This document shows, one piece after another, positions 1 through 64,000 of a stretch of 64,000 bases of DNA (positions are counted from its first letter, which is position 1; each line of letters starts with the position of its first letter). The DNA is taken from IMG/VR virus record IMGVR_UViG_3300031857_000034, positions 63,759-127,758 of that record; one strand, given 5' to 3'. The position numbers were made by a program, and so were the translations under genes. Under the pieces are notes generated by a model that was given only the letters and a program-made list of their open reading frames with translations, searched no databases and had not been told where the DNA came from. Source of the DNA: a virus.

Positions 1-1
1 C

Positions 2-2290
2 GGAAGAGAGATTCTGAGAGATCCCACCTATCGAGAACTCAGCGCCAAGCAAACAGCATTGAACAATCGAGCATTTGAAGCCAAGTCTGGCGAAGGCGGG
101 GAGGTTACCACCACATATGAACCTGGCGTTAGTGAAACTATCAACAGCACTACAGTGACATCCTCTGTTACCAATTCGCAAGTGCCCCAGACAGCACAGA
201 CCAGAATAACCACAGAAGCCGAAGCCACACGCCAACAGGTGGCGGCTCTTGACAGCGGCGACAGCGCGGTAAACACTACCAAGATTGCCGGAGCCGAAGG
301 CAACAATACCTTGGTGCAGACCAACACAGTAGAAGGTGCCGCCACAGCATCTCCACAAGCATCCTTCAACACAGCACAACCTAGGAGTATAGATGCACCA
401 GTAAACACGGCAATAAGTCCTGAATTGACTCGGCCGGCAGATACCAATTCGACGTCACGAGCGTATCAGACGCAGGTAGACGATTACCGAGCGCAGGTCA
501 ATGACTTAAAATCTGACTTGGAGATTCAGCAGACGCAGCTCAAGTCATTGGAAGCGGCCCGTGCTAAGTTGGGTGAGGAACTAAAGTCGGCTGCTCCAGG
601 CAGCCCCGAGCAAGCAGAGATACTGGCTAAACGCAATGCCTTGAACTCAGATATATCCGATCAAGAAAACAAAATTGGCCAGACCAACAGCGTGCTGGCC
701 ATCAAAGAACAAAGTTTGACACAAAGTCAGGATGACTTAGCCAGAGTATCCTCGGGAGGCTCAGCACCTGCACCTGGGGCTCCAGCAGTGACCGGAAACG
801 CAGATCCCGCGGCCAACGCTATTAATCAGCAGGCTGCGGAGATAAACAATGCCACTCCAAATACCACAACAGTAAACCCAGAATTAGATTCTGCATTATC
901 TGCACAGCAATCTGCAACCGACGACGAAATCGATCAGCAACGAGAAAATCAACTGATCACAGTAGACGAAGATGGAAATTTCACAGCAGAGAATCCCTAC
1001 ACAGCTGTACAAGGCGGAGATGATGCTGAATTAACAGATGAACAGATTGATCTGGCGCGAGAAAATCAACTGATTGAGCAAGACGAAGATGGAAATCTAA
1101 CAGCAGAGAATCCTTATGATGTCCAAGGCGGAGATGATGCTCAATTAACAGATGAACAGATTGATCTGGAACGAGAAAATCAACTTATAGTACAAGATGA
1201 GGATGGAAACCTAACAGCAGAGAATCCCTACACAGCCATTGGAGATCGAGAACTCAGCGAAGAAGAACAGCAAGAACAAGACAATCCCATTGATTACAGC
1301 AATGAAGTGGAAGTGGATCCCTACAGCGATGTTGAAGGCGATTACGGCGAACGTGAAGAAGGCACCGGCGACGATGTAGTCGAAGTTGGCCCCGACGGTT
1401 CACTGACTGCTCGTGCCCAGACACAGGCCGAAGTAGAAACACTGCGTCAAGCACAGGCTCTACAACAACTGCGTGCCAAAAACACCAACGAAGATTGGCG
1501 TTTGCGAATTGGCCTAGCACCGGGTGCCAACTATCTGTACCGAGCACCCGATGCCGGCATATTACAACCTTTGAGAGAAACACAAGGTGTGGTGTTTCCA
1601 TATACTCCCACAATATCAACAAGCTATCGCGCCAATTATGATGCTTACGAATTGGTACATACCAACTACAAAGGATATTTCTACAAAAATTCCAGCGTAC
1701 AGGAAATTTCTGTAACTGGTGTGTTCACTGCCAACAGCGCCGCCGAAGCTGATTATATGTTGGCTGTGATACATTTTTTCCGCAGCGCCAGCAAAATGTT
1801 TTACGGACAAGACTCCAATCCCGTGGCAGGCACACCGCCCCCGGTGCTGTATTTGGACGGCCTTGGAGTTTATCAATTCAATGAACATCCTTGTTTGCTC
1901 AGCGCATTCAACTATAGTCTACCTTCGGATGTGGATTATATCCGTGCCGGTGGTGCAAGAAATTATTCAGGCGGTGCTGTAAATTTAGCTGGTATTAGAA
2001 ATCAACAAGGCGCTGCCAGCAACAGTCCTTTGGGTGCCACGCTGTCTAGGCTGACCAGTCTAAAAAATACATTTGATAATTTTATCAATCCTGGTGCTAG
2101 AGCAAATAATCCTGTGTCACAAAACATCACTAATTACTATGGTATCGCAGGTCAGCCCACATATGTGCCTACCAAAATTGACATATCAATCACACTACTA
2201 CCATTGATAAGTCGCCAGCAACAAGCACAGGTCTTTAGCCTTAAAAATTATGCCACCGGGCAAGGCCTGCGTGAACAAGGATTCTTCTAA
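2..2290 (+). CDS. 5'-truncated baseplate/tail-tube-initiator-like protein (low-complexity and coiled-coil N-terminus, tube-like C-terminal domain)
   Basis: The frame is open from position 2, so the true start lies upstream of the window. The C-terminal FPYTPTISTSYRANY...ITGVFTA...PPPVLYLDGLG pattern resembles contractile-tail tube-initiator domains. It lies immediately upstream of the gp53-like gene. Confidence 0.6.
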   Translation, partial: GREILRDPTYRELSAKQTALNNRAFEAKSGEGGEVTTTYEPGVSETINSTTVTSSVTNSQVPQTAQTRITTEAEATRQQVAALDSGDSAVNTTKIAGAEGNNTLVQTNTVEGAATASPQASFNTAQPRSIDAPVNTAISPELTRPADTNSTSRAYQTQVDDYRAQVNDLKSDLEIQQTQLKSLEAARAKLGEELKSAAPGSPEQAEILAKRNALNSDISDQENKIGQTNSVLAIKEQSLTQSQDDLARVSSGGSAPAPGAPAVTGNADPAANAINQQAAEINNATPNTTTVNPELDSALSAQQSATDDEIDQQRENQLITVDEDGNFTAENPYTAVQGGDDAELTDEQIDLARENQLIEQDEDGNLTAENPYDVQGGDDAQLTDEQIDLERENQLIVQDEDGNLTAENPYTAIGDRELSEEEQQEQDNPIDYSNEVEVDPYSDVEGDYGEREEGTGDDVVEVGPDGSLTARAQTQAEVETLRQAQALQQLRAKNTNEDWRLRIGLAPGANYLYRAPDAGILQPLRETQGVVFPYTPTISTSYRANYDAYELVHTNYKGYFYKNSSVQEISVTGVFTANSAAEADYMLAVIHFFRSASKMFYGQDSNPVAGTPPPVLYLDGLGVYQFNEHPCLLSAFNYSLPSDVDYIRAGGARNYSGGAVNLAGIRNQQGAASNSPLGATLSRLTSLKNTFDNFINPGARANNPVSQNITNYYGIAGQPTYVPTKIDISITLLPLISRQQQAQVFSLKNYATGQGLREQGFF
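917..1240 (+). repeat. Three tandem ~114-117 bp coding repeats (TDEQIDLxRENQLIxxDEDGNLTAENPY...QGGDDAxL)
   Basis: Units start at about 917, 1034 and 1148 and are highly similar in both DNA and protein. Confidence 0.9.
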
Positions 2291-2589
2291 TGCCATTATA
2301 TGATGCTACCAGTCCTTATTTCAACACCAACGTGGTAGACAACTACTTGGATGTCATGATCAATCGTCCTATACCAAAAAGCGTAGACGACGAATACGTT
2401 ACCATTTCTGCTGTGTACAACCTACGCCCTGACATGATGGCCTATGACCTGTATGGTGATGCTAGATTATGGTGGGTGTTTGCACAGCGCAATCCCAATA
2501 CTTTGGTAGATCCCATCAATGACTTTGTCACAGGCCAAAAGATATATTTGCCATCCGGAGACAATGTTCGCGCAGCACTGGGGCTCTAA
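2290..2589 (+). CDS. Baseplate wedge protein, gp53/LysM-like
   Basis: 99 aa with RPDMMAYDLYGDARLWWVFAQRN, typical of the gp53/tail-X LysM-like family. TAATG coupling to the upstream gene. Confidence 0.8.
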   Translation: MPLYDATSPYFNTNVVDNYLDVMINRPIPKSVDDEYVTISAVYNLRPDMMAYDLYGDARLWWVFAQRNPNTLVDPINDFVTGQKIYLPSGDNVRAALGL

Positions 2590-2592
2590 CTC

Positions 2593-5500
2593 ATGGCCAC
2601 AGTCACGCTAGACACTTTGGTTTTACAGTGGGAAGCCCTGAAGGCGGAATTTAACCGCAAGTGGGCTCCTGAAATTAGAGCTATCCAAACAGCCACGGAA
2701 CAAGGTGAAACTTACGATCAAGTGTATTCCAGATACCAAGCAGCCAGCGATGCAGTGCTGACTGCATTTGCTGAATTGGCAGCCATTAGAAATTCCGCTG
2801 ACAGCATATTCAGTGAGTTTGGTGTGCCTGCTTTTATCGCCAAAACTGAAATTACTAACCAAGGTCTGACAACGTTTCAAAACAACCTGGCTATTTCACT
2901 GGGACGAGCACAGCGTAATCAAGCCACTGCCACCTCCACCAGTCAAGCAGCGTCGGGCGGCACAGCATCTACGCCACAGACACTGGGTGCAGCCAGCGCA
3001 GTGGATCCTGCCAATGCCAACACAGCCGCCGGCGGTCAACCTTCTCCGGGCATACCGTTGGGTACACCTGCAGCCACAGTTACTGCCATACCAGGCACAG
3101 CCAGCGGCATTGCTGCCGGGGCCAGCGGAGCCATAGCACTGCCTTCCAACTTTGGTACTACGGCAGGATTTCCGCAGACTGCTTTCAGCCGAGAAGACGC
3201 CGGTCCAACTGTATCCCAGACCATACGTGCGTCTTCGTCGTCGTCCCCGTCTAGTAACAGCAATAGTTTAGGCATAGGGTCAGGACCAGTGACCAATCCC
3301 TTGGACAAATATGCCAGTTACACCTACAATCTCAGTTTGTATCTGCTGACTCCTGAAGACTACAATAAATTTGTGGAGTCTGATACCACCAGCGAAACTA
3401 TCAATTTGCCAGGTGATCAACTGTTGATACGATCTGGTGGCAGCCCAGTGGGAGCAGGCAAACGCAACTCTTATTTCAGCGACTGCGATTTTACACTTGA
3501 CAATCTACGCATTGAAAGCGTGATAGGATTCAGTGAACAAGGCGTGCCTTCTTCCACAGGGAGGCTAAGTTTTACCATCACGGAACCAGCAGGCGCAACA
3601 TTTATCTATAGATTACAAAGTGCCACAGCAACATTGGCCAACAAAGATCCCAACAGTGCTAGACAATACTATGCCCATACCTATGCAATGGTCATACGAT
3701 TTTATGGCTATGACAACAATGGTCAGCCGATTACTCCCAAAGGAGATATCAATCAACTGGATCTAGCCGGCAGCAGCGAGTCTGCGGTTCTTACCAAGAT
3801 ATTTTTGTTCATGTTGTCAGATGTCAAGACACGCATCGGCACACGTATAGTAGAGTATCAATGCTCGGGCATATTTGGTCCCAGCTTTGTGGCTAGAACA
3901 GCCATGTTAGGTGTTAGTCCTGCTAGATTTGAATTGACTGGTACCAATCTCAATGATATCTTTAATGGCGTGCCTGGTACCAGTAACAATGCCAACAACC
4001 AAGATGCCAATCCCAGGGCCGAAACCAGCGACGCCGATGCGCAAGAAGGGGGATTCTACGGAGATGCCAGCAAAGTCTCGGCACAGCCCAGCCAAAACAT
4101 TCCCACACGCGGCCTTTGCCAGGCTATCAATCAAGAATTACAAAGATTATCTCGGCCGCAAAAGCAAGGCACCAAGGCCATTGACATACCCGACGAGTAT
4201 GAAGTGTTATTTGCCAGCGACAATCTACGCAACGCTAAAATTATCACAGCAGGACTAGACAACAGCCTGGTCAGTGCTGCCGGCGATGTGCCCACGGATA
4301 CCAAATCAATCAACACAAGAGAAAACACAGCGGTGCCTAAAAATGCCAAGAATGTGAGGATACTGCCGGGCACGCCAATCATCCAGTGGTTGGATATGAT
4401 GATACGCAACAGCGAATATGTGAAATCTCAGGCATCGCTGGCTATCAAGGAAAGATCAACAGATGCCGACGCCCAAGGCGAAGAAGACTTCTATGGCAAA
4501 AAAGTAGAACAAACCAAACCAGTGAAATGGTACAAGATCACCCCATTCAACAAGATCTTGGGCTACGATAAACTTCGCAAAACCTATGCCAACAAGGTTA
4601 TTTTTGCCATCAGCGAGTACAGTGTCACTGACGTGCGCAGTCCTTATTTCAAACGAGCCCCTTGGCGAGGTCCTGACAAACTCTACAATTTTACCTTCAC
4701 TGGTCAAAACACAGCAGTGCTAAACTACGAACAAGATTTTAACGCACTGTATAGACAGACCTTTGGCATTGGCGCACAGTTGGCCCAAGATGCTGGCAAG
4801 GAAGCCGCAGCCGCCGCAGGCCAAGTGGGCACCAGTTATGCCTTTCGAGTGGTAGCCGAAACAGGCAAACAAGGCAGTCTGGGTGACAGCACAGACCCGG
4901 CTGCTCGTGCTGCCGCTGGTATTTACAGTTTCACAGATTTGGCCAAGGCCAAGTTAAAAATTATTGGTGATCCTGATCTGTTGTTGCAGGACTGGTACAA
5001 TGTGAATCAAGCCTTGATCAATCGACAAAATCTCACACAAGCAGCTGGCGGCAATGATTCCAACATACTCAACAGCAATCTTGGCGAATTGTATTTCCAG
5101 GTGACTTTTCTCACCGGCGACGACTGGAATCTCGCTGATGGCATAGTCAAAGTAGAACCACGCCAAGGGTTTGTGCGCCGCCAAAGCAATGCCTACAAAT
5201 TTACCAAGATCAACAGTGAATTTCAAAACGGCAGATTTACACAGGACATAGAAGGCATAATCCTAGCCGATGTGAATCCTGATCAAGCCTTTGTCAAAGG
5301 AGACTATACCAGCGGTGCTGCTGGCCAAATAGCCACAGGCACTCCAGTTGACACAGTTACCGACACTGACTCAGTTACTGCTAGACAAGAGACCACCGAA
5401 GCCAGCACAGGTGCGTTTGATACCGACGGCTCCAATGATCTACGCACACAAGAAGGTGGTCCCACTACTGTGCCGCAAAGTCCCACCAGCGCATTGCCGG

Positions 5501-5655
5501 CAACTGCGCCACCAACTTTTGCCCAGCGCCAGGCAGCAGCAGCAGAAGCGATACGGCAAGCTCGCCGCGATCAATTCAGAAGGAAATTGTTGCCAAATCA
5601 AGCACAGACCGGCAACGACGATGCACCTGGCATTTCAGATATCATAGCACCATAA
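2593..5655 (+). CDS. Putative baseplate hub protein
   Basis: 1020 aa between the gp53-like and gp5-like genes. Contains NPLDKYASYTYNLSL and LKIIGDP segments seen in hub-type proteins, with low-complexity termini. Confidence 0.55.
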   Translation: MATVTLDTLVLQWEALKAEFNRKWAPEIRAIQTATEQGETYDQVYSRYQAASDAVLTAFAELAAIRNSADSIFSEFGVPAFIAKTEITNQGLTTFQNNLAISLGRAQRNQATATSTSQAASGGTASTPQTLGAASAVDPANANTAAGGQPSPGIPLGTPAATVTAIPGTASGIAAGASGAIALPSNFGTTAGFPQTAFSREDAGPTVSQTIRASSSSSPSSNSNSLGIGSGPVTNPLDKYASYTYNLSLYLLTPEDYNKFVESDTTSETINLPGDQLLIRSGGSPVGAGKRNSYFSDCDFTLDNLRIESVIGFSEQGVPSSTGRLSFTITEPAGATFIYRLQSATATLANKDPNSARQYYAHTYAMVIRFYGYDNNGQPITPKGDINQLDLAGSSESAVLTKIFLFMLSDVKTRIGTRIVEYQCSGIFGPSFVARTAMLGVSPARFELTGTNLNDIFNGVPGTSNNANNQDANPRAETSDADAQEGGFYGDASKVSAQPSQNIPTRGLCQAINQELQRLSRPQKQGTKAIDIPDEYEVLFASDNLRNAKIITAGLDNSLVSAAGDVPTDTKSINTRENTAVPKNAKNVRILPGTPIIQWLDMMIRNSEYVKSQASLAIKERSTDADAQGEEDFYGKKVEQTKPVKWYKITPFNKILGYDKLRKTYANKVIFAISEYSVTDVRSPYFKRAPWRGPDKLYNFTFTGQNTAVLNYEQDFNALYRQTFGIGAQLAQDAGKEAAAAAGQVGTSYAFRVVAETGKQGSLGDSTDPAARAAAGIYSFTDLAKAKLKIIGDPDLLLQDWYNVNQALINRQNLTQAAGGNDSNILNSNLGELYFQVTFLTGDDWNLADGIVKVEPRQGFVRRQSNAYKFTKINSEFQNGRFTQDIEGIILADVNPDQAFVKGDYTSGAAGQIATGTPVDTVTDTDSVTARQETTEASTGAFDTDGSNDLRTQEGGPTTVPQSPTSALPATAPPTFAQRQAAAAEAIRQARRDQFRRKLLPNQAQTGNDDAPGISDIIAP

Positions 5656-5671
5656 GAGGAAATAATTACAC

Positions 5672-7120
5672 ATGGCCGATAACATAGAAATCAACCGCGG
5701 ACAAGCCAAGGATCTAACCTTTGGACGCGGCCGTACTCCGGTAGATCCAGGGCCCTACATTGGTATAGTCAAAGACAGCACAGACGTGACACTGTCGGGT
5801 AGACTGCGTGTGTACATTCCCGAGATGCCGGGATCTTCGGCCAACGATTCCAGCACTTGGCACACAGTGAGTTATATGAGTCCGTTTTATGGAGTTACAC
5901 CCAACACCGGTGCATCGTCTGGTGCAGGCGATTTCATTGGCGGCAGACAAAGTTATGGATTTTGGGCTACTCCTCCAGATGTAGGCACCAGGGTCATGGT
6001 GATATTTGTGTATGGCGATCCCAATCAAGGATTTTACATTGGCTGTGTGCCCGAACCAGCACTGACACACATGATTCCTGCCATTGGTGCTGCTGCCGAT
6101 CCCAATGAACCAGGAGACAGCAACGATTATTATGCTGTGGAAGGCACGCCTGATGGTTTTGCTGGCAAACCTTTGCTGCCTACTATCGAAATCAATACCA
6201 AAGATCCTACAATATTATCTGACCCCAAGTATTACACCAAACCCAAAGCAGTGCATGTCTATCAGGCTGCACAGATGCTACAACAAGGTATCATCGACGA
6301 TCCACAGCGTGGGCCCATAACCACCAACAGCCAACGCGAATCACCTAGTCGTGTGTTTGGTATTTCAACACCGGGGCAGCCTGTGTACAAGGGCAAATTC
6401 GCCAACGATGAAATACAGTCTGACATTGATTCAGGCGACGTGGCACCCTCTGAGTTAGAAGTCATTGCACGTACAGGCGGTCATACCTTGGCCATGGACG
6501 ACGGTGATCTATCCGGCAACAACAAACTGTTCAGACTTCGCAGTTGTCAAGGGCATCAGATTCTGATGAATGATTCAGATAGTTTTTTACACATCATCAG
6601 CAAGCGCGGCGATGTCTGGATCGAACTCAATAGAGAAGGTGCCTTGGACATCTATGCGGAAAACAGCATTAACTTGCGCACAGCCGGCACGCTGAATCTG
6701 CACGCGGACAAAGACATCAACATCAATGCCGAGGGTCAGATCCGTATGCGCAGCAAAGGCGCCATGAATCTGGAAACACAGGATGTGTTTAATCTACGTG
6801 CCGATAAAAATATCAATGTTTACACACAGGCCACATTCGAAGTCAAGGCCGATGGTACCCTGTTGTTGGAAGCCGGCGGCAAGGGTTCCTGGAAGTGCGG
6901 TGCAGAACTGCGCATGGACGCCAGTTTGATAGGCCTTAATTCCGGAGGTTCGGAAACAGTACCAGTGGTTCCAGAGTTGGTGAAAAACAGCCTGCCCGAC
7001 ACAGAGTTTGAAGGCAGCAATTGGATCATACAAAAAGACGTGATCCAAACAGTGGCCACTCGTGCGCCCACTCACGAACCATATCCCATGCACAACTATG
7101 GAGTAGACACCAGTGAATAA
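5672..7120 (+). CDS. Baseplate spike/hub protein, gp5/VgrG-like (OB fold plus beta-helix)
   Basis: N-terminal GRLRVYIP...PPDVGTRVMVIF...GDPNQGFYIG OB-fold signature, followed by RTGGHTLAMDD and beta-helix repeats (INLRTAGTLNLHADKDININAEG). Confidence 0.8.
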   Translation: MADNIEINRGQAKDLTFGRGRTPVDPGPYIGIVKDSTDVTLSGRLRVYIPEMPGSSANDSSTWHTVSYMSPFYGVTPNTGASSGAGDFIGGRQSYGFWATPPDVGTRVMVIFVYGDPNQGFYIGCVPEPALTHMIPAIGAAADPNEPGDSNDYYAVEGTPDGFAGKPLLPTIEINTKDPTILSDPKYYTKPKAVHVYQAAQMLQQGIIDDPQRGPITTNSQRESPSRVFGISTPGQPVYKGKFANDEIQSDIDSGDVAPSELEVIARTGGHTLAMDDGDLSGNNKLFRLRSCQGHQILMNDSDSFLHIISKRGDVWIELNREGALDIYAENSINLRTAGTLNLHADKDININAEGQIRMRSKGAMNLETQDVFNLRADKNINVYTQATFEVKADGTLLLEAGGKGSWKCGAELRMDASLIGLNSGGSETVPVVPELVKNSLPDTEFEGSNWIIQKDVIQTVATRAPTHEPYPMHNYGVDTSE

Positions 7121-7706
7121 TCTCACTGAATTGGCAGCTCAATTAAATCTTGGCGTCAAAACAGTCATAGTACAGACTGTGGATGTGTCAGATGTGCCAT
7201 TGCCGCCAAGGCTGTTGGGCACATTGACACCTGCGGTACAACAAATAATGATGGCACAAAGAATCAGAACAGTAGAACAACCTTCTGCTGCCTGGAGCAC
7301 GGATCGTGGCATAGGCATCCTGGGATTGAATCTGCTGCAGATCTACGATCTTGGCCTGATCAAACCACAGTTGTTTGATCAATTCGTCACAGGCAATACC
7401 AATCTAGACAGTGTGGGACTGGTTCCACCCAGTTTGAATTTCAATGAATCCCAGGTGTATGACGCGCTTAACTTACGCACCGCCTGGACCGGACAATACA
7501 ATGTGAACAGCATCGAGGATATTTTGTCCAGACCAACTTTACAATATATTCTACAACAAGACAGTTATATTTTGAGTTATAACGCTTTGATCAGTGGCAA
7601 TATAATCAACGGCACCGAAGACATCGAAGTCTTGGCCATGACCGTGGGGCTGACCAGCATCTATGGTTTTGCCGCAGTGGTTCAATTTTTAGGAAATCAA
7701 CTGTAA
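7113..7706 (+). CDS. Hypothetical baseplate-associated protein, possibly a degenerate lysozyme-like domain
   Basis: 197 aa overlapping the gp5-like stop. Contains DLGLIKP...WTGQYNVNSIEDIL. Confidence 0.45.
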   Translation: MNNLTELAAQLNLGVKTVIVQTVDVSDVPLPPRLLGTLTPAVQQIMMAQRIRTVEQPSAAWSTDRGIGILGLNLLQIYDLGLIKPQLFDQFVTGNTNLDSVGLVPPSLNFNESQVYDALNLRTAWTGQYNVNSIEDILSRPTLQYILQQDSYILSYNALISGNIINGTEDIEVLAMTVGLTSIYGFAAVVQFLGNQL

Positions 7707-8875
7707 TGGCTGCTCCTGTAACCATACCTACCAGCATAGGCCAGACCGTGGGCGCTGTGCAGAACATAGCCAGTTCGGTCACTGCTGCTGGCATCAACAT
7801 CAACGGTTTATCTAGCATGACCCAGGCTGCTACCAATCTCACAGCAGCTGGGGCCAACTTGTTGAAATTGAATCAGCAGGCCACCAGTGCTGTGCAAGGC
7901 CTCTTGCCCAACAGCACACTGACCGTGGATGCGGCCTTGAGCAAGGCAAAAGTTGGTTTAGAAAGCACTTTTTCTGCACAGGGAGCTGCGGCCACTGCCA
8001 CTGATTTCTTCAAAGCAGCCAAGCAAACAGCAGACAAGATAGCCAGCGATGTCAAGGCCGTGGCAGATAAAATCGCATCAGGTGTGGATCCCACATCCTT
8101 GGCCAAGTCGGCCACTTCGGGATTGTCCAGTCTGACCAATGTGGTGGGATCTGTGACATCATCCGTGACTTCGGCTGTGTCATCAGCGGCCAAAACAGTG
8201 AGCAGTTACATACCCGGTGCTGGCGCTGCTCTGGCGCAGACTGGCTCTATCAATACCAACGCCGCAGCGGCTGTTACCAACACTATAAATTCACTGCAGC
8301 AGGCAGGAGCCACTGTGGGAGTCAACACCGCACAGATAGCTGCTGCCAATCAGCAGCTGACTGGTGCTGTGAGCAGTCTCAGCCAGGCACTGAAAATATC
8401 AGCACCAGGTGTAGCCTTGCCCGGTGGGCTACCAGCCATACCCAGCATACCTGCCATACCAGGACTGCCAGGCGGCATACCTGCCATAGATCCTGCAAAA
8501 TTAAAAGCAGCCACGGCTGCCATAGAAGCAGCACAAAATCCGCCCAATCCCTTGGCCACTGCTGGTACCAAAATTGGCGCTATCGATCGTTCAAAATTAG
8601 ATAGTGCATTTTTATCAGCACTGCCGCCGGGACTGCCCAGTTTTGATCCTGGTACTATATCTGCAGCACAGCAGGCCGGTGCATCTATCAATGCTGCTAG
8701 ATTCAAAAACACCAAAGACGAGGATCTGACCTATTCAGGACCTGACACGCAGGTCTGGGACGACATCAACAATGAGCGATTAAAACGCGGCCTCAGCGGC
8801 TTGCCCAATCCCAGACCTGCTGAAGACAGCGAATATGCTAAAAAATACAGCAATCCTGCTTATTCGGGCGGTTAA
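7706..8875 (+). CDS. Ala/Ser/Thr-rich structural protein with a Pro-rich linker
   Basis: 389 aa, TAATG-coupled, inside the baseplate operon. Confidence 0.55.
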   Translation: MAAPVTIPTSIGQTVGAVQNIASSVTAAGININGLSSMTQAATNLTAAGANLLKLNQQATSAVQGLLPNSTLTVDAALSKAKVGLESTFSAQGAAATATDFFKAAKQTADKIASDVKAVADKIASGVDPTSLAKSATSGLSSLTNVVGSVTSSVTSAVSSAAKTVSSYIPGAGAALAQTGSINTNAAAAVTNTINSLQQAGATVGVNTAQIAAANQQLTGAVSSLSQALKISAPGVALPGGLPAIPSIPAIPGLPGGIPAIDPAKLKAATAAIEAAQNPPNPLATAGTKIGAIDRSKLDSAFLSALPPGLPSFDPGTISAAQQAGASINAARFKNTKDEDLTYSGPDTQVWDDINNERLKRGLSGLPNPRPAEDSEYAKKYSNPAYSGG

Positions 8876-8885
8876 ATACTAGACC

Positions 8886-9260
8886 ATGGCAACATTCATC
8901 GGATACAACACACAGCAGGCATACAAAAAATTTACCTTGGTTGATCAGCAGTTGGTGATCAGGGATTTGTTGAATGCTTTCAACATCAAGCAAGGCGAAC
9001 TGCCAGGACGCCCTCAATATGGGTCGCCTATCTGGGCCATGATTTTTGAGCAAATGACCCCGGACGTGCAGCAAAACATACGCCAGAGTTGCATAGATAT
9101 CATCAAACAAGACCCTAGACTGAGCCTGCAGACCATCAACGTGTTTCCTTTTGACAATGGTATGCTCATGGAAATTGAAGTACAGTTCCTTCCCAACACT
9201 GATGTAGAGTTGCTGCAGGTATTTTTTGACGGCAACACAGGCGTGGCTGGGCAGGTATAA
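8886..9260 (+). CDS. Baseplate wedge subunit, gp25/GPW-like
   Basis: DLLNAFNIKQGELPGRPQYGSPIWAMIFE...DPRL is the gp25 family pattern. Confidence 0.88.
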   Translation: MATFIGYNTQQAYKKFTLVDQQLVIRDLLNAFNIKQGELPGRPQYGSPIWAMIFEQMTPDVQQNIRQSCIDIIKQDPRLSLQTINVFPFDNGMLMEIEVQFLPNTDVELLQVFFDGNTGVAGQV

Positions 9261-9306
9261 AACCCCTGTTTTTTTGTCAGATAAATATTAAAACACAACT
9301 ATAACT

Positions 9307-12300
9307 ATGGCCACAACAACTAGACAGACTGCAGTATTTGGGTTGGAAGACTGGAAACGTTTTTATCAAAACTACAGCCAGGCTGACTTTCAAAGCTATG
9401 ACTTTGAAACCATACGCAAGACCTTTGTAGATTATCTGCGTCTGTACTATCCCGAAACATTCAACGATTATACAGAATCTTCAGAATTTATCGCACTGCT
9501 GGATGTCATGGCATTCATGGGTCAGGCTCTGGCCTTCCGCAATGATTTAAATGCAAGAGAAAATTTCATTGACACAGCCGAGCGCAGAGACTCGGTGGTT
9601 AAATTGGCCAACCTAGTAGACTACACTCCCAAACGCAATATACCAGCACAGGGCTATCTCAAGGTGGTGTCAGTGAGCACCACGGAAAATGTGTATGATT
9701 ATCAAGGCAATAATCTAGCCGGCGTCACAATCAATTGGAATGATTTGACCAACGAAAGTTGGTATGATCAATTTACTTCTATAATCAATGCTACCTTGGT
9801 CAACAGCCAGCGTGTGGGCAAACCCGGCGGTACTGCCACTATATTAAATGTGTTGACTGAAGAATATTCGGTGAATATGCAAGCAGGCTATCTGCCTGTT
9901 ATTCCGTTTACTGCCACTGTGGATGGCATATCCATGCCTTTTGAATCAGTGTCGGTCAGTATTCAAAATCAGGACGCCATCGTTGAGCGTGCGCCCAGGC
10001 CCAATTCAGTGTTTAATATCCTGTATCGCAACGATCGCCAGGGCTATGGTTCTACCAACACTGGCTGGTTTTTGTATTTCAAACAGGGTATATTGCTGAA
10101 TCAGGATTTTAATTTTCCTGAAAAAATCAACAACAACAATCAAAATATCAATATCGAAGGTATCAATGACCAAGACGTATGGCTTTATCAACTGGATGAA
10201 GTGGGCAATATCACCAGACTTTGGACTCCAAAAGAAAGTATCTATACTGCTAGCCAATTGGGCAGTTCCGAGCGCAGTCTGCGTACCATTTATTCAATTA
10301 CCAGCAGATCCAATGATCAAATACAGTTTAACTTTGGAGATAACACTTTTGCCGAAGCACCTGTGGGCACATTCCGCACATATGTTCGCCAAAGCAATGG
10401 CCTAACCTATACCATCAATCCTGAAGAAATGCAGTCAGTGGTACTGCAGCTGGGGTATGTTGACCGCAACAACAAAATACAGACCATAACATACACTCTG
10501 AATCTACAGCAGAATATTACCAACAGCCAGGCCAGAGAAGGCATCACTGAAATCAAGCAGCGTGCTCCGTCGAGATTTTACACACAGAATCGCATGGTCA
10601 ACGGTGAGGACTACAATCAGTTTCCCTATAGCCAATATAATTCAATCATCAAATCCAAATCTATTGTGCGCAGTGTGATAGGTGCTGCTCGTAATTTAGA
10701 TTTCCTGGACATCACTGGCAAATATTCTTCAACTAATATATTTGCCGACGATGGCGTGCTGTATGAAGAAGAACAGACTCCGGACTTTGCTTTTGACTTT
10801 TTAGATGTGTCAGATATCAATTCAGTGATCATCAACGGAGTACAACCTATAACACGCACCAAAGAGATGCTGCAGTTCTATTATGAGAATTTTCCACGAC
10901 CAGCATTGAACAGCGTGATCAATCCTTATGGACAAAGCGGTTTGCCTGAGCCTGCTGTGCCCTACTTGTTCTGGCATCAGACTTCAGCCACTACCAATAC
11001 CTGTACTGGTTGGTTTGCCAACATTCCTGCAGCAGGTGGACAGCAATATCCTGTGGCCATTGGCGCAGGCGCCAGTGGCAATCTAGCATATATCAAACAA
11101 AGCGCATTGGTAAAATTTGAAGCACCCTTGGGCAGTTGTTTTGACGCTACCAATAGACTGCAAACACGCACACCTGTACAACAGGGCGATCACACAGTGA
11201 TCTGGGCTACTATTACTCGTGTGATCCGCGACGGCAGCAACCAAGGTCGCGGCGACAACAGTGACGGTACAGGTCCAGTGAGCCTCAACAATTTCGTACC
11301 ACAGGGCGCTATACCTACTCAAGTTATTCCTGTGTTTGTCAACACGTTCGGCACTGAATTGACCAATCTCATGGTGCAAAATATTCTGATCTATAGAAAC
11401 TTTGGTCTAGGCTATGACAATGTTGCTGGCGAATGGTATTTTATCAGCAACACCAATCTTGACGTAGATGCTGCCTTTAACATATCCACAGCAAAAGATC
11501 TCAGCAATACCAACAGCGACGCTGCTTGGATGTTTCAATTCATCACCGACGGTGTCAACTATACTGTGACTTATCGCAATCTCACATATATCTTTGGATC
11601 GGTGAGCCAGTGTAGATTCTTTTTTGATTCTGCAGGACGTATATTTGATGTCAAAAAAGGCAGCATAGTCAATGACTACATCAGTGTGCTACGCAGCAAT
11701 CCCGATGCCAACGCCACACCACCGTACAGTGCCAGTCTATTAGAAGATGTGATATTAGATATCATTGGTCAGCAGACCGAAAGCGATGGCTACGTCAACG
11801 ACTTTGGCGTAGAAGTATCATTTGGCGACTATGATCAAGACACAGTTGCGGATGATCCTGACGTGTTTAATATAGTGGTAGCACCTGATGTGGATCCCGA
11901 CAGCAAATATGTTTTCCTGCAGAGAACACTAGATTTTGATGATCTAGAAAGATATCTCTTGATACCCGAATATGTAATGAACAAGGTGTATGCAACCAAA
12001 GAAGCCATTGAAGCACAGATGGCAGCATATCCGGCTGGACAGTTATTTTTTGCCTATCAAGACAAGACTTTTTGGGAATTGAAAGTAGATGTCTATGGTG
12101 GACGCAGCCTTACTGCCAGAAGTGATTTCCAATACAAAGTTGGGCGTGCGGGCTTGTATTTCCAGTATCGGCATAACAGTCCCAACACACGCAGGATAGA
12201 TCCCGGTACCAGCAATATCATTGATATCTATGTGGTCACAAACAGTTACTACAATGAATATCGCAACTGGATCACAGACACTACCAACACTGTGCCTAAA

Positions 12301-12783
12301 CCCGCTGTGCCTACCATGAGTGAATTAGGACAGGCATATCAAGGACTCAATGAATACAAAATGCTCAGTGACAACATAGTGTTGAATTCTGTGACCTTTA
12401 AACCTTTGTTTGGCGCCAAGGCCGATCCTGAACTCAGAGCTCTGTTCAAAGTGGTGAAAAATTCCAACACCACTGCATCAGATCAAGAAGTCAAGTCTGC
12501 TGTGGTGGCCAGCCTCAATACCTATTTTGACATAGACAACTGGAACTTTGGTCAAACTTTTTATGCTTCTGAGTTGTCGGCCTATTTACACGATACCCTG
12601 GGCACGCTGATTTCGTCTGTGGTATTGGTACCACAGGATCCCAACAAGGCCTTTGGTAATTTGTATGAAATACGTTCTGCCCCCACAGAGATATTTGTCA
12701 ATGCCACCACAGTCAATGACGTGGAGATTATCGCAGCACTGACACCATCTGAGTTACGTATTCAAACCACGGTTAGTTACTAA
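9307..12783 (+). CDS. Baseplate wedge protein, gp6-like
   Basis: YDFETIR...FIALLDVMAF...ENFIDTAERRDSVVKLA...FGD...QNRMVNGEDY motifs typical of gp6/baseplate-J. Follows the gp25-like gene. Confidence 0.85.
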   Translation: MATTTRQTAVFGLEDWKRFYQNYSQADFQSYDFETIRKTFVDYLRLYYPETFNDYTESSEFIALLDVMAFMGQALAFRNDLNARENFIDTAERRDSVVKLANLVDYTPKRNIPAQGYLKVVSVSTTENVYDYQGNNLAGVTINWNDLTNESWYDQFTSIINATLVNSQRVGKPGGTATILNVLTEEYSVNMQAGYLPVIPFTATVDGISMPFESVSVSIQNQDAIVERAPRPNSVFNILYRNDRQGYGSTNTGWFLYFKQGILLNQDFNFPEKINNNNQNINIEGINDQDVWLYQLDEVGNITRLWTPKESIYTASQLGSSERSLRTIYSITSRSNDQIQFNFGDNTFAEAPVGTFRTYVRQSNGLTYTINPEEMQSVVLQLGYVDRNNKIQTITYTLNLQQNITNSQAREGITEIKQRAPSRFYTQNRMVNGEDYNQFPYSQYNSIIKSKSIVRSVIGAARNLDFLDITGKYSSTNIFADDGVLYEEEQTPDFAFDFLDVSDINSVIINGVQPITRTKEMLQFYYENFPRPALNSVINPYGQSGLPEPAVPYLFWHQTSATTNTCTGWFANIPAAGGQQYPVAIGAGASGNLAYIKQSALVKFEAPLGSCFDATNRLQTRTPVQQGDHTVIWATITRVIRDGSNQGRGDNSDGTGPVSLNNFVPQGAIPTQVIPVFVNTFGTELTNLMVQNILIYRNFGLGYDNVAGEWYFISNTNLDVDAAFNISTAKDLSNTNSDAAWMFQFITDGVNYTVTYRNLTYIFGSVSQCRFFFDSAGRIFDVKKGSIVNDYISVLRSNPDANATPPYSASLLEDVILDIIGQQTESDGYVNDFGVEVSFGDYDQDTVADDPDVFNIVVAPDVDPDSKYVFLQRTLDFDDLERYLLIPEYVMNKVYATKEAIEAQMAAYPAGQLFFAYQDKTFWELKVDVYGGRSLTARSDFQYKVGRAGLYFQYRHNSPNTRRIDPGTSNIIDIYVVTNSYYNEYRNWITDTTNTVPKPAVPTMSELGQAYQGLNEYKMLSDNIVLNSVTFKPLFGAKADPELRALFKVVKNSNTTASDQEVKSAVVASLNTYFDIDNWNFGQTFYASELSAYLHDTLGTLISSVVLVPQDPNKAFGNLYEIRSAPTEIFVNATTVNDVEIIAALTPSELRIQTTVSY

Positions 12784-12785
12784 GC

Positions 12786-15700
12786 ATGGCACGCACAGTA
12801 GATTTTTTACCTGAAATATTCCGCACACCCACCAACAAACAGGTGCTACACGCCACCTTGGATCAATTGGTACAAGAGCCGCGCTATGAGCGTGCGCAGG
12901 GTTTTATAGGACAGAAGTTTGGTCCAGGTGTGACCACCGAAGATCGTTACATCGTTGAACCAGACAAAACACGCAGAGACTATCAGTTGGAACCTGCCAC
13001 CATATTCTTGGAAGACGGCAGCCGGCGTGTTATCGATGCACTGACCTATCCCGGATATCTTGATGCGCTGAAAAAAATAAACGGTCCTATCACACGTCCT
13101 GACGAACTGTTTGAGCAAGAATATTATGCTGTGGATTTTTTCATCGACTGGGACAAGTCAGTCAACTACAATCAATATTACTGGCAGTTCCAAGGACCCG
13201 AAACTGTAAGATTAACTGCCCCTGCCACACTGCAGTCTTTTAATGTTGAACAGCAAATTGTAGGCAAGCAGACCTATACCACTGACAATGTGCGGCTGGT
13301 CAGTCCTGCCACCTGGAACAAAACAATCTCATTCAGCAATGGTATGCGTATCCAATTTGTTGGCAATATCACTCCTGCGTTTTATAGGAATCGAGATTTT
13401 TATGTAGAAGGTGTGGGCACTGCTGGGGGTATTAAATTGCTGCCAGTGGATGATTTTGTTATTCCTGAAATTTACAATTATCCTGCCACAGTTCAACGTG
13501 AGCCTATTCCTTGGGACGTTTATCCTTGGGATACCACACTGTGGGACGGAGCAAGACTGGTTCCTGGATCCGACATAGACTATGTGACCATCAATCGCGC
13601 CAGCCGAGATCTAAATCCTTGGACCAGGAGCAACCGTTGGTTCCACGTGGATGTGCTGACTTATTCTGCCGAAATCAACGGCACCGTGGCAGTGATCGAC
13701 GACAACTTCCGCGGCAAGCGTCCTATCTTGGAATTCCGTCCTGACATCAAACTCATACGCTTTGGTACCCAAGGACTGGAGCCCATCAGTTTGATAGACT
13801 ACTCAGTGACCAATGCTTTTACACAAGTGGCAGGTCAGCCCAGTTTTACCATTGACGGCATTGAGTTGTTTGCAGGAATGAAAGTTATTTTTGCTGCGGA
13901 CGAAAATCCCGAAGTCGCACGGCAAGTATATCTGGTACAGCAGATCACTCCTGTGCCGGGTGGACAAAGCCTACTGTATCTTGAAGCCATTGAAGGCCAA
14001 GTGGCTGCCGAAGGATCGGTCACAGTGTGTACCTTGGGTGAGAGCCAGCAGGGCTATAGTTTTTACTACAGCAACGGTGAGTGGAGCACCATCCAACAGA
14101 CACAGCAAAAGACCCATCCCAATCAAGCACCATTGTTTGATGTTTTTGATCAAGACGGAACCAGTTTCAGCAACGCCACAGTGTATCCCGACACCAACTT
14201 TGTGGGATCTCCGCTGTTCAGTTATGCAGTTGGCACCGGAGTGGCCGACGCTGTGTTGAAATTTCCACTGCAGTACAGCGGCGTCAACAATGTGGGAGAC
14301 ATACTATTTTTCTTTAATTTCTACAGAGATTCGTTTACCTATCTCAATAATCTCACTGTAGATCTAGTGGGACTGCGCACCGGATTTGTACATCAATATA
14401 CTGATCGTGTGAATTATGATAGATTGATAGGTTATCAAACTGCCAGCCTTACACCTAATACTACCAATGTTCCTTTGCTGAGCCAGCAGCCGCAAATTTT
14501 TGAATTTGATTATACCGAAGGCAGCATCAAGATAGATGTTGCAGTACTGGAGCAAGATCAATATCCCAGCATCACCAACATCGTGCGCATATCAGTCAAT
14601 GATGTGCTGCAGGATCCAGGAACATATACCTATAGAATCTTGGATGGCAGTAATTTAGAAGTTTACCCAAATGCACAATCCGGAGCCGGTACAGGCGTAC
14701 AAACCGAAATAACTTTTGCAGTTGATCCCGAGCCCACCAGTCTGGTGGTAGTGGCAGCATTGAGCGCTCAGACCAGCAGCACAGGATATTTTTCAGTGCC
14801 CACTAATTTGACAGTAAATGCTCTCAATCAAGATGTCACAGAATGCACCTTGGGCACATTGCGAGATCATTATATAGGCATTTGTCAAAATATACAAGGC
14901 TTTGAAGGTCAGGTTCTGGCTGCCAACAACAGCCGCGATTTAGGCAACCTAGTGCCTTATGGCATCGACCTTATACAACACTCGGCTGCATTGGCCATAC
15001 CAGCAGTATTCTTGCGCGAGCAGGATTATTCTATATCCAGCGCATTGTATTACAGTGCTGTGGAGTACCAACGATATAAAGATCTTGTTTTAGATTACGT
15101 TTGGAAAAACGAATTTATCAATGAAACCACAGCAGAAATATTAGACTCGGCCATTGATGCCTTAAAGTCCAATCGTTCCAGCGATAATCCTTTTTACTGG
15201 AGTGATTGTATTACAGCAGGTATTTTTGAAAGCACCACATATACCTGGTACGAAGAAAGCAGCACCAGTTTTGATCTCATTTACACATATAATTACAGCG
15301 AAGCCAATTATCAAGGTTTGAATGTGTATGTGAATGATGTGATACTGTGCCGGGACAGAGATTATGTAGTTGATACTGTGACCAATACTGTGACTCTGGT
15401 ACCCAGTGTGCTGGCCGACGAAGATATCGTGGTCATACGTGAATATCAACAGACCTATGGCAACTTTGTTCCTGCCACTCCCAGCAGTCTGAGACTGTTT
15501 CCTGCATACTTTCCAGAGATATATGTAGACACTACCTATACCACTCCCACCACTGTGATACGTGGACACGACGGCTCAATCACGCCTGCGTTTGGCGACT
15601 ACAGGGATCAGGTACTATTAGAATTCGAAACACGTATCTACAGCAACATCAAGGGCACCGCCGACTATCCGCTAGACTACAATGAATTTTTGCCTGGCGC

Positions 15701-18700
15701 CTTTCGTGGTGTCACAGCAGACAATATCAATAGCCAGACTATATTGAACAATGAATTTGTACGCTGGTTAGGCAGCAATCGTGTGGACTACAAGCAACAA
15801 GATTTCTTGGTCACCAACGAAAAAACCTGGAACTACAGCCAGACTGGTGCTAAAATCACGTATCCCCAAGGACTGGACGCCGGTGATGCTATTCCCATGC
15901 CTGGTTACTGGCGCCAGATCTATTGGTTGTTTTACGACACCGATGAGCCACAGAACTTTCCTTGGCAGATGCTGGGTTTCAGCAACAAGCCCCTATGGTG
16001 GGACGCTGAATATGGACCAGCACCTTATACCTCAGGTAATCTCTATATGTGGGAAGACATTGCCGCGGGCCGCATCCGCGAGCCAGGCAATGACAGGATT
16101 GACACAGTTTATGCACGTCCTGGCCTGTTAGACATCTTGCCTGTGGATGCGCAGGGCAATCTGTTGTTGCCTTTTACCACCATCGTCGCAGACTACAACC
16201 CAGCCACTTATCAGGCCAATTGGAGCATTGGTGGCGGATCGCCTGCAGAAACAGCGTGGCGCAAATCCTCTGCTTGGCCGTTTGCCATACAAAGACTTTT
16301 GTTTTTATTAAAGCCAGCTCAGTATCTAAACTATTACATTGATCGGGATCAATATAAATTCAACACTGAATTTGATCAATGGCTCTACAACGGTCGCCAA
16401 AGACTGACATCAAATGATTTACAGATCTATGGCGAGGGCACAGCAGTTAATTCTTATGTTAATTTCATTATTGACTACAACAAGAGTTATGGATTGCCCG
16501 GTACTGCCAATCTTGAAGCCAGGATCAACAATCTAGACATACGATTGGCCTATCGTGTGGCAGGTTTCACTGACAAAAGATATCTGCAGTTGCTGAGTGA
16601 TCGCACAAGTCCGGCCACTTACAATCGCAGTCTGCTGATTCCTGACGAAAACTACAACATACTTTTGTATCGCAATGAAGTGTTTGACAGCATCAACTAT
16701 TCGGCAGTGACCATTGAACGCACCGAATCGGGTTGGGCTGTGTACGGCAACAGCATAGCCAATCCGTATTTCCAAATCCTGCCCAGCATCATCAACAACA
16801 ACTATACCACACTGAACATTGGTAATACTACCATACGTATGCAAAAAGATTTTTCAGACACAGTGGTCTTGATTCCCTATGGTTATATCTTTCGCAGTGT
16901 TAACGCAGTGGTAGACTTCTTGTTGAGTTATGGCAAATTCTTGAACACATCGGGATTCGCTTATAACACACTAGAAAATACCGTGTTGCTGAACTGGGAG
17001 CAGATGGCACAGGAATTTGTGTACTGGTACAATCAAGGATGGGCCGTAGGCGCACTGATACAGCTCAATCCCAGCAGCGCCAAATTAGAATTTTATAAAC
17101 AGAATGCAGTGGTAGTGAATCTACTGGAATCCAAACGCGAAGACATTCTGGTCAATCAAAACAAGCAAGCCCTGCGTTTGCGAGACTACAGCGTGTACAG
17201 AGATGGCAACTTGTTTGAACTCACTGCGCTGAATGAAAACACTGTTGGATATGTTAATCTCAAACTCACCAACTATGAACATATCATCATCGTTGACAAC
17301 GTCACAGACTTTGATGATATCATTTATCAGCCATTGACAGGACTGCGCCAGGGGCGCTTGATATATCAAGGTATCAAGTCGGCCGAATGGGATGGCACCA
17401 TGGATGCACCCGGCTTTATCATAAACTTGCCCAGCGTGACCGAATGGGATTCGGGCCTAAAGTATGCCAAAGGCCAAGTGGTCAAGTTCAAAAATTTTTA
17501 TTATCAGGCCAATGTCACTGTGGATCCTGCGGATACATTTGATTACAATCTTTGGAACAAAATAGTTTATCGTCCAGACCAAGAAGGTATGCTGCCCAAC
17601 CTTGCCCTCAAGGCCATACAAAGCACACAGTTTTACGATCAGCACGCTGATAACTTAGACGCCGATTCAGAACTTTTGGGATTTGGACTCACAGGATTCC
17701 GCCCGAGAGAATACATGGCCAGTATCGAACTTGATACTGTGAGTCAAATGAATGCCTATCAAGATTTTATCGGTACCAAAGGCACACCGCGCAGTCTTTA
17801 TTTTTACGATCAGGCAGTGGTCAATGGCGATGATCTCAGTTACGATGTTTACGAAAACTGGGCTATACAGCGTGCCACTTATGGTGCCACGGCTACCAAC
17901 GCCTTTGTTGATTTTACATTAGATGCTACCAAACTTACCGGCAATCCCAGTACCAGCCAGTTTGTGGTCCTGGGCGAATCCACAGAAGCCGATCAAGCCA
18001 CATTGATCACAGACTTGTATGCAGTCAGTCAGCCGGTGAATACCACACAGATACTGCCACAATTACAACAGACATACCCTGACAAGTTTTTGCCCACGGC
18101 AGGATATGTTGACAGCCGCGATGTTGAAATACAGTTGTTCAGCATCGACGACCTCAACAGTCTAAGTGCTGAATTAGACAAAGTCACCAATCTTGCAGAA
18201 GTATGGGTGGCCAAGATCAATCAATCGGACTGGGACGTATACAAATGCCAGAATCTAGTCAACACACTGGTCTTGGCACAAGACAATCTGGATGGCCAGA
18301 CTCTACTTATATTCTCTGGCAATCACGGACTTACTGCAGATCAGACCATAATCATCAAAGAATTCAATGTAGATTTACAGGGCGCGTTCAGAGTCAACAG
18401 CGTTCCTAGTACCAGCACAGTGTTGATAGACAGCCAATTGCCCGACGGCGTGACCACACTTGTGGGCGAAGGCGTGGTTTTTGAACTGTCTTCAGTACAC
18501 GTGGCACAGCCCAGCGACATTGCCGATTTACCTATATTGTTTGACTTGACCAAGACCAACAAGGTATGGGTAGATAACAATGGATCAGGCCGCTGGCAAA
18601 CTTTAGAAAAACAAACGCCTTATACTGATATCAAAGATTACGAATATGCTGGCACAGAATTATTTGGTTCAGCAGTGTGCCAAACCAGCGATAATGCCAA

Positions 18701-21700
18701 CATATTGATAGGTGCTCCAGGCAGTTATACCACAGGAGTGGTCATACCCTACTATCTCGATGGCAATGTTTACACTGCCGAGTCTCCTGTGGCTGTGCCT
18801 TCTGTTTGGACCAACTACAGTGATTTTGGACGTGTGGGCGATGCTGCTGGCAATATTTGGGCTGCGTTTAGTGTAGGACTAGGTACTGTGCCTGGTTTCA
18901 ACACTGATTTCCGTGTTGTGATCATGCAGAAAACTGATCGTGGATTTGAACCACGGCAGTTATTGCCTGGCGGCAGCACTGGCGTAGATGGCAAATTCTC
19001 CGGCGACATAAAATTCAGCCAAGATGCATACTGGCTTTATGTGAGCAACCCGGTTGATAAAAAAGTACAGGCATATCAGCGTAATAGATTCCAGGAACAA
19101 GCCACTGAATTTACCTGTGACGGTGTACAGTTTATTTTCCCAACCGACGATAAAGTACTGGTTGATCGTGGATCACAGTGGTCTGTGACTCTAAACAGCA
19201 CAGTACAGGCCTACAATCAAGATTACACAGCCAATGCCACACGTATCAGTTTCCGTGTACCACCGGCAGCTCCTGTGATTCAAGCAGTAGATAGTATTAC
19301 TTCGGGTTCAACTGTGTTTACAGTTACCAGCATCAATGGATTGGCTGCGGGACAACAAGTTTCTGGCATGGGTATAGCAGTGGGCAGCAAAGTTGTATCC
19401 ATTGATACCACCAATAATGCAGTGACCATTGATCGGGCTATCACGCTCACGGGTACCAATGTAGATATCACGTTTACCAACATGATATATGTGTCTCGCT
19501 GGGGCACAGATCCTGATTCAGCATATTGGGGATTTGGTGCCAATCCATTGAAACCCAATGGTATCACTAGATCGTTCCCCATTGATATGCTGGCAGGCGC
19601 AACTCCTGATCCCGAATCAGTGGGAGTTTACTACAACGGCGAACTCATGAGATTTAATAATTCTCCAGCCGTAGACGGAGATTACATCTATGATTATGTT
19701 AATCGTCAGATAGTTTTTAACTTTACGCCGCCTGCTACGTCATCCCAGGCAGTAACTTACTTGGCTCAAGATTATTTTACCGCTGTCACAGATGTTGTCA
19801 ACCATGCAGGACTGTCTTTTGGTATCAGTTGCGCTACTGACAATGATGGTTCAGTGCTGGCGGTGGGCGATGCAGATGCAAACACTAGTAATATTGACAT
19901 AGATGCCGACGGTGTGGCCTATGTTTATGACCGGGGCACTGTGTCTCACATGGTCAGTAATGTCAGCACTAGACTGTACTCTACTCCTTCTCCCATTCTT
20001 GGTCAGCCGCAGGTTTATCTCAACGGTCAATTATTATATCCTGACACAGGCATGACCATTGGAAGTTATGTTTATGAACCGGTATCGGGCACGGATTACA
20101 CAGGCAATACTGCTGTGAGATTCAACGAAGGCGTGATTGATTCTGTGGGAGATATTGTAGATATCAGTTACAACAAACTGTCTACTATCCAGATCGTTAC
20201 CAATCCGCAGTCTAATGCCAGCGGCAGCGAATTTGGCACAGCAGTAAGTTTTAATTCCAGCGGATCTGCAATCTTGGTAGGCGCGCCCAACGGCAATACT
20301 TCGGTATTGGGTGCAGGTTTTGCAGCCAGGATCGAAAATCAAACAGCAATTTATGGCAGCATCACAGGGACCACAGTTAATCCTGTTGTCACAGCAGGCT
20401 CTAGTCTAAGACTCGACAACTATTATGTAGAATTTGATGCTGCAAATATAACATCGGTTTCATTATCCAATGTCTGTAGCATCACAACATCAGCTCCGCA
20501 TGGATTTTACAACGGCGAAACAGTTGTCATCAACGGTCTAAATGGCGGCGTTCTCAATCTCAATAACAAACCATACTATGTACGTGTCACGGGTTCGACT
20601 ACATTTAACATTTTTGATTATGGTACTATTAGCAATGTCACAGCCAGCAGCAAAGTAGTGGTCACCAGTAATGTAGCAGCCAATATCGATCTGGGTCTGG
20701 CTATACAGGTGTTCAATCCAGTGGAAATTTCCCAAGTGCAGGGCATAGCCAATGTCAACAATACCACTGCCAATCCTTATTGGCTGGCTAGAAAAGCCAA
20801 CGGCAATAGCACTACACAGATGGAACTGTTCCGCGGCGTTGGTATATTTGACATCTTGTCGGCCACTGAAGGTAATGTGGCACAGACCCTGGTGCTGACT
20901 TCCACCAATCCAAATATCACGAGAGGTACCGCAGTGGTATTGGAAAGCAATTCTGCTGCCATCAACAACACAGTGGTTTATGCTGGCAACATAGGAGTAT
21001 ACAATCACGGATCAGGCAGCACCTATAACAGTTTCGTTCTTTATACAGATCCAGCATTGATATTTCCAGTATCGCCTATAGGCAACACTGGACCCGGTGG
21101 TACCGTGGGCATATTCATTGATGGCACAGGATGGGGCAACTATGCTAGTGGAGGTCAGGTCCTACGATACATTGACACCACGGGATTAACGCCAGCATAC
21201 AATGCCAGTACCAGCCAAGGCACTGCATTTGATGGAAGCCTTGATGGAGTTGTAAATGTAATTAACAATCAAGGCATATCCAATCTGCAGGCCGCTAATG
21301 CTGCAGGAAAACTACAACTGTCGGTAATAAATGCCAATGCTGCTATTCCCAATGAATTATTAAGTGTGCTGCCTGGAACGGAAACAACTTACACCTCTGG
21401 GGCCATGTATCAGTTGGGATTGTCTCCTTATTACGGTGCTGGAGCGCAGATCATAGGCGGGAGTTATCCTGCATACGGCAGTAGATTCGGCTTCCGCATA
21501 GATCAAGACTGGATTACCAATCAAACAGTGATCAGCAGTGAGTTCGGTACTGCTGCTGCCGAGACAACCTTTGATCTAGATACCACAACATTTGACGGCC
21601 GTACAACGAGATTTGATGATCTTTATGCCAAATCAGGATCGGTAGATGTTTATGATCTGTTGGTCAGTGCCAATGCCAGCAAGGATAATCCCAGCAAACT

Positions 21701-24700
21701 AGTATGGGATCAACAGTTGGTGGACTACTTGGTTCGCGCAGGACAAAATTTTGGCTATGCTGTGAGCATATTAGGCGACAATATCATTGTGGGTTCTCCG
21801 GGATATCAAGTTGACAATGTCATGCAAGGTCGTACACTGGTATTTTCGGGTCGCCGCACAGGATGGAAGAATCTAAGACAGCAGCCCAACGAAGTAGACA
21901 TACATCTGCTGAACGAAGTAACCATATTCAATAAACAATCTAAGATCACTTTGAACTATCTCGATTTCATTGATCCCATACAAGGCAGGATCTTGGGAGC
22001 GGCACAACAGAATATCGATCTTATCAGTGCCACTGATCCGGCGGGTTATAATGTAGGCGACATCAATAACTTTGGTGTAAATTGGGGCGAATCGCAATAT
22101 GGATACATCTGGTGGGATATCAACAGTGTGCGTTTCCTAGAGTACCACTTGCAAGACATTAACCAGGCTGCCAAAATTTGGGGTAGCACCTTCCCCGGCA
22201 GCAGCATCGACATATATCAATGGATTGAAAGCGATGTACCGCCGGCAGATTATACAGGACCCGGGACACCACGCAGTTTAACCAGTTATTCGGCCTACCA
22301 GATCATTACCGATACCAATAGCGTGGCTACCAAGTATTATTTCTGGGTGTCGGGCCTGGAAGGCGTGCCACCTTACACCAACAAGACTCTTAGTTGTGCT
22401 GCCATTGCTCAATACATCTTTAATCCAAGAAGTTCGGGCATAAGTTATCTAGCACCCATAAATCCCAGCACTGTGGCCATTTATAACAGCGGTAACGATT
22501 TCGTAGCCCAAGAAAATGTTTTACATATCTCCTATGATACGGTTCCACAAGACAACAACATACACGTGGAATATGATTTAATCCAACAGGATAATCCCAG
22601 ACAGTTCATGGACGATACCACCTATGCCAAGTTTGTGGACAGTCTGTCAGGCATAGACGCGCTGGGTAACACAGTACCAGATCCTAACTTACCTCCTGGT
22701 ATGCTGTATGGTATAAACTTTAATCCTAGACAAAGTATGTTCCGTGACAGATTCCTGGCACTGAAAAACTACATTACCACTGCCAATGAAATATTGTTGA
22801 CCTTCCCGTTTGTGGAAGATTCCAATATGGAACTATTGGATTCTAAGGAATTGGCTCCCGAGTACGGTCAAACTGATGCCAACGGACAGCTGTGGTGGAA
22901 TGTGCAAGTGGCCAACTTGACTGAGCTGGGATATCAGAATCTCTCGTTGGTTCCTGTGGGCTATCGTTATTTGGTAGACCTTGACAATCGTTATAACAAT
23001 TTCTGGACCATACATCAGGTGTCATTGGATTCTACAGGTACTCCTACAACCACAGTGATCCGTGTGCAGACATACAACACTCCGGCATATTGGTCATATG
23101 TGAACTGGTATGCCGAAGGATTTGATCCTTTGCAAAGGCCTTTGTTCACAGTAGATTATCTCAGCCAAGCAGAACTGATACCTTTGCCAGACAACGGTGT
23201 AGTTAGAGTCACTAGAAATAATCCCATTGGATTTGAACTGTATCAGAACAAAGTGATAGACAGTTACAGAGATCCCGTGACACTGGAGTGGGTAACAGTA
23301 ACAGAATTTACTAGGGTAGGCTTAGAAAATGGTACTATACAAATCAGTAATGAGATCTATGACTATTCCCAACTGAGAGACCCAGAATTAGATCCCAAGT
23401 TGGAAACTAGATACATTGTGGATAGTATTAACTTTGAGATACTTACAGGCTCCAGACTGATCCTGCGCAATCAACTGATGAGTCTGATGTTTAACTTTAT
23501 ACTAGGTGAGCAGATTGATTGTAATTGGCTTTACAAAACTTCCCTGATCGATATTACGCATCCTGTACGCAAGTTATTGCCCTACAGGACATTCAAGCGA
23601 GACAACAAAGATTTTGTGTATGGTTACATAGAAGAAGTCAAACCTTATCACGTGTTTATCAAAGACTTTAGTTTGGTTTACGCTACTGTGGCAGATGTGT
23701 ATCCTGGTGATATCACAGACTTTGATGTACCTGCAACCTACAATGCCGCTGACGGCATTTACATCAGTCCCATATTGGAAAATGATCCTGACTATGTGAA
23801 CTATGACAAGTATGGCATCTACGGTGTTGGTCCTTATGCTCAGTTCGAAGGCTATATCACAGCATCGGGAGGTAGTGGTGTCACTGTGCTGACTGTGACG
23901 GAAATGTTAAAAGGATCAATTTATATTGGTGCTAATCTTGTGGGCAGTATTATCTCTCCAAGGACGCAGGTAGTTTCCTTTATTGGATACAACTCTTTGG
24001 GCCAATCTACCTACAGTATCACTGGCCAATACGAAACTACCACCGCAGTAGGCACCATTGAAATCAATCCAATCTGGGCCACCCTGCCTTATCGCAACTG
24101 GTACAACAACTATGGCCTGTATCTAGTAGACATCATGGTAACCAATCCAGGCAGTGGATATACAGTACCTCCTGCTGTGACCATCAACGGAACCACAGCA
24201 GATTCTGCCAGGGCCACTGCTATCCTAAACGGCAATGGCAGCATCTCAAACATATTGATAAATTATCTCGGTGGCAGATATCTTTCACAGCCCACGATAA
24301 CCATCGCTGCGCCTGATCAAGATTCGGGCACGCAGGCCACTGCCTATCCAGTGACCAGTTCCGGACCAGTGCGCAGTTTTGACACATCCTTGATTTACAA
24401 TCGTATGAATCTGCGACCCAGTTTCACAGAGTGGATTCCGGGATTTGTGTATCGTGAAGGCGAACTGACTAAATTTTCTGGAGTGGTTTATCGCAGCAGA
24501 TTTGACTATAATCAAAACACACAGTTTGATTTTAATCACTGGACAACAGTTCCTCCAGGCGACCTTGAAGGAGTAGATCGCACCTACGGTTACTATACTG
24601 GCGCACCTGGACAGCCAGGACTGATCCTGGATCAACTGATCACTGGATTGACCTATCCTGGTGTGATCACTGATCGCAGATACTTGGGTACCTGGGACAC

Positions 24701-27700
24701 AGGTCCTTGGAGCACTGATCCTTTTGAATCCGATAGCGGAAGACTACAAACCATAATCAACGGCGGCGCATATCCCTTGGACAGCAGCACTGGAATCATA
24801 CCTGCGTTGAATGCCTGGGATGTCAATGTGTATGGTGGTGCCTATGTAGATACCTACAGCAGCCACGCTCCAGAGGAACTGGTACCCGGTGCGGTGTTTG
24901 ACACTTTAGACTTGACAGTGTATACCATACCTGGCCAAGACAACACAGGCGCAGGATTTTCCAGCCCACTGAATGGCAGGATCGTTGCAGGAGATGGAGT
25001 CACTGATACCTACAGTTTCCAACTGTTGATTAAATTCCCCGAACAGGTACTGGTGTTCAAAAAATCAGGCACAGGAGAAAAACTCCGCCTGCAGGAATCA
25101 GTTGATTATGTCATTGACTGGCAACTGCAAAACATTGAATTGACCACTGCGCCCACTGTCAACGAGCAGATAATGATCATCGCAGTGGGACTGGGCGGCG
25201 GCAATCAGATATTGCGCTCCAGCGAAGTTTATGTGGATGGTGTCGGCGCCAACGGCAACATAGATGTACCAGTGCAGTACACACAGGTATGGTCCTTGCC
25301 AGTGTTTGTGAATGGGCAAGCTTTGACACAGGGCACAGATTATACCATTGCTGCTTACCGTCCCGAAGAACCATTGCCCGATGACAATGACATCTATCCT
25401 ATTACTAGAATTAATTTTGCCAACGCTGTTGCAGCCAACAGCAGAGTCGATTACACAGTGATAGGCGAAAGATATCAAAGCACCAACTATAGTTACAGTC
25501 TACCTGTGGTAGAATACTATACAGGCAGCAGCAGTGCAAACGTGTTTGCTGTGACCAACTCATTGACTGGAACCAATCCCATAGCGGCTATAGTAGAATT
25601 AGAAGGCAGCAGACTGCGTGGCCCGCACTGTGTAGAATACACGGCCGATGGCACACAAACTACATTTGCTGCAGGATGGCAAAGAGACGTAGCCCCCAAC
25701 GCTATAGTTTCAGACGACGTCATAGTGTATCTCGACAATGAGGCAGTGACTACTAGTATCTGGACTAGCGGATATCAAGAGATCACTGACACTTATGATA
25801 TTGTATTCGGTGATGCTCCTGCTGCAGGCACAAGGATAGTGATTGCGGTCTGGGCTGCTGCTGAATATTTCTTTGATGTTGGTGGCAGTAATCTTCATAT
25901 CTATTCCTCGGCATTGCCTGCAGCCAGTTCCAATATTGGCTTGACAACTTGGCAAGAAACCGCTGAACAGAATTTCCTCAACACAGTATCTCTGGGACAG
26001 ACCATTATTCCAGTGACTCCTGAATTGTCTATCAGCACCAACGGTCGTTGGGCTGCCGGCAATAACTTTATTACAGTGGGCACTGATACCGCCGGTATCT
26101 GGAATAGCCAGGGTCTGTGGTTTGACTACGCAGCCTATGGTTCGGGCATTGACATAGGCAATCTCAATCCTTACCCCAACGGCACCAGCAACTCGGCTAA
26201 CACTGCCATACCTTCAGAAATGTTGAGTTATGGCAACGTCTTGATAGTATTAGATGGACAATATATCAATGTGGGCGACTTGGTGTCCGGCGCAGGTATA
26301 CCCTATGGAACTGCAGTAGAACAAGTCAGAGAGTTCAAGAACAGAGATCTGCAGACCAACTGGGCAGTGGCAGTAGATCGAGCCTTGCCAGGTAATGGAC
26401 AGATATGGACAAGACAGTACAGTAACATCACTGCTCCCTATTTGAACAACACACTATATGGTCTCAGCACTGGTCCAAACATCTTGGCACTGGGCGATAA
26501 CAATAATATCCTTATGAGTAACAATGCTAGCCAGTGGACCAACATTGATCCCGTGGCACTGTTGCCATTGCGTAGTGTGGCCTATGGTAATATAGGTGGA
26601 ACAGGATACTATATAGCGGTGGGTCTAGAAAGCAATATTCTGCGTAGTAGTGATGGCGTAAATTGGACACAGGAAGGTTTCGCCCTGCCCTTGAACACTT
26701 ATGCTTTCCGCGCTGTGGCTTATGGCGCAGGAAAGTTTGTGATTGTTGGTGACAGTGGCGTGATATTCGCCAGCGCCGATGCACTGAATTGGACACAGGA
26801 AACCAGTGGTACTGTTGAAAATTTAAGTTCTGTTAGTTATGACGGCGCTGAATTTATCGCGGCAGGTGAAAATGCTATGATGCTGGCCAGTTCCGATGGC
26901 AGTGTCTGGGTACGTAGATTCTTTGGATATGTGTCTGCTACCACTGTTGTTAATCCGGGCAACAGTTATGTAGCACCGCCCACAGTACAATTCCAAGGAC
27001 CTTTCAACGGAACAGGTATTACCACTTTGGGTTTTCCTGCTATCGAAGGTGGAGTAGGTCGTATCGACATCGCCAACACCGGTGTGTTGTATGGACGTCC
27101 TCCCAACGTAGTAATCTCTCAGTCAAACATCACCACGTTCTCGGGTAATGTACCATCGGGAGCCACAGCCAATGCATATCTTACTTTGACAGGCCCTGTG
27201 ACCTATATTGGATTGGTCAACGGCGGCACTGGTTATAATACTGCTCCCATAATTGGATTCACCGACAGCATAGGTGGTACCGGAGCCAATGCGGTGGCCA
27301 CACTAAACGCCAATGGCAATATTACTTCTATCACACTGCTTTCAGGCGGCACAGGATATAGTACTGTATTCAACGACATACAAGTGACTATAACACCTGT
27401 GGGCAACGATGTACCGTCTATTTCGGCCACTGCTATCGCAGCAGTCACTGGCAATTTAAATCTCTTGCAGATGACTAGCTATGGCGTCAACTATAGTTCC
27501 TACGATTTGACATCAGCTGCTAACAATAGTCCTACCGTATCGTTTACTCCTTATACAGTGGCAGGATACAGCAATAGTCTTACCACAGGTAACGTCTATC
27601 AGAGTTACATAGTTCTGGACAGCATAGCAGAACTGCAGATTGGTATGAACATAGAGTTTACCGACAATAGCAACAATCAGGTGTATATCGGAAACGTCAC

Positions 27701-30700
27701 GACAATTTATACAGGTAATAGCAGTATTGGCGTATTTCCGCCCCTTTACTATCAAGTTGATCCGTTTACAACATTTGCTGCCAGAGATAACGGTAGAAAT
27801 GCTGCAGCGGTATTTGGTGAATACTACGATGCTGGGGTAACCGGCATCATAATCACAGAGCGTGGATCGGGATATGAATTTGCTCCTAACGTTTCTGTCA
27901 GTTATCCGCCAACAGCCGGTGGTGCTGTAGCTGAAGTCACTGCATCTATCGTGGATATAACCACTGAAAATTTAAATGATGTTAACTATATAGGCAACTA
28001 TTGGTTGGCAGTAGGCGACCAAAGCACTACCATTTACAGTGATGATAATATCACATGGTTTGAAGGCAATGTTGCACCCAATGCGGCGGTAACGTTGAAC
28101 ACAGTGTTTGGCAGCAGCATCGGCAACGCCAATGTATTTTTAGCCGGCGGCTTAGGCGGCAATCTTTACCTCAGCAACGACGTGGCACAGGGCTGGCAAC
28201 AGATAACTAGCGGAACTACTGCCAATATCGCTCAGGGCGCTTATGCCAGTGGTAATTATGCTTACGTGGCTGCAGGTGGTGTGATTGCTTACAGCACATC
28301 GGGAGCCAATGGATCTTGGCAGCAGGCTGCAACCAGCGATGGCACTACACAGGATATCTGGGGTGTGATAGCCAGCGGCAATACTGTAGGAGATTGGTGT
28401 GCTGTTGGTAGCCGTAGTACTATCCTACGTACATCAAATGTAGCCACTTGGCAGGCCTATAATCAAGAATGGCCCTTGAATGACAGCGAATATGGATACC
28501 AAAGTTCCAGAGATACCTACGTGCTAGTTGGAGACAACGGCACCATATATCGCAGTATTGGCAGCAGCAGCGACTTTGTGCGTGTAGATGCCACCACCGA
28601 TGAAAATATCGAATCAGTGACCTTTGGACTAGGAAAGTTTGTAGCAGTAGGCAGCAACGGCAAGAGTTTGGTCAGTACCGATGCCAACACTTGGACGGTG
28701 TATGACATAGGTAGCACTGCGACCTTTAGAGACATAACTTACACAGGTGCTAATTCGGGTCCCATGGCATTTATCGCTGTGGGCGATTCAGGGCAGGCCT
28801 ACAAATCTGCAGATGGTCAGGTATGGTCAAGGATGTTAGTACCCACATCTTCAAATTTACGTTGTGTAAATGTAGCTGTCACAGGCAGCACAGTCAAGAC
28901 AGTGATAGGCGGGGAAAATGGCGCACTTGTAGTCAGTGTTGATTCATTTGGCAACAGTTTTGTATTGATCTCAGAATCAGGATCAGAATCTTTTATTCAG
29001 TCTAACGCCAACAATCGCACATTCACAACCACAACTTCTACACTGCTGGCCACAGATACACAGGAAATTTCAGTATTATTAAACGGCAATGCTTTGACAC
29101 GCGGAGTAGACTATGCCGTGACTGCTATCAATCCCAATGTCACCATACTGATGACCAGTAATGTCAGCGTCAACAGCAATGTTACCATTGTCACTGATAT
29201 GATCAATTGGAATTCCGTTGCTTATGGTGCTAACAAGTTTGTCTTGGTAGGACAGAATGGTACGGTTTGGAATGGATACGACAACGCTTCTACTTGGACA
29301 GAAATGCAACCCTTGACCAGCGCTAATATTACCAGCGTGGCCTATGATCAGACCACCAGTCAGTTTGTCAGCGTAGGCGAGTCAGCAGGAAGTCAGCAGA
29401 TAGGTACGCAAAGTTATATCGCCACAACCTTTACAGCAGAGTACTATCCCTTGTCCTTTGTTCCTGACTTTACAAGAATCGTACCAGGTATGCTGGTAAC
29501 TGGTAATTATCTACGCACCAACACACTGGTCACAGGCACAGATTATGCTCAACGTCAGGTCTATATCGATACCACACAGTATTCTTCTAGATCTAATATA
29601 ACAGTGACATTTACTCCCACACAGATCGAAAATGTCTATCCTGTGCAGGATCCCGTGACCAACGGCTACAGACCATGGACCACGCTCAATGGCAACAGAT
29701 TATTCTTTAACGAAGATTATGTCGCCGAAGGCTCTGCTGTGCGTATCGTGGCCAACGGCCTGCCCGACACAGATGTAGTGCAAATTCTTGATTCCAGCCA
29801 GAATTCAGTGCCCGATGAATTGGATTTCAAAGTCTGGAAAGACATGAATGACAACACCGCTGTGTACCGTATGACAGAACTCAATGTCACAGAGACTACG
29901 GTAAGGGTACAATTCACCGATGACATCATTTATCTAGAAGACGCATCTAAGTTATCATTGCCACAACTGTCACTGAATCAGATTGGAGTAGCATTTGTAG
30001 GATCGGAGCGTTTGGCCTACAGATACATCGACTATAGCAATAATACCATATCGGGATTGATACGTGGCATCGGTGGAACTGCCGCACAGGATCACGAAGT
30101 GGGCAGTACGGTAGTAGATGCTGCCACACCCAACATCATTCCCATAGCCTATAGAGATCGCATAACGGCTGAGCAGTTCACAGGAGATGGCAACACCCGT
30201 ACTTTTGCCACTGCTACCATAATGGCTGATATCCAACAAGAAGTTAGATTGGCCGTGGCAGGAACAGAGATCGCCATGCGTATGGCCAGTATTACAGCCG
30301 ACGGCGTGGTCAATACATTTACTGCCACAGATTCCAACGTTTCTGGCAGCGACATAGGTAATATCGCAGTTGACCGTTATGATCAAGTCATGGTAGCAAT
30401 CAACGGAGCACTGCTGCCCACACCCAATGCCAATGTATTCTTTGGCGATAACTATACCAACGTGTTTATAGCCAATAATGTTTCTGTCAGCAACGTGGCC
30501 AATGTTATAGTGGTGATCAACAATCAAGTGGTAATACCCACCGGCATTTCGTTGAGCAATAGTCATCCCAATGTAGTGATAGATCCCCCACCCAATGGTA
30601 ATTCTTGGGTGCATATCAGTGACACATATGCTGTGATAGATACCGACCCAGTTCAGGTAGCATTTGCTCAAACGCCCGCAGCCAACGCTATAATCACTAT

Positions 30701-30887
30701 CGCCGCAGATTATTATTCAGTGGGTGTGATGCCTGCTGTAGTTACACTGGCAGAAGCACCAGCCAATGGGGTAACAGTGGTAGTTGGTATTGACTCTAGC
30801 AAAAATTGGTACAATGCCACAGGAGATGGTATAAGACTGCAGCATCAACCCACAGTTGCAGGTCGATTCCTGCAAGGTGACGTATAA
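12786..30887 (+). CDS. Giant (6033 aa) multidomain baseplate wedge/fibre protein at the gp7 position
   Basis: Uninterrupted 18.1 kb ORF after gp6. The N-terminal DFLPEIFRT is gp7-like. It contains FG-GAP-like, BNR/Asp-box-like propeller, CBM5/12-like and GxGY-P repeats. Confidence 0.75.
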   Translation: MARTVDFLPEIFRTPTNKQVLHATLDQLVQEPRYERAQGFIGQKFGPGVTTEDRYIVEPDKTRRDYQLEPATIFLEDGSRRVIDALTYPGYLDALKKINGPITRPDELFEQEYYAVDFFIDWDKSVNYNQYYWQFQGPETVRLTAPATLQSFNVEQQIVGKQTYTTDNVRLVSPATWNKTISFSNGMRIQFVGNITPAFYRNRDFYVEGVGTAGGIKLLPVDDFVIPEIYNYPATVQREPIPWDVYPWDTTLWDGARLVPGSDIDYVTINRASRDLNPWTRSNRWFHVDVLTYSAEINGTVAVIDDNFRGKRPILEFRPDIKLIRFGTQGLEPISLIDYSVTNAFTQVAGQPSFTIDGIELFAGMKVIFAADENPEVARQVYLVQQITPVPGGQSLLYLEAIEGQVAAEGSVTVCTLGESQQGYSFYYSNGEWSTIQQTQQKTHPNQAPLFDVFDQDGTSFSNATVYPDTNFVGSPLFSYAVGTGVADAVLKFPLQYSGVNNVGDILFFFNFYRDSFTYLNNLTVDLVGLRTGFVHQYTDRVNYDRLIGYQTASLTPNTTNVPLLSQQPQIFEFDYTEGSIKIDVAVLEQDQYPSITNIVRISVNDVLQDPGTYTYRILDGSNLEVYPNAQSGAGTGVQTEITFAVDPEPTSLVVVAALSAQTSSTGYFSVPTNLTVNALNQDVTECTLGTLRDHYIGICQNIQGFEGQVLAANNSRDLGNLVPYGIDLIQHSAALAIPAVFLREQDYSISSALYYSAVEYQRYKDLVLDYVWKNEFINETTAEILDSAIDALKSNRSSDNPFYWSDCITAGIFESTTYTWYEESSTSFDLIYTYNYSEANYQGLNVYVNDVILCRDRDYVVDTVTNTVTLVPSVLADEDIVVIREYQQTYGNFVPATPSSLRLFPAYFPEIYVDTTYTTPTTVIRGHDGSITPAFGDYRDQVLLEFETRIYSNIKGTADYPLDYNEFLPGAFRGVTADNINSQTILNNEFVRWLGSNRVDYKQQDFLVTNEKTWNYSQTGAKITYPQGLDAGDAIPMPGYWRQIYWLFYDTDEPQNFPWQMLGFSNKPLWWDAEYGPAPYTSGNLYMWEDIAAGRIREPGNDRIDTVYARPGLLDILPVDAQGNLLLPFTTIVADYNPATYQANWSIGGGSPAETAWRKSSAWPFAIQRLLFLLKPAQYLNYYIDRDQYKFNTEFDQWLYNGRQRLTSNDLQIYGEGTAVNSYVNFIIDYNKSYGLPGTANLEARINNLDIRLAYRVAGFTDKRYLQLLSDRTSPATYNRSLLIPDENYNILLYRNEVFDSINYSAVTIERTESGWAVYGNSIANPYFQILPSIINNNYTTLNIGNTTIRMQKDFSDTVVLIPYGYIFRSVNAVVDFLLSYGKFLNTSGFAYNTLENTVLLNWEQMAQEFVYWYNQGWAVGALIQLNPSSAKLEFYKQNAVVVNLLESKREDILVNQNKQALRLRDYSVYRDGNLFELTALNENTVGYVNLKLTNYEHIIIVDNVTDFDDIIYQPLTGLRQGRLIYQGIKSAEWDGTMDAPGFIINLPSVTEWDSGLKYAKGQVVKFKNFYYQANVTVDPADTFDYNLWNKIVYRPDQEGMLPNLALKAIQSTQFYDQHADNLDADSELLGFGLTGFRPREYMASIELDTVSQMNAYQDFIGTKGTPRSLYFYDQAVVNGDDLSYDVYENWAIQRATYGATATNAFVDFTLDATKLTGNPSTSQFVVLGESTEADQATLITDLYAVSQPVNTTQILPQLQQTYPDKFLPTAGYVDSRDVEIQLFSIDDLNSLSAELDKVTNLAEVWVAKINQSDWDVYKCQNLVNTLVLAQDNLDGQTLLIFSGNHGLTADQTIIIKEFNVDLQGAFRVNSVPSTSTVLIDSQLPDGVTTLVGEGVVFELSSVHVAQPSDIADLPILFDLTKTNKVWVDNNGSGRWQTLEKQTPYTDIKDYEYAGTELFGSAVCQTSDNANILIGAPGSYTTGVVIPYYLDGNVYTAESPVAVPSVWTNYSDFGRVGDAAGNIWAAFSVGLGTVPGFNTDFRVVIMQKTDRGFEPRQLLPGGSTGVDGKFSGDIKFSQDAYWLYVSNPVDKKVQAYQRNRFQEQATEFTCDGVQFIFPTDDKVLVDRGSQWSVTLNSTVQAYNQDYTANATRISFRVPPAAPVIQAVDSITSGSTVFTVTSINGLAAGQQVSGMGIAVGSKVVSIDTTNNAVTIDRAITLTGTNVDITFTNMIYVSRWGTDPDSAYWGFGANPLKPNGITRSFPIDMLAGATPDPESVGVYYNGELMRFNNSPAVDGDYIYDYVNRQIVFNFTPPATSSQAVTYLAQDYFTAVTDVVNHAGLSFGISCATDNDGSVLAVGDADANTSNIDIDADGVAYVYDRGTVSHMVSNVSTRLYSTPSPILGQPQVYLNGQLLYPDTGMTIGSYVYEPVSGTDYTGNTAVRFNEGVIDSVGDIVDISYNKLSTIQIVTNPQSNASGSEFGTAVSFNSSGSAILVGAPNGNTSVLGAGFAARIENQTAIYGSITGTTVNPVVTAGSSLRLDNYYVEFDAANITSVSLSNVCSITTSAPHGFYNGETVVINGLNGGVLNLNNKPYYVRVTGSTTFNIFDYGTISNVTASSKVVVTSNVAANIDLGLAIQVFNPVEISQVQGIANVNNTTANPYWLARKANGNSTTQMELFRGVGIFDILSATEGNVAQTLVLTSTNPNITRGTAVVLESNSAAINNTVVYAGNIGVYNHGSGSTYNSFVLYTDPALIFPVSPIGNTGPGGTVGIFIDGTGWGNYASGGQVLRYIDTTGLTPAYNASTSQGTAFDGSLDGVVNVINNQGISNLQAANAAGKLQLSVINANAAIPNELLSVLPGTETTYTSGAMYQLGLSPYYGAGAQIIGGSYPAYGSRFGFRIDQDWITNQTVISSEFGTAAAETTFDLDTTTFDGRTTRFDDLYAKSGSVDVYDLLVSANASKDNPSKLVWDQQLVDYLVRAGQNFGYAVSILGDNIIVGSPGYQVDNVMQGRTLVFSGRRTGWKNLRQQPNEVDIHLLNEVTIFNKQSKITLNYLDFIDPIQGRILGAAQQNIDLISATDPAGYNVGDINNFGVNWGESQYGYIWWDINSVRFLEYHLQDINQAAKIWGSTFPGSSIDIYQWIESDVPPADYTGPGTPRSLTSYSAYQIITDTNSVATKYYFWVSGLEGVPPYTNKTLSCAAIAQYIFNPRSSGISYLAPINPSTVAIYNSGNDFVAQENVLHISYDTVPQDNNIHVEYDLIQQDNPRQFMDDTTYAKFVDSLSGIDALGNTVPDPNLPPGMLYGINFNPRQSMFRDRFLALKNYITTANEILLTFPFVEDSNMELLDSKELAPEYGQTDANGQLWWNVQVANLTELGYQNLSLVPVGYRYLVDLDNRYNNFWTIHQVSLDSTGTPTTTVIRVQTYNTPAYWSYVNWYAEGFDPLQRPLFTVDYLSQAELIPLPDNGVVRVTRNNPIGFELYQNKVIDSYRDPVTLEWVTVTEFTRVGLENGTIQISNEIYDYSQLRDPELDPKLETRYIVDSINFEILTGSRLILRNQLMSLMFNFILGEQIDCNWLYKTSLIDITHPVRKLLPYRTFKRDNKDFVYGYIEEVKPYHVFIKDFSLVYATVADVYPGDITDFDVPATYNAADGIYISPILENDPDYVNYDKYGIYGVGPYAQFEGYITASGGSGVTVLTVTEMLKGSIYIGANLVGSIISPRTQVVSFIGYNSLGQSTYSITGQYETTTAVGTIEINPIWATLPYRNWYNNYGLYLVDIMVTNPGSGYTVPPAVTINGTTADSARATAILNGNGSISNILINYLGGRYLSQPTITIAAPDQDSGTQATAYPVTSSGPVRSFDTSLIYNRMNLRPSFTEWIPGFVYREGELTKFSGVVYRSRFDYNQNTQFDFNHWTTVPPGDLEGVDRTYGYYTGAPGQPGLILDQLITGLTYPGVITDRRYLGTWDTGPWSTDPFESDSGRLQTIINGGAYPLDSSTGIIPALNAWDVNVYGGAYVDTYSSHAPEELVPGAVFDTLDLTVYTIPGQDNTGAGFSSPLNGRIVAGDGVTDTYSFQLLIKFPEQVLVFKKSGTGEKLRLQESVDYVIDWQLQNIELTTAPTVNEQIMIIAVGLGGGNQILRSSEVYVDGVGANGNIDVPVQYTQVWSLPVFVNGQALTQGTDYTIAAYRPEEPLPDDNDIYPITRINFANAVAANSRVDYTVIGERYQSTNYSYSLPVVEYYTGSSSANVFAVTNSLTGTNPIAAIVELEGSRLRGPHCVEYTADGTQTTFAAGWQRDVAPNAIVSDDVIVYLDNEAVTTSIWTSGYQEITDTYDIVFGDAPAAGTRIVIAVWAAAEYFFDVGGSNLHIYSSALPAASSNIGLTTWQETAEQNFLNTVSLGQTIIPVTPELSISTNGRWAAGNNFITVGTDTAGIWNSQGLWFDYAAYGSGIDIGNLNPYPNGTSNSANTAIPSEMLSYGNVLIVLDGQYINVGDLVSGAGIPYGTAVEQVREFKNRDLQTNWAVAVDRALPGNGQIWTRQYSNITAPYLNNTLYGLSTGPNILALGDNNNILMSNNASQWTNIDPVALLPLRSVAYGNIGGTGYYIAVGLESNILRSSDGVNWTQEGFALPLNTYAFRAVAYGAGKFVIVGDSGVIFASADALNWTQETSGTVENLSSVSYDGAEFIAAGENAMMLASSDGSVWVRRFFGYVSATTVVNPGNSYVAPPTVQFQGPFNGTGITTLGFPAIEGGVGRIDIANTGVLYGRPPNVVISQSNITTFSGNVPSGATANAYLTLTGPVTYIGLVNGGTGYNTAPIIGFTDSIGGTGANAVATLNANGNITSITLLSGGTGYSTVFNDIQVTITPVGNDVPSISATAIAAVTGNLNLLQMTSYGVNYSSYDLTSAANNSPTVSFTPYTVAGYSNSLTTGNVYQSYIVLDSIAELQIGMNIEFTDNSNNQVYIGNVTTIYTGNSSIGVFPPLYYQVDPFTTFAARDNGRNAAAVFGEYYDAGVTGIIITERGSGYEFAPNVSVSYPPTAGGAVAEVTASIVDITTENLNDVNYIGNYWLAVGDQSTTIYSDDNITWFEGNVAPNAAVTLNTVFGSSIGNANVFLAGGLGGNLYLSNDVAQGWQQITSGTTANIAQGAYASGNYAYVAAGGVIAYSTSGANGSWQQAATSDGTTQDIWGVIASGNTVGDWCAVGSRSTILRTSNVATWQAYNQEWPLNDSEYGYQSSRDTYVLVGDNGTIYRSIGSSSDFVRVDATTDENIESVTFGLGKFVAVGSNGKSLVSTDANTWTVYDIGSTATFRDITYTGANSGPMAFIAVGDSGQAYKSADGQVWSRMLVPTSSNLRCVNVAVTGSTVKTVIGGENGALVVSVDSFGNSFVLISESGSESFIQSNANNRTFTTTTSTLLATDTQEISVLLNGNALTRGVDYAVTAINPNVTILMTSNVSVNSNVTIVTDMINWNSVAYGANKFVLVGQNGTVWNGYDNASTWTEMQPLTSANITSVAYDQTTSQFVSVGESAGSQQIGTQSYIATTFTAEYYPLSFVPDFTRIVPGMLVTGNYLRTNTLVTGTDYAQRQVYIDTTQYSSRSNITVTFTPTQIENVYPVQDPVTNGYRPWTTLNGNRLFFNEDYVAEGSAVRIVANGLPDTDVVQILDSSQNSVPDELDFKVWKDMNDNTAVYRMTELNVTETTVRVQFTDDIIYLEDASKLSLPQLSLNQIGVAFVGSERLAYRYIDYSNNTISGLIRGIGGTAAQDHEVGSTVVDAATPNIIPIAYRDRITAEQFTGDGNTRTFATATIMADIQQEVRLAVAGTEIAMRMASITADGVVNTFTATDSNVSGSDIGNIAVDRYDQVMVAINGALLPTPNANVFFGDNYTNVFIANNVSVSNVANVIVVINNQVVIPTGISLSNSHPNVVIDPPPNGNSWVHISDTYAVIDTDPVQVAFAQTPAANAIITIAADYYSVGVMPAVVTLAEAPANGVTVVVGIDSSKNWYNATGDGIRLQHQPTVAGRFLQGDV

Positions 30888-30906
30888 AATAGCGATAAAT
30901 AACAGA

Positions 30907-31050
30907 ATGCAAAATCAAGAGCCACAAAACAAACAACAATCCCAGAAACCCACAAAACCTGTGGATGAAAATCTGGGTATTTTGGTACAAGATCATATCC
31001 GTATCTTTGATCCAAAAAATCAACAGATGCACTATCGGGGGAGAGGATAA
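30907..31050 (+). CDS. Small (47 aa) structural-region protein
   Basis: ATG at 30907, just after a TAAATA box. TAATG-coupled to the next gene and similar to that gene's N-terminus. Confidence 0.6.
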   Translation: MQNQEPQNKQQSQKPTKPVDENLGILVQDHIRIFDPKNQQMHYRGRG

Positions 31051-31655
31051 TGCTGTCTAGCGTTCCAGCGATGATACAAGGATTTGTCAAAATCTCGGAT
31101 CCCAAAACAGGACAGGTATTTGTTGACAAAAAGAATGCCATACACTACGAGAACATGAGTCGCAGTCTAGCAGAAAGCCTGGCCAATCGCAACACAGGAT
31201 ATATCTATGAAATGGCTTTTGGCAACGGTGGCAGCACAGTAGATGCAACAGGCGTGATCACATACTTGCCGCCTAACACAGTGAATCAAAATGCTGATTT
31301 ATACAATCAAACATATGCCAAAGTAGTAGACGATAATTCAGCAGCCAATCCTGATCCACTACGCAACTATCTCACAGTGGTACACATACCTGGTAGAGTC
31401 TACACAGATATCGTGGTAACTTGTTTGTTGGACTACGGTGAGCCCAGTGATCAGCAGGCTTTTGATAACAGCACAAATTTTAATGGAGAGTATGTGTTTG
31501 ACGAAATAGGACTAAAAACCTGGCAAGGGCAAGATCTTCCCCTGCGCTTGGTAACACACGTGATTTTCCATCCCGTGCAAAAAAGTCTAAATCGACAGAT
31601 ACAGATAGAATACACAGTTAGGATACAGACGCTGACTAACTTGAGCGCGGCCTAA
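31050..31655 (+). CDS. Baseplate/tail-fibre attachment protein
   Basis: 201 aa with MAFGNGG...VFDEIGL...THVIFHPVQKSLNRQIQIEYTVRI, a pattern typical of fibre-attachment/gp8-position proteins. Confidence 0.6.
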   Translation: MLSSVPAMIQGFVKISDPKTGQVFVDKKNAIHYENMSRSLAESLANRNTGYIYEMAFGNGGSTVDATGVITYLPPNTVNQNADLYNQTYAKVVDDNSAANPDPLRNYLTVVHIPGRVYTDIVVTCLLDYGEPSDQQAFDNSTNFNGEYVFDEIGLKTWQGQDLPLRLVTHVIFHPVQKSLNRQIQIEYTVRIQTLTNLSAA

Positions 31656-31680
31656 ATAAATATCAATAACGGAGCAAGAA

Positions 31681-34086
31681 ATGCCTTATTCAGTTACGCT
31701 AACCCGAGGTGCAATATTCGCTAACATAGCGGATGGAACCATTAACCAAACGTCAACCATGACGCTGATTGGTCGCGACTTTGCCAACTATGGACAGTTC
31801 GTAGATCAGGATTTTATACGCTTACTGGAATCAGGTGCAGCCACAGCCAACAATCGTCCCACCAACGCATTGACAGGACAACTTTGGTATGATCTAACCA
31901 ACACACAGTTAAAAATCGCCACACAGGGCAACATACCCAACGGAGCAACATATACTGGAAATGCCATTACCTGGCAAGGAGTCATGCCAGCACGCTCGGC
32001 CAATGCGCCCAGCGCACCTGCCAAGGGTGATCAATGGATGTATGTTGACAGCGCAAGCAACATTGCGCAGTTGATAGTGTACAGTGGAGACACTACAAAA
32101 ACCACATTTGGAAATCCGGGCTGGCAAGCCATTGGCCCGCTTACACGTCAAGACACAGTAAATGTGGCTGTGATCAATGCCAACGTAGGCAACTTCACAA
32201 CCAACACCGGCGACGGCCGCATCGATGTCAACAATTTATATGGTAACACTGCAGATATCACTGACAGTATGTACGTTGGTAGATTCAGCAATGGTGCCAA
32301 CAACAGCACATCCTTCCTGGATGTACGCGGACAAGGCATCTATGGCAATCTTAATGGAGTGCAGGCTAATATTACGCAGTTGGGCGCATATAACGGTGGA
32401 TTGTTAAATTATATTGCTGTAGGCAACAGTGCTAATCCTGGAACATTTACACAGATAGCTGGCAACGGCATTACCACAAGTCAAGGCATCACAGCCTATG
32501 GAGCCAGTTATCTCGCATCTGTGGCTGGAAATTCTGCCATATTTAATACCATGGGCAATACCAACACACAGATATATGGTGTGATACAGCCCAGCAGCAA
32601 ATATCAACCCTATGTCAAAGGCCTGGGCATACAAGAAGCAGCCTTTGATGCATCTAACAATGCTATTGGCAACGCTGCCTTGGCTGTACGTGGCGACATC
32701 ATTGTAAGTTTTGGCAACGGATTCACTGGATACAGCAATGTCAATCTGGGACAGAATCCCAATACTGGCACAGCATTGAATGCGGTATATGCCAAAACAT
32801 TTTTTGGTAACTTGTCTGGCGCTTTGCTAGGCGACTTGCCTGCAGCCAACATCACAGACATAGCCATACCATCCGACGGCGGAATCTATGTAGGTGACGG
32901 TAACACTACCACAGGCGAAGGCAATATCCGAATCGTGGGTGCCAATGGCACCGGTAGTTTCAACAATGCTGTATACATTGGACGTCCTCCAAACAATCTT
33001 GGTAACGGCAATGTGGGTATCATCCATACCTGGGGCACCAGCACAGTTCCCGGTGGAGTAGGCGACATCCTGACATTTACCAATCTCACAGCCAATGTGC
33101 TGTATGATTTTTACAGAGATGTGCGCATCCAGGGTAATCTTTATGTGCTGGGCAACACAGTTGAAACCAACGTAGAAACCATTACCACTGCTGACAAAGA
33201 TATCACATTGTCGGACAACACAGTCACTGCCAATATCATTACTGGATTAACTGGCGCTGGCATACTTTTAGGCAATGCAGCCAACGTTGGTGCAAGTAAC
33301 CAATTGAAGTTCACAGGAGTGGTGCAAGCCTCGGGTTCGGGCAGTCCGGGCTACGATGCCCAGCGCTGGGTACTCAATCGCAGTTTGAATATAACCAGCG
33401 ATTATCCCAACGTTGGTGGCAGCCTAGGAGATCTACGCGCCACTGGTAATATCTTTGCCGATGGTGCCGTTTCTAACAGCAGCTTCAACGGTGCTGCGGT
33501 AAGCAATCTTTATATCACAGGCACAGGTGGTTATCACACTGGACTATATCGTGGAGCCATTGGTGGAATGTTACACGCCAATGGTGCGGTAGGCAACGCT
33601 GTGGGCACATATTTTAGTAGCACAGTATATCCTGCTACCATACTAGGCACAGCAAATACCACTGCACTGAGAGACAGTGGCGGTAATATCACAGCCAACA
33701 ATTTTATTGGTATCGCTACATATGCACGTTATGCTGACTTGGCCGAACTTTATCTAGCAGATAGAGAATACGTTGCTGGAACCTTGGTAACCGTAGGCGG
33801 AGATGCCGAAATTACTGAGTGTACCAATCAAGATCATCCCCTGGGAGTGATATCGACCAATCCTGCATATCTAATGAATATGTCATTGGTGGGCGGTGTT
33901 CCTGTGGCCTTGCGCGGCCGCGTGCCAGTTAGATTCACGGGCGTGGTCCATAAAGGTGATAAACTGGGTCCCAGTGACGTTCCTGGTGTATGTGCCAGAA
34001 ATAATGATGTACCGATTGCCATAGCACTACATAATGCTTATGCAGAACCTGGTACTGAAGCAATGGTTGAGGCTGTTATACTGTAA
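31681..34086 (+). CDS. Tail fibre protein with a C-terminal Peptidase_G2-like intramolecular chaperone domain
   Basis: N-terminal LIGRDFANYGQ...GQLWYD anchor, a Gly/Asn-rich beta body, and C-terminal YADLAELY...GVISTNPAYLMN...VALRGRVPV. Confidence 0.8.
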   Translation: MPYSVTLTRGAIFANIADGTINQTSTMTLIGRDFANYGQFVDQDFIRLLESGAATANNRPTNALTGQLWYDLTNTQLKIATQGNIPNGATYTGNAITWQGVMPARSANAPSAPAKGDQWMYVDSASNIAQLIVYSGDTTKTTFGNPGWQAIGPLTRQDTVNVAVINANVGNFTTNTGDGRIDVNNLYGNTADITDSMYVGRFSNGANNSTSFLDVRGQGIYGNLNGVQANITQLGAYNGGLLNYIAVGNSANPGTFTQIAGNGITTSQGITAYGASYLASVAGNSAIFNTMGNTNTQIYGVIQPSSKYQPYVKGLGIQEAAFDASNNAIGNAALAVRGDIIVSFGNGFTGYSNVNLGQNPNTGTALNAVYAKTFFGNLSGALLGDLPAANITDIAIPSDGGIYVGDGNTTTGEGNIRIVGANGTGSFNNAVYIGRPPNNLGNGNVGIIHTWGTSTVPGGVGDILTFTNLTANVLYDFYRDVRIQGNLYVLGNTVETNVETITTADKDITLSDNTVTANIITGLTGAGILLGNAANVGASNQLKFTGVVQASGSGSPGYDAQRWVLNRSLNITSDYPNVGGSLGDLRATGNIFADGAVSNSSFNGAAVSNLYITGTGGYHTGLYRGAIGGMLHANGAVGNAVGTYFSSTVYPATILGTANTTALRDSGGNITANNFIGIATYARYADLAELYLADREYVAGTLVTVGGDAEITECTNQDHPLGVISTNPAYLMNMSLVGGVPVALRGRVPVRFTGVVHKGDKLGPSDVPGVCARNNDVPIAIALHNAYAEPGTEAMVEAVIL

Positions 34087-34088
34087 CG

Positions 34089-34562
34089 ATGAATAGCATA
34101 AACGAATTCAAAGCCTTTATTGGCCGAGAGTTTGTTTATAGGCATAATTTGATCAGCGTGATAAAAAATGGTGGACACTATCTTGTTCACAATCACGCTG
34201 AATTATCAAAACTTTACAATGGTCATGCCATCAAACTCGAAGGCCTAGAACGCTACTCTCGCGAGTTGGCTATAAAATGTGCTGGTTTGAAAATCATGTA
34301 TGATCATGTTGGGCCAGTGACTTGTCACGCTTACAGAGCCTTTCCGGGTTCGCAGAGTTTTGGCTCACACTCAGATCCCATGCCAGTATTTTTAGAAGTG
34401 ATTGAAGGCACCAAAAATATGATTGTGGACGGAGAATGGCGCACACTCACAGCAGGTGATACACTGTTGATTCCAGCCAATGTACCACATGAAGCTGTCA
34501 ACCAGGAAGACAGTCTCATGCTGAGTTTTGGCTTAGAATCTTACTTGATAGATTGTCAATGA
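34089..34562 (+). CDS. Cupin/JmjC-like (ROX/YcfD-type) oxygenase
   Basis: SFGSHSD...IEGTK...LTAGDTLLIPANVPHEA gives an HxD...H facial triad in a cupin fold. Confidence 0.75.
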   Translation: MNSINEFKAFIGREFVYRHNLISVIKNGGHYLVHNHAELSKLYNGHAIKLEGLERYSRELAIKCAGLKIMYDHVGPVTCHAYRAFPGSQSFGSHSDPMPVFLEVIEGTKNMIVDGEWRTLTAGDTLLIPANVPHEAVNQEDSLMLSFGLESYLIDCQ

Positions 34563-35626
34563 ATTATCTAAGTTATCTCAAGACCACTGAAACCTGTAAT
34601 TTAAATTGCCGGCATTGTTTTACATCTGGTACCCAAGGGCGTAAGATATTCTGGAATCCAGATCACGTGATTGATTTTTTCCAGCGTTTCCACCAGCACG
34701 TGGGCGCAGGGCACACCATGCACTATGAATTCCACGGTGGCGAACCATTTCTGGCCCCAGTGCAAGATATGATCCGTGTATATGATCAATTGCGTGATAC
34801 TTTTGATGTTGCTTCATTTGGCTGCACCAGTAATCTAACCTTTAAACTAAATCAAGACATTGAAGATTTCATCTTGGGTCCATTGGGTCGACGCATAGGC
34901 ACCAGTTGGGATCCGGCTATTAGATTTGCCAATGTTAGACAAGAATCATTGTGGCGCAGAAACGTTGAAAGGTTGCTGAGCCTAGGAGTGTCCATAAAAC
35001 TGTTTATCAGCGTCACACGGGATACTATCAATATAGAACCCATTGAACTGCTGCGCTGGGTGCGAGATTTAGGTGTTCAAGAAATGGATCTAGAACGCTT
35101 GACCAACAACGGCAATGCTAGACAGCATCCAGATATTTTCCCCCGAAATCTAGATCAGGATCAATGGTTTTTAAAAATGCACCGTCAGATACAGCAATAC
35201 GATGCAAGATCGTGGTTTGCCAATGAGTTCATGGAAAATATCTACAGCAAGTTCGAACGTAACATTACTGGAGCAGGAACTTTCTGCAGAGATTGCGAAC
35301 AAAAACTTTTTACCATCAATGCGGATGGAACAATAGGTGGCTGTCCCAATGCTGCGCCCGAAGAAAATTTTGGACATATTTCCATGGGCATACAAGATGT
35401 CCTGACCCACCCGCAGCGCATAAACAACATAGCCTGCGAATCGCACAGGAATACCCTGTGTTATGACTGTGATGTATTTGACAAATGCGGATCAGATTGT
35501 CATCAATTGAGCTGGCAAGGCGACGTTTGCGGTGCGCCCAAGAGCCTCATGCGAGAACTAAAGTATGGTACAGCCCAAGATTCCTACAAAATTCCCGCCA
35601 AAATGTTTAAAATAGTCCCAGTTTAA
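34559..35626 (+). CDS. Radical SAM/SPASM-domain protein
   Basis: CNLNCRHC motif, FHGGEP, and C-terminal CRDC..GCP..C..CYDCDVFDKCGSDC. The ATG at 34559 forms an ATGA overlap with the cupin stop. Confidence 0.92.
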   Translation: MNYLSYLKTTETCNLNCRHCFTSGTQGRKIFWNPDHVIDFFQRFHQHVGAGHTMHYEFHGGEPFLAPVQDMIRVYDQLRDTFDVASFGCTSNLTFKLNQDIEDFILGPLGRRIGTSWDPAIRFANVRQESLWRRNVERLLSLGVSIKLFISVTRDTINIEPIELLRWVRDLGVQEMDLERLTNNGNARQHPDIFPRNLDQDQWFLKMHRQIQQYDARSWFANEFMENIYSKFERNITGAGTFCRDCEQKLFTINADGTIGGCPNAAPEENFGHISMGIQDVLTHPQRINNIACESHRNTLCYDCDVFDKCGSDCHQLSWQGDVCGAPKSLMRELKYGTAQDSYKIPAKMFKIVPV

Positions 35627-35632
35627 ATTTTG

Positions 35633-35640
35633 TATAAATA
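35633..35640 (+). promoter_or_regulatory. T4-type late promoter TATAAATA
   Basis: Exact T4 late consensus, 5 nt upstream of the ATG at 35646. Confidence 0.7.
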
Positions 35641-35645
35641 GTATT

Positions 35646-36413
35646 ATGGCTCAATTACAGTCCGGATACATTATCAATGCTTCTAATCTCATCAGCGCTT
35701 TTGGCTATGATGCCGTCAGCGCCACTGGCCCACAGGGCAACGGCACCAGTGTAGCTTATGTGGCCAACAGCACAGTGAATTTTGCTGATGGCATTGCTTG
35801 GGGGCCTGCCTCGGGCACATTGCCCGCAAAATATCCCACAGGTGATACACAATGGATTGCTGTATTTGGCGGCAATGGAAGATCAGGTTCTTCAACAGGC
35901 AATGCCTGGGCCACCGCCAATGCTGTGCCCGGAGATTTTAAAAAAACATATCCAAGTGATCCCAGTGTAGATTATGTTATTTTTGCCAGCCACTATTCGG
36001 GCAACGGACTGCCCAGTTCAACTGCGGTGCTGTATCAATCGGCCAGGAATTTTTTAACTGTGAACTGGTGTAGAGCTACAAAAATCACCACTGGAGATAT
36101 TGCACCACCACCATCTGTGTACGGACCTTTCAAAGCAAGTTTTTCAACTGCACAATTTTCCTCCAGCTTTGTAAATCCTACCACTCCGCGCGGACACACT
36201 GACACAGATACATTTGATGGTAGCATTGCCAATGCCACCTATGCAGGAAATGAAAACACTGCCAATCCCACCAATAGAGAGGTCTGGGGTATCAATAACT
36301 ATTTCAACAGTCTTAAAAAATCTTTCAATAATAGACCCATCACTAATGTCAGTATAACAGTTTGTCACGCTCAGTGCCACTCCAGCTGCCATAACAGTCG
36401 CGGCAGGAGATAA
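35646..36413 (+). CDS. Protein A with C-terminal CHAQCHSSCHNSRGRR tail; putative radical-SAM substrate and virion protein
   Basis: 255 aa Gly/Ser/Thr/Asn-rich body ending in a (C-H-x-x)3 tail. Lies inside the rSAM cluster. Confidence 0.75.
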   Translation: MAQLQSGYIINASNLISAFGYDAVSATGPQGNGTSVAYVANSTVNFADGIAWGPASGTLPAKYPTGDTQWIAVFGGNGRSGSSTGNAWATANAVPGDFKKTYPSDPSVDYVIFASHYSGNGLPSSTAVLYQSARNFLTVNWCRATKITTGDIAPPPSVYGPFKASFSTAQFSSSFVNPTTPRGHTDTDTFDGSIANATYAGNENTANPTNREVWGINNYFNSLKKSFNNRPITNVSITVCHAQCHSSCHNSRGRR

Positions 36414-36415
36414 GC

Positions 36416-37159
36416 ATGACCATCTCCACCGGTGATTTAGTAAGATCACGAAATCCGGGCAATGCGCAAAGTATAATCCAGAGTTTTCTCAATGACTATT
36501 TGGCCAGTACCAATGCCAACAGTCCCAACAACAATGTGTTATTCTACACCGGTAGTTACCCTACCAGAACTGTGCCTGCAGCTTATCGAGCTGCAGCCAA
36601 TGCCTACTATGCCGGTTTAGGTATTTTTGCGCCTACATCAAATCAAGTGGCCAATGTGCTCACAGACAGCAACATTGCCAATGTTGGTGGGCAGATCATA
36701 TCTGCCACTGCCAATGTAAGTCTCACATATCCAGCCAGTGCGTCACAGGCCATATCTGCAGGCAACTTCTCAGGATTTAGCCAGATTTTTTACGGCGAAC
36801 TACAAAGATACCTTATCTATAGACGTGTACAGGCCATAACCGTAGTCACAGGTGATATAGCACCTGCAGGCACTTACACAGATTCAGGCAAGGCCTTGGT
36901 AACTTCTGGCTATGCATTATCCGCAGGTAACATAACCAATCCCGGCACTAATGTAAATTTCGCCACTGATCGTGTGATCAGTGCCAGCACAAATGGAACC
37001 TTGGGCGGGTCGGCAGCAGTGGCATTCAACACATATTGGGCTGCATTGATGAGCAATTGGTCCTCGGCATACACCGCTGCTGGCACTATATCAATGTCAT
37101 ACAGCACCTGTCATGCCCAGTGCCATTCCAGCTGCCACAATTCAAGAGGAAGAAGATAA
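36416..37159 (+). CDS. Protein B, paralogue of A, with the identical CHAQCHSSCHNSRGRR tail
   Basis: 247 aa. Shares TGDIAP, an NxYW/F helix and the 16-aa C-terminus with protein A. Confidence 0.75.
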   Translation: MTISTGDLVRSRNPGNAQSIIQSFLNDYLASTNANSPNNNVLFYTGSYPTRTVPAAYRAAANAYYAGLGIFAPTSNQVANVLTDSNIANVGGQIISATANVSLTYPASASQAISAGNFSGFSQIFYGELQRYLIYRRVQAITVVTGDIAPAGTYTDSGKALVTSGYALSAGNITNPGTNVNFATDRVISASTNGTLGGSAAVAFNTYWAALMSNWSSAYTAAGTISMSYSTCHAQCHSSCHNSRGRR

Positions 37160-37160
37160 A

Positions 37161-37892
37161 ATGTCAAATGTAATCACTACCACCGCACCCATATCATTGG
37201 AAAATTTGAAAATTTATTTCAGTGACAAATCCACTAGATATCTAATAGACTATAAAAATTCCAAACTGCAGGAACAAAAACTCCTAACTTATCTTGGTAA
37301 TTTGGATCTCAATTGCGATATAGACATTGAAGATTTTAACGATCCCGATCATGCCAAACTATTGCAAACCTACTTTGCCAGCACCACGCTGGTCAATATT
37401 CCCACGCTGGAACGTGCGGCCATGGGCGTGCTGTTTGAATACAAGGGCCTGATACAGCCAGGATATTTTACCAACTTCATACAGGAAAATATAGAATTGG
37501 TCAAATGCTGGGTACAGAAATTGGATAGCCTGGTTCTGTTCAACACCTATGCTATCAATGACGAACTAGCCAAACAAGAAGTCAAAAATTATCCGGAAGA
37601 TGACACAGACTCCATTGAAGGAATCAATTGGATAAGTCTATTGAAAAACGAAGAATTTTTCTATTTTTATCAGATCTTGGACGCATCTAATCTGCGATAC
37701 TACAGCCGCTATTTTAGTGAAAATATGTTCAAAGGGCGTAATCTTTACTCGTTCTGGGCCAATAACAACAATCCCATGTTTTTGATCACCTGGGGCATAT
37801 TAGAAGAAAAAATAAATAGTAAACAGTGGCAAGAATTGTTGAGTCAGGCCACACAAGAACTTAAGGAACAACAAGATGCTACATCTCTTTAA
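37161..37892 (+). CDS. Hypothetical protein of the rSAM cluster
   Basis: 243 aa. The likely start is the ATG at 37161, 1 nt after the protein B stop. No recognised motif. Confidence 0.65.
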   Translation: MSNVITTTAPISLENLKIYFSDKSTRYLIDYKNSKLQEQKLLTYLGNLDLNCDIDIEDFNDPDHAKLLQTYFASTTLVNIPTLERAAMGVLFEYKGLIQPGYFTNFIQENIELVKCWVQKLDSLVLFNTYAINDELAKQEVKNYPEDDTDSIEGINWISLLKNEEFFYFYQILDASNLRYYSRYFSENMFKGRNLYSFWANNNNPMFLITWGILEEKINSKQWQELLSQATQELKEQQDATSL

Positions 37893-38988
37893 AAGAGTAT
37901 ATCTAGCTTTAGATGAAACGCTGGATACCGCACAACATCGTGTGGTATTGAGTCAGGATTTTGGTCACCCAATGGGAGGTGAATTTGCCTCTGTTGGCCA
38001 ACTGCTAGATTACAATGAAAGCGTGGAAGGTGTGATTGGCGCCGGCAAAACCTATCCAGACTATCTGAGTTTCTTGAATTTCCTTGGATCAAAACAAGAC
38101 GAGTTAAATGCGCCAGTGACAGTGTACGCAGATCGAGACAGTTTTGTCAAAATAGGAACTAATTTTTTCCGTGCTGCATTGCCTTTGGCCACGGTCAAGG
38201 ACATCTATCAGATCTTGGCTTTCTACACTGTTAGACAAAGCCTGTTAAGTAGTAATGTTACATTCTCTAGTCCTGTTCAAAATCATGCACGCCTTAAAAA
38301 TAAAGCTGCCATTACAGAAGCCGAAGTATCTGCTGAATTTTTCAAGGGACAAACCAACCCTGTTGATTTCTATAGTTTTTTTGCTGAAAAAAGAGCCGAT
38401 CTAAGCATAGAATTTGTATTGGCAACATACAGTTACAATGGTCAATGCGAAGACATATTCAGTGAACAGATCAAAGGCTTTTGTATCAAGCACGCCTACT
38501 TGAGTGCGTTGGAAGCCAGAGAGCACATAGTTGACACGCTGACGTCAGAAAAAACCAAAAGCGTCTTGAATCTTTCGGATCGTCCAATTTTGGAAATGAT
38601 TGGAATTTTGCAGCAAGCCGAATCCACACGCTTGTTGTTTGACGATAGGTTTTTCCCAAGAGATGTTTCTACAGTTAGTTTTGATGCTAACTGGCGCAGA
38701 GTATCTGAATCTGAAATTGCCAAATTGTCAAAAACAGTGATCAAAGTTTTTAGAGATCTCAAAGGCTTGCCTTTGAACGAAGTACCCATTGGATTCTTCC
38801 CCGGCATAGAACACATCAATAATCCGGCACAATGGAGTCAGTATCGAGATCGTGTCATGGATGTTTTGCCATTTATTGCGTCTAGCGAGTCACATAAAAT
38901 CAATGCTACATTGTTTAATTACATAAACGACGCTAGAAAAAACAACCGTGAGTTACTGAGACCATTTGTCATCAACGGTTGCACCTGA
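37876..38988 (+). CDS. Hypothetical protein of the rSAM cluster
   Basis: 370-aa ORF overlapping the upstream gene. No confident motif. Confidence 0.65.
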   Translation: MLHLFKRVYLALDETLDTAQHRVVLSQDFGHPMGGEFASVGQLLDYNESVEGVIGAGKTYPDYLSFLNFLGSKQDELNAPVTVYADRDSFVKIGTNFFRAALPLATVKDIYQILAFYTVRQSLLSSNVTFSSPVQNHARLKNKAAITEAEVSAEFFKGQTNPVDFYSFFAEKRADLSIEFVLATYSYNGQCEDIFSEQIKGFCIKHAYLSALEAREHIVDTLTSEKTKSVLNLSDRPILEMIGILQQAESTRLLFDDRFFPRDVSTVSFDANWRRVSESEIAKLSKTVIKVFRDLKGLPLNEVPIGFFPGIEHINNPAQWSQYRDRVMDVLPFIASSESHKINATLFNYINDARKNNRELLRPFVINGCT

Positions 38989-39045
38989 CCTTTTATTGCC
39001 ATTACCACTGATAATATTGGCTAAGTATTTTGGACCAATATTGCC

Positions 39046-40065
39046 ATGAGTGATCTAGACTTTTATAAAATCATTGAGAACAAAATCATCGACTATGTAG
39101 AAGTCGTGGTGCTGTTCTTTGAGCACTGCAATATGAAGTGTGTTTTTTGTCCTCAGAATCATGATGATACCACTGGCGCCAACAGAGATAGTATCATTGG
39201 CAAGTCTCAATTGGTAGTAGATTACATCAATACCAGTCCCAAGCAACAGTTTGTAATACATATCATGGGCGGAGAACTGTTCCAGGATCATTGGATCAAA
39301 CAAGGATTCATTGAGGTGTATCAGGAATTTATTGACACTGTAAAACACAATGTGGCCAGCGGAAAAACTGTAGATTTTCTTTTTGTTACCAATCTGGTGT
39401 ATGAACAAATTGACGCAGTCTTGGACTTTTGTCGCAACAATCAATTGACCATGAATGTAAGTTACGATCCGGCTGGTAGATTCAACGCACAGGAACTGGC
39501 ACTATTCAAACGCAACATTGAAAAGTTCCAACCCTATGTACATTTGATTTCAACTGTGATCACCCGACAAAACATCGAGAAAATTATAGCAGGTGATGCC
39601 TATTATGATTATCTGTATCAAACATTTGAAACAGATTGGGATCAACTTTTGCCTGGAAAGAATTTTAATCCAGCACTCATGCCTCGGGAAAGCCAGTTAT
39701 TAGAATACTATCGATTCATGATTGACAAGTATCCTCGCTGCAACAACATCGCGTACTTTCTCAATCAAAATCAACAAAAGAAAATGTCTTGTACTAGAGG
39801 CAGCAGCCACACTATCATGACAGATGGATCATCCCCCAAGGGCTGCAGCGGCACTGTGCTGTTAAAAGATCCCCGCAGCCAAGAACTTGGTTCTAGCAAG
39901 ATCATACAGATATTCTTGGAAGAAAAAGATTGTCTCAGTTGTGAGTTTTATTCACGTTGTAGTTTCACTTGCTTTATCAAGAACGAATACAAACATCTCA
40001 TAAGAGATGTAGATGGTTGTGTATTTGCAGAAGCGTTTAGATATGCAGATGCAAAAACAACATAA
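39046..40065 (+). CDS. Radical SAM protein with a Cys-rich SPASM/twitch-like C-terminus
   Basis: CNMKCVFC, MGGELF, and C-terminal SC..GC..CLSCEFYSRCSFTC. Confidence 0.9.
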   Translation: MSDLDFYKIIENKIIDYVEVVVLFFEHCNMKCVFCPQNHDDTTGANRDSIIGKSQLVVDYINTSPKQQFVIHIMGGELFQDHWIKQGFIEVYQEFIDTVKHNVASGKTVDFLFVTNLVYEQIDAVLDFCRNNQLTMNVSYDPAGRFNAQELALFKRNIEKFQPYVHLISTVITRQNIEKIIAGDAYYDYLYQTFETDWDQLLPGKNFNPALMPRESQLLEYYRFMIDKYPRCNNIAYFLNQNQQKKMSCTRGSSHTIMTDGSSPKGCSGTVLLKDPRSQELGSSKIIQIFLEEKDCLSCEFYSRCSFTCFIKNEYKHLIRDVDGCVFAEAFRYADAKTT

Positions 40066-41773
40066 TTCACTAACCCTGGCTTTTGTAAATCCACCCCATG
40101 CGGATTGGAGCCTGGCCAACAACGTCACTTACCTGCTGTGTCAAAGTCATTATCAGCGCAATGGCAAGTATGCTGATCGTGTCAAGTGGTTGCCGGCTCC
40201 TTACAAGTTCGATCGATATGAGACTTATAAAGAAGTCTATCAAGAAATTGCCCAAGCAGATGCGATCATGTTTAGCAGTTATGCTTGGAACTATACCATC
40301 TGTGATGAAATAGCCAAGATAGCCCAAGCACAAGGCAAGATAACTATCCTGGGCGGTCCGCACATTGGCACCAACGAACCAGAGTTTTTGGCCACCAGAA
40401 CCTACTATGATTATATTTGCCGCCCTACCAAGCCCGGCGAAACATTTATTGAAGACTTTATCAACAGTTATTTTGACAACCAAGGTCGGGCACGCAAAGC
40501 AGACATCAGTTGGGAATTGAACAGCGAACGAGAACGTTCATATCTCATAGACTATGACTACAGCGTCTACGAAGACCATTTGCCTTATCTGAGTGAAATA
40601 GTAGAATATGCCAGGTCCCAACGCATAGAGCCTTTTATAGTGCTAGAGTCCACTAGGGGTTGTCCATACAGTTGTGTGTTCTGTGAATGGGGCGGTGGCA
40701 TTGGCACTAAAATATACAAAAAATCAGAAGCAGTGGTCAAGCGAGACATCCTGGCGCTCAAAGCCGCGGGATTCCGCGATGCTTATCTCACCGATGCAAA
40801 CTTTGGTGTGTTCGAGCAACGTGATATAGAACTGTTTCGGTTTGCATGGCAAAACAAATTCAATCTCACAGACATCAGCACAGTAAAAAGTCGTGACCTC
40901 ACTAGAAGAAAACGATTAGTAGATGCTTGGTTTGATGTTGTGGGACGTGGTCCAGAAAGGCACAGTGCCAGCGAAGGGGGTACTGATATGTGGGGAGAGA
41001 CCGAGTTTATCAGTGTGGTGCCTACGGTCAGTATACAAAGCGTCAGCGACGAAGCCATGAAAGTGGCCAATCGTGTGGATCTTAGTTTAGAAGATAAAAT
41101 AGAACTCAGCAGACACATCAATCAACGCTGTAGAGAACAGGGCTTTCCTACTCCTGCCGTGGAATTGATCCTGGCCATGCCCGGGTCAACCATTGATGAT
41201 TTCTACACAGAATTTGAGATCATGTATAACTTCCAAGCGCGATCCACAGTGGGCAATAACAGCGGCTGGTCCAGTTTCAGACATGACTATATGTTTCTGC
41301 CCGATAGCGAACTCAACAGCGATGTTTATAAAATTAAATACAAGATCGAAACTGTAGAAGTCTACAGCGACATCATCGATGAAGACGGTGTAGACAATTG
41401 GAACAGCCTGTACAAAAACAAACGCACTTACTTTAAAACTATCAGGAGTTGCTATAGTTTTACCAGGGAAGAAATGTTAGAAATGTGGTTTATGAATCAA
41501 GCAGGACCTTATGTGTTAGAACATTTTTTTGATCCACTAAAAGACTATACAACACCCAAGGAGTGTGCTAGAATAGCCTACAAGGTTATCCAACAGTTGG
41601 ATGATTACGGCCCCATACATGATATGATAGCAGATATTTTCAATCCCGATACTGAACCGCGTAGCATAAGGAAATTAGGCAATAGGTTTAGGGTGCTTGT
41701 GATAGAGGAAATGTTGAACGCCAACAAACCTTTGATAATGAACGGAGTCATGAATCATGTATTACAACATTAA
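40043..41773 (+). CDS. Radical SAM protein with an N-terminal cobalamin-binding-like domain (class B-like)
   Basis: FSSYAWN...ILGGPH B12-type domain, ESTRGCPYSCVFCEWG, and DANFG. The start is uncertain (40013, 40043 or 40049). Confidence 0.85.
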   Translation: MQMQKQHNSLTLAFVNPPHADWSLANNVTYLLCQSHYQRNGKYADRVKWLPAPYKFDRYETYKEVYQEIAQADAIMFSSYAWNYTICDEIAKIAQAQGKITILGGPHIGTNEPEFLATRTYYDYICRPTKPGETFIEDFINSYFDNQGRARKADISWELNSERERSYLIDYDYSVYEDHLPYLSEIVEYARSQRIEPFIVLESTRGCPYSCVFCEWGGGIGTKIYKKSEAVVKRDILALKAAGFRDAYLTDANFGVFEQRDIELFRFAWQNKFNLTDISTVKSRDLTRRKRLVDAWFDVVGRGPERHSASEGGTDMWGETEFISVVPTVSIQSVSDEAMKVANRVDLSLEDKIELSRHINQRCREQGFPTPAVELILAMPGSTIDDFYTEFEIMYNFQARSTVGNNSGWSSFRHDYMFLPDSELNSDVYKIKYKIETVEVYSDIIDEDGVDNWNSLYKNKRTYFKTIRSCYSFTREEMLEMWFMNQAGPYVLEHFFDPLKDYTTPKECARIAYKVIQQLDDYGPIHDMIADIFNPDTEPRSIRKLGNRFRVLVIEEMLNANKPLIMNGVMNHVLQH

Positions 41774-42293
41774 AGATATCTATAGCAAAGGATTTGTACA
41801 ACTCAGTGAGCCCGACGCCTTGGCATTGATCAACATCGATGAATTCAAACTGTTGAATGTGGAAGAACGTGTTAGAGATAACGGCAAGCAAGATGTCAGT
41901 GCCGAACTGGCCAAGAGATTAGAAACCTTGGCTTTGTATTTGAAAACCAAGTACATAGATCCCGAATGGCCCGCGGCTGAATACAACAAGTTCATAGTTT
42001 GGGATGGCGTGGATCGTGACAATCAAGGTTGGCACACAGATATGTTTGAAAACTATGACATTTTCTTTTTGTATTATTTTGATGACACCCATGCTGAAAC
42101 AGGTGGCAGCATAAACTTCAAATGGGGAGTGTTACAAGGCCAGGAACAGACTGCCACATTCCAGCCCCGGGCAGGTGATGTTTTCATGGTCAATAATCTT
42201 CGCGGATTTTGGCACAGAGCCGATGATACAAAGATACGTCGACGAGTGGCCAGTTTTGATTTTTGTGTAGGATTGAAAAATGGAACTCAATGA
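41757..42293 (+). CDS. 2OG-Fe(II) oxygenase
   Basis: WHTD...GGSINF...FWHRA...RRV gives the HxD...H...R motif. Confidence 0.8.
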   Translation: MYYNIKDIYSKGFVQLSEPDALALINIDEFKLLNVEERVRDNGKQDVSAELAKRLETLALYLKTKYIDPEWPAAEYNKFIVWDGVDRDNQGWHTDMFENYDIFFLYYFDDTHAETGGSINFKWGVLQGQEQTATFQPRAGDVFMVNNLRGFWHRADDTKIRRRVASFDFCVGLKNGTQ

Positions 42294-42579
42294 ACTGTTA
42301 AAACTCAAACTAGAATATAGCAAAGAAAGAGATCTTTGCGCAGAGTTGTACAATGTCTGGATCACTAAACTACACGATTTCCAACACGATCCTGAACTGT
42401 ACGATATGTATATGCGCATGATCAACAACATGGAACCTTATGGTGCATATGTCAAAGAACGTATACGTGAAGTCAATAGGCAGATCTGCCAAATCAAAGG
42501 CGTCGACAGTATCGGTGACACTGAGTATGCTGCTGAATGTATCAACAAATATGGATTTGAACAGCCAAATGCTGAATGA
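42280..42579 (+). CDS. Hypothetical helical protein (99 aa)
   Basis: Overlapping, co-oriented ORF inside the cluster. Confidence 0.6.
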   Translation: MELNELLKLKLEYSKERDLCAELYNVWITKLHDFQHDPELYDMYMRMINNMEPYGAYVKERIREVNRQICQIKGVDSIGDTEYAAECINKYGFEQPNAE

Positions 42580-42656
42580 CTATTTTCAAGCACAGAGCCG
42601 ATGTTTCAAAAAATTCTCGAGTCACTTCGTCTTATTTTTTTAATTTAGAATATTGA
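42569..42656 (+). pseudogene. Remnant of a second 2OG-Fe(II) oxygenase paralogue
   Basis: 42576-42656 reads MTIFKHRADVSKNSRVTSSYFFNLEY, which aligns with the C-terminus of 41757-42293 (FWHRADDTKIRRRVASFDF). Confidence 0.45.
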
Positions 42657-42662
42657 GGTATC

Positions 42663-43736
42663 ATGGATCTAATTATCAAACCAACTGAGAGTTGCAATTT
42701 CAAATGTACGTTTTGCTCCAGTACCAACATCACCGACGACAAAAGTGCTGAACTTGGGCACGATCAAATTTTTAGATTTCTTGAACGTTTTCCTGACACC
42801 AAAACAATCATAGTCAACGGTGGCGATCCACTCATGATGTCGCCAGCATACTACTGGAAGATCATTGACTGGTTGGACTTACATGAGTATGATACCTCTA
42901 TTAGTTTTACCACTAATCTTTGGCCATTTTACAAGAATCCCCAAAAGTGGGTAGATCTATTCAATCATGAGCGTATGGGCATAACCACCAGCTTCCAATA
43001 TGGTGGAGGACGTCTCAAAGGTGATCTTACCCCATTTTCAGAAGAAGACTTTTGGAAATGCAGCGACGCCATGCTACGCTATTGTGGATATAGGCCAGAC
43101 TTTATCACAGTAATAACCGAAGAAAATGCAGATCGTGCTCTCGACAATGTGAGACTGGCCAAGAAGATGAACGTGGAGTGCAAGTTAAACTATGCCTTTA
43201 GTTCGGGACCTCCTGTGAAGTTTCGTAACATCATCATGGGCCAGCAAGGTCGTCCTTTTGTACTGGCAGATATCTACGAGATATATCTCGAAATCTGGCG
43301 ACAAGAATTATATCCTTGGGAACACAGTACCAAGACCATGATGAAACGACTGCGCGGTGAAGCAACCATATGTCCACAAAACAGAGATTGTGATGCAGGT
43401 ATTAGGACTCTACAGCCATCCGGAGATTACTACAGTTGCGGAGCCTTTGGCGACGACAAAGAATATGCTATAGATTTTGAGCAAGAGATGAATAGCAAAA
43501 AAATAATCAGGATACTGAAAGATCAACCCGATCTTCAGACTCTCAAGCAGAGTTGTTATAGTTGCCCTATGTTTGATATCTGCAATGGTTGTCGCAAAAC
43601 CATAACCGATCTCAAACGGTACAATTTGGTCGAACGCCATTGTAGTAAAATGAAAACTCTTGCTGCCGACATCATTGAAGCCAATGGTGTGGACTTGGAA
43701 CCAACAGAATATGTAAAAGAATATGAGACAGCGTAG
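42663..43736 (+). CDS. Radical SAM/SPASM-domain protein (anSME/peptide-maturase-like)
   Basis: LIIKPTESCNFKCTFC, NGGDP, and C-terminal CP..C..YSC..CYSCPMFDICNGC..C. GAGG RBS upstream. Confidence 0.92.
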   Translation: MDLIIKPTESCNFKCTFCSSTNITDDKSAELGHDQIFRFLERFPDTKTIIVNGGDPLMMSPAYYWKIIDWLDLHEYDTSISFTTNLWPFYKNPQKWVDLFNHERMGITTSFQYGGGRLKGDLTPFSEEDFWKCSDAMLRYCGYRPDFITVITEENADRALDNVRLAKKMNVECKLNYAFSSGPPVKFRNIIMGQQGRPFVLADIYEIYLEIWRQELYPWEHSTKTMMKRLRGEATICPQNRDCDAGIRTLQPSGDYYSCGAFGDDKEYAIDFEQEMNSKKIIRILKDQPDLQTLKQSCYSCPMFDICNGCRKTITDLKRYNLVERHCSKMKTLAADIIEANGVDLEPTEYVKEYETA

Positions 43737-43773
43737 TGAAACTAAGTAAAAATACAGGTTACGAGTATCTTTT

Positions 43774-44583
43774 ATGTCAAATCAACCAATACTAATAGCT
43801 GGCGGCGATAGTTTCACCTATGGATTAGATCTACTGGATTGTAATCCCAGTAACAATTTCAGCTATAGTCTGAACACGTGGCCTGCTTTGCTTAGTAAGT
43901 CATTGAATCGCCAGTATGTTTGTGCAGCTTATCCAGGTAATAGCAACTCTGCGATTGCTAGAAAAACTATTTTGGCCTGTGAGCAAAATCGGGCACAAGA
44001 TATTTTTGTAGTGGTAAGCTGGTCTTTTTTGAATCGCATAGAATTTAAATTTACTATCGATCCAATGAGTAAACCTTATGATGCAAAGACAGATCCCGAA
44101 GGATACGCTCTAGGGCCACACGGGCCTTGGCGCAGTGTTAACAGTAAGGATCTTTATCCTGGACCAGATGAATCAAAGCAAAAAATATTTACACACCTTG
44201 ACAAGGATATCATAAAGTTTCTTAGAGACTACTATAGGTATGTTGGTAGCGATGATGTATATGAATATTACTGCACTGTGAAAGAGATTGTGTTTTTACA
44301 GAACTACCTTAAACTAAACAGCATTCCATATATGTTTACGTCGGCTCACTCTTTTTTCCGTAAAACTTTTGATGATCCCAGCGTGAATTGCTTGATTAAC
44401 ATGATTGATCAAGATCCGTGGTTTTTTTATCCTCCATTGAAAGGTTTCGTAGAGTGGGCCAGAGACAACGGTTATGCCCGCCGAGACGAACATTTCACAG
44501 AAGAGGCTCACGCAGATGCTTTTAAACTTGTAAGAGATTACCTCAATGAGAAAAATCAAGCGTATTATCCAAAAGCTGCTTAA
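43774..44583 (+). CDS. SGNH/GDSL-like hydrolase-fold protein
   Basis: GGDSFTYG block I, AYPGNSN block II, and C-terminal DEHF...H. Confidence 0.65.
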   Translation: MSNQPILIAGGDSFTYGLDLLDCNPSNNFSYSLNTWPALLSKSLNRQYVCAAYPGNSNSAIARKTILACEQNRAQDIFVVVSWSFLNRIEFKFTIDPMSKPYDAKTDPEGYALGPHGPWRSVNSKDLYPGPDESKQKIFTHLDKDIIKFLRDYYRYVGSDDVYEYYCTVKEIVFLQNYLKLNSIPYMFTSAHSFFRKTFDDPSVNCLINMIDQDPWFFYPPLKGFVEWARDNGYARRDEHFTEEAHADAFKLVRDYLNEKNQAYYPKAA

Positions 44584-44644
44584 CGAATTGCGTTATAGAC
44601 GCAAGATCAGACAGAGCAGGAAACAAGATCCTTACATATATTGA
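44546..44644 (+). CDS. Small basic peptide MRKIKRIIQKLLNELRYRRKIRQSRKQDPYIY (32 aa)
   Basis: Read directly from the sequence (below the ORF-track cutoff). Amphipathic basic helix ending in DPYIY. Confidence 0.5.
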   Translation: MRKIKRIIQKLLNELRYRRKIRQSRKQDPYIY

Positions 44645-44728
44645 TTAGTATATCAGTGATCATTGGTAGTGGCTTATGCTGCCCAAATACCTTTGATCTG
44701 CCTCGAGCGGTCGCTAAATATCTTACCT

Positions 44729-45646
44729 ATGAACATATCCCTTAATCCTTGGTATTATTGTAACTTCCGTTGCAAATTTTGTTATCTAACAGAAGGACAG
44801 TTGTCTAGTCAAAAATTAATCAAACTTGATAAATTGGAGTCTAGATTACAAGAAGTTGTAGCACATTATGGCATCATTGATCAGATTGATGTCTACGGCG
44901 GCGAAGTGGCCCTGCTGCCTAAACAGTACTTTGAAGACATGACTGTGATTTTGAAACGATACTGCAAAAATCTCAACATGATAACAAACCTTAGCGCAGT
45001 AAACCAAATCACCGAAGATCCTAACTATTCTCTCAGTGTCAGTTACGACTTCAGCGCCAGAGAAAAATATGATTTGGTTTACAAGAACATGACCATGATT
45101 TCTTCGGATTTCAGCGTGCTCATGCTGGCCAGTCCGCACTTGATCACACTGGATCCCAACTACATGATCAATATGTTCAATCTCATACCTAATCTACGTT
45201 CAGTAGAAATCAAACCCTATAGTCGCAATCAGGCCAATGATCTCCAGATAACCGACAAAGATTTTGAAAACTATGTGATACGCTGGCTCACCGCTGCCAC
45301 GCCAAAAAAATTCCAGTTTGTCAACGCCGCCCTTATACAACAGGTATTAGACGGGCAAGGACACAGTTACAGTGATGATCACGTGTATATTACTCCCAGC
45401 GGTAGATTTGCTGTGTTGGAATTTGACATCAATGATCGCGAGTATTTCTTAGAAATGGATTCCATTGAAGAATATCAACAATGGTGTGAACGAGAAAAAC
45501 AACGTGTTAGTGTGAACGAATACTGCCGTGATTGCGAATTCCACGGACGCTGTCTAAGCGAACACTTGCGTGAAGTGCGAGATATATCCATGAGTTGCAA
45601 TGGATACAAACATCTCATACAGTGGTATGCTCGCCAGTACACTTGA
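44729..45646 (+). CDS. Radical SAM protein with a short Cys-rich C-terminus
   Basis: NPWYYCNFRCKFC, YGGE, and CRDCEFHGRC..SCNG. The ATG at 44729 follows TAAATA at 44715. Confidence 0.9.
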   Translation: MNISLNPWYYCNFRCKFCYLTEGQLSSQKLIKLDKLESRLQEVVAHYGIIDQIDVYGGEVALLPKQYFEDMTVILKRYCKNLNMITNLSAVNQITEDPNYSLSVSYDFSAREKYDLVYKNMTMISSDFSVLMLASPHLITLDPNYMINMFNLIPNLRSVEIKPYSRNQANDLQITDKDFENYVIRWLTAATPKKFQFVNAALIQQVLDGQGHSYSDDHVYITPSGRFAVLEFDINDREYFLEMDSIEEYQQWCEREKQRVSVNEYCRDCEFHGRCLSEHLREVRDISMSCNGYKHLIQWYARQYT

Positions 45647-46040
45647 TATCATGAAAGAGTGGAAAGTAAGACAGGAAGTATATCACAGACTTACCAAAGA
45701 ACACGGTGACGATCTAAATCAGTTTGACATTGAAATAGTCACTGATGTTGTGTCAACTGCTGTGAAGTATTTTACTGAGCAGGAAGTTGGATGGTTATAT
45801 CCTGGTAAAAGTTATGCAGTTGCTGTCTTATATGCTCGATGGTTGAATCAAGAATTTGGTGAAGATTTTTTAACTGTGCTAGATGATCCTGATCTGCTGT
45901 ACGGCAATGATCCTTACTTTGTTCCCTACAGTCAAGACAAAGAAACCTACATCAAGATCATTGCGGCCTTGCCCAATAACATGGATCAAGGAATGATACC
46001 CGACATAAGAAACTATTTTGAAAGAGAATTCATGCTATGA
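45627..46040 (+). CDS. Hypothetical protein of the rSAM cluster
   Basis: Co-oriented overlapping ORF (YPGKSYAVA...DPDLLYGNDPYFVPY). Start uncertain (45600, 45627 or 45651). Confidence 0.6.
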   Translation: MLASTLDIMKEWKVRQEVYHRLTKEHGDDLNQFDIEIVTDVVSTAVKYFTEQEVGWLYPGKSYAVAVLYARWLNQEFGEDFLTVLDDPDLLYGNDPYFVPYSQDKETYIKIIAALPNNMDQGMIPDIRNYFEREFML

Positions 46041-46624
46041 ATCCAGGAATGAATCTACTGTATCCAACACCTGTGCAGTATACAACCATGAAGAATGATC
46101 ACATACGTCAGCAGGTAGTGGATGCGCTGATGGTCAATGTAGATTTTGCCAAGCCAACCGAAGAAATTTATGAGGAGAACATCTTGGATCTCAATCTACC
46201 TGAACTTGATCAATGGATCGATCAAGAAGTATATCCTGCTTTTGATCAGTATCTTGTAGATACCATTGACAAACATATCACAGACTTCCAAACCTATAAG
46301 TTTAAATCATGGCTTACTGGAAATCAAGGAAATTATCATTTGATCCTGCACAATCACAGTGGTAGTCATTACAGTGGTGTGTTTTATCTGTTGGCCGAAG
46401 AATCCACCCAAGGAGGACAGTTGATATTCTGCGATCCTAGATCTAACGCCAATCGAGGCTATGATAATAAACAAAAACAAAAACAATTTGATTATACTCG
46501 CATACAGCCTCGAACTGGCGATGTTTACATATTTCCCAGTTTCTTGTACCATTTTGTGATGCCTTATGCAGGAACGCTAAGGCTATGTGTGCCGGTGGAT
46601 CTATTTCTCTTTGACGAATCGTAA
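46037..46624 (+). CDS. Putative 2OG-Fe(II) oxygenase (phage-type, HxH...SGVFY...FPSFLYH)
   Basis: LHNHSGSHYSGVFYL...GGQLIFCDPR...IFPSFLYHFV..R. Confidence 0.8.
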   Translation: MNPGMNLLYPTPVQYTTMKNDHIRQQVVDALMVNVDFAKPTEEIYEENILDLNLPELDQWIDQEVYPAFDQYLVDTIDKHITDFQTYKFKSWLTGNQGNYHLILHNHSGSHYSGVFYLLAEESTQGGQLIFCDPRSNANRGYDNKQKQKQFDYTRIQPRTGDVYIFPSFLYHFVMPYAGTLRLCVPVDLFLFDES

Positions 46625-46867
46625 GCAGTATTCTACTGCTTGACGTTCTGCAAAACTGGCACGAATGCTACAGCGATAACCATAGGTGTTGTAATCGGCA
46701 CCGATGTGATAACTGGGAGTTTCCGCAGCATTCTCCATGACCCACTTGCCTGCGTCGGTCTGTTGCCATTCGTACATGGGTTGTGCCGCATAGATATCAG
46801 GATCTTCTACATCACCTATTGAACATTCAAACACAGTATAGGTATGAAGGTCAGTTGACGAACTCAT
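46601..46867 (-). CDS. Hypothetical phage protein
   Basis: 88 aa, coupled to thyX. Contains DVEDPDIYAAQP. Confidence 0.65.
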   Translation of the reverse strand: MSSSTDLHTYTVFECSIGDVEDPDIYAAQPMYEWQQTDAGKWVMENAAETPSYHIGADYNTYGYRCSIRASFAERQAVEYCLRFVKEK

Positions 46868-47531
46868 GTGTCAAGGGAAATACTGTAGCGATGACTTCTG
46901 CGCAGGCTCGGGCCACCTGCTGATGTTCTAACTGTGTGCCATGTCCCGAGCGTAGTTCAATAAAGTGTATCCATGAACGCAAGGTGCCGTTCATGTACAG
47001 CCTACTTTCGGTCAGGCCTTCGGGTAGCACGGCACGGGCCTGTTCTTTGGCTATGCCGTTAGTGACAGCCCAGCTGTAGGCGTTTCGTGCGGCTCGTATG
47101 ACTTCCCGTTGTTGGTCCTGCCACTCACGTTCCAGTTCTCGATGCTTGGCATCATTGGTGTCAAGTGCGATGCTGTTTTGTCGATTTTTTGTATCTTGCA
47201 GTCTTGCTTCTCTACGAACGAAACTGAGGTCTCGAGTAGGGTCAGCATATCGCTGGCTAAACTCTTGGAATGAGAAACTTCTGTGTCTAAGTATCTGTCT
47301 TGCGATATCTCTTGTGGTGGTGATTTCGCAACAGGCTGACACCATTTCCAGTGGCGACCAGTGTTGGTGCTTGACCAAGTATCTGATGAGTTTCTCTGAT
47401 GTTTCGCTGTTGAGTTGATTGGAAGGATTGCTGACACGGGCGCAATACGCAATGAGTTCCTGCGCATCTGCGATACCCAGATCTCGATATTCACCTGTGG
47501 GTTGGCTGTAGGATAGCAAACGAACATTCAT
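46851..47531 (-). CDS. thyX: FAD-dependent thymidylate synthase
   Basis: ThyX signature RHRSFSFQEFSQRY, plus HWSPLE and EQARAVLP. Confidence 0.96.
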   Translation of the reverse strand: MNVRLLSYSQPTGEYRDLGIADAQELIAYCARVSNPSNQLNSETSEKLIRYLVKHQHWSPLEMVSACCEITTTRDIARQILRHRSFSFQEFSQRYADPTRDLSFVRREARLQDTKNRQNSIALDTNDAKHRELEREWQDQQREVIRAARNAYSWAVTNGIAKEQARAVLPEGLTESRLYMNGTLRSWIHFIELRSGHGTQLEHQQVARACAEVIATVFPLTHEFVN

Positions 47532-47860
47532 GCACGACCTTTGATTGATATCTTATCCAGCAGTTCTTTGCTGTAAGGTTTCACCATCTTGGCCACAGAT
47601 TCAACATCTACTATAAAATCAATGCTTTTGATTTCGGCTGCCATCATTTCCAAGGTATGATTGATTATGATCTGGATCTGTTCTTCCGGCATACCTTGTT
47701 TTCTCAGTTTAGTGATGCTGATCTGCCGGCGCCTGCCGTTTTCTAATTTGATTGTCAGTCTCTTGAGACACTGTACAGGCACATCGGTCTTGTCGACGGC
47801 CTCTACAATTTCTTCCCAATGATCGCAATCTAGATTTATATCAACAGTTTTACCCAGCAT
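47528..47860 (-). CDS. Hypothetical protein
   Basis: Likely ATG at 47860. ATGA coupling to thyX. Confidence 0.6.
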   Translation of the reverse strand: MLGKTVDINLDCDHWEEIVEAVDKTDVPVQCLKRLTIKLENGRRRQISITKLRKQGMPEEQIQIIINHTLEMMAAEIKSIDFIVDVESVAKMVKPYSKELLDKISIKGRA

Positions 47861-48530
47861 TCGCGGCACTCTTGGCAGGACGACCACGGCCTCGTTTTTC
47901 AGCCGCAGGTGCTACACCTGCGCCCATAGCAGCCGCTTCTTTGAGAAGACGATCGCTTTCAGCCAATAGTTGTTTTGCCTCCAGAGCCATTTTTGCAGCT
48001 TGATCACGCAGTCCTTTACTGATACTGCCGTCATCTAATGCATCTTGTCCTGATGCCTGTAGTGCTTTTGCACGATCCGATCCTGCTGGAACGTCGGTGG
48101 GACGATATTGTTTAGCAGTGGGCACTTGCAGACCTTGTTGCTTGTCCAATTCAGCCAAACGCTTGACCGCATCTTCGCCTTGCGCCATCTCGGTCAAGAT
48201 TTTGTTTAGTTCATCCAAGCGAACACTGCTGGTAGGTGTGGGTGTGACGATGACTTGATTGGTGTTGATCTTTTTCAAGAAACCTTCTTGGTGGATGGCT
48301 GTGAGTATTCCGCGTCCATCGGGCAAAAGATTACGATGTAATGCTTCGCTGAAGTCAGTGGCCTGCTGTCCTACTTCGCTTTCCAGCAGTTTCATGATGC
48401 TGTCATGGAAACTGACAGGCAACACGTCTGGGTAGATAACCAAACACATATGATCTTCGTTGGGTACGGTTTTAAAAACAATGACGACTCGCTTGTCGCC
48501 GTGTTTACCGATGTGTTTTAAAAATGCCAT
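47850..48530 (-). CDS. Hypothetical phage protein
   Basis: 226 aa with a GGAG RBS. C-terminal KRGRGRPAK AT-hook-like motif. Confidence 0.7.
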   Translation of the reverse strand: MAFLKHIGKHGDKRVVIVFKTVPNEDHMCLVIYPDVLPVSFHDSIMKLLESEVGQQATDFSEALHRNLLPDGRGILTAIHQEGFLKKINTNQVIVTPTPTSSVRLDELNKILTEMAQGEDAVKRLAELDKQQGLQVPTAKQYRPTDVPAGSDRAKALQASGQDALDDGSISKGLRDQAAKMALEAKQLLAESDRLLKEAAAMGAGVAPAAEKRGRGRPAKSAANAG

Positions 48531-48755
48531 TTATTTCTCCTTTGGCTCGGGGCCGGTAGTTGTTGCTGGGATATCCTTGTCTGACGGGGATTGTTGCATC
48601 TGCTGTACGCTGTAATCATAGAAAGCACTAACACGATTGTAGAACTCGCCCACGGCCACCATTTCGGCTGGCTGGAACCCGCCGCGACGATTTATAACCT
48701 CAATGAGATTTTTAATGAACAGCAAGTCATTGACAGAGAATGAAGGATTTTCCAT
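48531..48755 (-). CDS. Hypothetical protein (74 aa)
   Basis: TAAATA box (48761-48766, minus strand) just upstream. Abuts the next gene. Confidence 0.65.
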   Translation of the reverse strand: MENPSFSVNDLLFIKNLIEVINRRGGFQPAEMVAVGEFYNRVSAFYDYSVQQMQQSPSDKDIPATTTGPEPKEK

Positions 48756-48798
48756 ACAGATATTTACTGTATGGAAATTTTATGCTTAGATTTTTTGG

Positions 48799-49071
48799 TT
48801 AAAACAGATCGGGTTCTTGCTGGTGCCAGAGGGAGAATAGCAGGGCTTCTTGCGGATCTTCAAAACTCACGCACTCTCGAGACACTACCTTGGGCAACTG
48901 CTCTACCCACACGTGGAAAGCATAGCGTCCCTGGGTGTTTTCAACGATCCAGCGTTGGACTCGGGCACTTTTGGATACTGTCTGCGGACAGCGGGTAAAA
49001 TGACCAGGAGCCCATGACAGCTCCCGGGTGTCAAACCAATCCTGGGGTTTAATGTTTATCCTGTTTGTCAT
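48799..49071 (-). CDS. Hypothetical protein (90 aa)
   Basis: Start reassigned to the ATG at 49071. Ends in FEDPQEALLFSLWH. Confidence 0.6.
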   Translation of the reverse strand: MTNRINIKPQDWFDTRELSWAPGHFTRCPQTVSKSARVQRWIVENTQGRYAFHVWVEQLPKVVSRECVSFEDPQEALLFSLWHQQEPDLF

Positions 49072-50326
49072 ACTCTGCAGAGAGACCAAAGGGCGCTTGG
49101 CATCCGGGATTGCTATGAATGATCCAAACTGTGTCGCAGTAGTTGGGATCACCCCAGGAACCAAAAGGCAATCCGTCTGTGAACACCACCAGTTTCTTGG
49201 GCTCCACAGCCGAGTCCTTGAGATAATCAAAGATACAGGTAAAGTCTGTGCCACCACCACCCTTGACATCGTAGTCACAGATGTCATCCAAGTTATCGGA
49301 ATTGTAGGTAACAGGATTGTAGCAGTGGGTATCAAAAGTGACCACGTGGATTTTATAACTTTCAAAGGATTCCATGATGCCTTGGATCTCGCCCAAGAAG
49401 TCTTTGAGCATCTTGTCGCCAATGGATCCTGACGCATCAATGAACACAGCAATATCAATGGCGTCTTCGTTGCGCATACCTGGCATCACAGCGTCCATAT
49501 CCCAACCACGCCGGCTGGGACGCATCCAGGTAAAGTCGGTCTTGATAGTGCTCTGTAATTGCATACGAAGCAGTTCGCGCCAGTTCATCTTGGGCTCAGT
49601 GATGTCCTTGATCATACGAGCCACGCCTGCGGGAATGTTGCCAGCGCCGGCCTGATTGGCCGCATTTATCATGGCTTCTTTCATCTCGTCACGTATCTTT
49701 TGACGCTCTTCTTCGCTGAGCCGTGGACGGCCTTTGTTGCCTTTGCCGTCGCTGTTGCCTTCACTTTCGCCATCGTCGTCGTCGCCGTCCAAGTGTTCGT
49801 CGATGAGTTTGTCCAGCAAATCATTTAGACTGATCTTTTCAGCATTCTCGTACAGATAGTCATAGATCTGCTCCGATGACCAACCTTCAAACTTGGAGTC
49901 GTACAAGGCAGGTACCGTGGTAATCATCTCGCCCACGCGGTGTTTCTTCAAGTCAGCATTGACAGCATAGTCATTGGCGATGTTGAACAGTTGAGCATCA
50001 CGCTCGCCACGTCGCCCAAAGTGATCATAACAGCAATGGAGCACTTCGTGGCCAAACAAGAACTCTACTTCCTTGGGCTTGAGCATATCGATGAAACGGC
50101 TGTTGTAGTAAAAATTCCTGCCGTCGGTAGCGGCAGTGCTACACCATTCGTCGGCATTGGTCAGTTTGAGACGAGTAGCCAGGTTACCAAAGAAAGGTTG
50201 CTTGATCAACAGGCCCACGCGGCCGGTAATGAGTTTTTCACGGATCTTGACATCCAAGGCCCTATCTGTAGGACCCAAGAGATTAGCGAACTTTTGTTTT
50301 TTATTTTCTGTAGTTGCTGTGGACAT
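49049..50326 (-). CDS. VWA-domain putative metallopeptidase (DUF2201-like)
   Basis: TAATDG, HEVLH zincin motif, acidic linker, and DASGS MIDAS with GGGGTDF...VFTDG. Confidence 0.88.
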   Translation of the reverse strand: MSTATTENKKQKFANLLGPTDRALDVKIREKLITGRVGLLIKQPFFGNLATRLKLTNADEWCSTAATDGRNFYYNSRFIDMLKPKEVEFLFGHEVLHCCYDHFGRRGERDAQLFNIANDYAVNADLKKHRVGEMITTVPALYDSKFEGWSSEQIYDYLYENAEKISLNDLLDKLIDEHLDGDDDDGESEGNSDGKGNKGRPRLSEEERQKIRDEMKEAMINAANQAGAGNIPAGVARMIKDITEPKMNWRELLRMQLQSTIKTDFTWMRPSRRGWDMDAVMPGMRNEDAIDIAVFIDASGSIGDKMLKDFLGEIQGIMESFESYKIHVVTFDTHCYNPVTYNSDNLDDICDYDVKGGGGTDFTCIFDYLKDSAVEPKKLVVFTDGLPFGSWGDPNYCDTVWIIHSNPGCQAPFGLSAEYDKQDKH

Positions 50327-50349
50327 ATAGACTCCTAAGTATTTCTATT

Positions 50350-50378
50350 ATTATATTAGAATTTGATTTTTGGGTCAA
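50350..50378 (-). promoter_or_regulatory. sigma70-type promoter TTGACC-17-TATAAT
   Basis: -35 at 50373-50378 and -10 at 50350-50355, with an AGGAG RBS before ATG 50326. Confidence 0.8.
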
Positions 50379-50694
50379 CCTGGGTCTGCTCTGCATATTT
50401 AAGCAAGAATACACTGATCTCTTTGGGCGATTTAAGGTAGATGTAATGTCCCGATAGATGGTTGGTACGCCAGCACCATACCGGTTTGTCATCGTTGCCA
50501 TACACCGCAAACATTTCATCAAGATCGGCACTCCAGCCAAAGGCCTGCCAAAGGTAAGCCCTGGCTTCGGCAAAGCATTTCATACTGGCTCTACCTTCTA
50601 TGGGATTGCGCTGGTGCAGTCGCTCAGCACGATAACCGTAGATATGATTTCCAGAATGTCTACGGTCTAAGGCTTGTAGTTTGAAAATGATCAT
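50356..50694 (-). CDS. Hypothetical protein (112 aa)
   Basis: Co-oriented ORF between the ATPase and VWA genes. Confidence 0.6.
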   Translation of the reverse strand: MIIFKLQALDRRHSGNHIYGYRAERLHQRNPIEGRASMKCFAEARAYLWQAFGWSADLDEMFAVYGNDDKPVWCWRTNHLSGHYIYLKSPKEISVFLLKYAEQTQVDPKIKF

Positions 50695-50704
50695 AGCGAG
50701 AGGT

Positions 50705-50751
50705 GGGAGCGGGTTTCGTAACAGCCTGTGTCCGAGCAGGCACCCGCTCCC
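50705..50751 (-). other. Intergenic bulged stem-loop
   Basis: GGGAGCGGGT/ACCCGCTCCC (10 bp) plus GCCTG/CAGGC (5 bp) with a 9-nt bulge. No U-tract. Confidence 0.6.
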
Positions 50752-50759
50752 TGAGCCTT

Positions 50760-51851
50760 TTAGTTGGCTGCCTGGAGGATGTACTTGCCAAACTTCTTGT
50801 AGAACTCGTCAAAGTTCTTGAGTTTGGTAGTTTCAAAGGGCAGTTCGTACACAGTCAATGCCACACGAGCACCCATGACAGTGAGCTCTGTTTCAAAGTT
50901 CGCCATCATATAGCCCAAGAAGTTATCGACCTTTTTGTTCCACTCTTCTTTGCTCTTGGAGTCTTTGGCACGGCCAAGGCCCTCTTTGAGTTCATAGCAG
51001 AGACTGGTAACCAAACTGTACATTGCCGACACTTCCTTCACCTGCAGATCCTTGACTTTGCCGTCTAGGATGTCTTCAGGCTGGGGCATCTTGGCAGATA
51101 CTTTGCGGTGAGCCATAAACTTCACAGCCAAGCCCTCGCCCACAGTACCAGCGATGAGATTCATCAGCGTGTCATCATCTTCTTCGTCGTCCAGCAATTG
51201 GCTCACAAAGGTCCAGGAACGCGGTGTAGCAAACGAGCGTGATGCCGATTTAGCATCAAAGTCGTACAAGTCGCCCTTGGCAAAACTCAGGTAACCTACC
51301 ACGTCTTTGTGGATGCGATTCAGCACAGCCCACTCTTGCCAGGAGTTGAAATCCACTTTCATTTCCTGGTGGATAAAGCGATTGGCCAAGGGCGTGGGCA
51401 TACGATAAGTCACGCCCTTGTCTGAGTCACGGTTACCAGCGGCCACGATTACCACATTGTCGGGCAGTCGATACTTGCCAATGCGACGGTTAAGTGTCAA
51501 CTGATATGCCGCGGCCTGTACCGACGGAGCGGCCGAGTTCATCTCGTCCAAGAACAAGATAACGATGGGATACTGGCTGGCCAATTCTTCGTCGGGCAGG
51601 TCCACGGGCGCGGCCCAGTCCATCTTGTTCAAGTCTTTGTTGTAAAACGGAATGCCACGCAAGTCGGTGGGCTCCATCTGCGCCAGGCGCAGGTCAATCA
51701 TATAGCCATTCATCTCAGTGGCAATGTTCTCCACCAGTTCAGACTTGCCAATGCCTGGAGGACCCCACAAGAACAGTGGGCGCTTGGATTTAAAGCACCG
51801 CAGGATACTCTTGCGGGCTTGCTTACTGGTTACGGTACGGGCTTCGGACAT
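50760..51851 (-). CDS. MoxR-like AAA+ ATPase
   Basis: Walker A GPPGIGKS, Walker B ILFLDEMN, AAGNR, PLANRF, ATPRSW. Confidence 0.9.
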   Translation of the reverse strand: MSEARTVTSKQARKSILRCFKSKRPLFLWGPPGIGKSELVENIATEMNGYMIDLRLAQMEPTDLRGIPFYNKDLNKMDWAAPVDLPDEELASQYPIVILFLDEMNSAAPSVQAAAYQLTLNRRIGKYRLPDNVVIVAAGNRDSDKGVTYRMPTPLANRFIHQEMKVDFNSWQEWAVLNRIHKDVVGYLSFAKGDLYDFDAKSASRSFATPRSWTFVSQLLDDEEDDDTLMNLIAGTVGEGLAVKFMAHRKVSAKMPQPEDILDGKVKDLQVKEVSAMYSLVTSLCYELKEGLGRAKDSKSKEEWNKKVDNFLGYMMANFETELTVMGARVALTVYELPFETTKLKNFDEFYKKFGKYILQAAN

Positions 51852-51884
51852 ACACTACTCCTATCAAGTTACGGTTGAAATGCT

Positions 51885-51913
51885 AGTATAACGATTGTTG
51901 ATTTTTCAGTCAA
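51885..51913 (-). promoter_or_regulatory. sigma70-type promoter TTGACT-17-TATACT
   Basis: -35 at 51908-51913 and -10 at 51885-51890, with an AGGAG RBS before ATG 51851. Confidence 0.8.
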
Positions 51914-52030
51914 CTGAATAAAAGTACAAAAAACCAAAAACCCACTGTCAGTATCAAAAATGCCACAATCACGGCAAATGGTAACAGCACAAGAAATTTC
52001 ACCATTTTTAAAAACATTGATGTCTCCGAC

Positions 52031-52294
52031 TTAGGCGCCGTCGTACTCGTAGAACTTTACGGCAGGGTCTAACTTCTGCAGTTCACGAGCCACTGTTGTC
52101 AGTGTGCGATAACGACTGGCCACTGATTCGCGCGGCAGTTCGCCATCGCAGGTCAAGTTCTCGGGCGACAGTTCGGCGTCAATGCTATCAGCCAAAGATT
52201 GACGGTCCTGTGCTGAGTCGAGACTGAGAGCAGGACTGCCAAAGATTGCGCGATAACGATTTTTATGCACTAGGTAAACTTGTAAAGCGGACAT
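52031..52294 (-). CDS. Hypothetical phage protein (LSPENLTCDGE motif)
   Basis: ATG at 52294 with an AGGAG RBS. Confidence 0.65.
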   Translation of the reverse strand: MSALQVYLVHKNRYRAIFGSPALSLDSAQDRQSLADSIDAELSPENLTCDGELPRESVASRYRTLTTVARELQKLDPAVKFYEYDGA

Positions 52295-52319
52295 TTGATC
52301 TCCTGATTGATATTTGAAA

Positions 52320-52706
52320 TTAGCCAAACTTCCGGGTTTTCTTTGAGAAGGCTGCTTTGGCCCAGGCACGCTCTGACATACCTTGGTTAGAAAGTATGAA
52401 GCCACCACCGTCCACAAGGTCACAATACTTGATGATGAGATCTGAACCCGCGGCCTGTAATGCAGAGTTCATCTTGGCTACGGCATACTCAACTCCAGAG
52501 GAAAATGCTGTGAACTCATCCTCGGTGGTTTCATAGAAGTCAAAGTAACCCTGCATGGCTTCTTCGTACTCTGTGGCATCTGCTACCAGGAAATTGTTGA
52601 ACACCTGCCAGTCTTTCTGGCTGTCCATATCCCAGTTCTCTGCGGCTTCGTTAACGTCAAACGATTCAAACTGCAAGTCTAGCACAAGTTCTTGAGTTGA
52701 AGGCAT
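52320..52706 (-). CDS. Hypothetical acidic protein
   Basis: 128 aa with an AAGGAG RBS, downstream of a sigma70 promoter. Confidence 0.7.
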   Translation of the reverse strand: MPSTQELVLDLQFESFDVNEAAENWDMDSQKDWQVFNNFLVADATEYEEAMQGYFDFYETTEDEFTAFSSGVEYAVAKMNSALQAAGSDLIIKYCDLVDGGGFILSNQGMSERAWAKAAFSKKTRKFG

Positions 52707-52738
52707 TTTGTTGGCTCCTTTTTATTTACTATACCCAT

Positions 52739-52767
52739 AGTATAGCAGATCTGGAGTTTTTGGTCAA
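52739..52767 (-). promoter_or_regulatory. sigma70-type promoter TTGACC-17-TATACT
   Basis: -35 at 52762-52767 and -10 at 52739-52744. Confidence 0.8.
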
Positions 52768-52808
52768 CTTTGGGTGTTGCGTAAAAACAACACTATTTTA
52801 CACAGGTC

Positions 52809-54128
52809 TTAGGCGTATAAACTAAGGAATCCTTGGACCTTTTCACCAATGTAGGCAATCTGCTCGGGAGTGATCACAGGTGACGTGCCGTGGAAGTAGG
52901 TGTTGGTCATGGCCTGTGTGGCATTGGGAAAGTCGTCCCTGGCCCTAACAGGATCCATCAAGTGGCTATAAGCAGGTTGCAGCATGACATTGCCTGCAAA
53001 GTAAGGCCGAGTCTGGATCAGGTTATCTTCCAAGTAGTCTACGATGTCGGTGCGTTTGAAAGGCGCATCTTTGCGAATGGTTATGGGAAATGCAAACCAG
53101 CTGGGATTGCTTTTGGCACGAGCACGTGGCAAGTGGAAGAACTCTTCGTAGGGTTGATAGATATCAAACAGCAGTTGATAATTGCGACGACGCAGTTGAT
53201 GTATCTCTGGCAGTTTGTTCAACTGTTGCAGTCCCATGGCACATTGTAATTCAATGGGCTTGAGATTGTAACCGATTTCATCGTAAACATACTTGTGATC
53301 AAAGATCTCTCCGGCCATGCAAGGTACCCACTCTGAGAATCGTTTGCCGCAAGTGCCACATTTGAGTTTGTTGGCCTCGGGACCAACACAGTAACAACCG
53401 CGACCCCATTCGCGTAAACTGCGCAGGATCACATCTTGATTCACATCTGACGTGGCCACAAAGCCACCTTCGCCCATGGTCATATGATGTGCTGGATAAA
53501 AACTACAGGAGGCCATGAGTCCATAAGATCCCAGGGGTTGATCATCATAGGTAGAGCCCAATGCGTCACAGCAGTCTTCTAACAGTATGAGATTGTGATG
53601 CTTGACTATCTGCATGAGTCTATCCATGTCTGGTGGATTGCCCAGCACGTGGGCAAATGTGATCACACGGATGTCGGGATTTTTTTCTAAAGTCTGCTCA
53701 ACCTGTGCTAGATCCAAATTCAGTGTATCTAATTCGATGTCAACAAACACAGGTTCAAATCCTACCTGTAGCGTGGGATTGAGTGTGGTTGGAAATCCTG
53801 CTATAGGAATCAATACCTTGGTTCCACGTGGCAAGTGATGGCCACGCTTGCTGGTCAACGATGACATCATCAAGAGATTGCTGGAAGAACCCGAGTTGGT
53901 CACGATGCCAAGATTCTTGCCAAAGTATTGCGGAAAGGCTCGTTCAAATTCTAGGCCCTTGCCGCCCATGGCCAACCAACCAGACAGCAGTGATTCAACT
54001 CCGGCCACAAACTCTTGGCTGTCGTAGTATGCGCCAGCATAGTTCACAAAGTCCCGACCTGCCACCCAGGTCTTGGCTGCTTGTTTTTGATCGATGTAGT
54101 GTTTGACTTGATCTAGTATTTCTTTCAT
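52809..54128 (-). CDS. rfbH: NDP-4-keto-6-deoxyglucose 3-dehydratase (E1/RfbH, DegT fold)
   Basis: NSGSSSNLL, EDCCDALG, SFYPAHHMTMGEGG with His in place of the Schiff-base Lys, and the Cys cluster CYC...CGTC. ATG at 54128. Confidence 0.88.
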   Translation of the reverse strand: MKEILDQVKHYIDQKQAAKTWVAGRDFVNYAGAYYDSQEFVAGVESLLSGWLAMGGKGLEFERAFPQYFGKNLGIVTNSGSSSNLLMMSSLTSKRGHHLPRGTKVLIPIAGFPTTLNPTLQVGFEPVFVDIELDTLNLDLAQVEQTLEKNPDIRVITFAHVLGNPPDMDRLMQIVKHHNLILLEDCCDALGSTYDDQPLGSYGLMASCSFYPAHHMTMGEGGFVATSDVNQDVILRSLREWGRGCYCVGPEANKLKCGTCGKRFSEWVPCMAGEIFDHKYVYDEIGYNLKPIELQCAMGLQQLNKLPEIHQLRRRNYQLLFDIYQPYEEFFHLPRARAKSNPSWFAFPITIRKDAPFKRTDIVDYLEDNLIQTRPYFAGNVMLQPAYSHLMDPVRARDDFPNATQAMTNTYFHGTSPVITPEQIAYIGEKVQGFLSLYA

Positions 54129-55291
54129 AATTTCCTCATGGATGTATTGATACGTTGCAGTGCTTCTCGTATGTTGGCTTTGCTGTTGGCATAACACAGT
54201 CTTAGATAACCTTCGCTGTTGGCACCAAAACAAGTGCCAGGCAATAGTGCTACTCCGGCATCCTCCAACAGATACTCTGCCAATGCATCACTGGTCATGC
54301 CAGTGGCTTTGATATTAGGGAATACATAAAATGCGCCATCGGGTGTGAGACAATTGAATCCCGGTATGCTGTTCAAGCCCGCAACCAGTAGATCTCTGCG
54401 AGCACGATACTCCTGCATCATGGCAGCAACTTCACTTTGGTCTCCGTTGATGGCACGAATACCAGCACGTTGGATAAATGGTTGTACGCAACTGGCCACA
54501 GTTTGTAACAGTGCCGCCATGCGTTCTACTACTACTTCTGGGCCAACCAGTGTGCCTAGCCGCCAGCCGGTCATGGCAAAACTTTTGCTAAATCCGTTGC
54601 TGAGTATCACGTGTTCGCGGCACTGATCATATACACTGGGACTGTAAAACACATCACCATAACTCATACGTGCATAGATCTCATCGCTGTAGAGATACAC
54701 ATCGTTGCCGACCGCTATGTCATAGACTGCGCGAACTTCTTGTTGTGTCATGACCGATCCAGTGGGATTGTGCGGTGTGTTGATAATGATCAATCTAGTA
54801 CGATCGGTTATGGCTGCTTCAATATCTTTGGGATCCATGCGAAACTGATTTTCTTCTTTCAATCTCACTGGCACAGCCTTGGCACCCAGCATCTTTATCA
54901 CACTGTAGTAGGTACTGAATCCTGGATCGGGCACGATCACTTCCATGCCGGGTTCAACCAAGCACATGACAGCATAATATATCTGTGTGTTGGCACCGGG
55001 CGTGACCAACACCTGCGACAAGTCAGGTTCAAAGCCTCGACTGCGTTGTGTGGCAAAACGAATGGCTTCTCTGAACTCTGGCAGTCCATAACTGCTGGTA
55101 TAGTGAGTGTGCCCAGCACGTAGACTTTCTATGGCCGCGTCAGTGACATTGGTAGGTGTACCAAAGTCTGGATCGCCTATCTCCAAATGTATGATGTCTT
55201 GGCCTTGGGCTTCTAAGCGACGTGCGCGATCCAACACCCTAAACATAGGTTGTCCGTCGATGCGCAGTGCGGCCTGTGTTATTTCTTTCAT
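54125..55291 (-). CDS. PLP-dependent aminotransferase, class I/II
   Basis: NTPHNPTG, SDEIY, GFSKSFAMTGWRLG, GAFY, YLRL. Confidence 0.92.
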   Translation of the reverse strand: MKEITQAALRIDGQPMFRVLDRARRLEAQGQDIIHLEIGDPDFGTPTNVTDAAIESLRAGHTHYTSSYGLPEFREAIRFATQRSRGFEPDLSQVLVTPGANTQIYYAVMCLVEPGMEVIVPDPGFSTYYSVIKMLGAKAVPVRLKEENQFRMDPKDIEAAITDRTRLIIINTPHNPTGSVMTQQEVRAVYDIAVGNDVYLYSDEIYARMSYGDVFYSPSVYDQCREHVILSNGFSKSFAMTGWRLGTLVGPEVVVERMAALLQTVASCVQPFIQRAGIRAINGDQSEVAAMMQEYRARRDLLVAGLNSIPGFNCLTPDGAFYVFPNIKATGMTSDALAEYLLEDAGVALLPGTCFGANSEGYLRLCYANSKANIREALQRINTSMRKL

Positions 55292-55292
55292 T

Positions 55293-56240
55293 TTACCAAA
55301 CAAAGTTATCTTGATAATATTTTACTATATTTGTTAACTCGTTGTCAAATAGTGCAGTGGCACGCCAACCCAGAGTCTGCAGTTTGGTGTCATCTATGGC
55401 ATAACGAACATCCTGACCGGGTCTGGTCATGTGCTCGAGGTATTGTTCTATGTTGTTGCTGGTGCCTTTGATTTGGGTCACTATCTTGTTGATAACTTCG
55501 ATGTTGGCACACTCGTGGTTACCAGAAATATTGTATATTTCATTTTTGACTCCGGCATCAATTACGGTCAACACAGCATTGGCAGTGTCCGAAACGTGCA
55601 ACCAGGTACGGCGTGGAGTGCCGTTTTGATGTATATCGATGCAACGACCCAATGAAAGATACTTGACACTTTTGGGAATGAGTTTTTCCACATACTGTCC
55701 AATACCATAATTGTTGGTAGGCCGTAGAATGATGTAAGGAACACCATAGGTCCTGCCATAACTTGTGACCAAGTGATCAGCAGCTGCCTTGGTGGCCGAA
55801 TAAGGATTGCTGGGTTTCAACAGATCTGACTCAGAATGTGCGCCAACTTCAATGTCGCCGTACACTTCATCTGTGCTAAAATGCAGCATCACAGGCATGG
55901 TGAACAGACTTTTCTGTCTGATCAGTTCCAGCAGATGATGCACACCGTTGATGTTGGACTCTAGAAACACTTTGCTAGATACAATGCTGTTGTCCACGTG
56001 AGTCTCTGCAGCAGTGTTGATAACATAATCGCAATCTACCAAACGCTCTAGATCGTTGATGTCACTGGCAATGAATTTGAAATTTTGATGGCGTTCAAGA
56101 TTGGCCAACAGATTCCAATTGGCACAGTAAGTACCTTTGTCCACACCCAAGACATACCAGCCACGATTCAAGCAGGCCTGTGTGACATGATAGCCAATGA
56201 AGCCCAAACATCCTGTGACGTACACAACTCTTTTTCTCAT
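55293..56240 (-). CDS. dTDP/NDP-glucose 4,6-dehydratase (RmlB-like)
   Basis: TGCLGFIG, AAETHVDNS, STDEVYG, PYSATKA, NNYG, RPGQDVRY. Confidence 0.9.
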   Translation of the reverse strand: MRKRVVYVTGCLGFIGYHVTQACLNRGWYVLGVDKGTYCANWNLLANLERHQNFKFIASDINDLERLVDCDYVINTAAETHVDNSIVSSKVFLESNINGVHHLLELIRQKSLFTMPVMLHFSTDEVYGDIEVGAHSESDLLKPSNPYSATKAAADHLVTSYGRTYGVPYIILRPTNNYGIGQYVEKLIPKSVKYLSLGRCIDIHQNGTPRRTWLHVSDTANAVLTVIDAGVKNEIYNISGNHECANIEVINKIVTQIKGTSNNIEQYLEHMTRPGQDVRYAIDDTKLQTLGWRATALFDNELTNIVKYYQDNFVW

Positions 56241-57034
56241 TGATACAGTTCCAATCCTTGATCTAGGCCCGCTAGATCAATGCCCATCTCGGCCAATGCA
56301 GTACCATCGCCGGTGTAGTTTTTTGGATCCGCAGGTATCTGCACTTCTATGCGCAGTTTATTATTATGTATGCTGGCAAAACGCCTGACAATACTTTCTA
56401 GATCGTGTTTGTGCTGATACACGCAGTTGATATCCTGCGGTAAATTATCGTTCTCAATGTAGTAGCGCAACACACGCAGGAAATCACTGGCTGAGATCAT
56501 GTCAAACTCTGCGTTCTGCACCGTGATCTCTGTCTGTTGAAGGCACCTTTTGAGTAATCTAAAGTCTGGCTCTGTGCTGTCAAACACACCAAACAGTCGT
56601 ATGGTGTAAAAATTGTCAACCATCTGGCAGGTTCTAGCAATGATATTTTTGCTCAAGGAATAACTGTCTTGTGGAGCACTTGTCAAGATTTCAGACTCCC
56701 GAGCGCGATCAATGGATTTGGACTTGTCAAACTCTGCCCCAGAACCTATGTTTATGAACTTGCTGAATCTATGCCTGAGATTGTAGAAGTTTAAAAAGAT
56801 AGCGAGATTGTTTTGTAGATCTTGATAGTTGCAATCGCCCAGGCGAGTCTTGCCACCAGCAGTGGCACAATTGACTACAACATCGGGCTGATAAAGATCT
56901 ATCCAATCACTGACGCTGGTATAGTCAGTCAAGGTTACGGTGCTTCTAGATACAGGGTAGACAACGTGATTGCGTAGATTGAGACAGATGTAGCTGCCTA
57001 GAAAGCCGCTGGCTCCCAATACTGCTACTTTCAC
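56237..57034 (-). CDS. NAD-dependent epimerase/reductase (extended SDR)
   Basis: GASGFLG, GSGAEF, YSLSK. Confidence 0.85.
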   Translation of the reverse strand: MKVAVLGASGFLGSYICLNLRNHVVYPVSRSTVTLTDYTSVSDWIDLYQPDVVVNCATAGGKTRLGDCNYQDLQNNLAIFLNFYNLRHRFSKFINIGSGAEFDKSKSIDRARESEILTSAPQDSYSLSKNIIARTCQMVDNFYTIRLFGVFDSTEPDFRLLKRCLQQTEITVQNAEFDMISASDFLRVLRYYIENDNLPQDINCVYQHKHDLESIVRRFASIHNNKLRIEVQIPADPKNYTGDGTALAEMGIDLAGLDQGLELYQ

Positions 57035-57768
57035 GATATCTCCGCTATCATCTCCTGGGCTAATTCTTCATCGCTTAGGAAAGGAGCCATGTCGTGCAAA
57101 CCTGCTTGCTTGCCGTCTTTTAAGGCCTGGCTGGGCTGTATCTCTTGTTCTGTGGTGCAGATGCAGTCAATGATCTTAGGACCTGGCACACCAAACCAGG
57201 CCTTGAAATGGTCAAGGTCTTGTTGTGTTTCTGCGCGGTAATAGTTGAGTTCAAAGGCCTGTGCGATGCGATCAAAGTCAGGAAACCACAGACCGGTATC
57301 ACTACTGGTGCCATACACACGACCTTGGAAGTATTTCTGTTGCGTGTTCTTGATGCTGAGATATCCACGATTGTTCAAAATAACAAAAGCGATGTTTAAC
57401 TCATACTCTCTGGCCACAGCCAACTCTTGTATGTTGCTCATGAAACTGCCATCGCCAATGATGCTGATCACTGGCTGGTTGCTGGCAATGGCAACTCCAA
57501 TGGCAGCAGGCAATGCCCAGCCCATGTCAGCCTGCGCCGGACTAAACACCATGCGCTGTCCTGATTTGGGATTGAGTGCCACTGGTCCTGTGTAACTGAT
57601 GCTGCCAGCATCGCCCATCAAGACCTGATCGGACGAACTGTGCTGATTCACAGCATCTAACACAGCATAAAGATTCAATCCATTGCTGTCATCTCTAAAT
57701 TGATCTTGCATGACTGGCCATTTATGTTTCCAGTGCTGGCAGCGCTCAATCCATTGCTGTCTTGTCAT
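57031..57768 (-). CDS. ThDP-dependent enzyme, C-terminal (PP) half; acetolactate-synthase/YerE-like
   Basis: MGWALPAAIG and the GDGSFM...ILNN ThDP-binding motif. Confidence 0.85.
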   Translation of the reverse strand: MTRQQWIERCQHWKHKWPVMQDQFRDDSNGLNLYAVLDAVNQHSSSDQVLMGDAGSISYTGPVALNPKSGQRMVFSPAQADMGWALPAAIGVAIASNQPVISIIGDGSFMSNIQELAVAREYELNIAFVILNNRGYLSIKNTQQKYFQGRVYGTSSDTGLWFPDFDRIAQAFELNYYRAETQQDLDHFKAWFGVPGPKIIDCICTTEQEIQPSQALKDGKQAGLHDMAPFLSDEELAQEMIAEIS

Positions 57769-58778
57769 AGCATACCTCGAAAGAAATCTCCTAGATCCAT
57801 CTGCAGATTTACGTCCACGTGGACTATGTCTTTGGCCAATTCATTGCCGTCGATATCCACTGCGATTTTAAAACTCACAGGACTAAACTGCCGAGGATCA
57901 TAGCCTATCACACTGGCGTTTAAACTGGACCCCAGGATCAGTAACAGATCTGCGTTTTGCATAGCAAAGTTTCCTGCCCGACTGCCGCGCTGACCCACTG
58001 TGCCAATGTTCAACGGGTGTGAGTGTTCGGCATAATCTCTGGCACCGTAGGTTCCCACATAAGGGATTTGATATTTTTCTACAAATTGTAAAAATTGATC
58101 AACGGTTCCGCTTTGTCTTACGCCATAGCCAGCCAAGACTATGGGACGTTCTGCCACAGCCAGTGCTCCACGAACAGCATCAAAATCATACTGCAAGGGT
58201 TCAGTTGGTACAGGACCTGTGTAGTGTCTTGGATCATCGGGCATGGCCATGGTTTGTATATTACCTGGTATGTCTATCCAAACCGGACCAGGTCTGTCGG
58301 CAGTCATGAGGTGCCAAGCATATTCTAGTGTGATAGGTACATCTCTAGCATCGGTAATAAAATGACTCATCTTGGTCATTGATTGATAGGTATCTACCAC
58401 ATGATGTTCTTGGATACCGTACTTGCGGATATGGATGTTTTTGGTGTCGTTGATCCAACCCGAGCAAGTGTCTAGTCTCACATTTCCCGAAAGAAATAGC
58501 ACAGGCACAGAATCTTGCCAAGCATTCAGCACACTGGTGGCACAGTTGGTTCCGGCACAACCGGTTGTGGGATTCACTACAGATATTTTTCCAGTGATCT
58601 TGCTTTCGCCAATGGCAGCGTGCCCGGCACCTTGCTCGTGATGATAGCAGATGTACTTTATTTTGCCGTTCTTGATAAATCCATCGTTGAGACCTGCAGC
58701 TCCACCTCCCATGAGACCGTGTACATATGTTACTCCACGATCATATAGGAATTGAGCTATCCAGTCACATACTCTCAT
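57765..58778 (-). CDS. ThDP-dependent enzyme, N-terminal (Pyr plus middle domain) half
   Basis: HHEQGAGHAA, RPGPVWIDIP, ADLLLILGS. Confidence 0.85.
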   Translation of the reverse strand: MRVCDWIAQFLYDRGVTYVHGLMGGGAAGLNDGFIKNGKIKYICYHHEQGAGHAAIGESKITGKISVVNPTTGCAGTNCATSVLNAWQDSVPVLFLSGNVRLDTCSGWINDTKNIHIRKYGIQEHHVVDTYQSMTKMSHFITDARDVPITLEYAWHLMTADRPGPVWIDIPGNIQTMAMPDDPRHYTGPVPTEPLQYDFDAVRGALAVAERPIVLAGYGVRQSGTVDQFLQFVEKYQIPYVGTYGARDYAEHSHPLNIGTVGQRGSRAGNFAMQNADLLLILGSSLNASVIGYDPRQFSPVSFKIAVDIDGNELAKDIVHVDVNLQMDLGDFFRGML

Positions 58779-59545
58779 TTGAGATCATCAACCAGGGGAA
58801 TTTCCAAGAGATTGGTAAATTTCTGCATACAGGCCAACTTGGTAGGACTGTGACGGCTGCTGTGCCAATGAACAATTTTGGCATCCTCCATGGCACAGGT
58901 ATTCCACTGATCCTGTTCTTGCTGAGTACGCCAAGTGGGCAACCACTGTGCTTGATAGAATAAATCAGGACGGTGAGCATCTGCCCATTCCAAACCTTGG
59001 TTCCAAAACATGGTGTTGTGTATGATCTGCTGATTATTGTAGCTGCTCATTCCATCGCTGTCATCCCACTGACCACGCATTTTTCTCTCGATCTTCCACA
59101 GTTCGGGATCCATGGTGCTGGGATAATACTGCAGATCGTTGTTGAACAGGTTCTCAAATGACTTGTTGTACTGATTTGGTTCTGACCAAGACTTGGGGTC
59201 AGTCCAATTGAACAAACGAAATTCTTTGAACTTTCCAAAGATCTCTACATCGTCAATGGCTTGTACATCTGGGCCTACCCACAAGATGTTACAAGGTTCT
59301 TTATGCCATAGTTCATAGATACGATCATTGTTCAACGGCATGGCTTCATTGATGTTGTCAATCTCTTCGTCAAACAGGATATACTCCCATTTGCCTTTTA
59401 AAAAGTGTCTGAGACTGGACAGACTGTGACGGCACATTTCGCGGTAGGTCTGATAGATGTCGCCTTCGGCAGCAGTGTCTTTCCATACCCACTTGGTGCT
59501 ATTGATACGACGGTGAGCGCAAACAACATAATTTTTGGTAGCCAT
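58775..59545 (-). CDS. Putative nucleotide-sugar/glycosyltransferase-like protein
   Basis: First gene of the sugar operon. NILWVGPDVQ resembles a GT-A DxD region and KIVHWHSS a GT8-like C-terminal motif, both divergent. Confidence 0.5.
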   Translation of the reverse strand: MATKNYVVCAHRRINSTKWVWKDTAAEGDIYQTYREMCRHSLSSLRHFLKGKWEYILFDEEIDNINEAMPLNNDRIYELWHKEPCNILWVGPDVQAIDDVEIFGKFKEFRLFNWTDPKSWSEPNQYNKSFENLFNNDLQYYPSTMDPELWKIERKMRGQWDDSDGMSSYNNQQIIHNTMFWNQGLEWADAHRPDLFYQAQWLPTWRTQQEQDQWNTCAMEDAKIVHWHSSRHSPTKLACMQKFTNLLEIPLVDDLK

Positions 59546-59569
59546 AAAATTTCCTGATAGTAGTAGTGA

Positions 59570-59575
59570 TACTTA
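59570..59575 (-). promoter_or_regulatory. Late-type TAAGTA box upstream of the sugar operon
   Basis: Same TAA(A/G)TA box found before the structural genes. Confidence 0.45.
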
Positions 59576-59612
59576 TTTTAGGCCCTGAAGGACCTAAAAT
59601 AATCTGGAGCTA

Positions 59613-60497
59613 TTATTTTACCAGGACAATGTTGGGAAAACCAGCTGTTTTCTCTGATTTTCGAGAAGATTTTGCTGTTTTCTTGGCAGTTTTCTTGGCT
59701 GCTTTTTTCGCGGGTTTTTTGTATACGATTTCTTCCGCAGGCATCATGCACACAGGTATAGGCTGCATCTTGTGCTGTGTCTTGGATCGGATCTCTCGAT
59801 ACTGTTTCAACACTTCACGCTCGCGCTTGCCTTCAGGTTTGGTGCCTGTGGTGTCCTGCATCATGGCACGTTCCAGTTCAGGATAGGAAATGCCCTTGAG
59901 TTGATCCTGATCTGTGCGGCCATCGTCCCAGAGTCCGTCAGTGGGTGCGGCATTAATAATGTCTTCGTCCACTCCTAACGCACGGCCCATGTCCCATACT
60001 TCGGTTTTCATGCAATCGCCAATGGGCGAAATGTCTACACCGCCGTCGCCGTACTTGGTATAGAAGCCTACGCCAAAGTCCTCCACCCGGTTGCCGGTTC
60101 CTACTACGATACCTGCGTGGCTTTGCGCTATCTGATACAAACAGGCCATGCGCAGTCGGCTACGGCTGTTGGCCAAGGCCAATAGATTGGGCAGGACTTT
60201 GAAGTTATCTTTGAAAGCATCAAAGGTCTTGGTTAGATCCACAGTCACGTGTGTGACGTTTTTGTAACGGCCCTGCAGCCATTTGCCGTGATTGTCTGAC
60301 AGATAGTGTTGTTCAGGGCGCTGATGTATGGGCATGGATACCACTATGGTATCTACTCCGGTTTCGGCGCACAAGGTTGATACCACCGCTGAATCAATAC
60401 CACCGGAGATACCTACCACCAGTTTGTCAATCTTGTGTCGCTTGGTGTAATCCTTGATCCATTTTGTTATAAACTTGGCTCGTTTCTGTGGTGTCAT
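59613..60497 (-). CDS. nadE: NH3-dependent NAD+ synthetase with a Lys/Ala-rich C-terminal tail
   Basis: GISGGIDSAV, NSRSRLRM, GTGN, FYTKYGDG, APTDGLW. Confidence 0.94.
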   Translation of the reverse strand: MTPQKRAKFITKWIKDYTKRHKIDKLVVGISGGIDSAVVSTLCAETGVDTIVVSMPIHQRPEQHYLSDNHGKWLQGRYKNVTHVTVDLTKTFDAFKDNFKVLPNLLALANSRSRLRMACLYQIAQSHAGIVVGTGNRVEDFGVGFYTKYGDGGVDISPIGDCMKTEVWDMGRALGVDEDIINAAPTDGLWDDGRTDQDQLKGISYPELERAMMQDTTGTKPEGKREREVLKQYREIRSKTQHKMQPIPVCMMPAEEIVYKKPAKKAAKKTAKKTAKSSRKSEKTAGFPNIVLVK

Positions 60498-60498
60498 T

Positions 60499-60753
60499 TT
60501 ATTTTCCTCGGGGATTGCTTTGGCGCGGACGCTGGTACAACGTGCGCTCGCTTTTGACTACATACTCTCTACCAATCAAGCCCGCTTCAATCTCTCTGAT
60601 GGCCTGTACCAATGGTGTGTGCAGATCACGATTTTCTAGTCTGCTGGCATCGCCACGACTTAGTTCTCTGGCACGCTGGCTAGCAGCCAACACTAGATCG
60701 TATCTGCTGCCAATTTTTTCTACTGCTACTTCTGAGGTGCGACCTTCGGCCAT
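60499..60753 (-). CDS. rpoZ: RNA polymerase omega subunit homologue
   Basis: 84 aa. AVEKIGSRYDLVLAASQRAREL...AIREIEAGLI matches the omega family pattern. Confidence 0.82.
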   Translation of the reverse strand: MAEGRTSEVAVEKIGSRYDLVLAASQRARELSRGDASRLENRDLHTPLVQAIREIEAGLIGREYVVKSERTLYQRPRQSNPRGK

Positions 60754-60762
60754 GATGTATCC

Positions 60763-60894
60763 TTATTCTAAGCCCTTGGCTGTGGCGCCAAAGACACCTA
60801 ATAAACCAGCGGTAATGGCTGCTGGAACTGAGTGAAAAACCAATGCTACCACTGCAACTGCCACTGCTAAAGTTAATAAACCTCTGCCTAACAT
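60763..60894 (-). CDS. Small membrane protein (43 aa)
   Basis: ATG at 60894 with an AAAGGAAG RBS. Two hydrophobic stretches. Confidence 0.55.
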   Translation of the reverse strand: MLGRGLLTLAVAVAVVALVFHSVPAAITAGLLGVFGATAKGLE

Positions 60895-60911
60895 AGGACT
60901 TCCTTTCAAAT

Positions 60912-60988
<77 letters not shown>

Positions 60989-60997
60989 GTATTCTAT

Positions 60998-61026
60998 ATT
61001 TTATGCTAAATTTACTCTATGGTCAA
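60998..61026 (-). promoter_or_regulatory. sigma70-type promoter TTGACC-17-TAAAAT for the tRNA
   Basis: -35 at 61021-61026 and -10 at 60998-61003, 10 nt above the tRNA 5' end. Confidence 0.7.
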
Positions 61027-61546
61027 CTAATTTGAGTCGTTGATATGCTCGTTGCACAGTCAAGGCCTGTCTGGCCGCATCATCTACTGCGCGGTGACTG
61101 GTGCTGAGTCCATCATCGGCGGTGCGTACATTGGCCACTTCAAACAGTGTGCGAGTATCTCTCACTGCCCAAAAGTTCCAAGGAATGTTGATACTCAGTT
61201 GCCGCATGGCGTTTTCAACGATTATGATATCAAAACAACTTCCGTGCGCCCATACCGCACGCTCGTTCCAACAGAACTTTTGCAGGCCCAGTATGGCATC
61301 GTAAAAGGCAATACGGCCCTGTTCAGTAAAGGCTTCTTCCTTGGCAGCCGCATTCTGTCGGCTCCACCATTCTATGGTGCTGTCATTCACAGAGCGCCCT
61401 ATCGCGCACTGGTCATCTACACTGGGTCTGACATCATATTCGGCAGTGTGTCCTGTGCCGTGTGGGTCAAATTTCACAGCGCCAATGGTCAAGATCACAC
61501 AGCCGGGCGTGACATCCAAGGTTTCTAAATCGATCATGACATCCAT
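61001..61546 (-). CDS. 3'-5' exonuclease, DEDDh (Rv2179c/DUF5051-like)
   Basis: MIDLETL, WAHGSCFD, RDTRT, HRAVDDA. Confidence 0.85.
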   Translation of the reverse strand: MDVMIDLETLDVTPGCVILTIGAVKFDPHGTGHTAEYDVRPSVDDQCAIGRSVNDSTIEWWSRQNAAAKEEAFTEQGRIAFYDAILGLQKFCWNERAVWAHGSCFDIIIVENAMRQLSINIPWNFWAVRDTRTLFEVANVRTADDGLSTSHRAVDDAARQALTVQRAYQRLKLVDHRVNLA

Positions 61547-61547
61547 A

Positions 61548-62018
61548 TCAGTCCCAAGTCCTGTGTCGCTCGGCTACCCATTCTTTGCCATCGTATTCTT
61601 CGATCTGCCATTCTACCGAGGCTGGGATCTCGACTATTTTTAATTTGGCCACAGGTGCGTTGGCTCGGGTACCCAACTCTCTCACAACCTGTATCAGCAC
61701 AGGATCATCTCTGACCAGATCTCGATCTGACCAAACCTGATTGTTGTAACGATCGTTATAGTTGAGTTTTTCTTGATCAGTCATGGTCTGCCATTCTTTG
61801 GGTCCCGGCAATTCCACACGCTGGTCCAAGGGCACCAACCAAACCGTTTTTACTAAACTGCACATACGATTTGTTTCGATCCAGACGGGCCGATTCATGA
61901 TGTCGTGATAGCGTTCGATGGCCATGGCACTGAGACCAAACCCTCCGTGGCAGTCGTTGATAACTATGTGCTGGACTCCACGCAGATGTTTCAACAGGGT
62001 ATCATGTTCGGCCGTCAT
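61548..62018 (-). CDS. Hypothetical phage protein
   Basis: VINDCHGGFGLS...RDDPVLIQVV...EYDGKEWVAE. Confidence 0.7.
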   Translation of the reverse strand: MTAEHDTLLKHLRGVQHIVINDCHGGFGLSAMAIERYHDIMNRPVWIETNRMCSLVKTVWLVPLDQRVELPGPKEWQTMTDQEKLNYNDRYNNQVWSDRDLVRDDPVLIQVVRELGTRANAPVAKLKIVEIPASVEWQIEEYDGKEWVAERHRTWD

Positions 62019-62281
62019 TTGAATTTCAGTGTAAACAATAGATATTTCTTTTCATCTATGATTTCAAATGGCAATTGATAACCCAGGTGATTGCGAGTCA
62101 ATCTCACACCATACGTGTCTAACAACCAACTTCTAAACTTGTCTTGTTCGATTTTGCTGGGCGGCCGGTTTTCTAGATTCCATTGTTCCCACGCACTTTT
62201 CAGCATTCTGGCTTGGCTGTCATCGGCCATGACTGTGTTGAGCCTGGCATCTCGATTGGCGTAATATTCATCCTTGCTCAT
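62015..62281 (-). CDS. Hypothetical protein
   Basis: Likely ATG at 62281. Ends in IIDEKKYLLFTLKFK. Confidence 0.6.
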   Translation of the reverse strand: MSKDEYYANRDARLNTVMADDSQARMLKSAWEQWNLENRPPSKIEQDKFRSWLLDTYGVRLTRNHLGYQLPFEIIDEKKYLLFTLKFK

Positions 62282-62672
62282 ATTGCTGTAGATATCGCAG
62301 TAGTTCTTTGTCAGTGGGCTGAACGAGGAGATTGTTTTTAAAGAAAATCTCGTAGGAGTCTGATCCGTATTTGCCGATGCCATATAACATTGTAGCATCT
62401 TCTCCGTTCCAAGTCAAGAAGTCCTGGGTCATTCCGCGCAGTCTGCGATACCTTACCGTGACCATTCCCAGGGATCTTATCACACGTTTCACTGTCATAT
62501 GGTGTGCGGTCAAGAACTGTTCTGGAGTGGGCCAACGATGTAAAAATTCTGGCAATACCGTTTTAACAGGTTTTCTGCCAGTTTGGTTCAGCATGATCAC
62601 TCCCACAAAGTGCTGCCAAGCACCTGAGATCTGTTGCTGTACCATTAGATCGTCACGCAAAGGTTTAGTCAT
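62268..62672 (-). CDS. HhH-GPD DNA glycosylase, MBD4-like
   Basis: IMLNQT, RWPTPE, LYGIGKYGSDSYEIF and PTDKEL closely follow the MBD4 catalytic-domain pattern. Confidence 0.8.
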   Translation of the reverse strand: MTKPLRDDLMVQQQISGAWQHFVGVIMLNQTGRKPVKTVLPEFLHRWPTPEQFLTAHHMTVKRVIRSLGMVTVRYRRLRGMTQDFLTWNGEDATMLYGIGKYGSDSYEIFFKNNLLVQPTDKELLRYLQQYEQG

Positions 62673-62909
62673 TCAAGCCCACCTAATAATAAACAATGAT
62701 AGCACAGCCTCTCTGGGAAAGTCAATGATCATGCCAGATCTCACAGCGCCGTTTTCCTGGCACCATTGATCCAACTCTTGCTCTTGGTCCGCAAAATAAA
62801 CAAGATCAGTTAGCATTACACTTTTGGTGTAACCTAGATTGCGTATACCAAAATCATCTTCGAAAATACGAAAACGTGGATATGAGATCACTTGAATTCC
62901 TGCGGCCAA
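62673..62909 (-). CDS. Hypothetical protein (78 aa)
   Basis: Co-oriented. Ends in LSLFIIRWA. Confidence 0.6.
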   Translation of the reverse strand: MAAGIQVISYPRFRIFEDDFGIRNLGYTKSVMLTDLVYFADQEQELDQWCQENGAVRSGMIIDFPREAVLSLFIIRWA

Positions 62910-63589
62910 TCGCAGGCTTTGCTGATTTTGTTCATGCCTGTAGCCAATCCTTTGACCAAAGGACTGTTCCAGGCCAAGGTTCTTATACGTGGCCGTATTT
63001 GTTGATACATTTCCACATCGGCAGGTGATCCATCTCTGTAGTCAGCGGCATACAACACCACGGCTCGGTCGGCTAGGAATCCCAGGTCCCATAATCTTTT
63101 CAGTATGTTTTGTCTGCCCGTGATCTTTCGGCCGGTGGCAACATCGTAGAAGCCTGTGGTTCCGGGCATGGCATGACCATATGATTTGCGATATCCACGA
63201 CAACTCACAGCCGTGGCGCCGTTGCTGTTGAAACTGCGAATATCTGCATATCCCATGTATCGATTGTCGGTTTGTTCCCAGGTGTCGGTCAGTTTCGTTT
63301 GGTAGTCTTTGAAAATATCAGCGGTGCCGTCAACAAAGCCTGGAATCACGATCTGTGGACCACGCTGACCTTGTATGAGATACCGTGCTCCAAGCGATCT
63401 AGCACGTTCCAACAGCAGAGATTGATTGTGCTGATCCTCTTCCCTGGCATACTTCTCCACAGTAAATCGTATCAACACATCGCCATCGCGGGAATGGCCT
63501 TCCGTGTTGTAATATCGGCTTTCGTAACGATTCTGTCGGATACGCTCGTCGGCCTGCTGATATTTTACGATATGCTGAAATTTAAACAT
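62888..63589 (-). CDS. Hypothetical protein (233 aa)
   Basis: Long co-oriented ORF with an AAGGA RBS. Confidence 0.65.
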   Translation of the reverse strand: MFKFQHIVKYQQADERIRQNRYESRYYNTEGHSRDGDVLIRFTVEKYAREEDQHNQSLLLERARSLGARYLIQGQRGPQIVIPGFVDGTADIFKDYQTKLTDTWEQTDNRYMGYADIRSFNSNGATAVSCRGYRKSYGHAMPGTTGFYDVATGRKITGRQNILKRLWDLGFLADRAVVLYAADYRDGSPADVEMYQQIRPRIRTLAWNSPLVKGLATGMNKISKACDWPQEFK

Positions 63590-63779
63590 CTTGTTTCCTT
63601 TGTCGTCGTTGCCATTCTTGCGCTACTTCCTCGAGGTATGCGCGGGCGATGTTATGAGTCTGACTCTTAAATCCTGACTCAAAGTCTCGCAGGCGATGAT
63701 CCGTCCAGGCAGCCATATCCTTGCGAAGATCTTTGGTGTGCAACTGCCACACGATGTTTTGAGTCAAGGGATTGAACAA
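63582..63779 (-). CDS. Hypothetical protein (65 aa)
   Basis: Co-oriented and overlapping the next gene. Confidence 0.5.
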   Translation of the reverse strand: MFNPLTQNIVWQLHTKDLRKDMAAWTDHRLRDFESGFKSQTHNIARAYLEEVAQEWQRRQRKQDV

Positions 63780-63782
63780 GAT

Positions 63783-63944
63783 TCAGTCCGGAGCATAGAA
63801 CTCGCGATCCGCTTGTTCCAACTGCTCGATATAGGCCATCACAGCCGGCACCGACAAGTTGAACTGTTCGGCAATCTGCTCCACGGTGGCACCTTGGAAC
63901 AATGCCTCTTCGATGTCAATGGCCAAGTTTGAAAAATATCCCAT
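63783..63944 (-). CDS. Small acidic hypothetical protein (MGYFSNLAIDIEE..., 53 aa)
   Basis: Read directly from the sequence. AAAGGAG RBS. Confidence 0.6.
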   Translation of the reverse strand: MGYFSNLAIDIEEALFQGATVEQIAEQFNLSVPAVMAYIEQLEQADREFYAPD

Positions 63945-64000
63945 TTGCTAACTCCTTTGTTTTTAATCTAATCAACCCCAGTCCTTGAAATCACCCGACT

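What the first reader, a model, noticed from the sequence alone, without database searches (positions are those of the whole stretch)
34089..46624. Candidate undescribed system: phage RiPP-like maturation cluster (5 radical SAM + 3 oxygenases) acting on two late proteins with a CHxxCHxxCH tail
Seen: directly after the tail-fibre gene, a co-oriented and mostly translationally coupled 12.5 kb block encodes four rSAM enzymes with Cys-rich SPASM/twitch-like C-termini, one B12-type rSAM, a JmjC/cupin, two 2OG-Fe(II) oxygenases, an SGNH-like protein and four unknowns. It encloses two ~250-aa proteins ending in CHAQCHSSCHNSRGRR. Established: rSAM-SPASM enzymes cross-link Cys-rich CxxxCxxxC cores (SCIFF/ranthipeptides, sactipeptides) and His-x-x motifs (His-Xaa-Ser and triceptide systems); class B rSAMs methylate; ROX/JmjC enzymes hydroxylate His and Arg. 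Inference: the phage installs a heavily modified peptide on the C-terminus of full-size, probably virion-associated proteins, with a folded structural domain taking the place of a leader. Possible roles are a receptor-binding tip, a metal site, cross-linking or a delivered effector. I do not know of a characterised example.
Basis: partly seen in the sequence, partly recalled or inferred. Interest (0 to 1): 0.95.

Follow-up and report, generated by a model that had tools for sequence, protein, structure and literature searches.

The report
Radical-SAM cassette for Cys-His-tailed proteins
Behind its tail-fibre gene this freshwater jumbo phage carries a widespread, unstudied set of iron-sulfur and iron-oxygenase enzymes that most likely modify the invariant Cys-His-x-Ser tail of two small folded proteins.

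Summary
Window 34089-46624 holds 15 co-oriented genes: five radical SAM (rSAM) enzymes (four SPASM-type, one B12-type), a JmjC-like cupin, two 2OG oxygenases, an SGNH-like protein, four unknowns, and two paralogues (255 and 247 aa) that both end in CHAQCHSSCHNSRGRR.

This is one copy of a large conserved cassette. The tail consensus is hydrophobic-(C-H-x-S)x3-R-G-R-R-COOH. It ends an ORF in 115 of 117 motif-seeded viral loci and in 31 of 35 full-flank loci seeded with one rSAM enzyme. It occurs 0 times in a reversed-sequence control.

The same gene order occurs in Ralstonia RSL2, Agrobacterium Atu_ph07 and Pseudomonas DT01 jumbo phages. It usually lies about 1.5 kb behind a self-cleaving tail-fibre gene. 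The cassette also sits in chromosomes of some Bdellovibrionota, so it is not confined to phages.

Best reading (0.6): the tail is the substrate of the rSAM and oxygenase set, and the product is probably particle-associated. No modification has been shown.

The closest characterised analogue is the bacterial HXS antiphage system of 2026. Every HXS membership test failed. My paper searches found no description of this cassette.

This scan had already found the same cassette on at least eight other stretches of DNA.

The parts
31050..31655 (+). Conserved fibre-module protein (context, not an enzyme of the cassette)
   Evidence: phrog_11259, E 2.8e-76. 54% identical to Atu_ph07 gp177, which holds the same position there.
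31681..34086 (+). Tail fibre with a C-terminal self-cleaving intramolecular-chaperone (IMC) domain. It is the usual upstream neighbour of the cassette.
   Evidence: Pfam Peptidase_G2 IMC domain scores 24.9 bits against a cut-off of 25, over residues 662-735. There are tail-fibre PHROG hits. It is 46% identical to the C-terminus of Atu_ph07 gp176. An HMM built from residues 641-801 finds such a fibre ORF ending within 6 kb upstream, on the same strand, of the tail-motif ORF in 43 of 53 and 45 of 61 viral loci with room.
34089..34562 (+). Cupin / JmjC-like Fe(II) oxygenase
   Evidence: Cupin_2 44.9 bits (cut-off 27.2) and JmjC_2 36.7 bits (cut-off 22). 37% identical to RSL2 ORF066 and DT01 gp67, which hold the same position.
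34553..35626 (+). rSAM1, SPASM-type radical SAM enzyme, directly upstream of the tail-motif proteins
   Evidence: CNLNCRHC motif at the N-terminus and a CxxCx5Cx3C block at the C-terminus. phrog_1802, E 4e-62. Best NCBIfam hit is PapB at 46.8 bits against a cut-off of 340. 43-49% identical to RSL2 ORF067 and Atu_ph07 gp171. Present in 35 of 35 full-flank loci.
35646..36413 (+). Tail-motif protein A (255 aa). The tail CHAQCHSSCHNSRGRR is encoded at 36363-36410.
   Evidence: Translation. There are 23 homologues at 45-98% identity. The tail Cys, His and RGRR residues are invariant in all 17 aligned sequences. No Pfam or NCBIfam family.
36416..37159 (+). Tail-motif protein B (247 aa). The tail CHAQCHSSCHNSRGRR is encoded at 37109-37156.
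   Evidence: Translation. The AF2 model built from a 90-sequence family alignment has pLDDT 76.5 and pTM 0.72, with an alpha/beta body and a low-confidence tail. No known fold match was found.
37161..37892 (+). Conserved unknown protein that follows the tail-motif gene(s). An alternative start lies at 37113.
   Evidence: phrog_20767, E 4e-58. Homologues are RSL2 ORF070, Atu_ph07 gp169 and DT01 gp64. Present in 32 of 35 full-flank loci. No Pfam or NCBIfam family.
37876..38988 (+). Unknown protein, an accessory member of the cassette
   Evidence: No family found. Homologues in 9 of 35 full-flank loci.
39046..40065 (+). rSAM2, SPASM-type radical SAM enzyme
   Evidence: CNMKCVFC motif. Seven Cys are invariant across 27 family members. 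Best NCBIfam hit is HxsB at 30.4 bits against a cut-off of 370. Present in 34 of 35 loci.
40013..41773 (+). B12-binding-domain radical SAM enzyme (class-B-like), accessory
   Evidence: Pfam B12-binding 27.3 bits (cut-off 32.1) and Radical_SAM 25.0 bits (cut-off 29.5). NCBIfam KedN5 family 78.6 bits against a cut-off of 700. CPYSCVFC motif. Present in 11 of 35 loci.
41757..42293 (+). 2OG-Fe(II) oxygenase-like protein, accessory
   Evidence: 2OG-FeII_Oxy_3 scores 23.7 bits, below the cut-off of 27. Present in 16 of 35 loci.
42280..42579 (+). Small unknown protein (99 aa), accessory
   Evidence: Only a weak TetR_C_27 hit below cut-off. Present in 4 of 35 loci.
42663..43736 (+). rSAM3, the most conserved SPASM radical SAM enzyme of the cassette
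   Evidence: Pfam Radical_SAM 34.5 bits (passes 29.5). NCBIfam SPASM domain 28.2 bits (passes 27). 58-62% identical to RSL2 ORF075, Atu_ph07 gp165 and DT01 gp60. There are 252 relatives in IMG/VR.
43774..44583 (+). SGNH/GDSL-like or DUF6071-like protein. It is an insertion and not part of the conserved cassette.
   Evidence: Only sub-threshold Pfam hits. Found in 0 of 80 and 0 of 117 loci by tblastn and in 0 of 35 full-flank loci.
44663..45646 (+). rSAM4, radical SAM enzyme with a shorter Cys-rich (twitch/SPASM-like) C-terminus
   Evidence: CNFRCKFC motif and a C-terminal CRDCEFHGRC...C block. Pfam Radical_SAM 29.0 bits against 29.5. 44-54% identical to RSL2 ORF077, DT01 gp59 and Atu_ph07 gp164. 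Present in 34 of 35 loci.
45600..46040 (+). Conserved small unknown protein that follows rSAM4
   Evidence: phrog_20737, E 4e-50. 46% identical to RSL2 ORF081. Present in 31 of 35 loci. No NCBIfam family.
46037..46624 (+). 2OG-Fe(II) oxygenase, the last gene before the strand switch
   Evidence: 2OG-FeII_Oxy_5 62.1 bits (cut-off 27). phrog_81. Present in 23 of 35 loci. The next gene, 46851-47531, is a thymidylate synthase on the minus strand.

Best explanation
This is one copy of a conserved, horizontally mobile cassette. It matures the C-terminal tail of a small folded protein. Here that protein is present as two paralogues, A and B.

Shown:
- The tail hydrophobic-(Cys-His-x-Ser)x3-Arg-Gly-Arg-Arg-COOH is almost invariant, while the protein bodies diverge beyond BLAST recognition.
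- The tail always travels with four core SPASM-type radical SAM enzymes and two conserved unknown proteins.
- It usually also travels with a JmjC-like cupin and 2OG oxygenases.
- In phages it sits directly behind a self-cleaving tail-fibre gene.

Inferred:
- The exposed tail is the substrate.
- The rSAM enzymes install carbon-carbon and/or carbon-sulfur cross-links on the His-x-Ser units and the Cys residues.
- The Fe(II) oxygenases hydroxylate His or Arg residues.
- In this phage the B12-type rSAM adds a methyl group.
- None of the rSAM enzymes has an N-terminal leader-binding domain, so one of the conserved unknowns (37161-37892 or 45600-46040) probably presents the tail to the enzymes, as HxsD does for HxsC.
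- The matured protein most likely joins the virus particle at or near the fibre. I cannot tell whether the finished tail serves as an anchor, a metal or cross-link site, or an envelope- or DNA-engaging tip.
For: Synteny across unrelated phages.
- The order cupin, rSAM1, tail protein, unknown, rSAM2, rSAM3, rSAM4, oxygenases, small unknown recurs in RSL2, Atu_ph07 and DT01.
- Enzyme identities there are 30-62%, whereas only the tail of A finds a match in the phage collection by tblastn.

Co-occurrence starting from an enzyme.
- 64 of 80 rSAM3-seeded IMG/VR loci hold a tail ORF. Among loci with full flanks the figure is 31 of 35.
- In those 35 loci, rSAM1 is present in 35, rSAM2 in 34, rSAM4 in 34, and the two unknowns in 32 and 31.

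Co-occurrence starting from the motif.
- 115 of 117 motif-seeded loci put the pattern at an ORF end.
- 56 of 81 loci with room have an rSAM1 homologue directly upstream, and 63 of 90 have the conserved unknown downstream.
- In one of those misses that I read in full (L168), the layout is a fibre gene, two 126-127-aa tail proteins and five divergent rSAM genes. At least 13 of the 25 misses are tandem-pair loci of the same short class.

Tail conservation over 145 unique ORFs.
- Ser at position -13 in 136 of 145, Ser or Asn at -9 in 143, Ser at -5 in 130, and Gly at -3 in 128.
- Cys, His and Arg could not vary in that set, because the search patterns fixed them or allowed only near-equivalents (the DNA pattern, the pattern in the scripts). 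In the homologues of A, which were found through the whole protein, they are invariant in 17 of 17.
- A and B keep identical tails through 9 of 16 synonymous codon changes.

The enzymes are of the maturase type.
- Seven Cys are invariant in the C-terminal half of rSAM2 and of rSAM3.
- Their NCBIfam hits are almost all peptide or protein maturases: PapB, DynA, QhpD-type, HxsB/C, anSME.

The chemistry has precedents.
- Triceptide synthases link His-C2 to the C-beta of the third residue in aromatic-X-X motifs (PMC11499958, passages read).
- HxsB/C mature the His-x-Ser protein HxsA (PMC13128918, abstract and sections 9-10 read).
- CrpC puts thioethers on the whole protein CrpA (PMC13692751, abstract read).

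Structure. The body of B folds at pLDDT 76.5, while its last 17 residues average 56-65.

Particle link.
- A fibre ORF lies upstream in 43 of 53 and 45 of 61 viral loci.
- The Atu_ph07 paper names 'CDS 170-215' as one of three clusters encoding most of the 131 virion proteins (PMC6102473, section 29 read). gp170 is the tail protein of Atu_ph07.
Against: No mass shift, cross-link or virion detection of any tail protein was seen by me.

Every specific rSAM family test fails by a wide margin, for example 30-50 bits against cut-offs of 268-450. The family hits are spread over many maturase types and over non-maturases such as viperin and MoaA. The sequence therefore does not predict the chemistry.

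Four of the five rSAM genes score under the Pfam Radical_SAM cut-off.

Pfam found no leader-recognition (PqqD-like) domain, protease or exporter in any cassette protein.

4 of 35 full-flank loci lack the strict tail, and 25 of 81 motif loci lack a recognisable rSAM1 directly upstream.

In genome-derived loci, which are mostly Bdellovibrionota, the fibre link holds in only 4 of 24.

Oxygen-labile rSAM enzymes and oxygen-requiring Fe(II) oxygenases would have to act on the same tail.

RSL2 ORF068 carries no virion label in its record, although its neighbours ORF057 and ORF065 do.

The model of A alone was unusable, at pLDDT 33.
Confidence: 0.6

Rival explanations
1. The tail is a metal or iron-sulfur binding site and not an enzyme substrate. 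Three Cys and three His per chain (nine of each if the protein is trimeric) would hold Zn, Fe or an Fe-S cluster. A and B would then be metalloproteins of the fibre, or cluster or electron donors for the rSAM enzymes, and the enzymes would act on something else.
For: The regular Cys-His spacing and the invariance of Cys and His in homologues found through the whole protein (17 of 17). The tail has no confident structure on its own, as expected for a site that orders only on metal binding. From memory, not from any call: phage fibres and spikes often hold Fe or Zn on His residues along the threefold axis.
Against: Metal binding does not explain why Ser at the fourth position of each unit, Gly at -3 and the terminal R-G-R-R are as conserved as they are. 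Those features fit an enzyme recognition motif. It also leaves four to eight co-inherited SPASM maturase-like enzymes without a candidate substrate in the cassette.
Confidence: 0.12
2. It is a true RiPP pathway. The folded body would be an unusually large leader, and the 16-residue tail would be modified, cut off and released as a small bioactive peptide, for example against the host or competitors.
For: The core lies at the C-terminus and the maturases are SPASM-type, as in many RiPP clusters. The body evolves fast while the tail is fixed.
Against: No protease, exporter or immunity gene was recognised in the cassette. The body has a conserved folded core. It has 124-364 residues. The cassette is tied to a fibre gene and, in Atu_ph07, begins a virion-protein gene cluster (PMC6102473, section 29).
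Confidence: 0.1
3. The enzymes modify the neighbouring fibre or another virion protein. The tail proteins would be assembly chaperones or scaffolds and would not themselves be modified.
For: A fibre gene lies directly upstream in most phage loci, and the Halobacteriovoraceae chromosomal cassette holds a Peptidase_S74 fibre gene.
Against: In a MAFFT alignment of 90 tail-protein sequences, which is very gappy (767 columns), the only fully invariant columns are Cys, His and Arg positions of the tail. The fibre link is weak in the genome-derived loci, at 4 of 24. The window's fibre carries no comparable Cys/His motif (read).
Confidence: 0.08

Closest known systems
HXS antiphage system (HxsA effector matured by the rSAM enzymes HxsB and HxsC with the small partner HxsD; Nat Commun 2026, PMC13128918; abstract and sections 9-10 read)
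   Same: In both, a whole folded protein rather than a short peptide carries tandem His-x-Ser units in a basic context and is encoded beside SPASM/rSAM enzymes and small partner proteins. HxsB and HxsC are among the weak NCBIfam hits of rSAM2 and rSAM3. Both systems concern the passage of phage through the Gram-negative envelope.
   Different: All membership tests fail. A and B hit no NCBIfam family. The HxsB and HxsC scores are 30 and 28 bits against cut-offs of 370 and 268. No HxsD-like protein was found. The unit here is Cys-His-x-Ser, repeated three times, at the extreme C-terminus and followed by RGRR. There are four to eight rSAM enzymes plus Fe(II) oxygenases, not two rSAM enzymes. The carriers are phages and Bdellovibrionota, not Pseudomonadota defence islands. 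The gene order differs, and the tail proteins show no obvious signal peptide.
Triceptides, made by three-residue cyclophane-forming rSAM/SPASM enzymes (HaaB, HtkB, YhhB, XyeB, FxsB; PMC11499958, passages read)
   Same: The substrate motif is aromatic-X-X with His as the aromatic residue. The tail holds three such His-x-Ser units, and the enzymes are SPASM-type.
   Different: Triceptide precursors are short peptides. The scores against YhhB, XyeB, FxsB and GrrM are far below cut-off, and only 1 to 9 of 27 members match at all. The invariant Cys before each His has no counterpart in triceptides.
Ranthipeptide-type thioether maturation, including the protein substrate CrpA modified by CrpC (PMC13692751, abstract read) and the PapB family
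   Same: SPASM rSAM enzymes act on regularly spaced Cys residues. CrpA shows that a full protein can be the substrate. PapB is the best NCBIfam hit of rSAM1 and matches 13 of 27 rSAM2-family members.
   Different: The PapB score is 46.8 bits against a cut-off of 340. The spacing and partner residues differ. The cassette has several different rSAM enzymes and also oxygenases.
Bdellovibrio mosaic adhesive trimer fibres (PMC10769870; search listing and start of abstract only)
   Same: These are phage-fibre-like proteins in predatory bacteria. The Halobacteriovoraceae cassette includes a 413-aa protein with a Peptidase_S74 chaperone domain.
   Different: That paper holds no occurrence of 'radical SAM' (listing). 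I did not test any link between its fibres and this cassette.

Membership tests
HXS antiphage system | HxsA-type effector (peptidoglycan-binding domain plus five His-x-Ser repeats) | tested here: not met
   A and B hit no NCBIfam family at E <= 0.01 and no Pfam family at E <= 0.1. They do carry three His-x-Ser units, each preceded by Cys, at the C-terminus.
HXS antiphage system | HxsB and HxsC equivalogs (NCBIfam TIGR03978 and TIGR03977 above cut-off) | tested here: not met
   The best HxsB score is 30.4 bits against 370 (39046), and the best HxsC score is 28.4 bits against 267.9 (42663). Only 5 of 27 rSAM2-family members hit HxsB at E <= 0.001. 20 of 27 rSAM3-family members hit HxsC, alongside many other families.
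HXS antiphage system | HxsD partner and the gene order HxsD-B-C-A | tested here: not met
   None of the four unknown proteins of the window matches any NCBIfam family above noise. The gene order here is different.
Radical SAM superfamily | CxxxCxxC cluster motif (recalled definition) and the Pfam PF04055 cut-off | tested here: met
   All five genes show CxxxCxxC. PF04055 is passed only by 42663, at 34.5 bits against 29.5. The others score 14.7-29.0 bits. All four short rSAM enzymes hit phrog_1802 'radical SAM domain-containing protein' at E 1e-24 to 4e-62.
SPASM subfamily of rSAM enzymes | C-terminal seven-Cys auxiliary-cluster domain (NCBIfam TIGR04085, cut-off 27) | tested here: met
   42663 scores 28.2 bits and passes. 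34553 scores 23.8 bits and falls below. Seven C-terminal Cys are invariant in the rSAM2 and rSAM3 family alignments. 21 of 27 rSAM3-family members match TIGR04085. rSAM4 has fewer Cys, which makes it twitch-like.
Classical RiPP pathway | Short precursor with a leader, a leader-recognition (RRE/PqqD-like) domain, and a leader protease or exporter | tested here: not met
   The putative precursors have 124-364 residues and a folded body. The rSAM motif starts within about 35 residues of each N-terminus, which leaves no room for an N-terminal RRE. Pfam recognised no PqqD-like domain, protease or transporter in any cassette protein.
Triceptide synthases (3-residue cyclophane-forming enzymes) | Maturase scoring above the XyeB, YhhB, FxsB or GrrM family cut-off, with an aromatic-X-X motif in the substrate | tested here: not met
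   The substrate motif is present, as His-x-Ser three times. The enzyme scores are 16-24 bits against cut-offs of 310-450.
Anaerobic sulfatase-maturating enzyme (anSME) | NCBIfam TIGR03942 cut-off of 349 | tested here: not met
   The best score is 39.5 bits, from 42663. anSME is the only solved structure found by sequence search, at 29 bits.
Class B (cobalamin-dependent) rSAM methyltransferases | N-terminal B12-binding domain plus rSAM core, scoring above family cut-offs | tested here: inconclusive
   B12-binding scores 27.3 bits against 32.1, Radical_SAM 25.0 against 29.5, and KedN5 78.6 against 700. The domain architecture fits but the scores are sub-threshold.
JmjC / cupin Fe(II) oxygenases | Pfam JmjC_2 or Cupin_2 above cut-off | tested here: met
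   34089 scores 36.7 bits on JmjC_2 (cut-off 22) and 44.9 bits on Cupin_2 (cut-off 27.2). The cupin of the Halobacteriovoraceae cassette scores 32.3 bits on JmjC_2. No substrate was tested.
2OG-Fe(II) oxygenases | Pfam family cut-off | tested here: met
   46037 scores 62.1 bits on 2OG-FeII_Oxy_5 (cut-off 27). 41757 reaches only 23.7 bits against 27.

The most novel reading that the evidence does not exclude
The matured (Cys-His-x-Ser)x3-RGRR tail could be a chemically cross-linked, basic device carried on the attack apparatus of agents that breach Gram-negative envelopes, namely jumbo phages, T4-like phages and some Bdellovibrio-like predators. In that case rSAM chemistry would be building part of a virion, which would be the first radical-SAM post-translational modification of a virus-particle protein. 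It would also be the offensive counterpart of the bacterial HXS defence, whose rSAM-matured His-x-Ser effector blocks phage DNA in the periplasm.
Probability: 0.2. Interest if true: 0.9.

Novelty: new variant of a known kind. Interest (0 to 1): 0.8.

Why it matters
Radical SAM maturation is known mainly for small peptides. Only in 2026 was it shown for whole proteins, with HxsA and CrpA.

This cassette would extend that chemistry to a probably particle-associated phage protein. It is very common.

It would explain why some jumbo phages carry four to eight rSAM genes inside their fibre modules. Genome papers have remarked on this as unusual without offering an explanation (PMC12390700, PMC8541153).

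The presence of the same cassette in predatory bacteria points to a shared tool for attacking Gram-negative cells.

The question can be tested directly, because cultured phages with the cassette exist.

Tried and rejected
AF2 model of protein A from 17 close homologues: pLDDT 33, unusable.

Fold searches with the model of B. Foldseek against PDB gave no match at E <= 0.001. BFVD returned only unnamed proteins; rank 6 is an Atu_ph07 protein of 296 residues, the length of gp170 (E 0.11), and rank 2 has 178 residues, the length of DT01 gp65. VIA-align wide gave a best Z of 4.2. No known fold was recognised, which does not show that the fold is new.

Complex prediction of B with the conserved unknown 37161-37892: no verdict, score 0.01. 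This is not evidence either way.

ESM Atlas gave nothing usable for 37161-37892 or 45600-46040.

PDB sequence searches: none for rSAM1, anSME at 29 bits for rSAM3, and generic cupins for 34089.

Megablast of the whole cassette against phage records found no match. tblastn of a typical tail protein (L209) against phage records found no match, possibly because of BLAST's low-complexity filter.

I rejected a specific kinship of rSAM2 and rSAM3 with HxsB/C. Across 27 members of each family the hits are spread over many maturase families.

I rejected the late-promoter reading of TATAAATA: 1 match against 2.0 expected by chance.

The look-up of sequencing runs listed no RNA holder. I did not lay any reads.

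They may bear directly on the particle claim.

The original RSL2 genome paper (Virology 2016) was not found in the library. I saw it only as a reference.

Paper searches that found no description of the cassette or its tail motif.

I considered heme attachment (CX3CH-like spacing) and formylglycine formation (Cys followed four residues later by Arg). Both motif resemblances are recalled from memory, and no call supports them.

Full report
What is in the window.

From 34089 to 46624 there are 15 co-oriented + strand ORFs. They follow directly after an 801-aa fibre gene (31681-34086), and most overlap or are separated by a few bases. The block ends at a strand switch: the next gene, 46851-47531 on the minus strand, is a thymidylate synthase.

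Pfam, NCBIfam and PHROGs give the following:
- A cupin with a JmjC_2 match (34089).
- Four short rSAM enzymes (34553, 39046, 42663, 44663) with CxxxCxxC near the N-terminus and Cys-rich C-termini.
- One rSAM enzyme with a B12-binding-like N-terminal domain (40013).
- Two 2OG-type oxygenases (41757, sub-threshold; 46037, clear).
- A weak SGNH/DUF6071-like protein (43774).
- Four ORFs without any family (37161/37113-37892, 37876-38988, 42280-42579, 45600-46040).

Two ORFs, A (35646-36413, 255 aa) and B (36416-37159, 247 aa), both end in CHAQCHSSCHNSRGRR. Their bodies are 30% identical over 165 residues. The two tails are identical in protein sequence while 9 of their 16 codons differ.

The window is the second half of a 127,758-base virus record. 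The baseplate wedge protein and the genes just upstream of the cassette resemble those of Agrobacterium phage Atu_ph07 and Sinorhizobium phage Phosso. Near-identical DNA occurs in 20 runs from 15 studies. They are labelled lake water or freshwater metagenome, and some 'fungus metagenome'. Six are flagged as possible sources of this DNA.

It is one copy of a conserved cassette.

tblastn of A against phage records matched only through its last 29 residues, in Ralstonia and Burkholderia jumbo phages. In RSL2 that hit is ORF068. It sits in the order ORF066 (cupin), ORF067 (rSAM), ORF068 (tail ...CHSSCHTSCHGSRGRR), unknowns, then ORF072, ORF075 and ORF077 (rSAM), oxygenases and ORF081. Each of these is homologous to the window gene in the same position.

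The same arrangement is found in Atu_ph07 (gp172 to gp164, with tail protein gp170 ending ...CHSSCHASCHNSRSRR) and in Pseudomonas phage pPa_SNUABM_DT01 (gp67 to gp54, with tail protein gp65 ending ...CHTSCHTSCHSARGRR). rSAM3 is 58-62% identical across these phages, although they belong to different jumbo-phage lineages.

How strong is the association?

Seeding with rSAM3 in IMG/VR gave 252 relatives, of which 80 were kept.
- 64 of the 80 contain an ORF ending in the strict tail.
- Among the 35 loci with full flanks of 10 kb on each side, 31 contain it.
- In those 35, rSAM1 occurs in 35, rSAM2 in 34, rSAM4 in 34, the 37161-like unknown in 32, the 45600-like unknown in 31, the 46037-like oxygenase in 23, the cupin in 18 (a short protein, so the blastp count is a lower bound), the 41757-like oxygenase in 16, the B12 rSAM in 11, the 37876-like protein in 9, the 42280-like protein in 4, and the SGNH-like gene in 0.

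- In 115 of the 117 the pattern lies at the end of an ORF.
- 56 of 81 loci with room have an rSAM1 homologue directly upstream, and 63 of 90 have the conserved unknown downstream.
- At least 13 of the 25 misses are loci with two tail patterns about 385 bases apart, the class of 124-140-aa tail proteins in tandem pairs. In the one I read fully (L168), the layout is a 1,537-aa fibre with the same C-terminal chaperone region, two tail proteins, and five divergent rSAM genes with two unknowns. The association therefore holds in that locus too.

The strict tail occurs 0 times in reversed sequences of the 197 loci.

The tail and the body.

Over 145 unique complete ORFs the consensus is hydrophobic-C-H-x-S-C-H-x-S/N-C-H-x-S-R-G-R-R-COOH.
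- Cys, His and Arg could not vary in that set, because the search patterns fixed them or allowed only near-equivalents. In homologues of A, which were found through the whole protein, they are invariant in 17 of 17.
- The positions that were free to vary are also conserved: Ser at -13 in 136 of 145, Ser or Asn at -9 in 143, Ser at -5 in 130, Gly at -3 in 128.
- The unit is therefore Cys-His-x-Ser repeated three times, which contains three His-x-Ser triplets.

The bodies range from 124 to 364 residues. By BLAST they fall into one cluster of 102, one of 37, and singletons, and A and B are among the singletons. An alignment of 90 sequences shows shared landmarks, including a nearly invariant Pro and a nearly invariant Arg in a central helix.

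With that alignment, AF2 models B at pLDDT 76.5 and pTM 0.72 as an alpha/beta domain. A final strand leads into a tail that averages 56-65. I found no known fold relative.

The body is thus a real, fast-evolving domain, and the tail is an exposed, fixed appendage. This is what one expects if the enzymes read the tail and the body does something specific to the host.

The enzymes.

None of the four short rSAM enzymes has room for an N-terminal leader-binding domain, because the cluster motif begins at residue 11-35.

rSAM2 and rSAM3 each have seven invariant C-terminal Cys, and rSAM3 passes the NCBIfam SPASM cut-off. All specific family scores are far below cut-off. The best hits are PapB (rSAM1, 46.8 against 340), HxsB (rSAM2, 30.4 against 370), DynA and anSME (rSAM3, 49.5 against 450 and 39.5 against 349), and viperin (rSAM4, 40.4 against 180).

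Scanning 27 members of the rSAM2 and rSAM3 families one by one spreads the hits over many maturase families.
- rSAM2 family: PapB 13, viperin 13, QhpD-type 9, HxsB 5.
- rSAM3 family: SPASM domain 21, HxsC 20, DynA 18, anSME 15, with MoaA and NirJ also matching.

I conclude that these are SPASM maturase-like enzymes of families not yet described, and that the sequence does not say which bonds they make.

The cupin passes the JmjC_2 cut-off. This is the family of protein Arg and His hydroxylases, which I state from memory of the family's description.

Link to the fibre and to the particle.

An HMM built from the C-terminal 161 residues of the window's fibre finds a fibre ORF ending within 6 kb upstream, on the same strand, of the tail ORF in 43 of 53 rSAM3-seeded and 45 of 61 motif-seeded viral loci with at least 3 kb of upstream sequence. 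The median gap is 1.5 kb, which is the length of cupin plus rSAM1.

[quoted passage not shown] The paper's gene numbering agrees with the record for the tail sheath (gp140) and the baseplate wedge (gp181). CDS 170 is therefore the tail protein, and it is the first gene of a virion-protein cluster.

I could not see the list itself, which is in a closed supplement, so this is suggestive and not proof. In the RSL2 record the tail protein is a 'hypothetical protein', while ORF057 and ORF065 are labelled virion structural proteins.

Not only phages.

The same DNA pattern in one genome per prokaryote species gave 47 stretches. 39 have a genuine tail ORF, and 33 of those 39 have at least one cassette homologue in the same locus of 8 kb or less.

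27 of the 39 lie in records named as Bdellovibrionota lineages. Three of these contigs are 1.29, 2.45 and 2.84 Mb long.
- I read 40 kb around two of them. In the Halobacteriovoraceae contig the cassette holds the tail protein, the conserved unknown, five rSAM-like genes, two 2OG oxygenases and a JmjC cupin. It also includes a 413-aa protein with a Peptidase_S74 chaperone domain. The cassette has no other phage genes that I recognised.
- In the Bacteriovoracaceae contig the cassette is flanked by a DinG-like helicase, matrixin-like peptidases and signal peptidase II. It encloses a 2,355-aa RCC1/Big_2 repeat protein.
- The tail proteins there show no obvious signal peptide.

The cassette is rare within the phylum. 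An rSAM3 homologue at E <= 1e-40 was found in 10 of 301 sampled genomes, and four of those ten were the genomes I had started from.

The remaining 12 genuine hits are in bins of other taxa. Several are on contigs of 3-250 kb and may be phage DNA binned with cells. I did not test this.

What it most likely does.

The parsimonious reading is that the tail is the substrate. It is the only invariant element, it is exposed, it is built from a thrice-repeated unit, and it is inherited together with a fixed set of maturase-type enzymes.

Published chemistry offers two bond types that fit.
- His-C2 to C-beta links on aromatic-X-X motifs, made by triceptide synthases (PMC11499958).
- Cys thioethers made by SPASM enzymes, including on a whole protein (PMC13692751).

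The HXS system shows rSAM maturation of a His-x-Ser protein, with a +8 Da change on a SHRSS motif (PMC13128918).

Which enzyme makes which bond, and what the oxygenases and the B12 enzyme add, is inference only. So is the role of the finished protein. Its position and the Atu_ph07 sentence favour a particle protein near the fibre.

Rivals are a metal or Fe-S site, a released small peptide, and enzymes that act on the fibre itself. They are scored in their own section.

Comparison and novelty.

The closest characterised system is HXS, but every membership feature that I could test fails.

Genome papers mention the rSAM genes in these phages only as a curiosity.
- 'Highly unusual' in Aeromonas phage 332-Vera, which has eight rSAM genes inside the fibre cluster (PMC12390700).
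- Lists of genes in FLC6 (PMC8066314), RP12/RP31 (PMC5468394) and DT01 (PMC8541153).
- Twelve rSAM genes in a marine T4-like genome (PMC5332604).

For each of these I read the matching passages only. Eight searches of the paper library found no description of the tail motif or of the cassette as a system. The library does not include most subscription journals.

I file the cassette as a new variant of a known kind, namely rSAM maturation of a ribosomally made protein.

Earlier reports of this same scan found the cassette on at least eight other stretches of DNA and reached similar conclusions. I reached the HXS and Bdellovibrionota points before reading them. I took from them the lead to check the Atu_ph07 proteome.

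What is particular to this window.
- There are two diverged tail proteins in tandem with identical tails. None of the 31 tail-bearing full-flank loci has two, although tandem pairs are the rule in the 124-140-aa class.
- It carries the accessory B12-type rSAM.
- It has an inserted SGNH-like gene seen in no other locus.
- The G+C content of the cassette is somewhat lower than that of its surroundings: 0.40-0.44 against 0.45-0.49.

Noticed in passing
window 12786-30887 (+): There is a single 6,033-aa ORF between the baseplate wedge gene (9307-12783) and the fibre module. Atu_ph07 has a 13.3-kb 'virion structural protein' gene (gp180) in the same position.
   Followed up: no
window 52809-57034 (-): A run of minus-strand genes includes an aminotransferase (phrog_3139) and a nucleotide-sugar epimerase (phrog_540). 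It looks like a phage-borne sugar-modification operon.
   Followed up: no
window 34001-46000: The cassette has lower G+C (0.40-0.44) than the structural genes before it and the genes after it (0.45-0.49). This fits a horizontally acquired block.
   Followed up: no
L079, about 8130-8186 (+): In one rSAM3-seeded locus the tail ORF reads CHYSCHSSCHG and then continues with a Gly/Pro-rich extension in place of S-R-G-R-R. This is either a variant or a frameshifted tail.
   Followed up: no
L234 3207-6395 (+): A 249-kb contig binned as 'Bacilli bacterium' carries three tandem paralogues of the rSAM2 type plus rSAM3, rSAM4 and a 226-aa tail protein. Contigs of 223-249 kb in the other bins (L239, L242) may likewise be jumbo-phage genomes binned with cells.
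   Followed up: no
L249 2866-9933 (-), Bacteriovoracaceae chromosome: A 2,355-aa RCC1-repeat / Big_2 protein sits inside the chromosomal cassette, between the rSAM genes and the tail protein.
   Followed up: partly
window 34089-39000: Near-identical DNA (at least 90% of sampled words) occurs in 20 public runs from 15 studies dated 2017-2025. They are labelled lake water or freshwater metagenome, and some 'fungus metagenome'. Six are flagged as possible sources. The phage appears to be a recurrent freshwater phage.
   Followed up: partly
window 49049-50326 (-) and 50760-51851 (-): An HNH endonuclease (phrog_1314) and an ATPase (phrog_1297) lie downstream of the cassette on the opposite strand.
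   Followed up: no

What the first reader, a model, noticed from the sequence alone, without database searches (positions are those of the whole stretch)
36363..37159. Identical 16-aa tail in two diverged paralogues, conserved only at the protein level
Seen: 36363-36413 is TGT CAC GCT CAG TGC CAC TCC AGC TGC CAT AAC AGT CGC GGC AGG AGA. 37109-37159 is TGT CAT GCC CAG TGC CAT TCC AGC TGC CAC AAT TCA AGA GGA AGA AGA. Nine of 16 codons differ (including AGT/TCA for Ser) with no amino-acid change, while the bodies share only short islands such as TGDIAP. Almost all Cys in both proteins are in the tail. Inference: strong purifying selection on an enzyme-recognition or metal-binding core, not a recent duplication. 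A constant tag on variable bodies is the reverse of the usual RiPP arrangement of constant leader and variable core.
Basis: seen in the sequence. Interest (0 to 1): 0.88.

Follow-up and report, generated by a model that had tools for sequence, protein, structure and literature searches.

The report
Invariant Cys-His tail, radical-SAM cassette
Two neighbouring phage proteins share an unchanging 16-residue Cys-His-Ser-Arg end that hundreds of other phage proteins also carry, always beside radical-SAM enzymes that probably modify it chemically in a way no paper I found describes.

Summary
ORF A (35646-36413, 255 aa) and ORF B (36416-37159, 247 aa) both end in the same 16 residues, (Cys-His-x-x)x3-Arg-Gly-Arg-Arg. 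Nine of the 16 codons differ. Outside the tail the bodies are about 23% identical.

The tail defines a large family: 722 clusters at 50% identity. Of 146 representatives, 136 end exactly in CHxxCHxxCHxxRxRR at the C-terminus. C, H and R never vary, and the fourth position of each unit is Ser in 82-95%. Synonymous codons are fully mixed, so selection acts on the protein.

Every locus with enough flank (48 of 48) places the tail protein among radical SAM (rSAM) or rSAM-like genes. This holds in jumbo and other large phages and in chromosomal contigs of Bacteriovoracaceae MAGs.

Best reading (about 0.6): the tail is the substrate core of the co-encoded rSAM/SPASM maturases. That would be a RiPP-like modification carried out on a folded protein. 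The chemistry is unknown; His-to-Ser cyclophanes and/or Cys thioethers are candidates.

Rivals are an unmodified metal-binding tail and a docking tag. No modification has been shown. No known fold or family fits the body.

The scan has found this system before on other DNA (69 notes in at least 43 genomes). I found no paper that describes it.

The parts
35646..36413 (+). ORF A, 255 aa, tail-bearing protein (paralogue 1)
   Evidence: ORF list. phrog_35144 matches residues 205-255 at E 3.6e-7. No Pfam or NCBIfam family. AF2 with 149 sequences gives pLDDT 73.8 and an alpha/beta body.
36363..36410 (+). 16-codon tail of A: (C-H-x-x)x3-R-G-R-R; stop at 36411-36413
36416..37159 (+). ORF B, 247 aa, tail-bearing protein (paralogue 2); starts 2 nt after the stop of A
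   Evidence: phrog_35144 at E 5.8e-6. 22 orthologues at 58-89% identity.
37109..37156 (+). 16-codon tail of B; stop at 37157-37159
34553..35626 (+). Radical SAM/SPASM enzyme (rSAM1) directly upstream of A; best candidate maturase
   Evidence: phrog_1802 at E 4e-62. Invariant CxxxCxxC plus 8 C-terminal Cys in SPASM spacing across 13 orthologues. Best NCBIfam hit is PapB at 46.8 bits against a cut-off of 340. Homologue present in 32 of 41 loci.
34089..34562 (+). Cupin / JmjC-like Fe(II) oxygenase
   Evidence: Cupin_2 at E 9e-12 and JmjC_2 at E 3.5e-9. HxD...H read. Sits upstream of rSAM1 in most loci of lineage 1.
37161..37892 (+). Conserved unknown protein (phrog_20767); starts 1 nt after the stop of B
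   Evidence: E 4e-56. Present in the loci of lineage 1 and in Bacteriovoracaceae loci. No PDB relative by profile.
37876..38988 (+). Conserved unknown 370-aa protein
   Evidence: phmmer hits in most loci. No Pfam, PHROG or PDB relative.
39046..40065 (+). Radical SAM enzyme (rSAM2)
   Evidence: phrog_1802 at E 1.3e-24. Best NCBIfam hit is HxsB at 30.4 bits against a cut-off of 370.
40013..41773 (+). B12-binding radical SAM enzyme (start approximate; the ORF overlaps rSAM2)
   Evidence: B12-binding and Radical_SAM, both below Pfam cut-offs. KedN5-type at E 3e-22, below cut-off.
41757..42293 (+). 2OG-Fe(II) oxygenase-like protein
   Evidence: 2OG-FeII_Oxy_3 at E 9.5e-5, below cut-off.
42663..43736 (+). 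Radical SAM/SPASM enzyme (rSAM3)
   Evidence: Radical_SAM at 34.5 bits, above the cut-off of 29.5. SPASM TIGR04085 at 28.2 bits, above the cut-off of 27.
44663..45646 (+). Radical SAM enzyme (rSAM4)
   Evidence: Radical_SAM at E 1.4e-6 and 29.0 bits, against a cut-off of 29.5.
46037..46624 (+). 2OG-Fe(II) oxygenase
   Evidence: 2OG-FeII_Oxy_5 at E 7e-17.
31681..34086 (+). 801-aa fibre-like protein with a C-terminal intramolecular-chaperone domain (context; precedes the cassette)
   Evidence: Peptidase_G2 IMC domain at E 1.5e-5. phrog_19602 tail fibre at E 5.8e-8.

Best explanation
A and B are two old paralogues of a large family of small proteins found in phages and in Bacteriovoracaceae. Each has a fast-evolving alpha/beta body of no known fold. 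Each ends in an invariant C-terminal peptide, V-(C-H-x-S)x3-R-G-R-R-COOH.

The tail is most likely the core (substrate) peptide of the radical SAM/SPASM enzymes encoded around it, first of all the enzyme directly upstream (34553-35626). On this reading the enzymes modify the tail while it stays attached to the folded body. That would be a RiPP-like maturation of a protein.

Shown: the conservation, selection at the protein level, the gene linkage, and the full SPASM cysteine set in the neighbouring enzyme.

Inferred: that the tail is modified at all, and how. Two chemistries fit the motif:
- three His-to-Ser C-beta three-residue cyclophanes, one per H-x-S unit, as in His-containing triceptides;
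- Cys thioether cross-links on the C-x3 repeat.

The cupin/JmjC, 2OG and B12-rSAM genes would add hydroxyl or methyl groups. The finished tail may be a rigid, possibly metal-binding, end piece of a late or virion-associated protein.
For: (1) Conservation. 722 clusters match at E<=1e-3. Of 146 representatives, 136 end exactly in CHxxCHxxCHxxRxRR. Among those 136, C, H and R are 136/136, and Ser at the fourth place of each unit is 129, 111 and 122 of 136. The whole-protein alignment has only 20% mean column identity.

(2) Protein-level selection. Synonymous codons are mixed at all invariant sites.

(3) Linkage.
- 32 of 41 loci carry a homologue of rSAM1 next to the tail gene, in the order cupin, rSAM1, tail protein, phrog_20767 protein, 370-aa protein, rSAM2 and onwards.
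- The other 9 of 41 have 3-4 CxxxCxxC ORFs directly downstream.
- 6 of 7 further loci (L049-L055: cultured phages DT01 and Phosso, and MAG contigs) have rSAM homologues. The seventh, L055, has one CxxxCxxC ORF.
- In Bacteriovoracaceae MAGs the cassette sits beside nrdR/nusB-like genes with no fibre gene. The tail protein and the rSAMs therefore travel as a unit of their own.

(4) rSAM1 across 13 orthologues keeps C15, C19 and C22. It also keeps C245, C248, C264, C303, C306, C312, C316 and C326, which is the spacing of a full SPASM domain, typical of peptide-modifying rSAMs. Its nearest solved relatives by profile are 8vpo, anSME (4k37) and the triceptide synthase ChlB (9gm3).

(5) His-containing three-residue motifs (HAA, HNR, HTK) are proven rSAM cyclophane substrates (PMC11499958, passages). 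A bacterial His-x-Ser repeat protein is matured by rSAM enzymes (PMC13128918, abstract and section 9).

(6) A and B in this genome share the rare states Q at position 4 (1 of 136 representatives) and N at position 11. Each keeps its own lineage's codons, AAC against AAT. This fits tuning to one shared partner.
Against: No modification is shown: no mass data exist and no paper was found.

Every rSAM here scores far below every curated family cut-off, so the chemistry cannot be read from homology.

A Cys3His3 tail could simply bind metal, and AF2 draws it as a low-confidence helix.

No RiPP recognition element was detected in any cassette protein by Pfam or NCBIfam.

The cassette holds two other conserved unknown proteins that could be the real substrates.

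In 4 loci (L030-L032, L035) about 900 nt separate rSAM1 from the tail ORF.

The co-variation argument rests on one genome. In three relatives the A and B tails differ at 2 positions.
Confidence: 0.6

Rival explanations
1. The tail is an unmodified metal site (Zn, Fe, Cu or an Fe-S cluster) that clamps an oligomer or stabilises the protein. Under this reading the neighbouring rSAM enzymes act on something else.
For: Three Cys and three His are invariant, at i/i+4 spacing. AF2 predicts a helix for residues 242-252 of A, which would line up the Cys on one face and the His on the next (inference). 94 of 136 family members have no Cys outside the tail. Phage fibres are known to use His-metal sites (recalled, T4 gp37/gp12).
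Against: Metal binding does not explain the near-invariant Ser at each fourth position or the invariant R-x-R-R at the very C-terminus. It also does not explain why the gene is never found away from rSAM genes, even in bacterial chromosomes. The two readings are not exclusive: a modified tail could still bind metal.
Confidence: 0.2
2. The tail is a docking or sorting tag. It would bind one of the conserved unknown proteins (37161-37892 or 37876-38988), an rSAM complex or a virion site, without being chemically changed.
For: The tail is always at the extreme C-terminus and strongly basic. The two unknown genes are translationally coupled to B, with a 1-nt gap and then an overlap. They co-occur in nearly all loci. 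2 of the 10 longer representatives scanned carry a Pfam Gly_rich_2 domain: N-terminal to the tail domain in P0089, just before it in P0151.
Against: A binding tag rarely needs ten invariant residues over such deep divergence. The Cys/His/Ser content points to chemistry rather than recognition alone. No interaction was tested.
Confidence: 0.12
3. The identity is a by-product of recent duplication, gene conversion or a conserved DNA/RNA element overlapping the gene ends.
For: A and B tails are identical in this genome but differ at 2 positions in relatives L042-L044. Both share the codon CAG for Q at position 4, so a very short conversion patch there cannot be excluded.
Against: 12 of 48 bases differ. 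Paralogue-specific codons are kept at positions 11-16. Mean nucleotide identity among 45 distinct tails is 68%, against 89% at the protein level. Body dN is 0.985.
Confidence: 0.02

Closest known systems
Bacterial HXS antiphage system (HxsA effector; rSAM enzymes HxsB and HxsC; HxsD). Li et al., Nat Commun 2026, PMC13128918 (abstract and section 9 read)
   Same: A folded protein, not a short peptide, carries tandem His-x-Ser units. It is matured by two or more co-encoded radical SAM enzymes plus small helper proteins. The window's rSAM2 has HxsB as its best NCBIfam hit.
   Different: That hit is 30.4 bits against a cut-off of 370. A and B match no Hxs model. Here each H-x-S is preceded by an invariant Cys, and the units sit at the extreme C-terminus followed by RxRR. 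I saw no signal peptide or peptidoglycan-binding domain (by reading). The system is encoded by phages, not by a defence island. The +8 Da change reported for HxsA is itself unexplained.
Triceptides: three-residue cyclophane RiPPs made by rSAM/SPASM 3-CyFE enzymes such as HaaB, YhhB, HtkB and ChlB. PMC11499958 (passages read)
   Same: Repeated aromatic-X-X motifs, including His-first motifs, lie near the C-terminus of the precursor. The maturase is an rSAM with a SPASM domain encoded next to the precursor. ChlB is among the nearest solved relatives of rSAM1.
   Different: rSAM1 scores 18-27 bits against the XyeB, FxsB, YhhB and AmcB models, whose cut-offs are 370-450. The invariant Cys and the RxRR end have no counterpart. 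The precursor is a 126-483-aa folded protein. No crosslink is shown.
Ranthipeptide / SCIFF systems (PapB, CteB): rSAM/SPASM thioether formation on Cys-x3 repeats (chemistry recalled)
   Same: The Cys-x3-Cys-x3-Cys spacing matches. PapB is the best NCBIfam hit of rSAM1.
   Different: The PapB score is 46.8 bits against a cut-off of 340. The tail has no Asp or Glu acceptor at the i+4 place. It has a protein-sized body.
Protein maturation by rSAM/SPASM enzymes: anSME on sulfatases and QhpD on QhpC. Cofactor-type RiPPs with a constant C-terminal core: PQQ and mycofactocin (all recalled)
   Same: An rSAM/SPASM enzyme acts on a full-length protein or on an invariant C-terminal core. anSME is the second-nearest solved relative of rSAM1.
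   Different: There is no C/S-x-P/A-x-R sulfatase motif in the tail. The anSME model scores 35.2 bits against a cut-off of 349. There is no evidence that a small cofactor is released.

Membership tests
HXS system (HxsA/B/C/D) | Effector with tandem His-Xaa-Ser repeats | tested here: met
   There are three H-x-S units in the family consensus. In this window the first unit is H-A-Q in both A and B. Each unit is preceded by Cys, unlike HxsA as described in PMC13128918.
HXS system (HxsA/B/C/D) | Proteins reach the curated HxsA, HxsB and HxsC models | tested here: not met
   A and B match 0 NCBIfam families at E<=0.1. rSAM2 scores 30.4 bits against HxsB (cut-off 370) and 19.8 against HxsC (cut-off 267.9). 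rSAM3 scores 28.4 against HxsC.
Triceptides (3-CyFE rSAM RiPPs) | Aromatic(1)-X2-X3 motifs in the precursor core | tested here: met
   H-x-S occurs three times. X3 is Ser, with Asn as the main alternative. His-first motifs are proven substrates (PMC11499958).
Triceptides (3-CyFE rSAM RiPPs) | Adjacent rSAM maturase with a SPASM domain | tested here: met
   CxxxCxxC plus C-x2-C-x15-C and C-x2-C-x5-C-x3-C...C are invariant in 13 orthologues. The SPASM motif definition is recalled. TIGR04085 scores 23.8 bits for rSAM1 (cut-off 27) and 28.2 for rSAM3.
Triceptides (3-CyFE rSAM RiPPs) | Maturase belongs to a known cyclophane-synthase family | tested here: not met
   AmcB 26.5, FxsB 23.9, YhhB 23.5 and XyeB 18.1 bits, against cut-offs of 370-450.
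Triceptides (3-CyFE rSAM RiPPs) | Aromatic-to-C-beta crosslink (-2 Da per ring) | not testable with these tools
   Needs mass spectrometry or NMR.
Ranthipeptides / SCIFF | PapB/CteB-type maturase | tested here: not met
   PapB 46.8 bits against a cut-off of 340. The SCIFF maturase scores 17.5 against 425.
Ranthipeptides / SCIFF | Cys-x3 repeats with a non-alpha-carbon acceptor residue (Asp/Glu in PapA; recalled) | tested here: inconclusive
   The C-x3-C-x3-C spacing is present. Asp or Glu are almost absent from the tail.
CXXX-repeat rSAM target system (TIGR04115 maturase) | Maturase reaches the curated model | tested here: not met
   25.0 bits against a cut-off of 350. No NCBIfam family of any kind matched A or B.
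Anaerobic sulfatase-maturating enzyme system | anSME equivalog and a C/S-x-P/A-x-R target motif (motif recalled) | tested here: not met
   35.2 bits against a cut-off of 349.45. The tail has C-H-x-S, not the sulfatase motif.
phrog_35144 (unnamed phage family) | Match to the family profile | tested here: met
   A at E 3.6e-7 (residues 205-255) and B at E 5.8e-6 (residues 159-247). The function is listed as unknown.

The most novel reading that the evidence does not exclude
Large phages, and some predatory bacteria, run a dedicated multi-enzyme pathway of up to five radical SAM enzymes plus Fe(II) oxygenases. The pathway would turn the invariant (Cys-His-x-Ser)x3-RGRR end of a folded late protein into a protein-borne, multiply cross-linked Cys/His structure. 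That structure would be a new kind of protein-derived cofactor or metal site, used in the virion or during cell attack. It could be the phage-side counterpart of the bacterial HxS-repeat effector that blocks phage DNA entry.
Probability: 0.3. Interest if true: 0.9.

Novelty: new variant of a known kind. Interest (0 to 1): 0.72.

Why it matters
If the tail is modified, this would be a widespread example of RiPP-type radical chemistry applied by viruses to their own folded proteins. The family has at least 722 sequence clusters. The core motif and enzyme set match no curated family, so new rSAM chemistry is likely.

The system is directly testable in cultured phages of Ralstonia, Burkholderia, Agrobacterium, Sinorhizobium and Pseudomonas, which carry the same tail.

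The resemblance to the bacterial HXS defence effector raises the question of whether phage and host use related modified His-x-Ser proteins at the cell envelope.

For annotation, the 16-mer is a simple marker that finds the cassette.

Tried and rejected
Searches that found nothing:
- tblastn of A, of a 190-aa member and of a 140-aa member against GenBank phages found nothing. BLAST's low-complexity filter and the diverged bodies may explain this. The cultured-phage members were found through rSAM1 instead.
- Megablast of 34000-40100 against the phage collection found nothing.

Fold and feature searches:
- Foldseek against PDB gave no hit at E<=1e-3.
- Foldseek against BFVD gave one hit at E<=1e-3 (unnamed entry); the next rows are uncharacterised phage proteins, among them Atu_ph07's.
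- VIA wide search gave a best Z of 2.3.
- The ESM Atlas gave no usable feature hit.
- The AF2 model of B with 18 sequences was poor, at pLDDT 58.5.

Other negative or blank results:
- Complex prediction of A as three copies returned no verdict (score 0.00). This is not evidence either way.
- The two unknown cassette proteins have no PDB relative by profile.
- A search for longer fused forms found none, which is weak evidence.
- No RNA holder was listed for the stretch.

Late promoter: TATAAATA at 35633-35640 is the only copy in the window. Chance expects 2.0, and 85 of 100 shuffles had at least one. I therefore do not count it as evidence.

Virion membership: earlier scan notes say a cultured relative is a virion protein. 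I could not verify this.
- Six records annotate the gene as 'hypothetical protein': RSL2, Atu_ph07, DT01, Phosso, RSF1 and SURPRISE13.
- The RSL2/RSF1 paper is not held.
- The RP31 virion table is in a closed supplement.

Literature: searches found no paper that describes the tail or the cassette. Phage genome papers only list the rSAM, cupin and 2OG genes (passages). Supplements were closed and may hold proteomic data that bear on this.

Rejected reading, 'phage-only': two Bacteriovoracaceae MAG contigs carry the cassette with housekeeping genes nearby. These are MiaB-like, sulfatase, aldehyde dehydrogenase, UvrC and FlhA genes 20-40 kb away, and nrdR/nusB-like genes adjacent. The nrdR and nusB names are my reading of the translations. 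Neither MAG has a Phage_sheath_1 or Terminase_6N match.

NG86 artefact: it gives a tail dN above 0 for A against B only because AGY/TCN Ser and CGN/AGR Arg paths pass through other residues. There is no amino-acid difference.
Full report
**What is in the window.**
ORF A (35646-36413, 255 aa) and ORF B (36416-37159, 247 aa) lie head to tail on the + strand, 2 nt apart. Both end in the same 16 residues, (Cys-His-x-x)x3-Arg-Gly-Arg-Arg, followed by TAA.

Reading, 9 of the 16 codons and 12 of the 48 bases differ. These include AGT/TCA for Ser and CGC/AGA for Arg. No residue differs.

BLASTP aligns the two proteins at 50 of 165 identities. Without the tail that is 34 of 149, about 23%. A run of 16 identities is therefore far beyond chance (about 6e-11, my arithmetic).

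B has no Cys outside the tail and A has one. The motif occurs nowhere else in the six frames of the window or in the 127,758-base virus record that holds it. The only adjustment is that the quoted end coordinates include the stop codons.

**The tail in relatives.**
- Of 22 B orthologues (58-89% identity), 21 have the tail and one has F for the first C.
- Of 23 hits to A, 22 have the tail and one is a truncated 172-aa entry.
- A degenerate-pattern scan of viral contigs gave 39 loci. Together with two annotated phage loci and the window, 52 ORFs of 126-296 aa end in the motif. Several of these loci are near-duplicates of one another, and L027 is the same phage as L002.
- A profile of 33 diverse members found 722 clusters at 50% identity with E<=1e-3, 357 at 1e-10 and 92 at 1e-30.
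- I examined 146 of the 150 listed proteins; the other four were already known and also carry the tail. Of these, 136 end exactly in CHxxCHxxCHxxRxRR. Five have a looser form and five have none, partly because they are truncated.

Among the 136, C, H and the three R are invariant. The residue before the first Cys is V in 100. The fourth residue of each unit is Ser in 129, 111 and 122, with Asn as the main alternative. The residue between the Arg is Gly in 99. In 94 of the 136 there is no Cys outside the tail. Lengths run from 68 to 483 aa, with a median of 198.

The alignment of whole proteins has only 20% mean column identity.

**Selection acts on the protein.**
Across 45 distinct tail DNAs, both Cys codons, both His codons, both Ser codon families and up to five Arg codons are used at invariant sites. 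Mean pairwise identity is 68% for the bases and 89% for the residues.

Between A and B, body dN is 0.985 and dS is saturated. Between orthologues, body dN/dS is about 0.09-0.10. A recent duplication, a conversion tract across the tail, or a conserved DNA or RNA element is therefore excluded as the cause.

**A detail specific to this genome.**
A orthologues mostly read C-H-V-S...G-S, and B orthologues mostly read C-H-A-S...G-S. In three related contigs the two tails differ at two positions. Here both read C-H-A-Q...N-S.

- Q at position 4 occurs in 1 of the 136 representatives. It occurs in none of the 22 other B-lineage proteins.
- The Asn codons are AAC in A and AAT in B. Each is one step from its own lineage's Ser codon.
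- A keeps A-type codons at positions 12-16, and B keeps B-type codons.

This looks like parallel change towards one shared partner rather than conversion. It rests on one genome, and a very short conversion patch at the shared CAG cannot be excluded.

**Genomic context.**
The window is a tail and baseplate region of a large phage. It has gp5- and gp6-like proteins, a 6033-aa ORF, and an 801-aa fibre-like protein with an intramolecular-chaperone domain.

The following genes come next, all on the + strand and mostly overlapping or a few bases apart:
- a cupin/JmjC-like protein
- rSAM1
- A
- B
- a phrog_20767 protein
- a 370-aa unknown protein
- rSAM2
- a B12-type rSAM
- a 2OG oxygenase-like protein
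- rSAM3 with a SPASM domain
- rSAM4
- a second 2OG oxygenase

The same order occurs in cultured phages: Ralstonia phage RSL2, Agrobacterium phage Atu_ph07, Pseudomonas phage pPa_SNUABM_DT01 and Sinorhizobium phage Phosso. In each, the gene after rSAM1 ends in the tail.

Tally of linkage across loci:
- 32 of the 41 loci carry an rSAM1 homologue beside the tail gene, nearly always together with the two unknown proteins and rSAM2.
- The other 9 form a second lineage. It has an 1850-aa fibre with a chaperone domain, two tandem tail proteins of 126-140 aa, and then 3-4 ORFs with an N-terminal CxxxCxxC. Pfam recognises one of these only weakly. That ORF is related to RSL2 ORF071 inside the RSL2 cassette.
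- A scan of 185,579 species genomes gave only five loci, all from MAGs or bins. Four of them show rSAM homologues next to the tail gene, and the fifth (L055) a CxxxCxxC ORF.

Two of these contigs, from Bacteriovoracaceae, are chromosomal. Housekeeping genes lie 20-40 kb away. nrdR- and nusB-like genes lie directly upstream, by my reading. There is no phage sheath or terminase match in the genome, and no fibre gene next to the cassette.

The tail protein, the two unknown proteins and several rSAM enzymes therefore move as one unit. That unit does not depend on a phage tail context.

**The enzymes.**
rSAM1 keeps CxxxCxxC in 13 orthologues. It also keeps eight further Cys in the spacing C-x2-C-x15-C ... 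C-x2-C-x5-C-x3-C ... C. This is the pattern of a full SPASM domain with two auxiliary clusters (definition recalled).

Its NCBIfam hits are all peptide or protein maturases: PapB, anSME, CbpB, DynA, AmcB, FxsB, YhhB and XyeB. None scores above 47 bits, against cut-offs of 340-450. By profile, its nearest solved relatives are 8vpo, anSME and the triceptide synthase ChlB.

rSAM2's best hit is HxsB, at 30.4 bits against a cut-off of 370. The cassette therefore belongs to the peptide-modifying SPASM branch in a general sense and to no curated family.

**The body.**
AF2 with 149 sequences gives A a pLDDT of 73.8 and a pTM of 0.74. The model is an alpha/beta domain that ends in a helix, then a strand, then the tail. 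The tail is drawn as a helix of middling confidence.

No solved fold matches it. In BFVD the only match at E<=1e-3 is an unnamed entry, and the next rows are uncharacterised phage proteins, one of them from Atu_ph07. The middle of the protein is the most variable part and takes insertions. Of 10 longer members scanned, 2 carry a Pfam Gly_rich_2 domain: N-terminal to the tail domain in P0089, just before it in P0151. None of this shows a fibre.

**How it most likely works.**
The invariance of C, H, S and R, the fixed position at the C-terminus, and the unbroken linkage to SPASM-type rSAM enzymes fit a substrate core best. Those enzymes are translationally coupled in this window. The body would serve as leader or scaffold, and perhaps as the functional protein.

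Two known chemistries fit the motif:
- Three-residue cyclophanes form on aromatic-X-X motifs. These include the His-first motifs HAA, HNR and HTK, with the His C2 to residue-3 C-beta link shown for HTK and HAA (PMC11499958, passages). The S/N preference at the third place of each H-x-S unit would suit an acceptor carbon.
- Thioethers form on Cys-x3 repeats, as in ranthipeptides (recalled).

The closest biological parallel is the bacterial HXS defence system. There a protein with five His-x-Ser repeats is matured by HxsB and HxsC. It acquires a +8 Da change on an SHRSS motif and then blocks phage DNA entry (PMC13128918, abstract and section 9).

I put about 0.6 on 'the tail is modified by the cassette'. 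I put about 0.2 on an unmodified metal site, about 0.12 on a docking tag, and little on anything at the DNA level. No step of the chemistry is shown.

**What is known and what is new.**
My eight literature searches found no description of the tail or the cassette. Phage genome papers only list the rSAM, cupin and 2OG genes.

The scan itself has met this system before on other DNA: 69 notes in at least 43 genomes, with the same reading.
- Those notes claim that a cultured relative is a virion protein. I could not verify this, because six records annotate the gene only as hypothetical, the RSL2/RSF1 paper is not held, and the supplements are closed.
- I did confirm the notes' statement that predatory bacteria carry the cassette.
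- The note that a TATAAATA late promoter precedes A is not supported statistically. There is one copy in the window, and chance expects 2.0.

**Verdict.**
The tail is best read as the substrate core of an undescribed rSAM maturation system for a phage protein. This is a new variant of a known kind (rSAM peptide and protein maturation). It is of high interest because it is widespread, chemically unassigned, and testable in cultured phages.

Noticed in passing
window 35633-35640: TATAAATA lies 6 nt upstream of the start of A. It is the only copy in 64 kb, chance expects 2.0, and 85 of 100 shuffles have at least one. It is weak as a late-promoter call.
   Followed up: yes
L052 (Bacteriovoracaceae MAG contig) 3375-12077; also L051 and L053: The cassette sits in a bacterial chromosome directly beside nrdR- and nusB-like genes. 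It comprises rSAM1, an rSAM-like gene, a 211-aa tail protein, a 370-aa-type protein, an rSAM, a phrog_20767-type protein and more rSAMs. There is no fibre gene and apparently no cupin.
   Followed up: partly
P0106, P0137, P0181, P0193, P0194: Variant tails exist. In some the middle unit has lost its Cys (C-H-S-N-H-x-N-T-C-H...). One has four C-H units and a Gly-rich end instead of RxRR. These natural variants could show which residues are needed.
   Followed up: no
P0089 (453 aa), P0151 (483 aa): Long family members carry a Pfam Gly_rich_2 domain: N-terminal to the tail domain in P0089 (residues 13-265), just before it in P0151 (357-423). The meaning of that domain was not checked.
   Followed up: no
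L001 (RSL2) 12017-12976, ORF071: This ORF is annotated as hypothetical. It is the best GenBank-phage match (E 3e-15) of a divergent CxxxCxxC protein of the second, marine-type lineage. It therefore links the two cassette lineages.
   Followed up: partly
L030-L032, L035 at about 4783-5707: In these loci about 900 nt separate rSAM1 from a short (140 aa) tail ORF. Either an extra gene or a mis-set start lies between them.
   Followed up: no
window 12786-30887: A single 6033-aa ORF lies between baseplate-like genes and the fibre gene. Homologous giant 'virion structural protein' genes precede the cassette in Atu_ph07 and Phosso.
   Followed up: no
G000 (whole record): The window is the second half of a 127,758-base IMG/VR record that CheckV estimates at 33% complete. 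The phage is therefore probably a jumbo phage of several hundred kb.
   Followed up: no
L054 (Bacilli MAG, 249-kb contig): The tail protein here is preceded by at least five rSAM paralogues in a row. Large neighbouring ORFs have no Pfam match, so this contig may be a mis-binned giant phage.
   Followed up: partly
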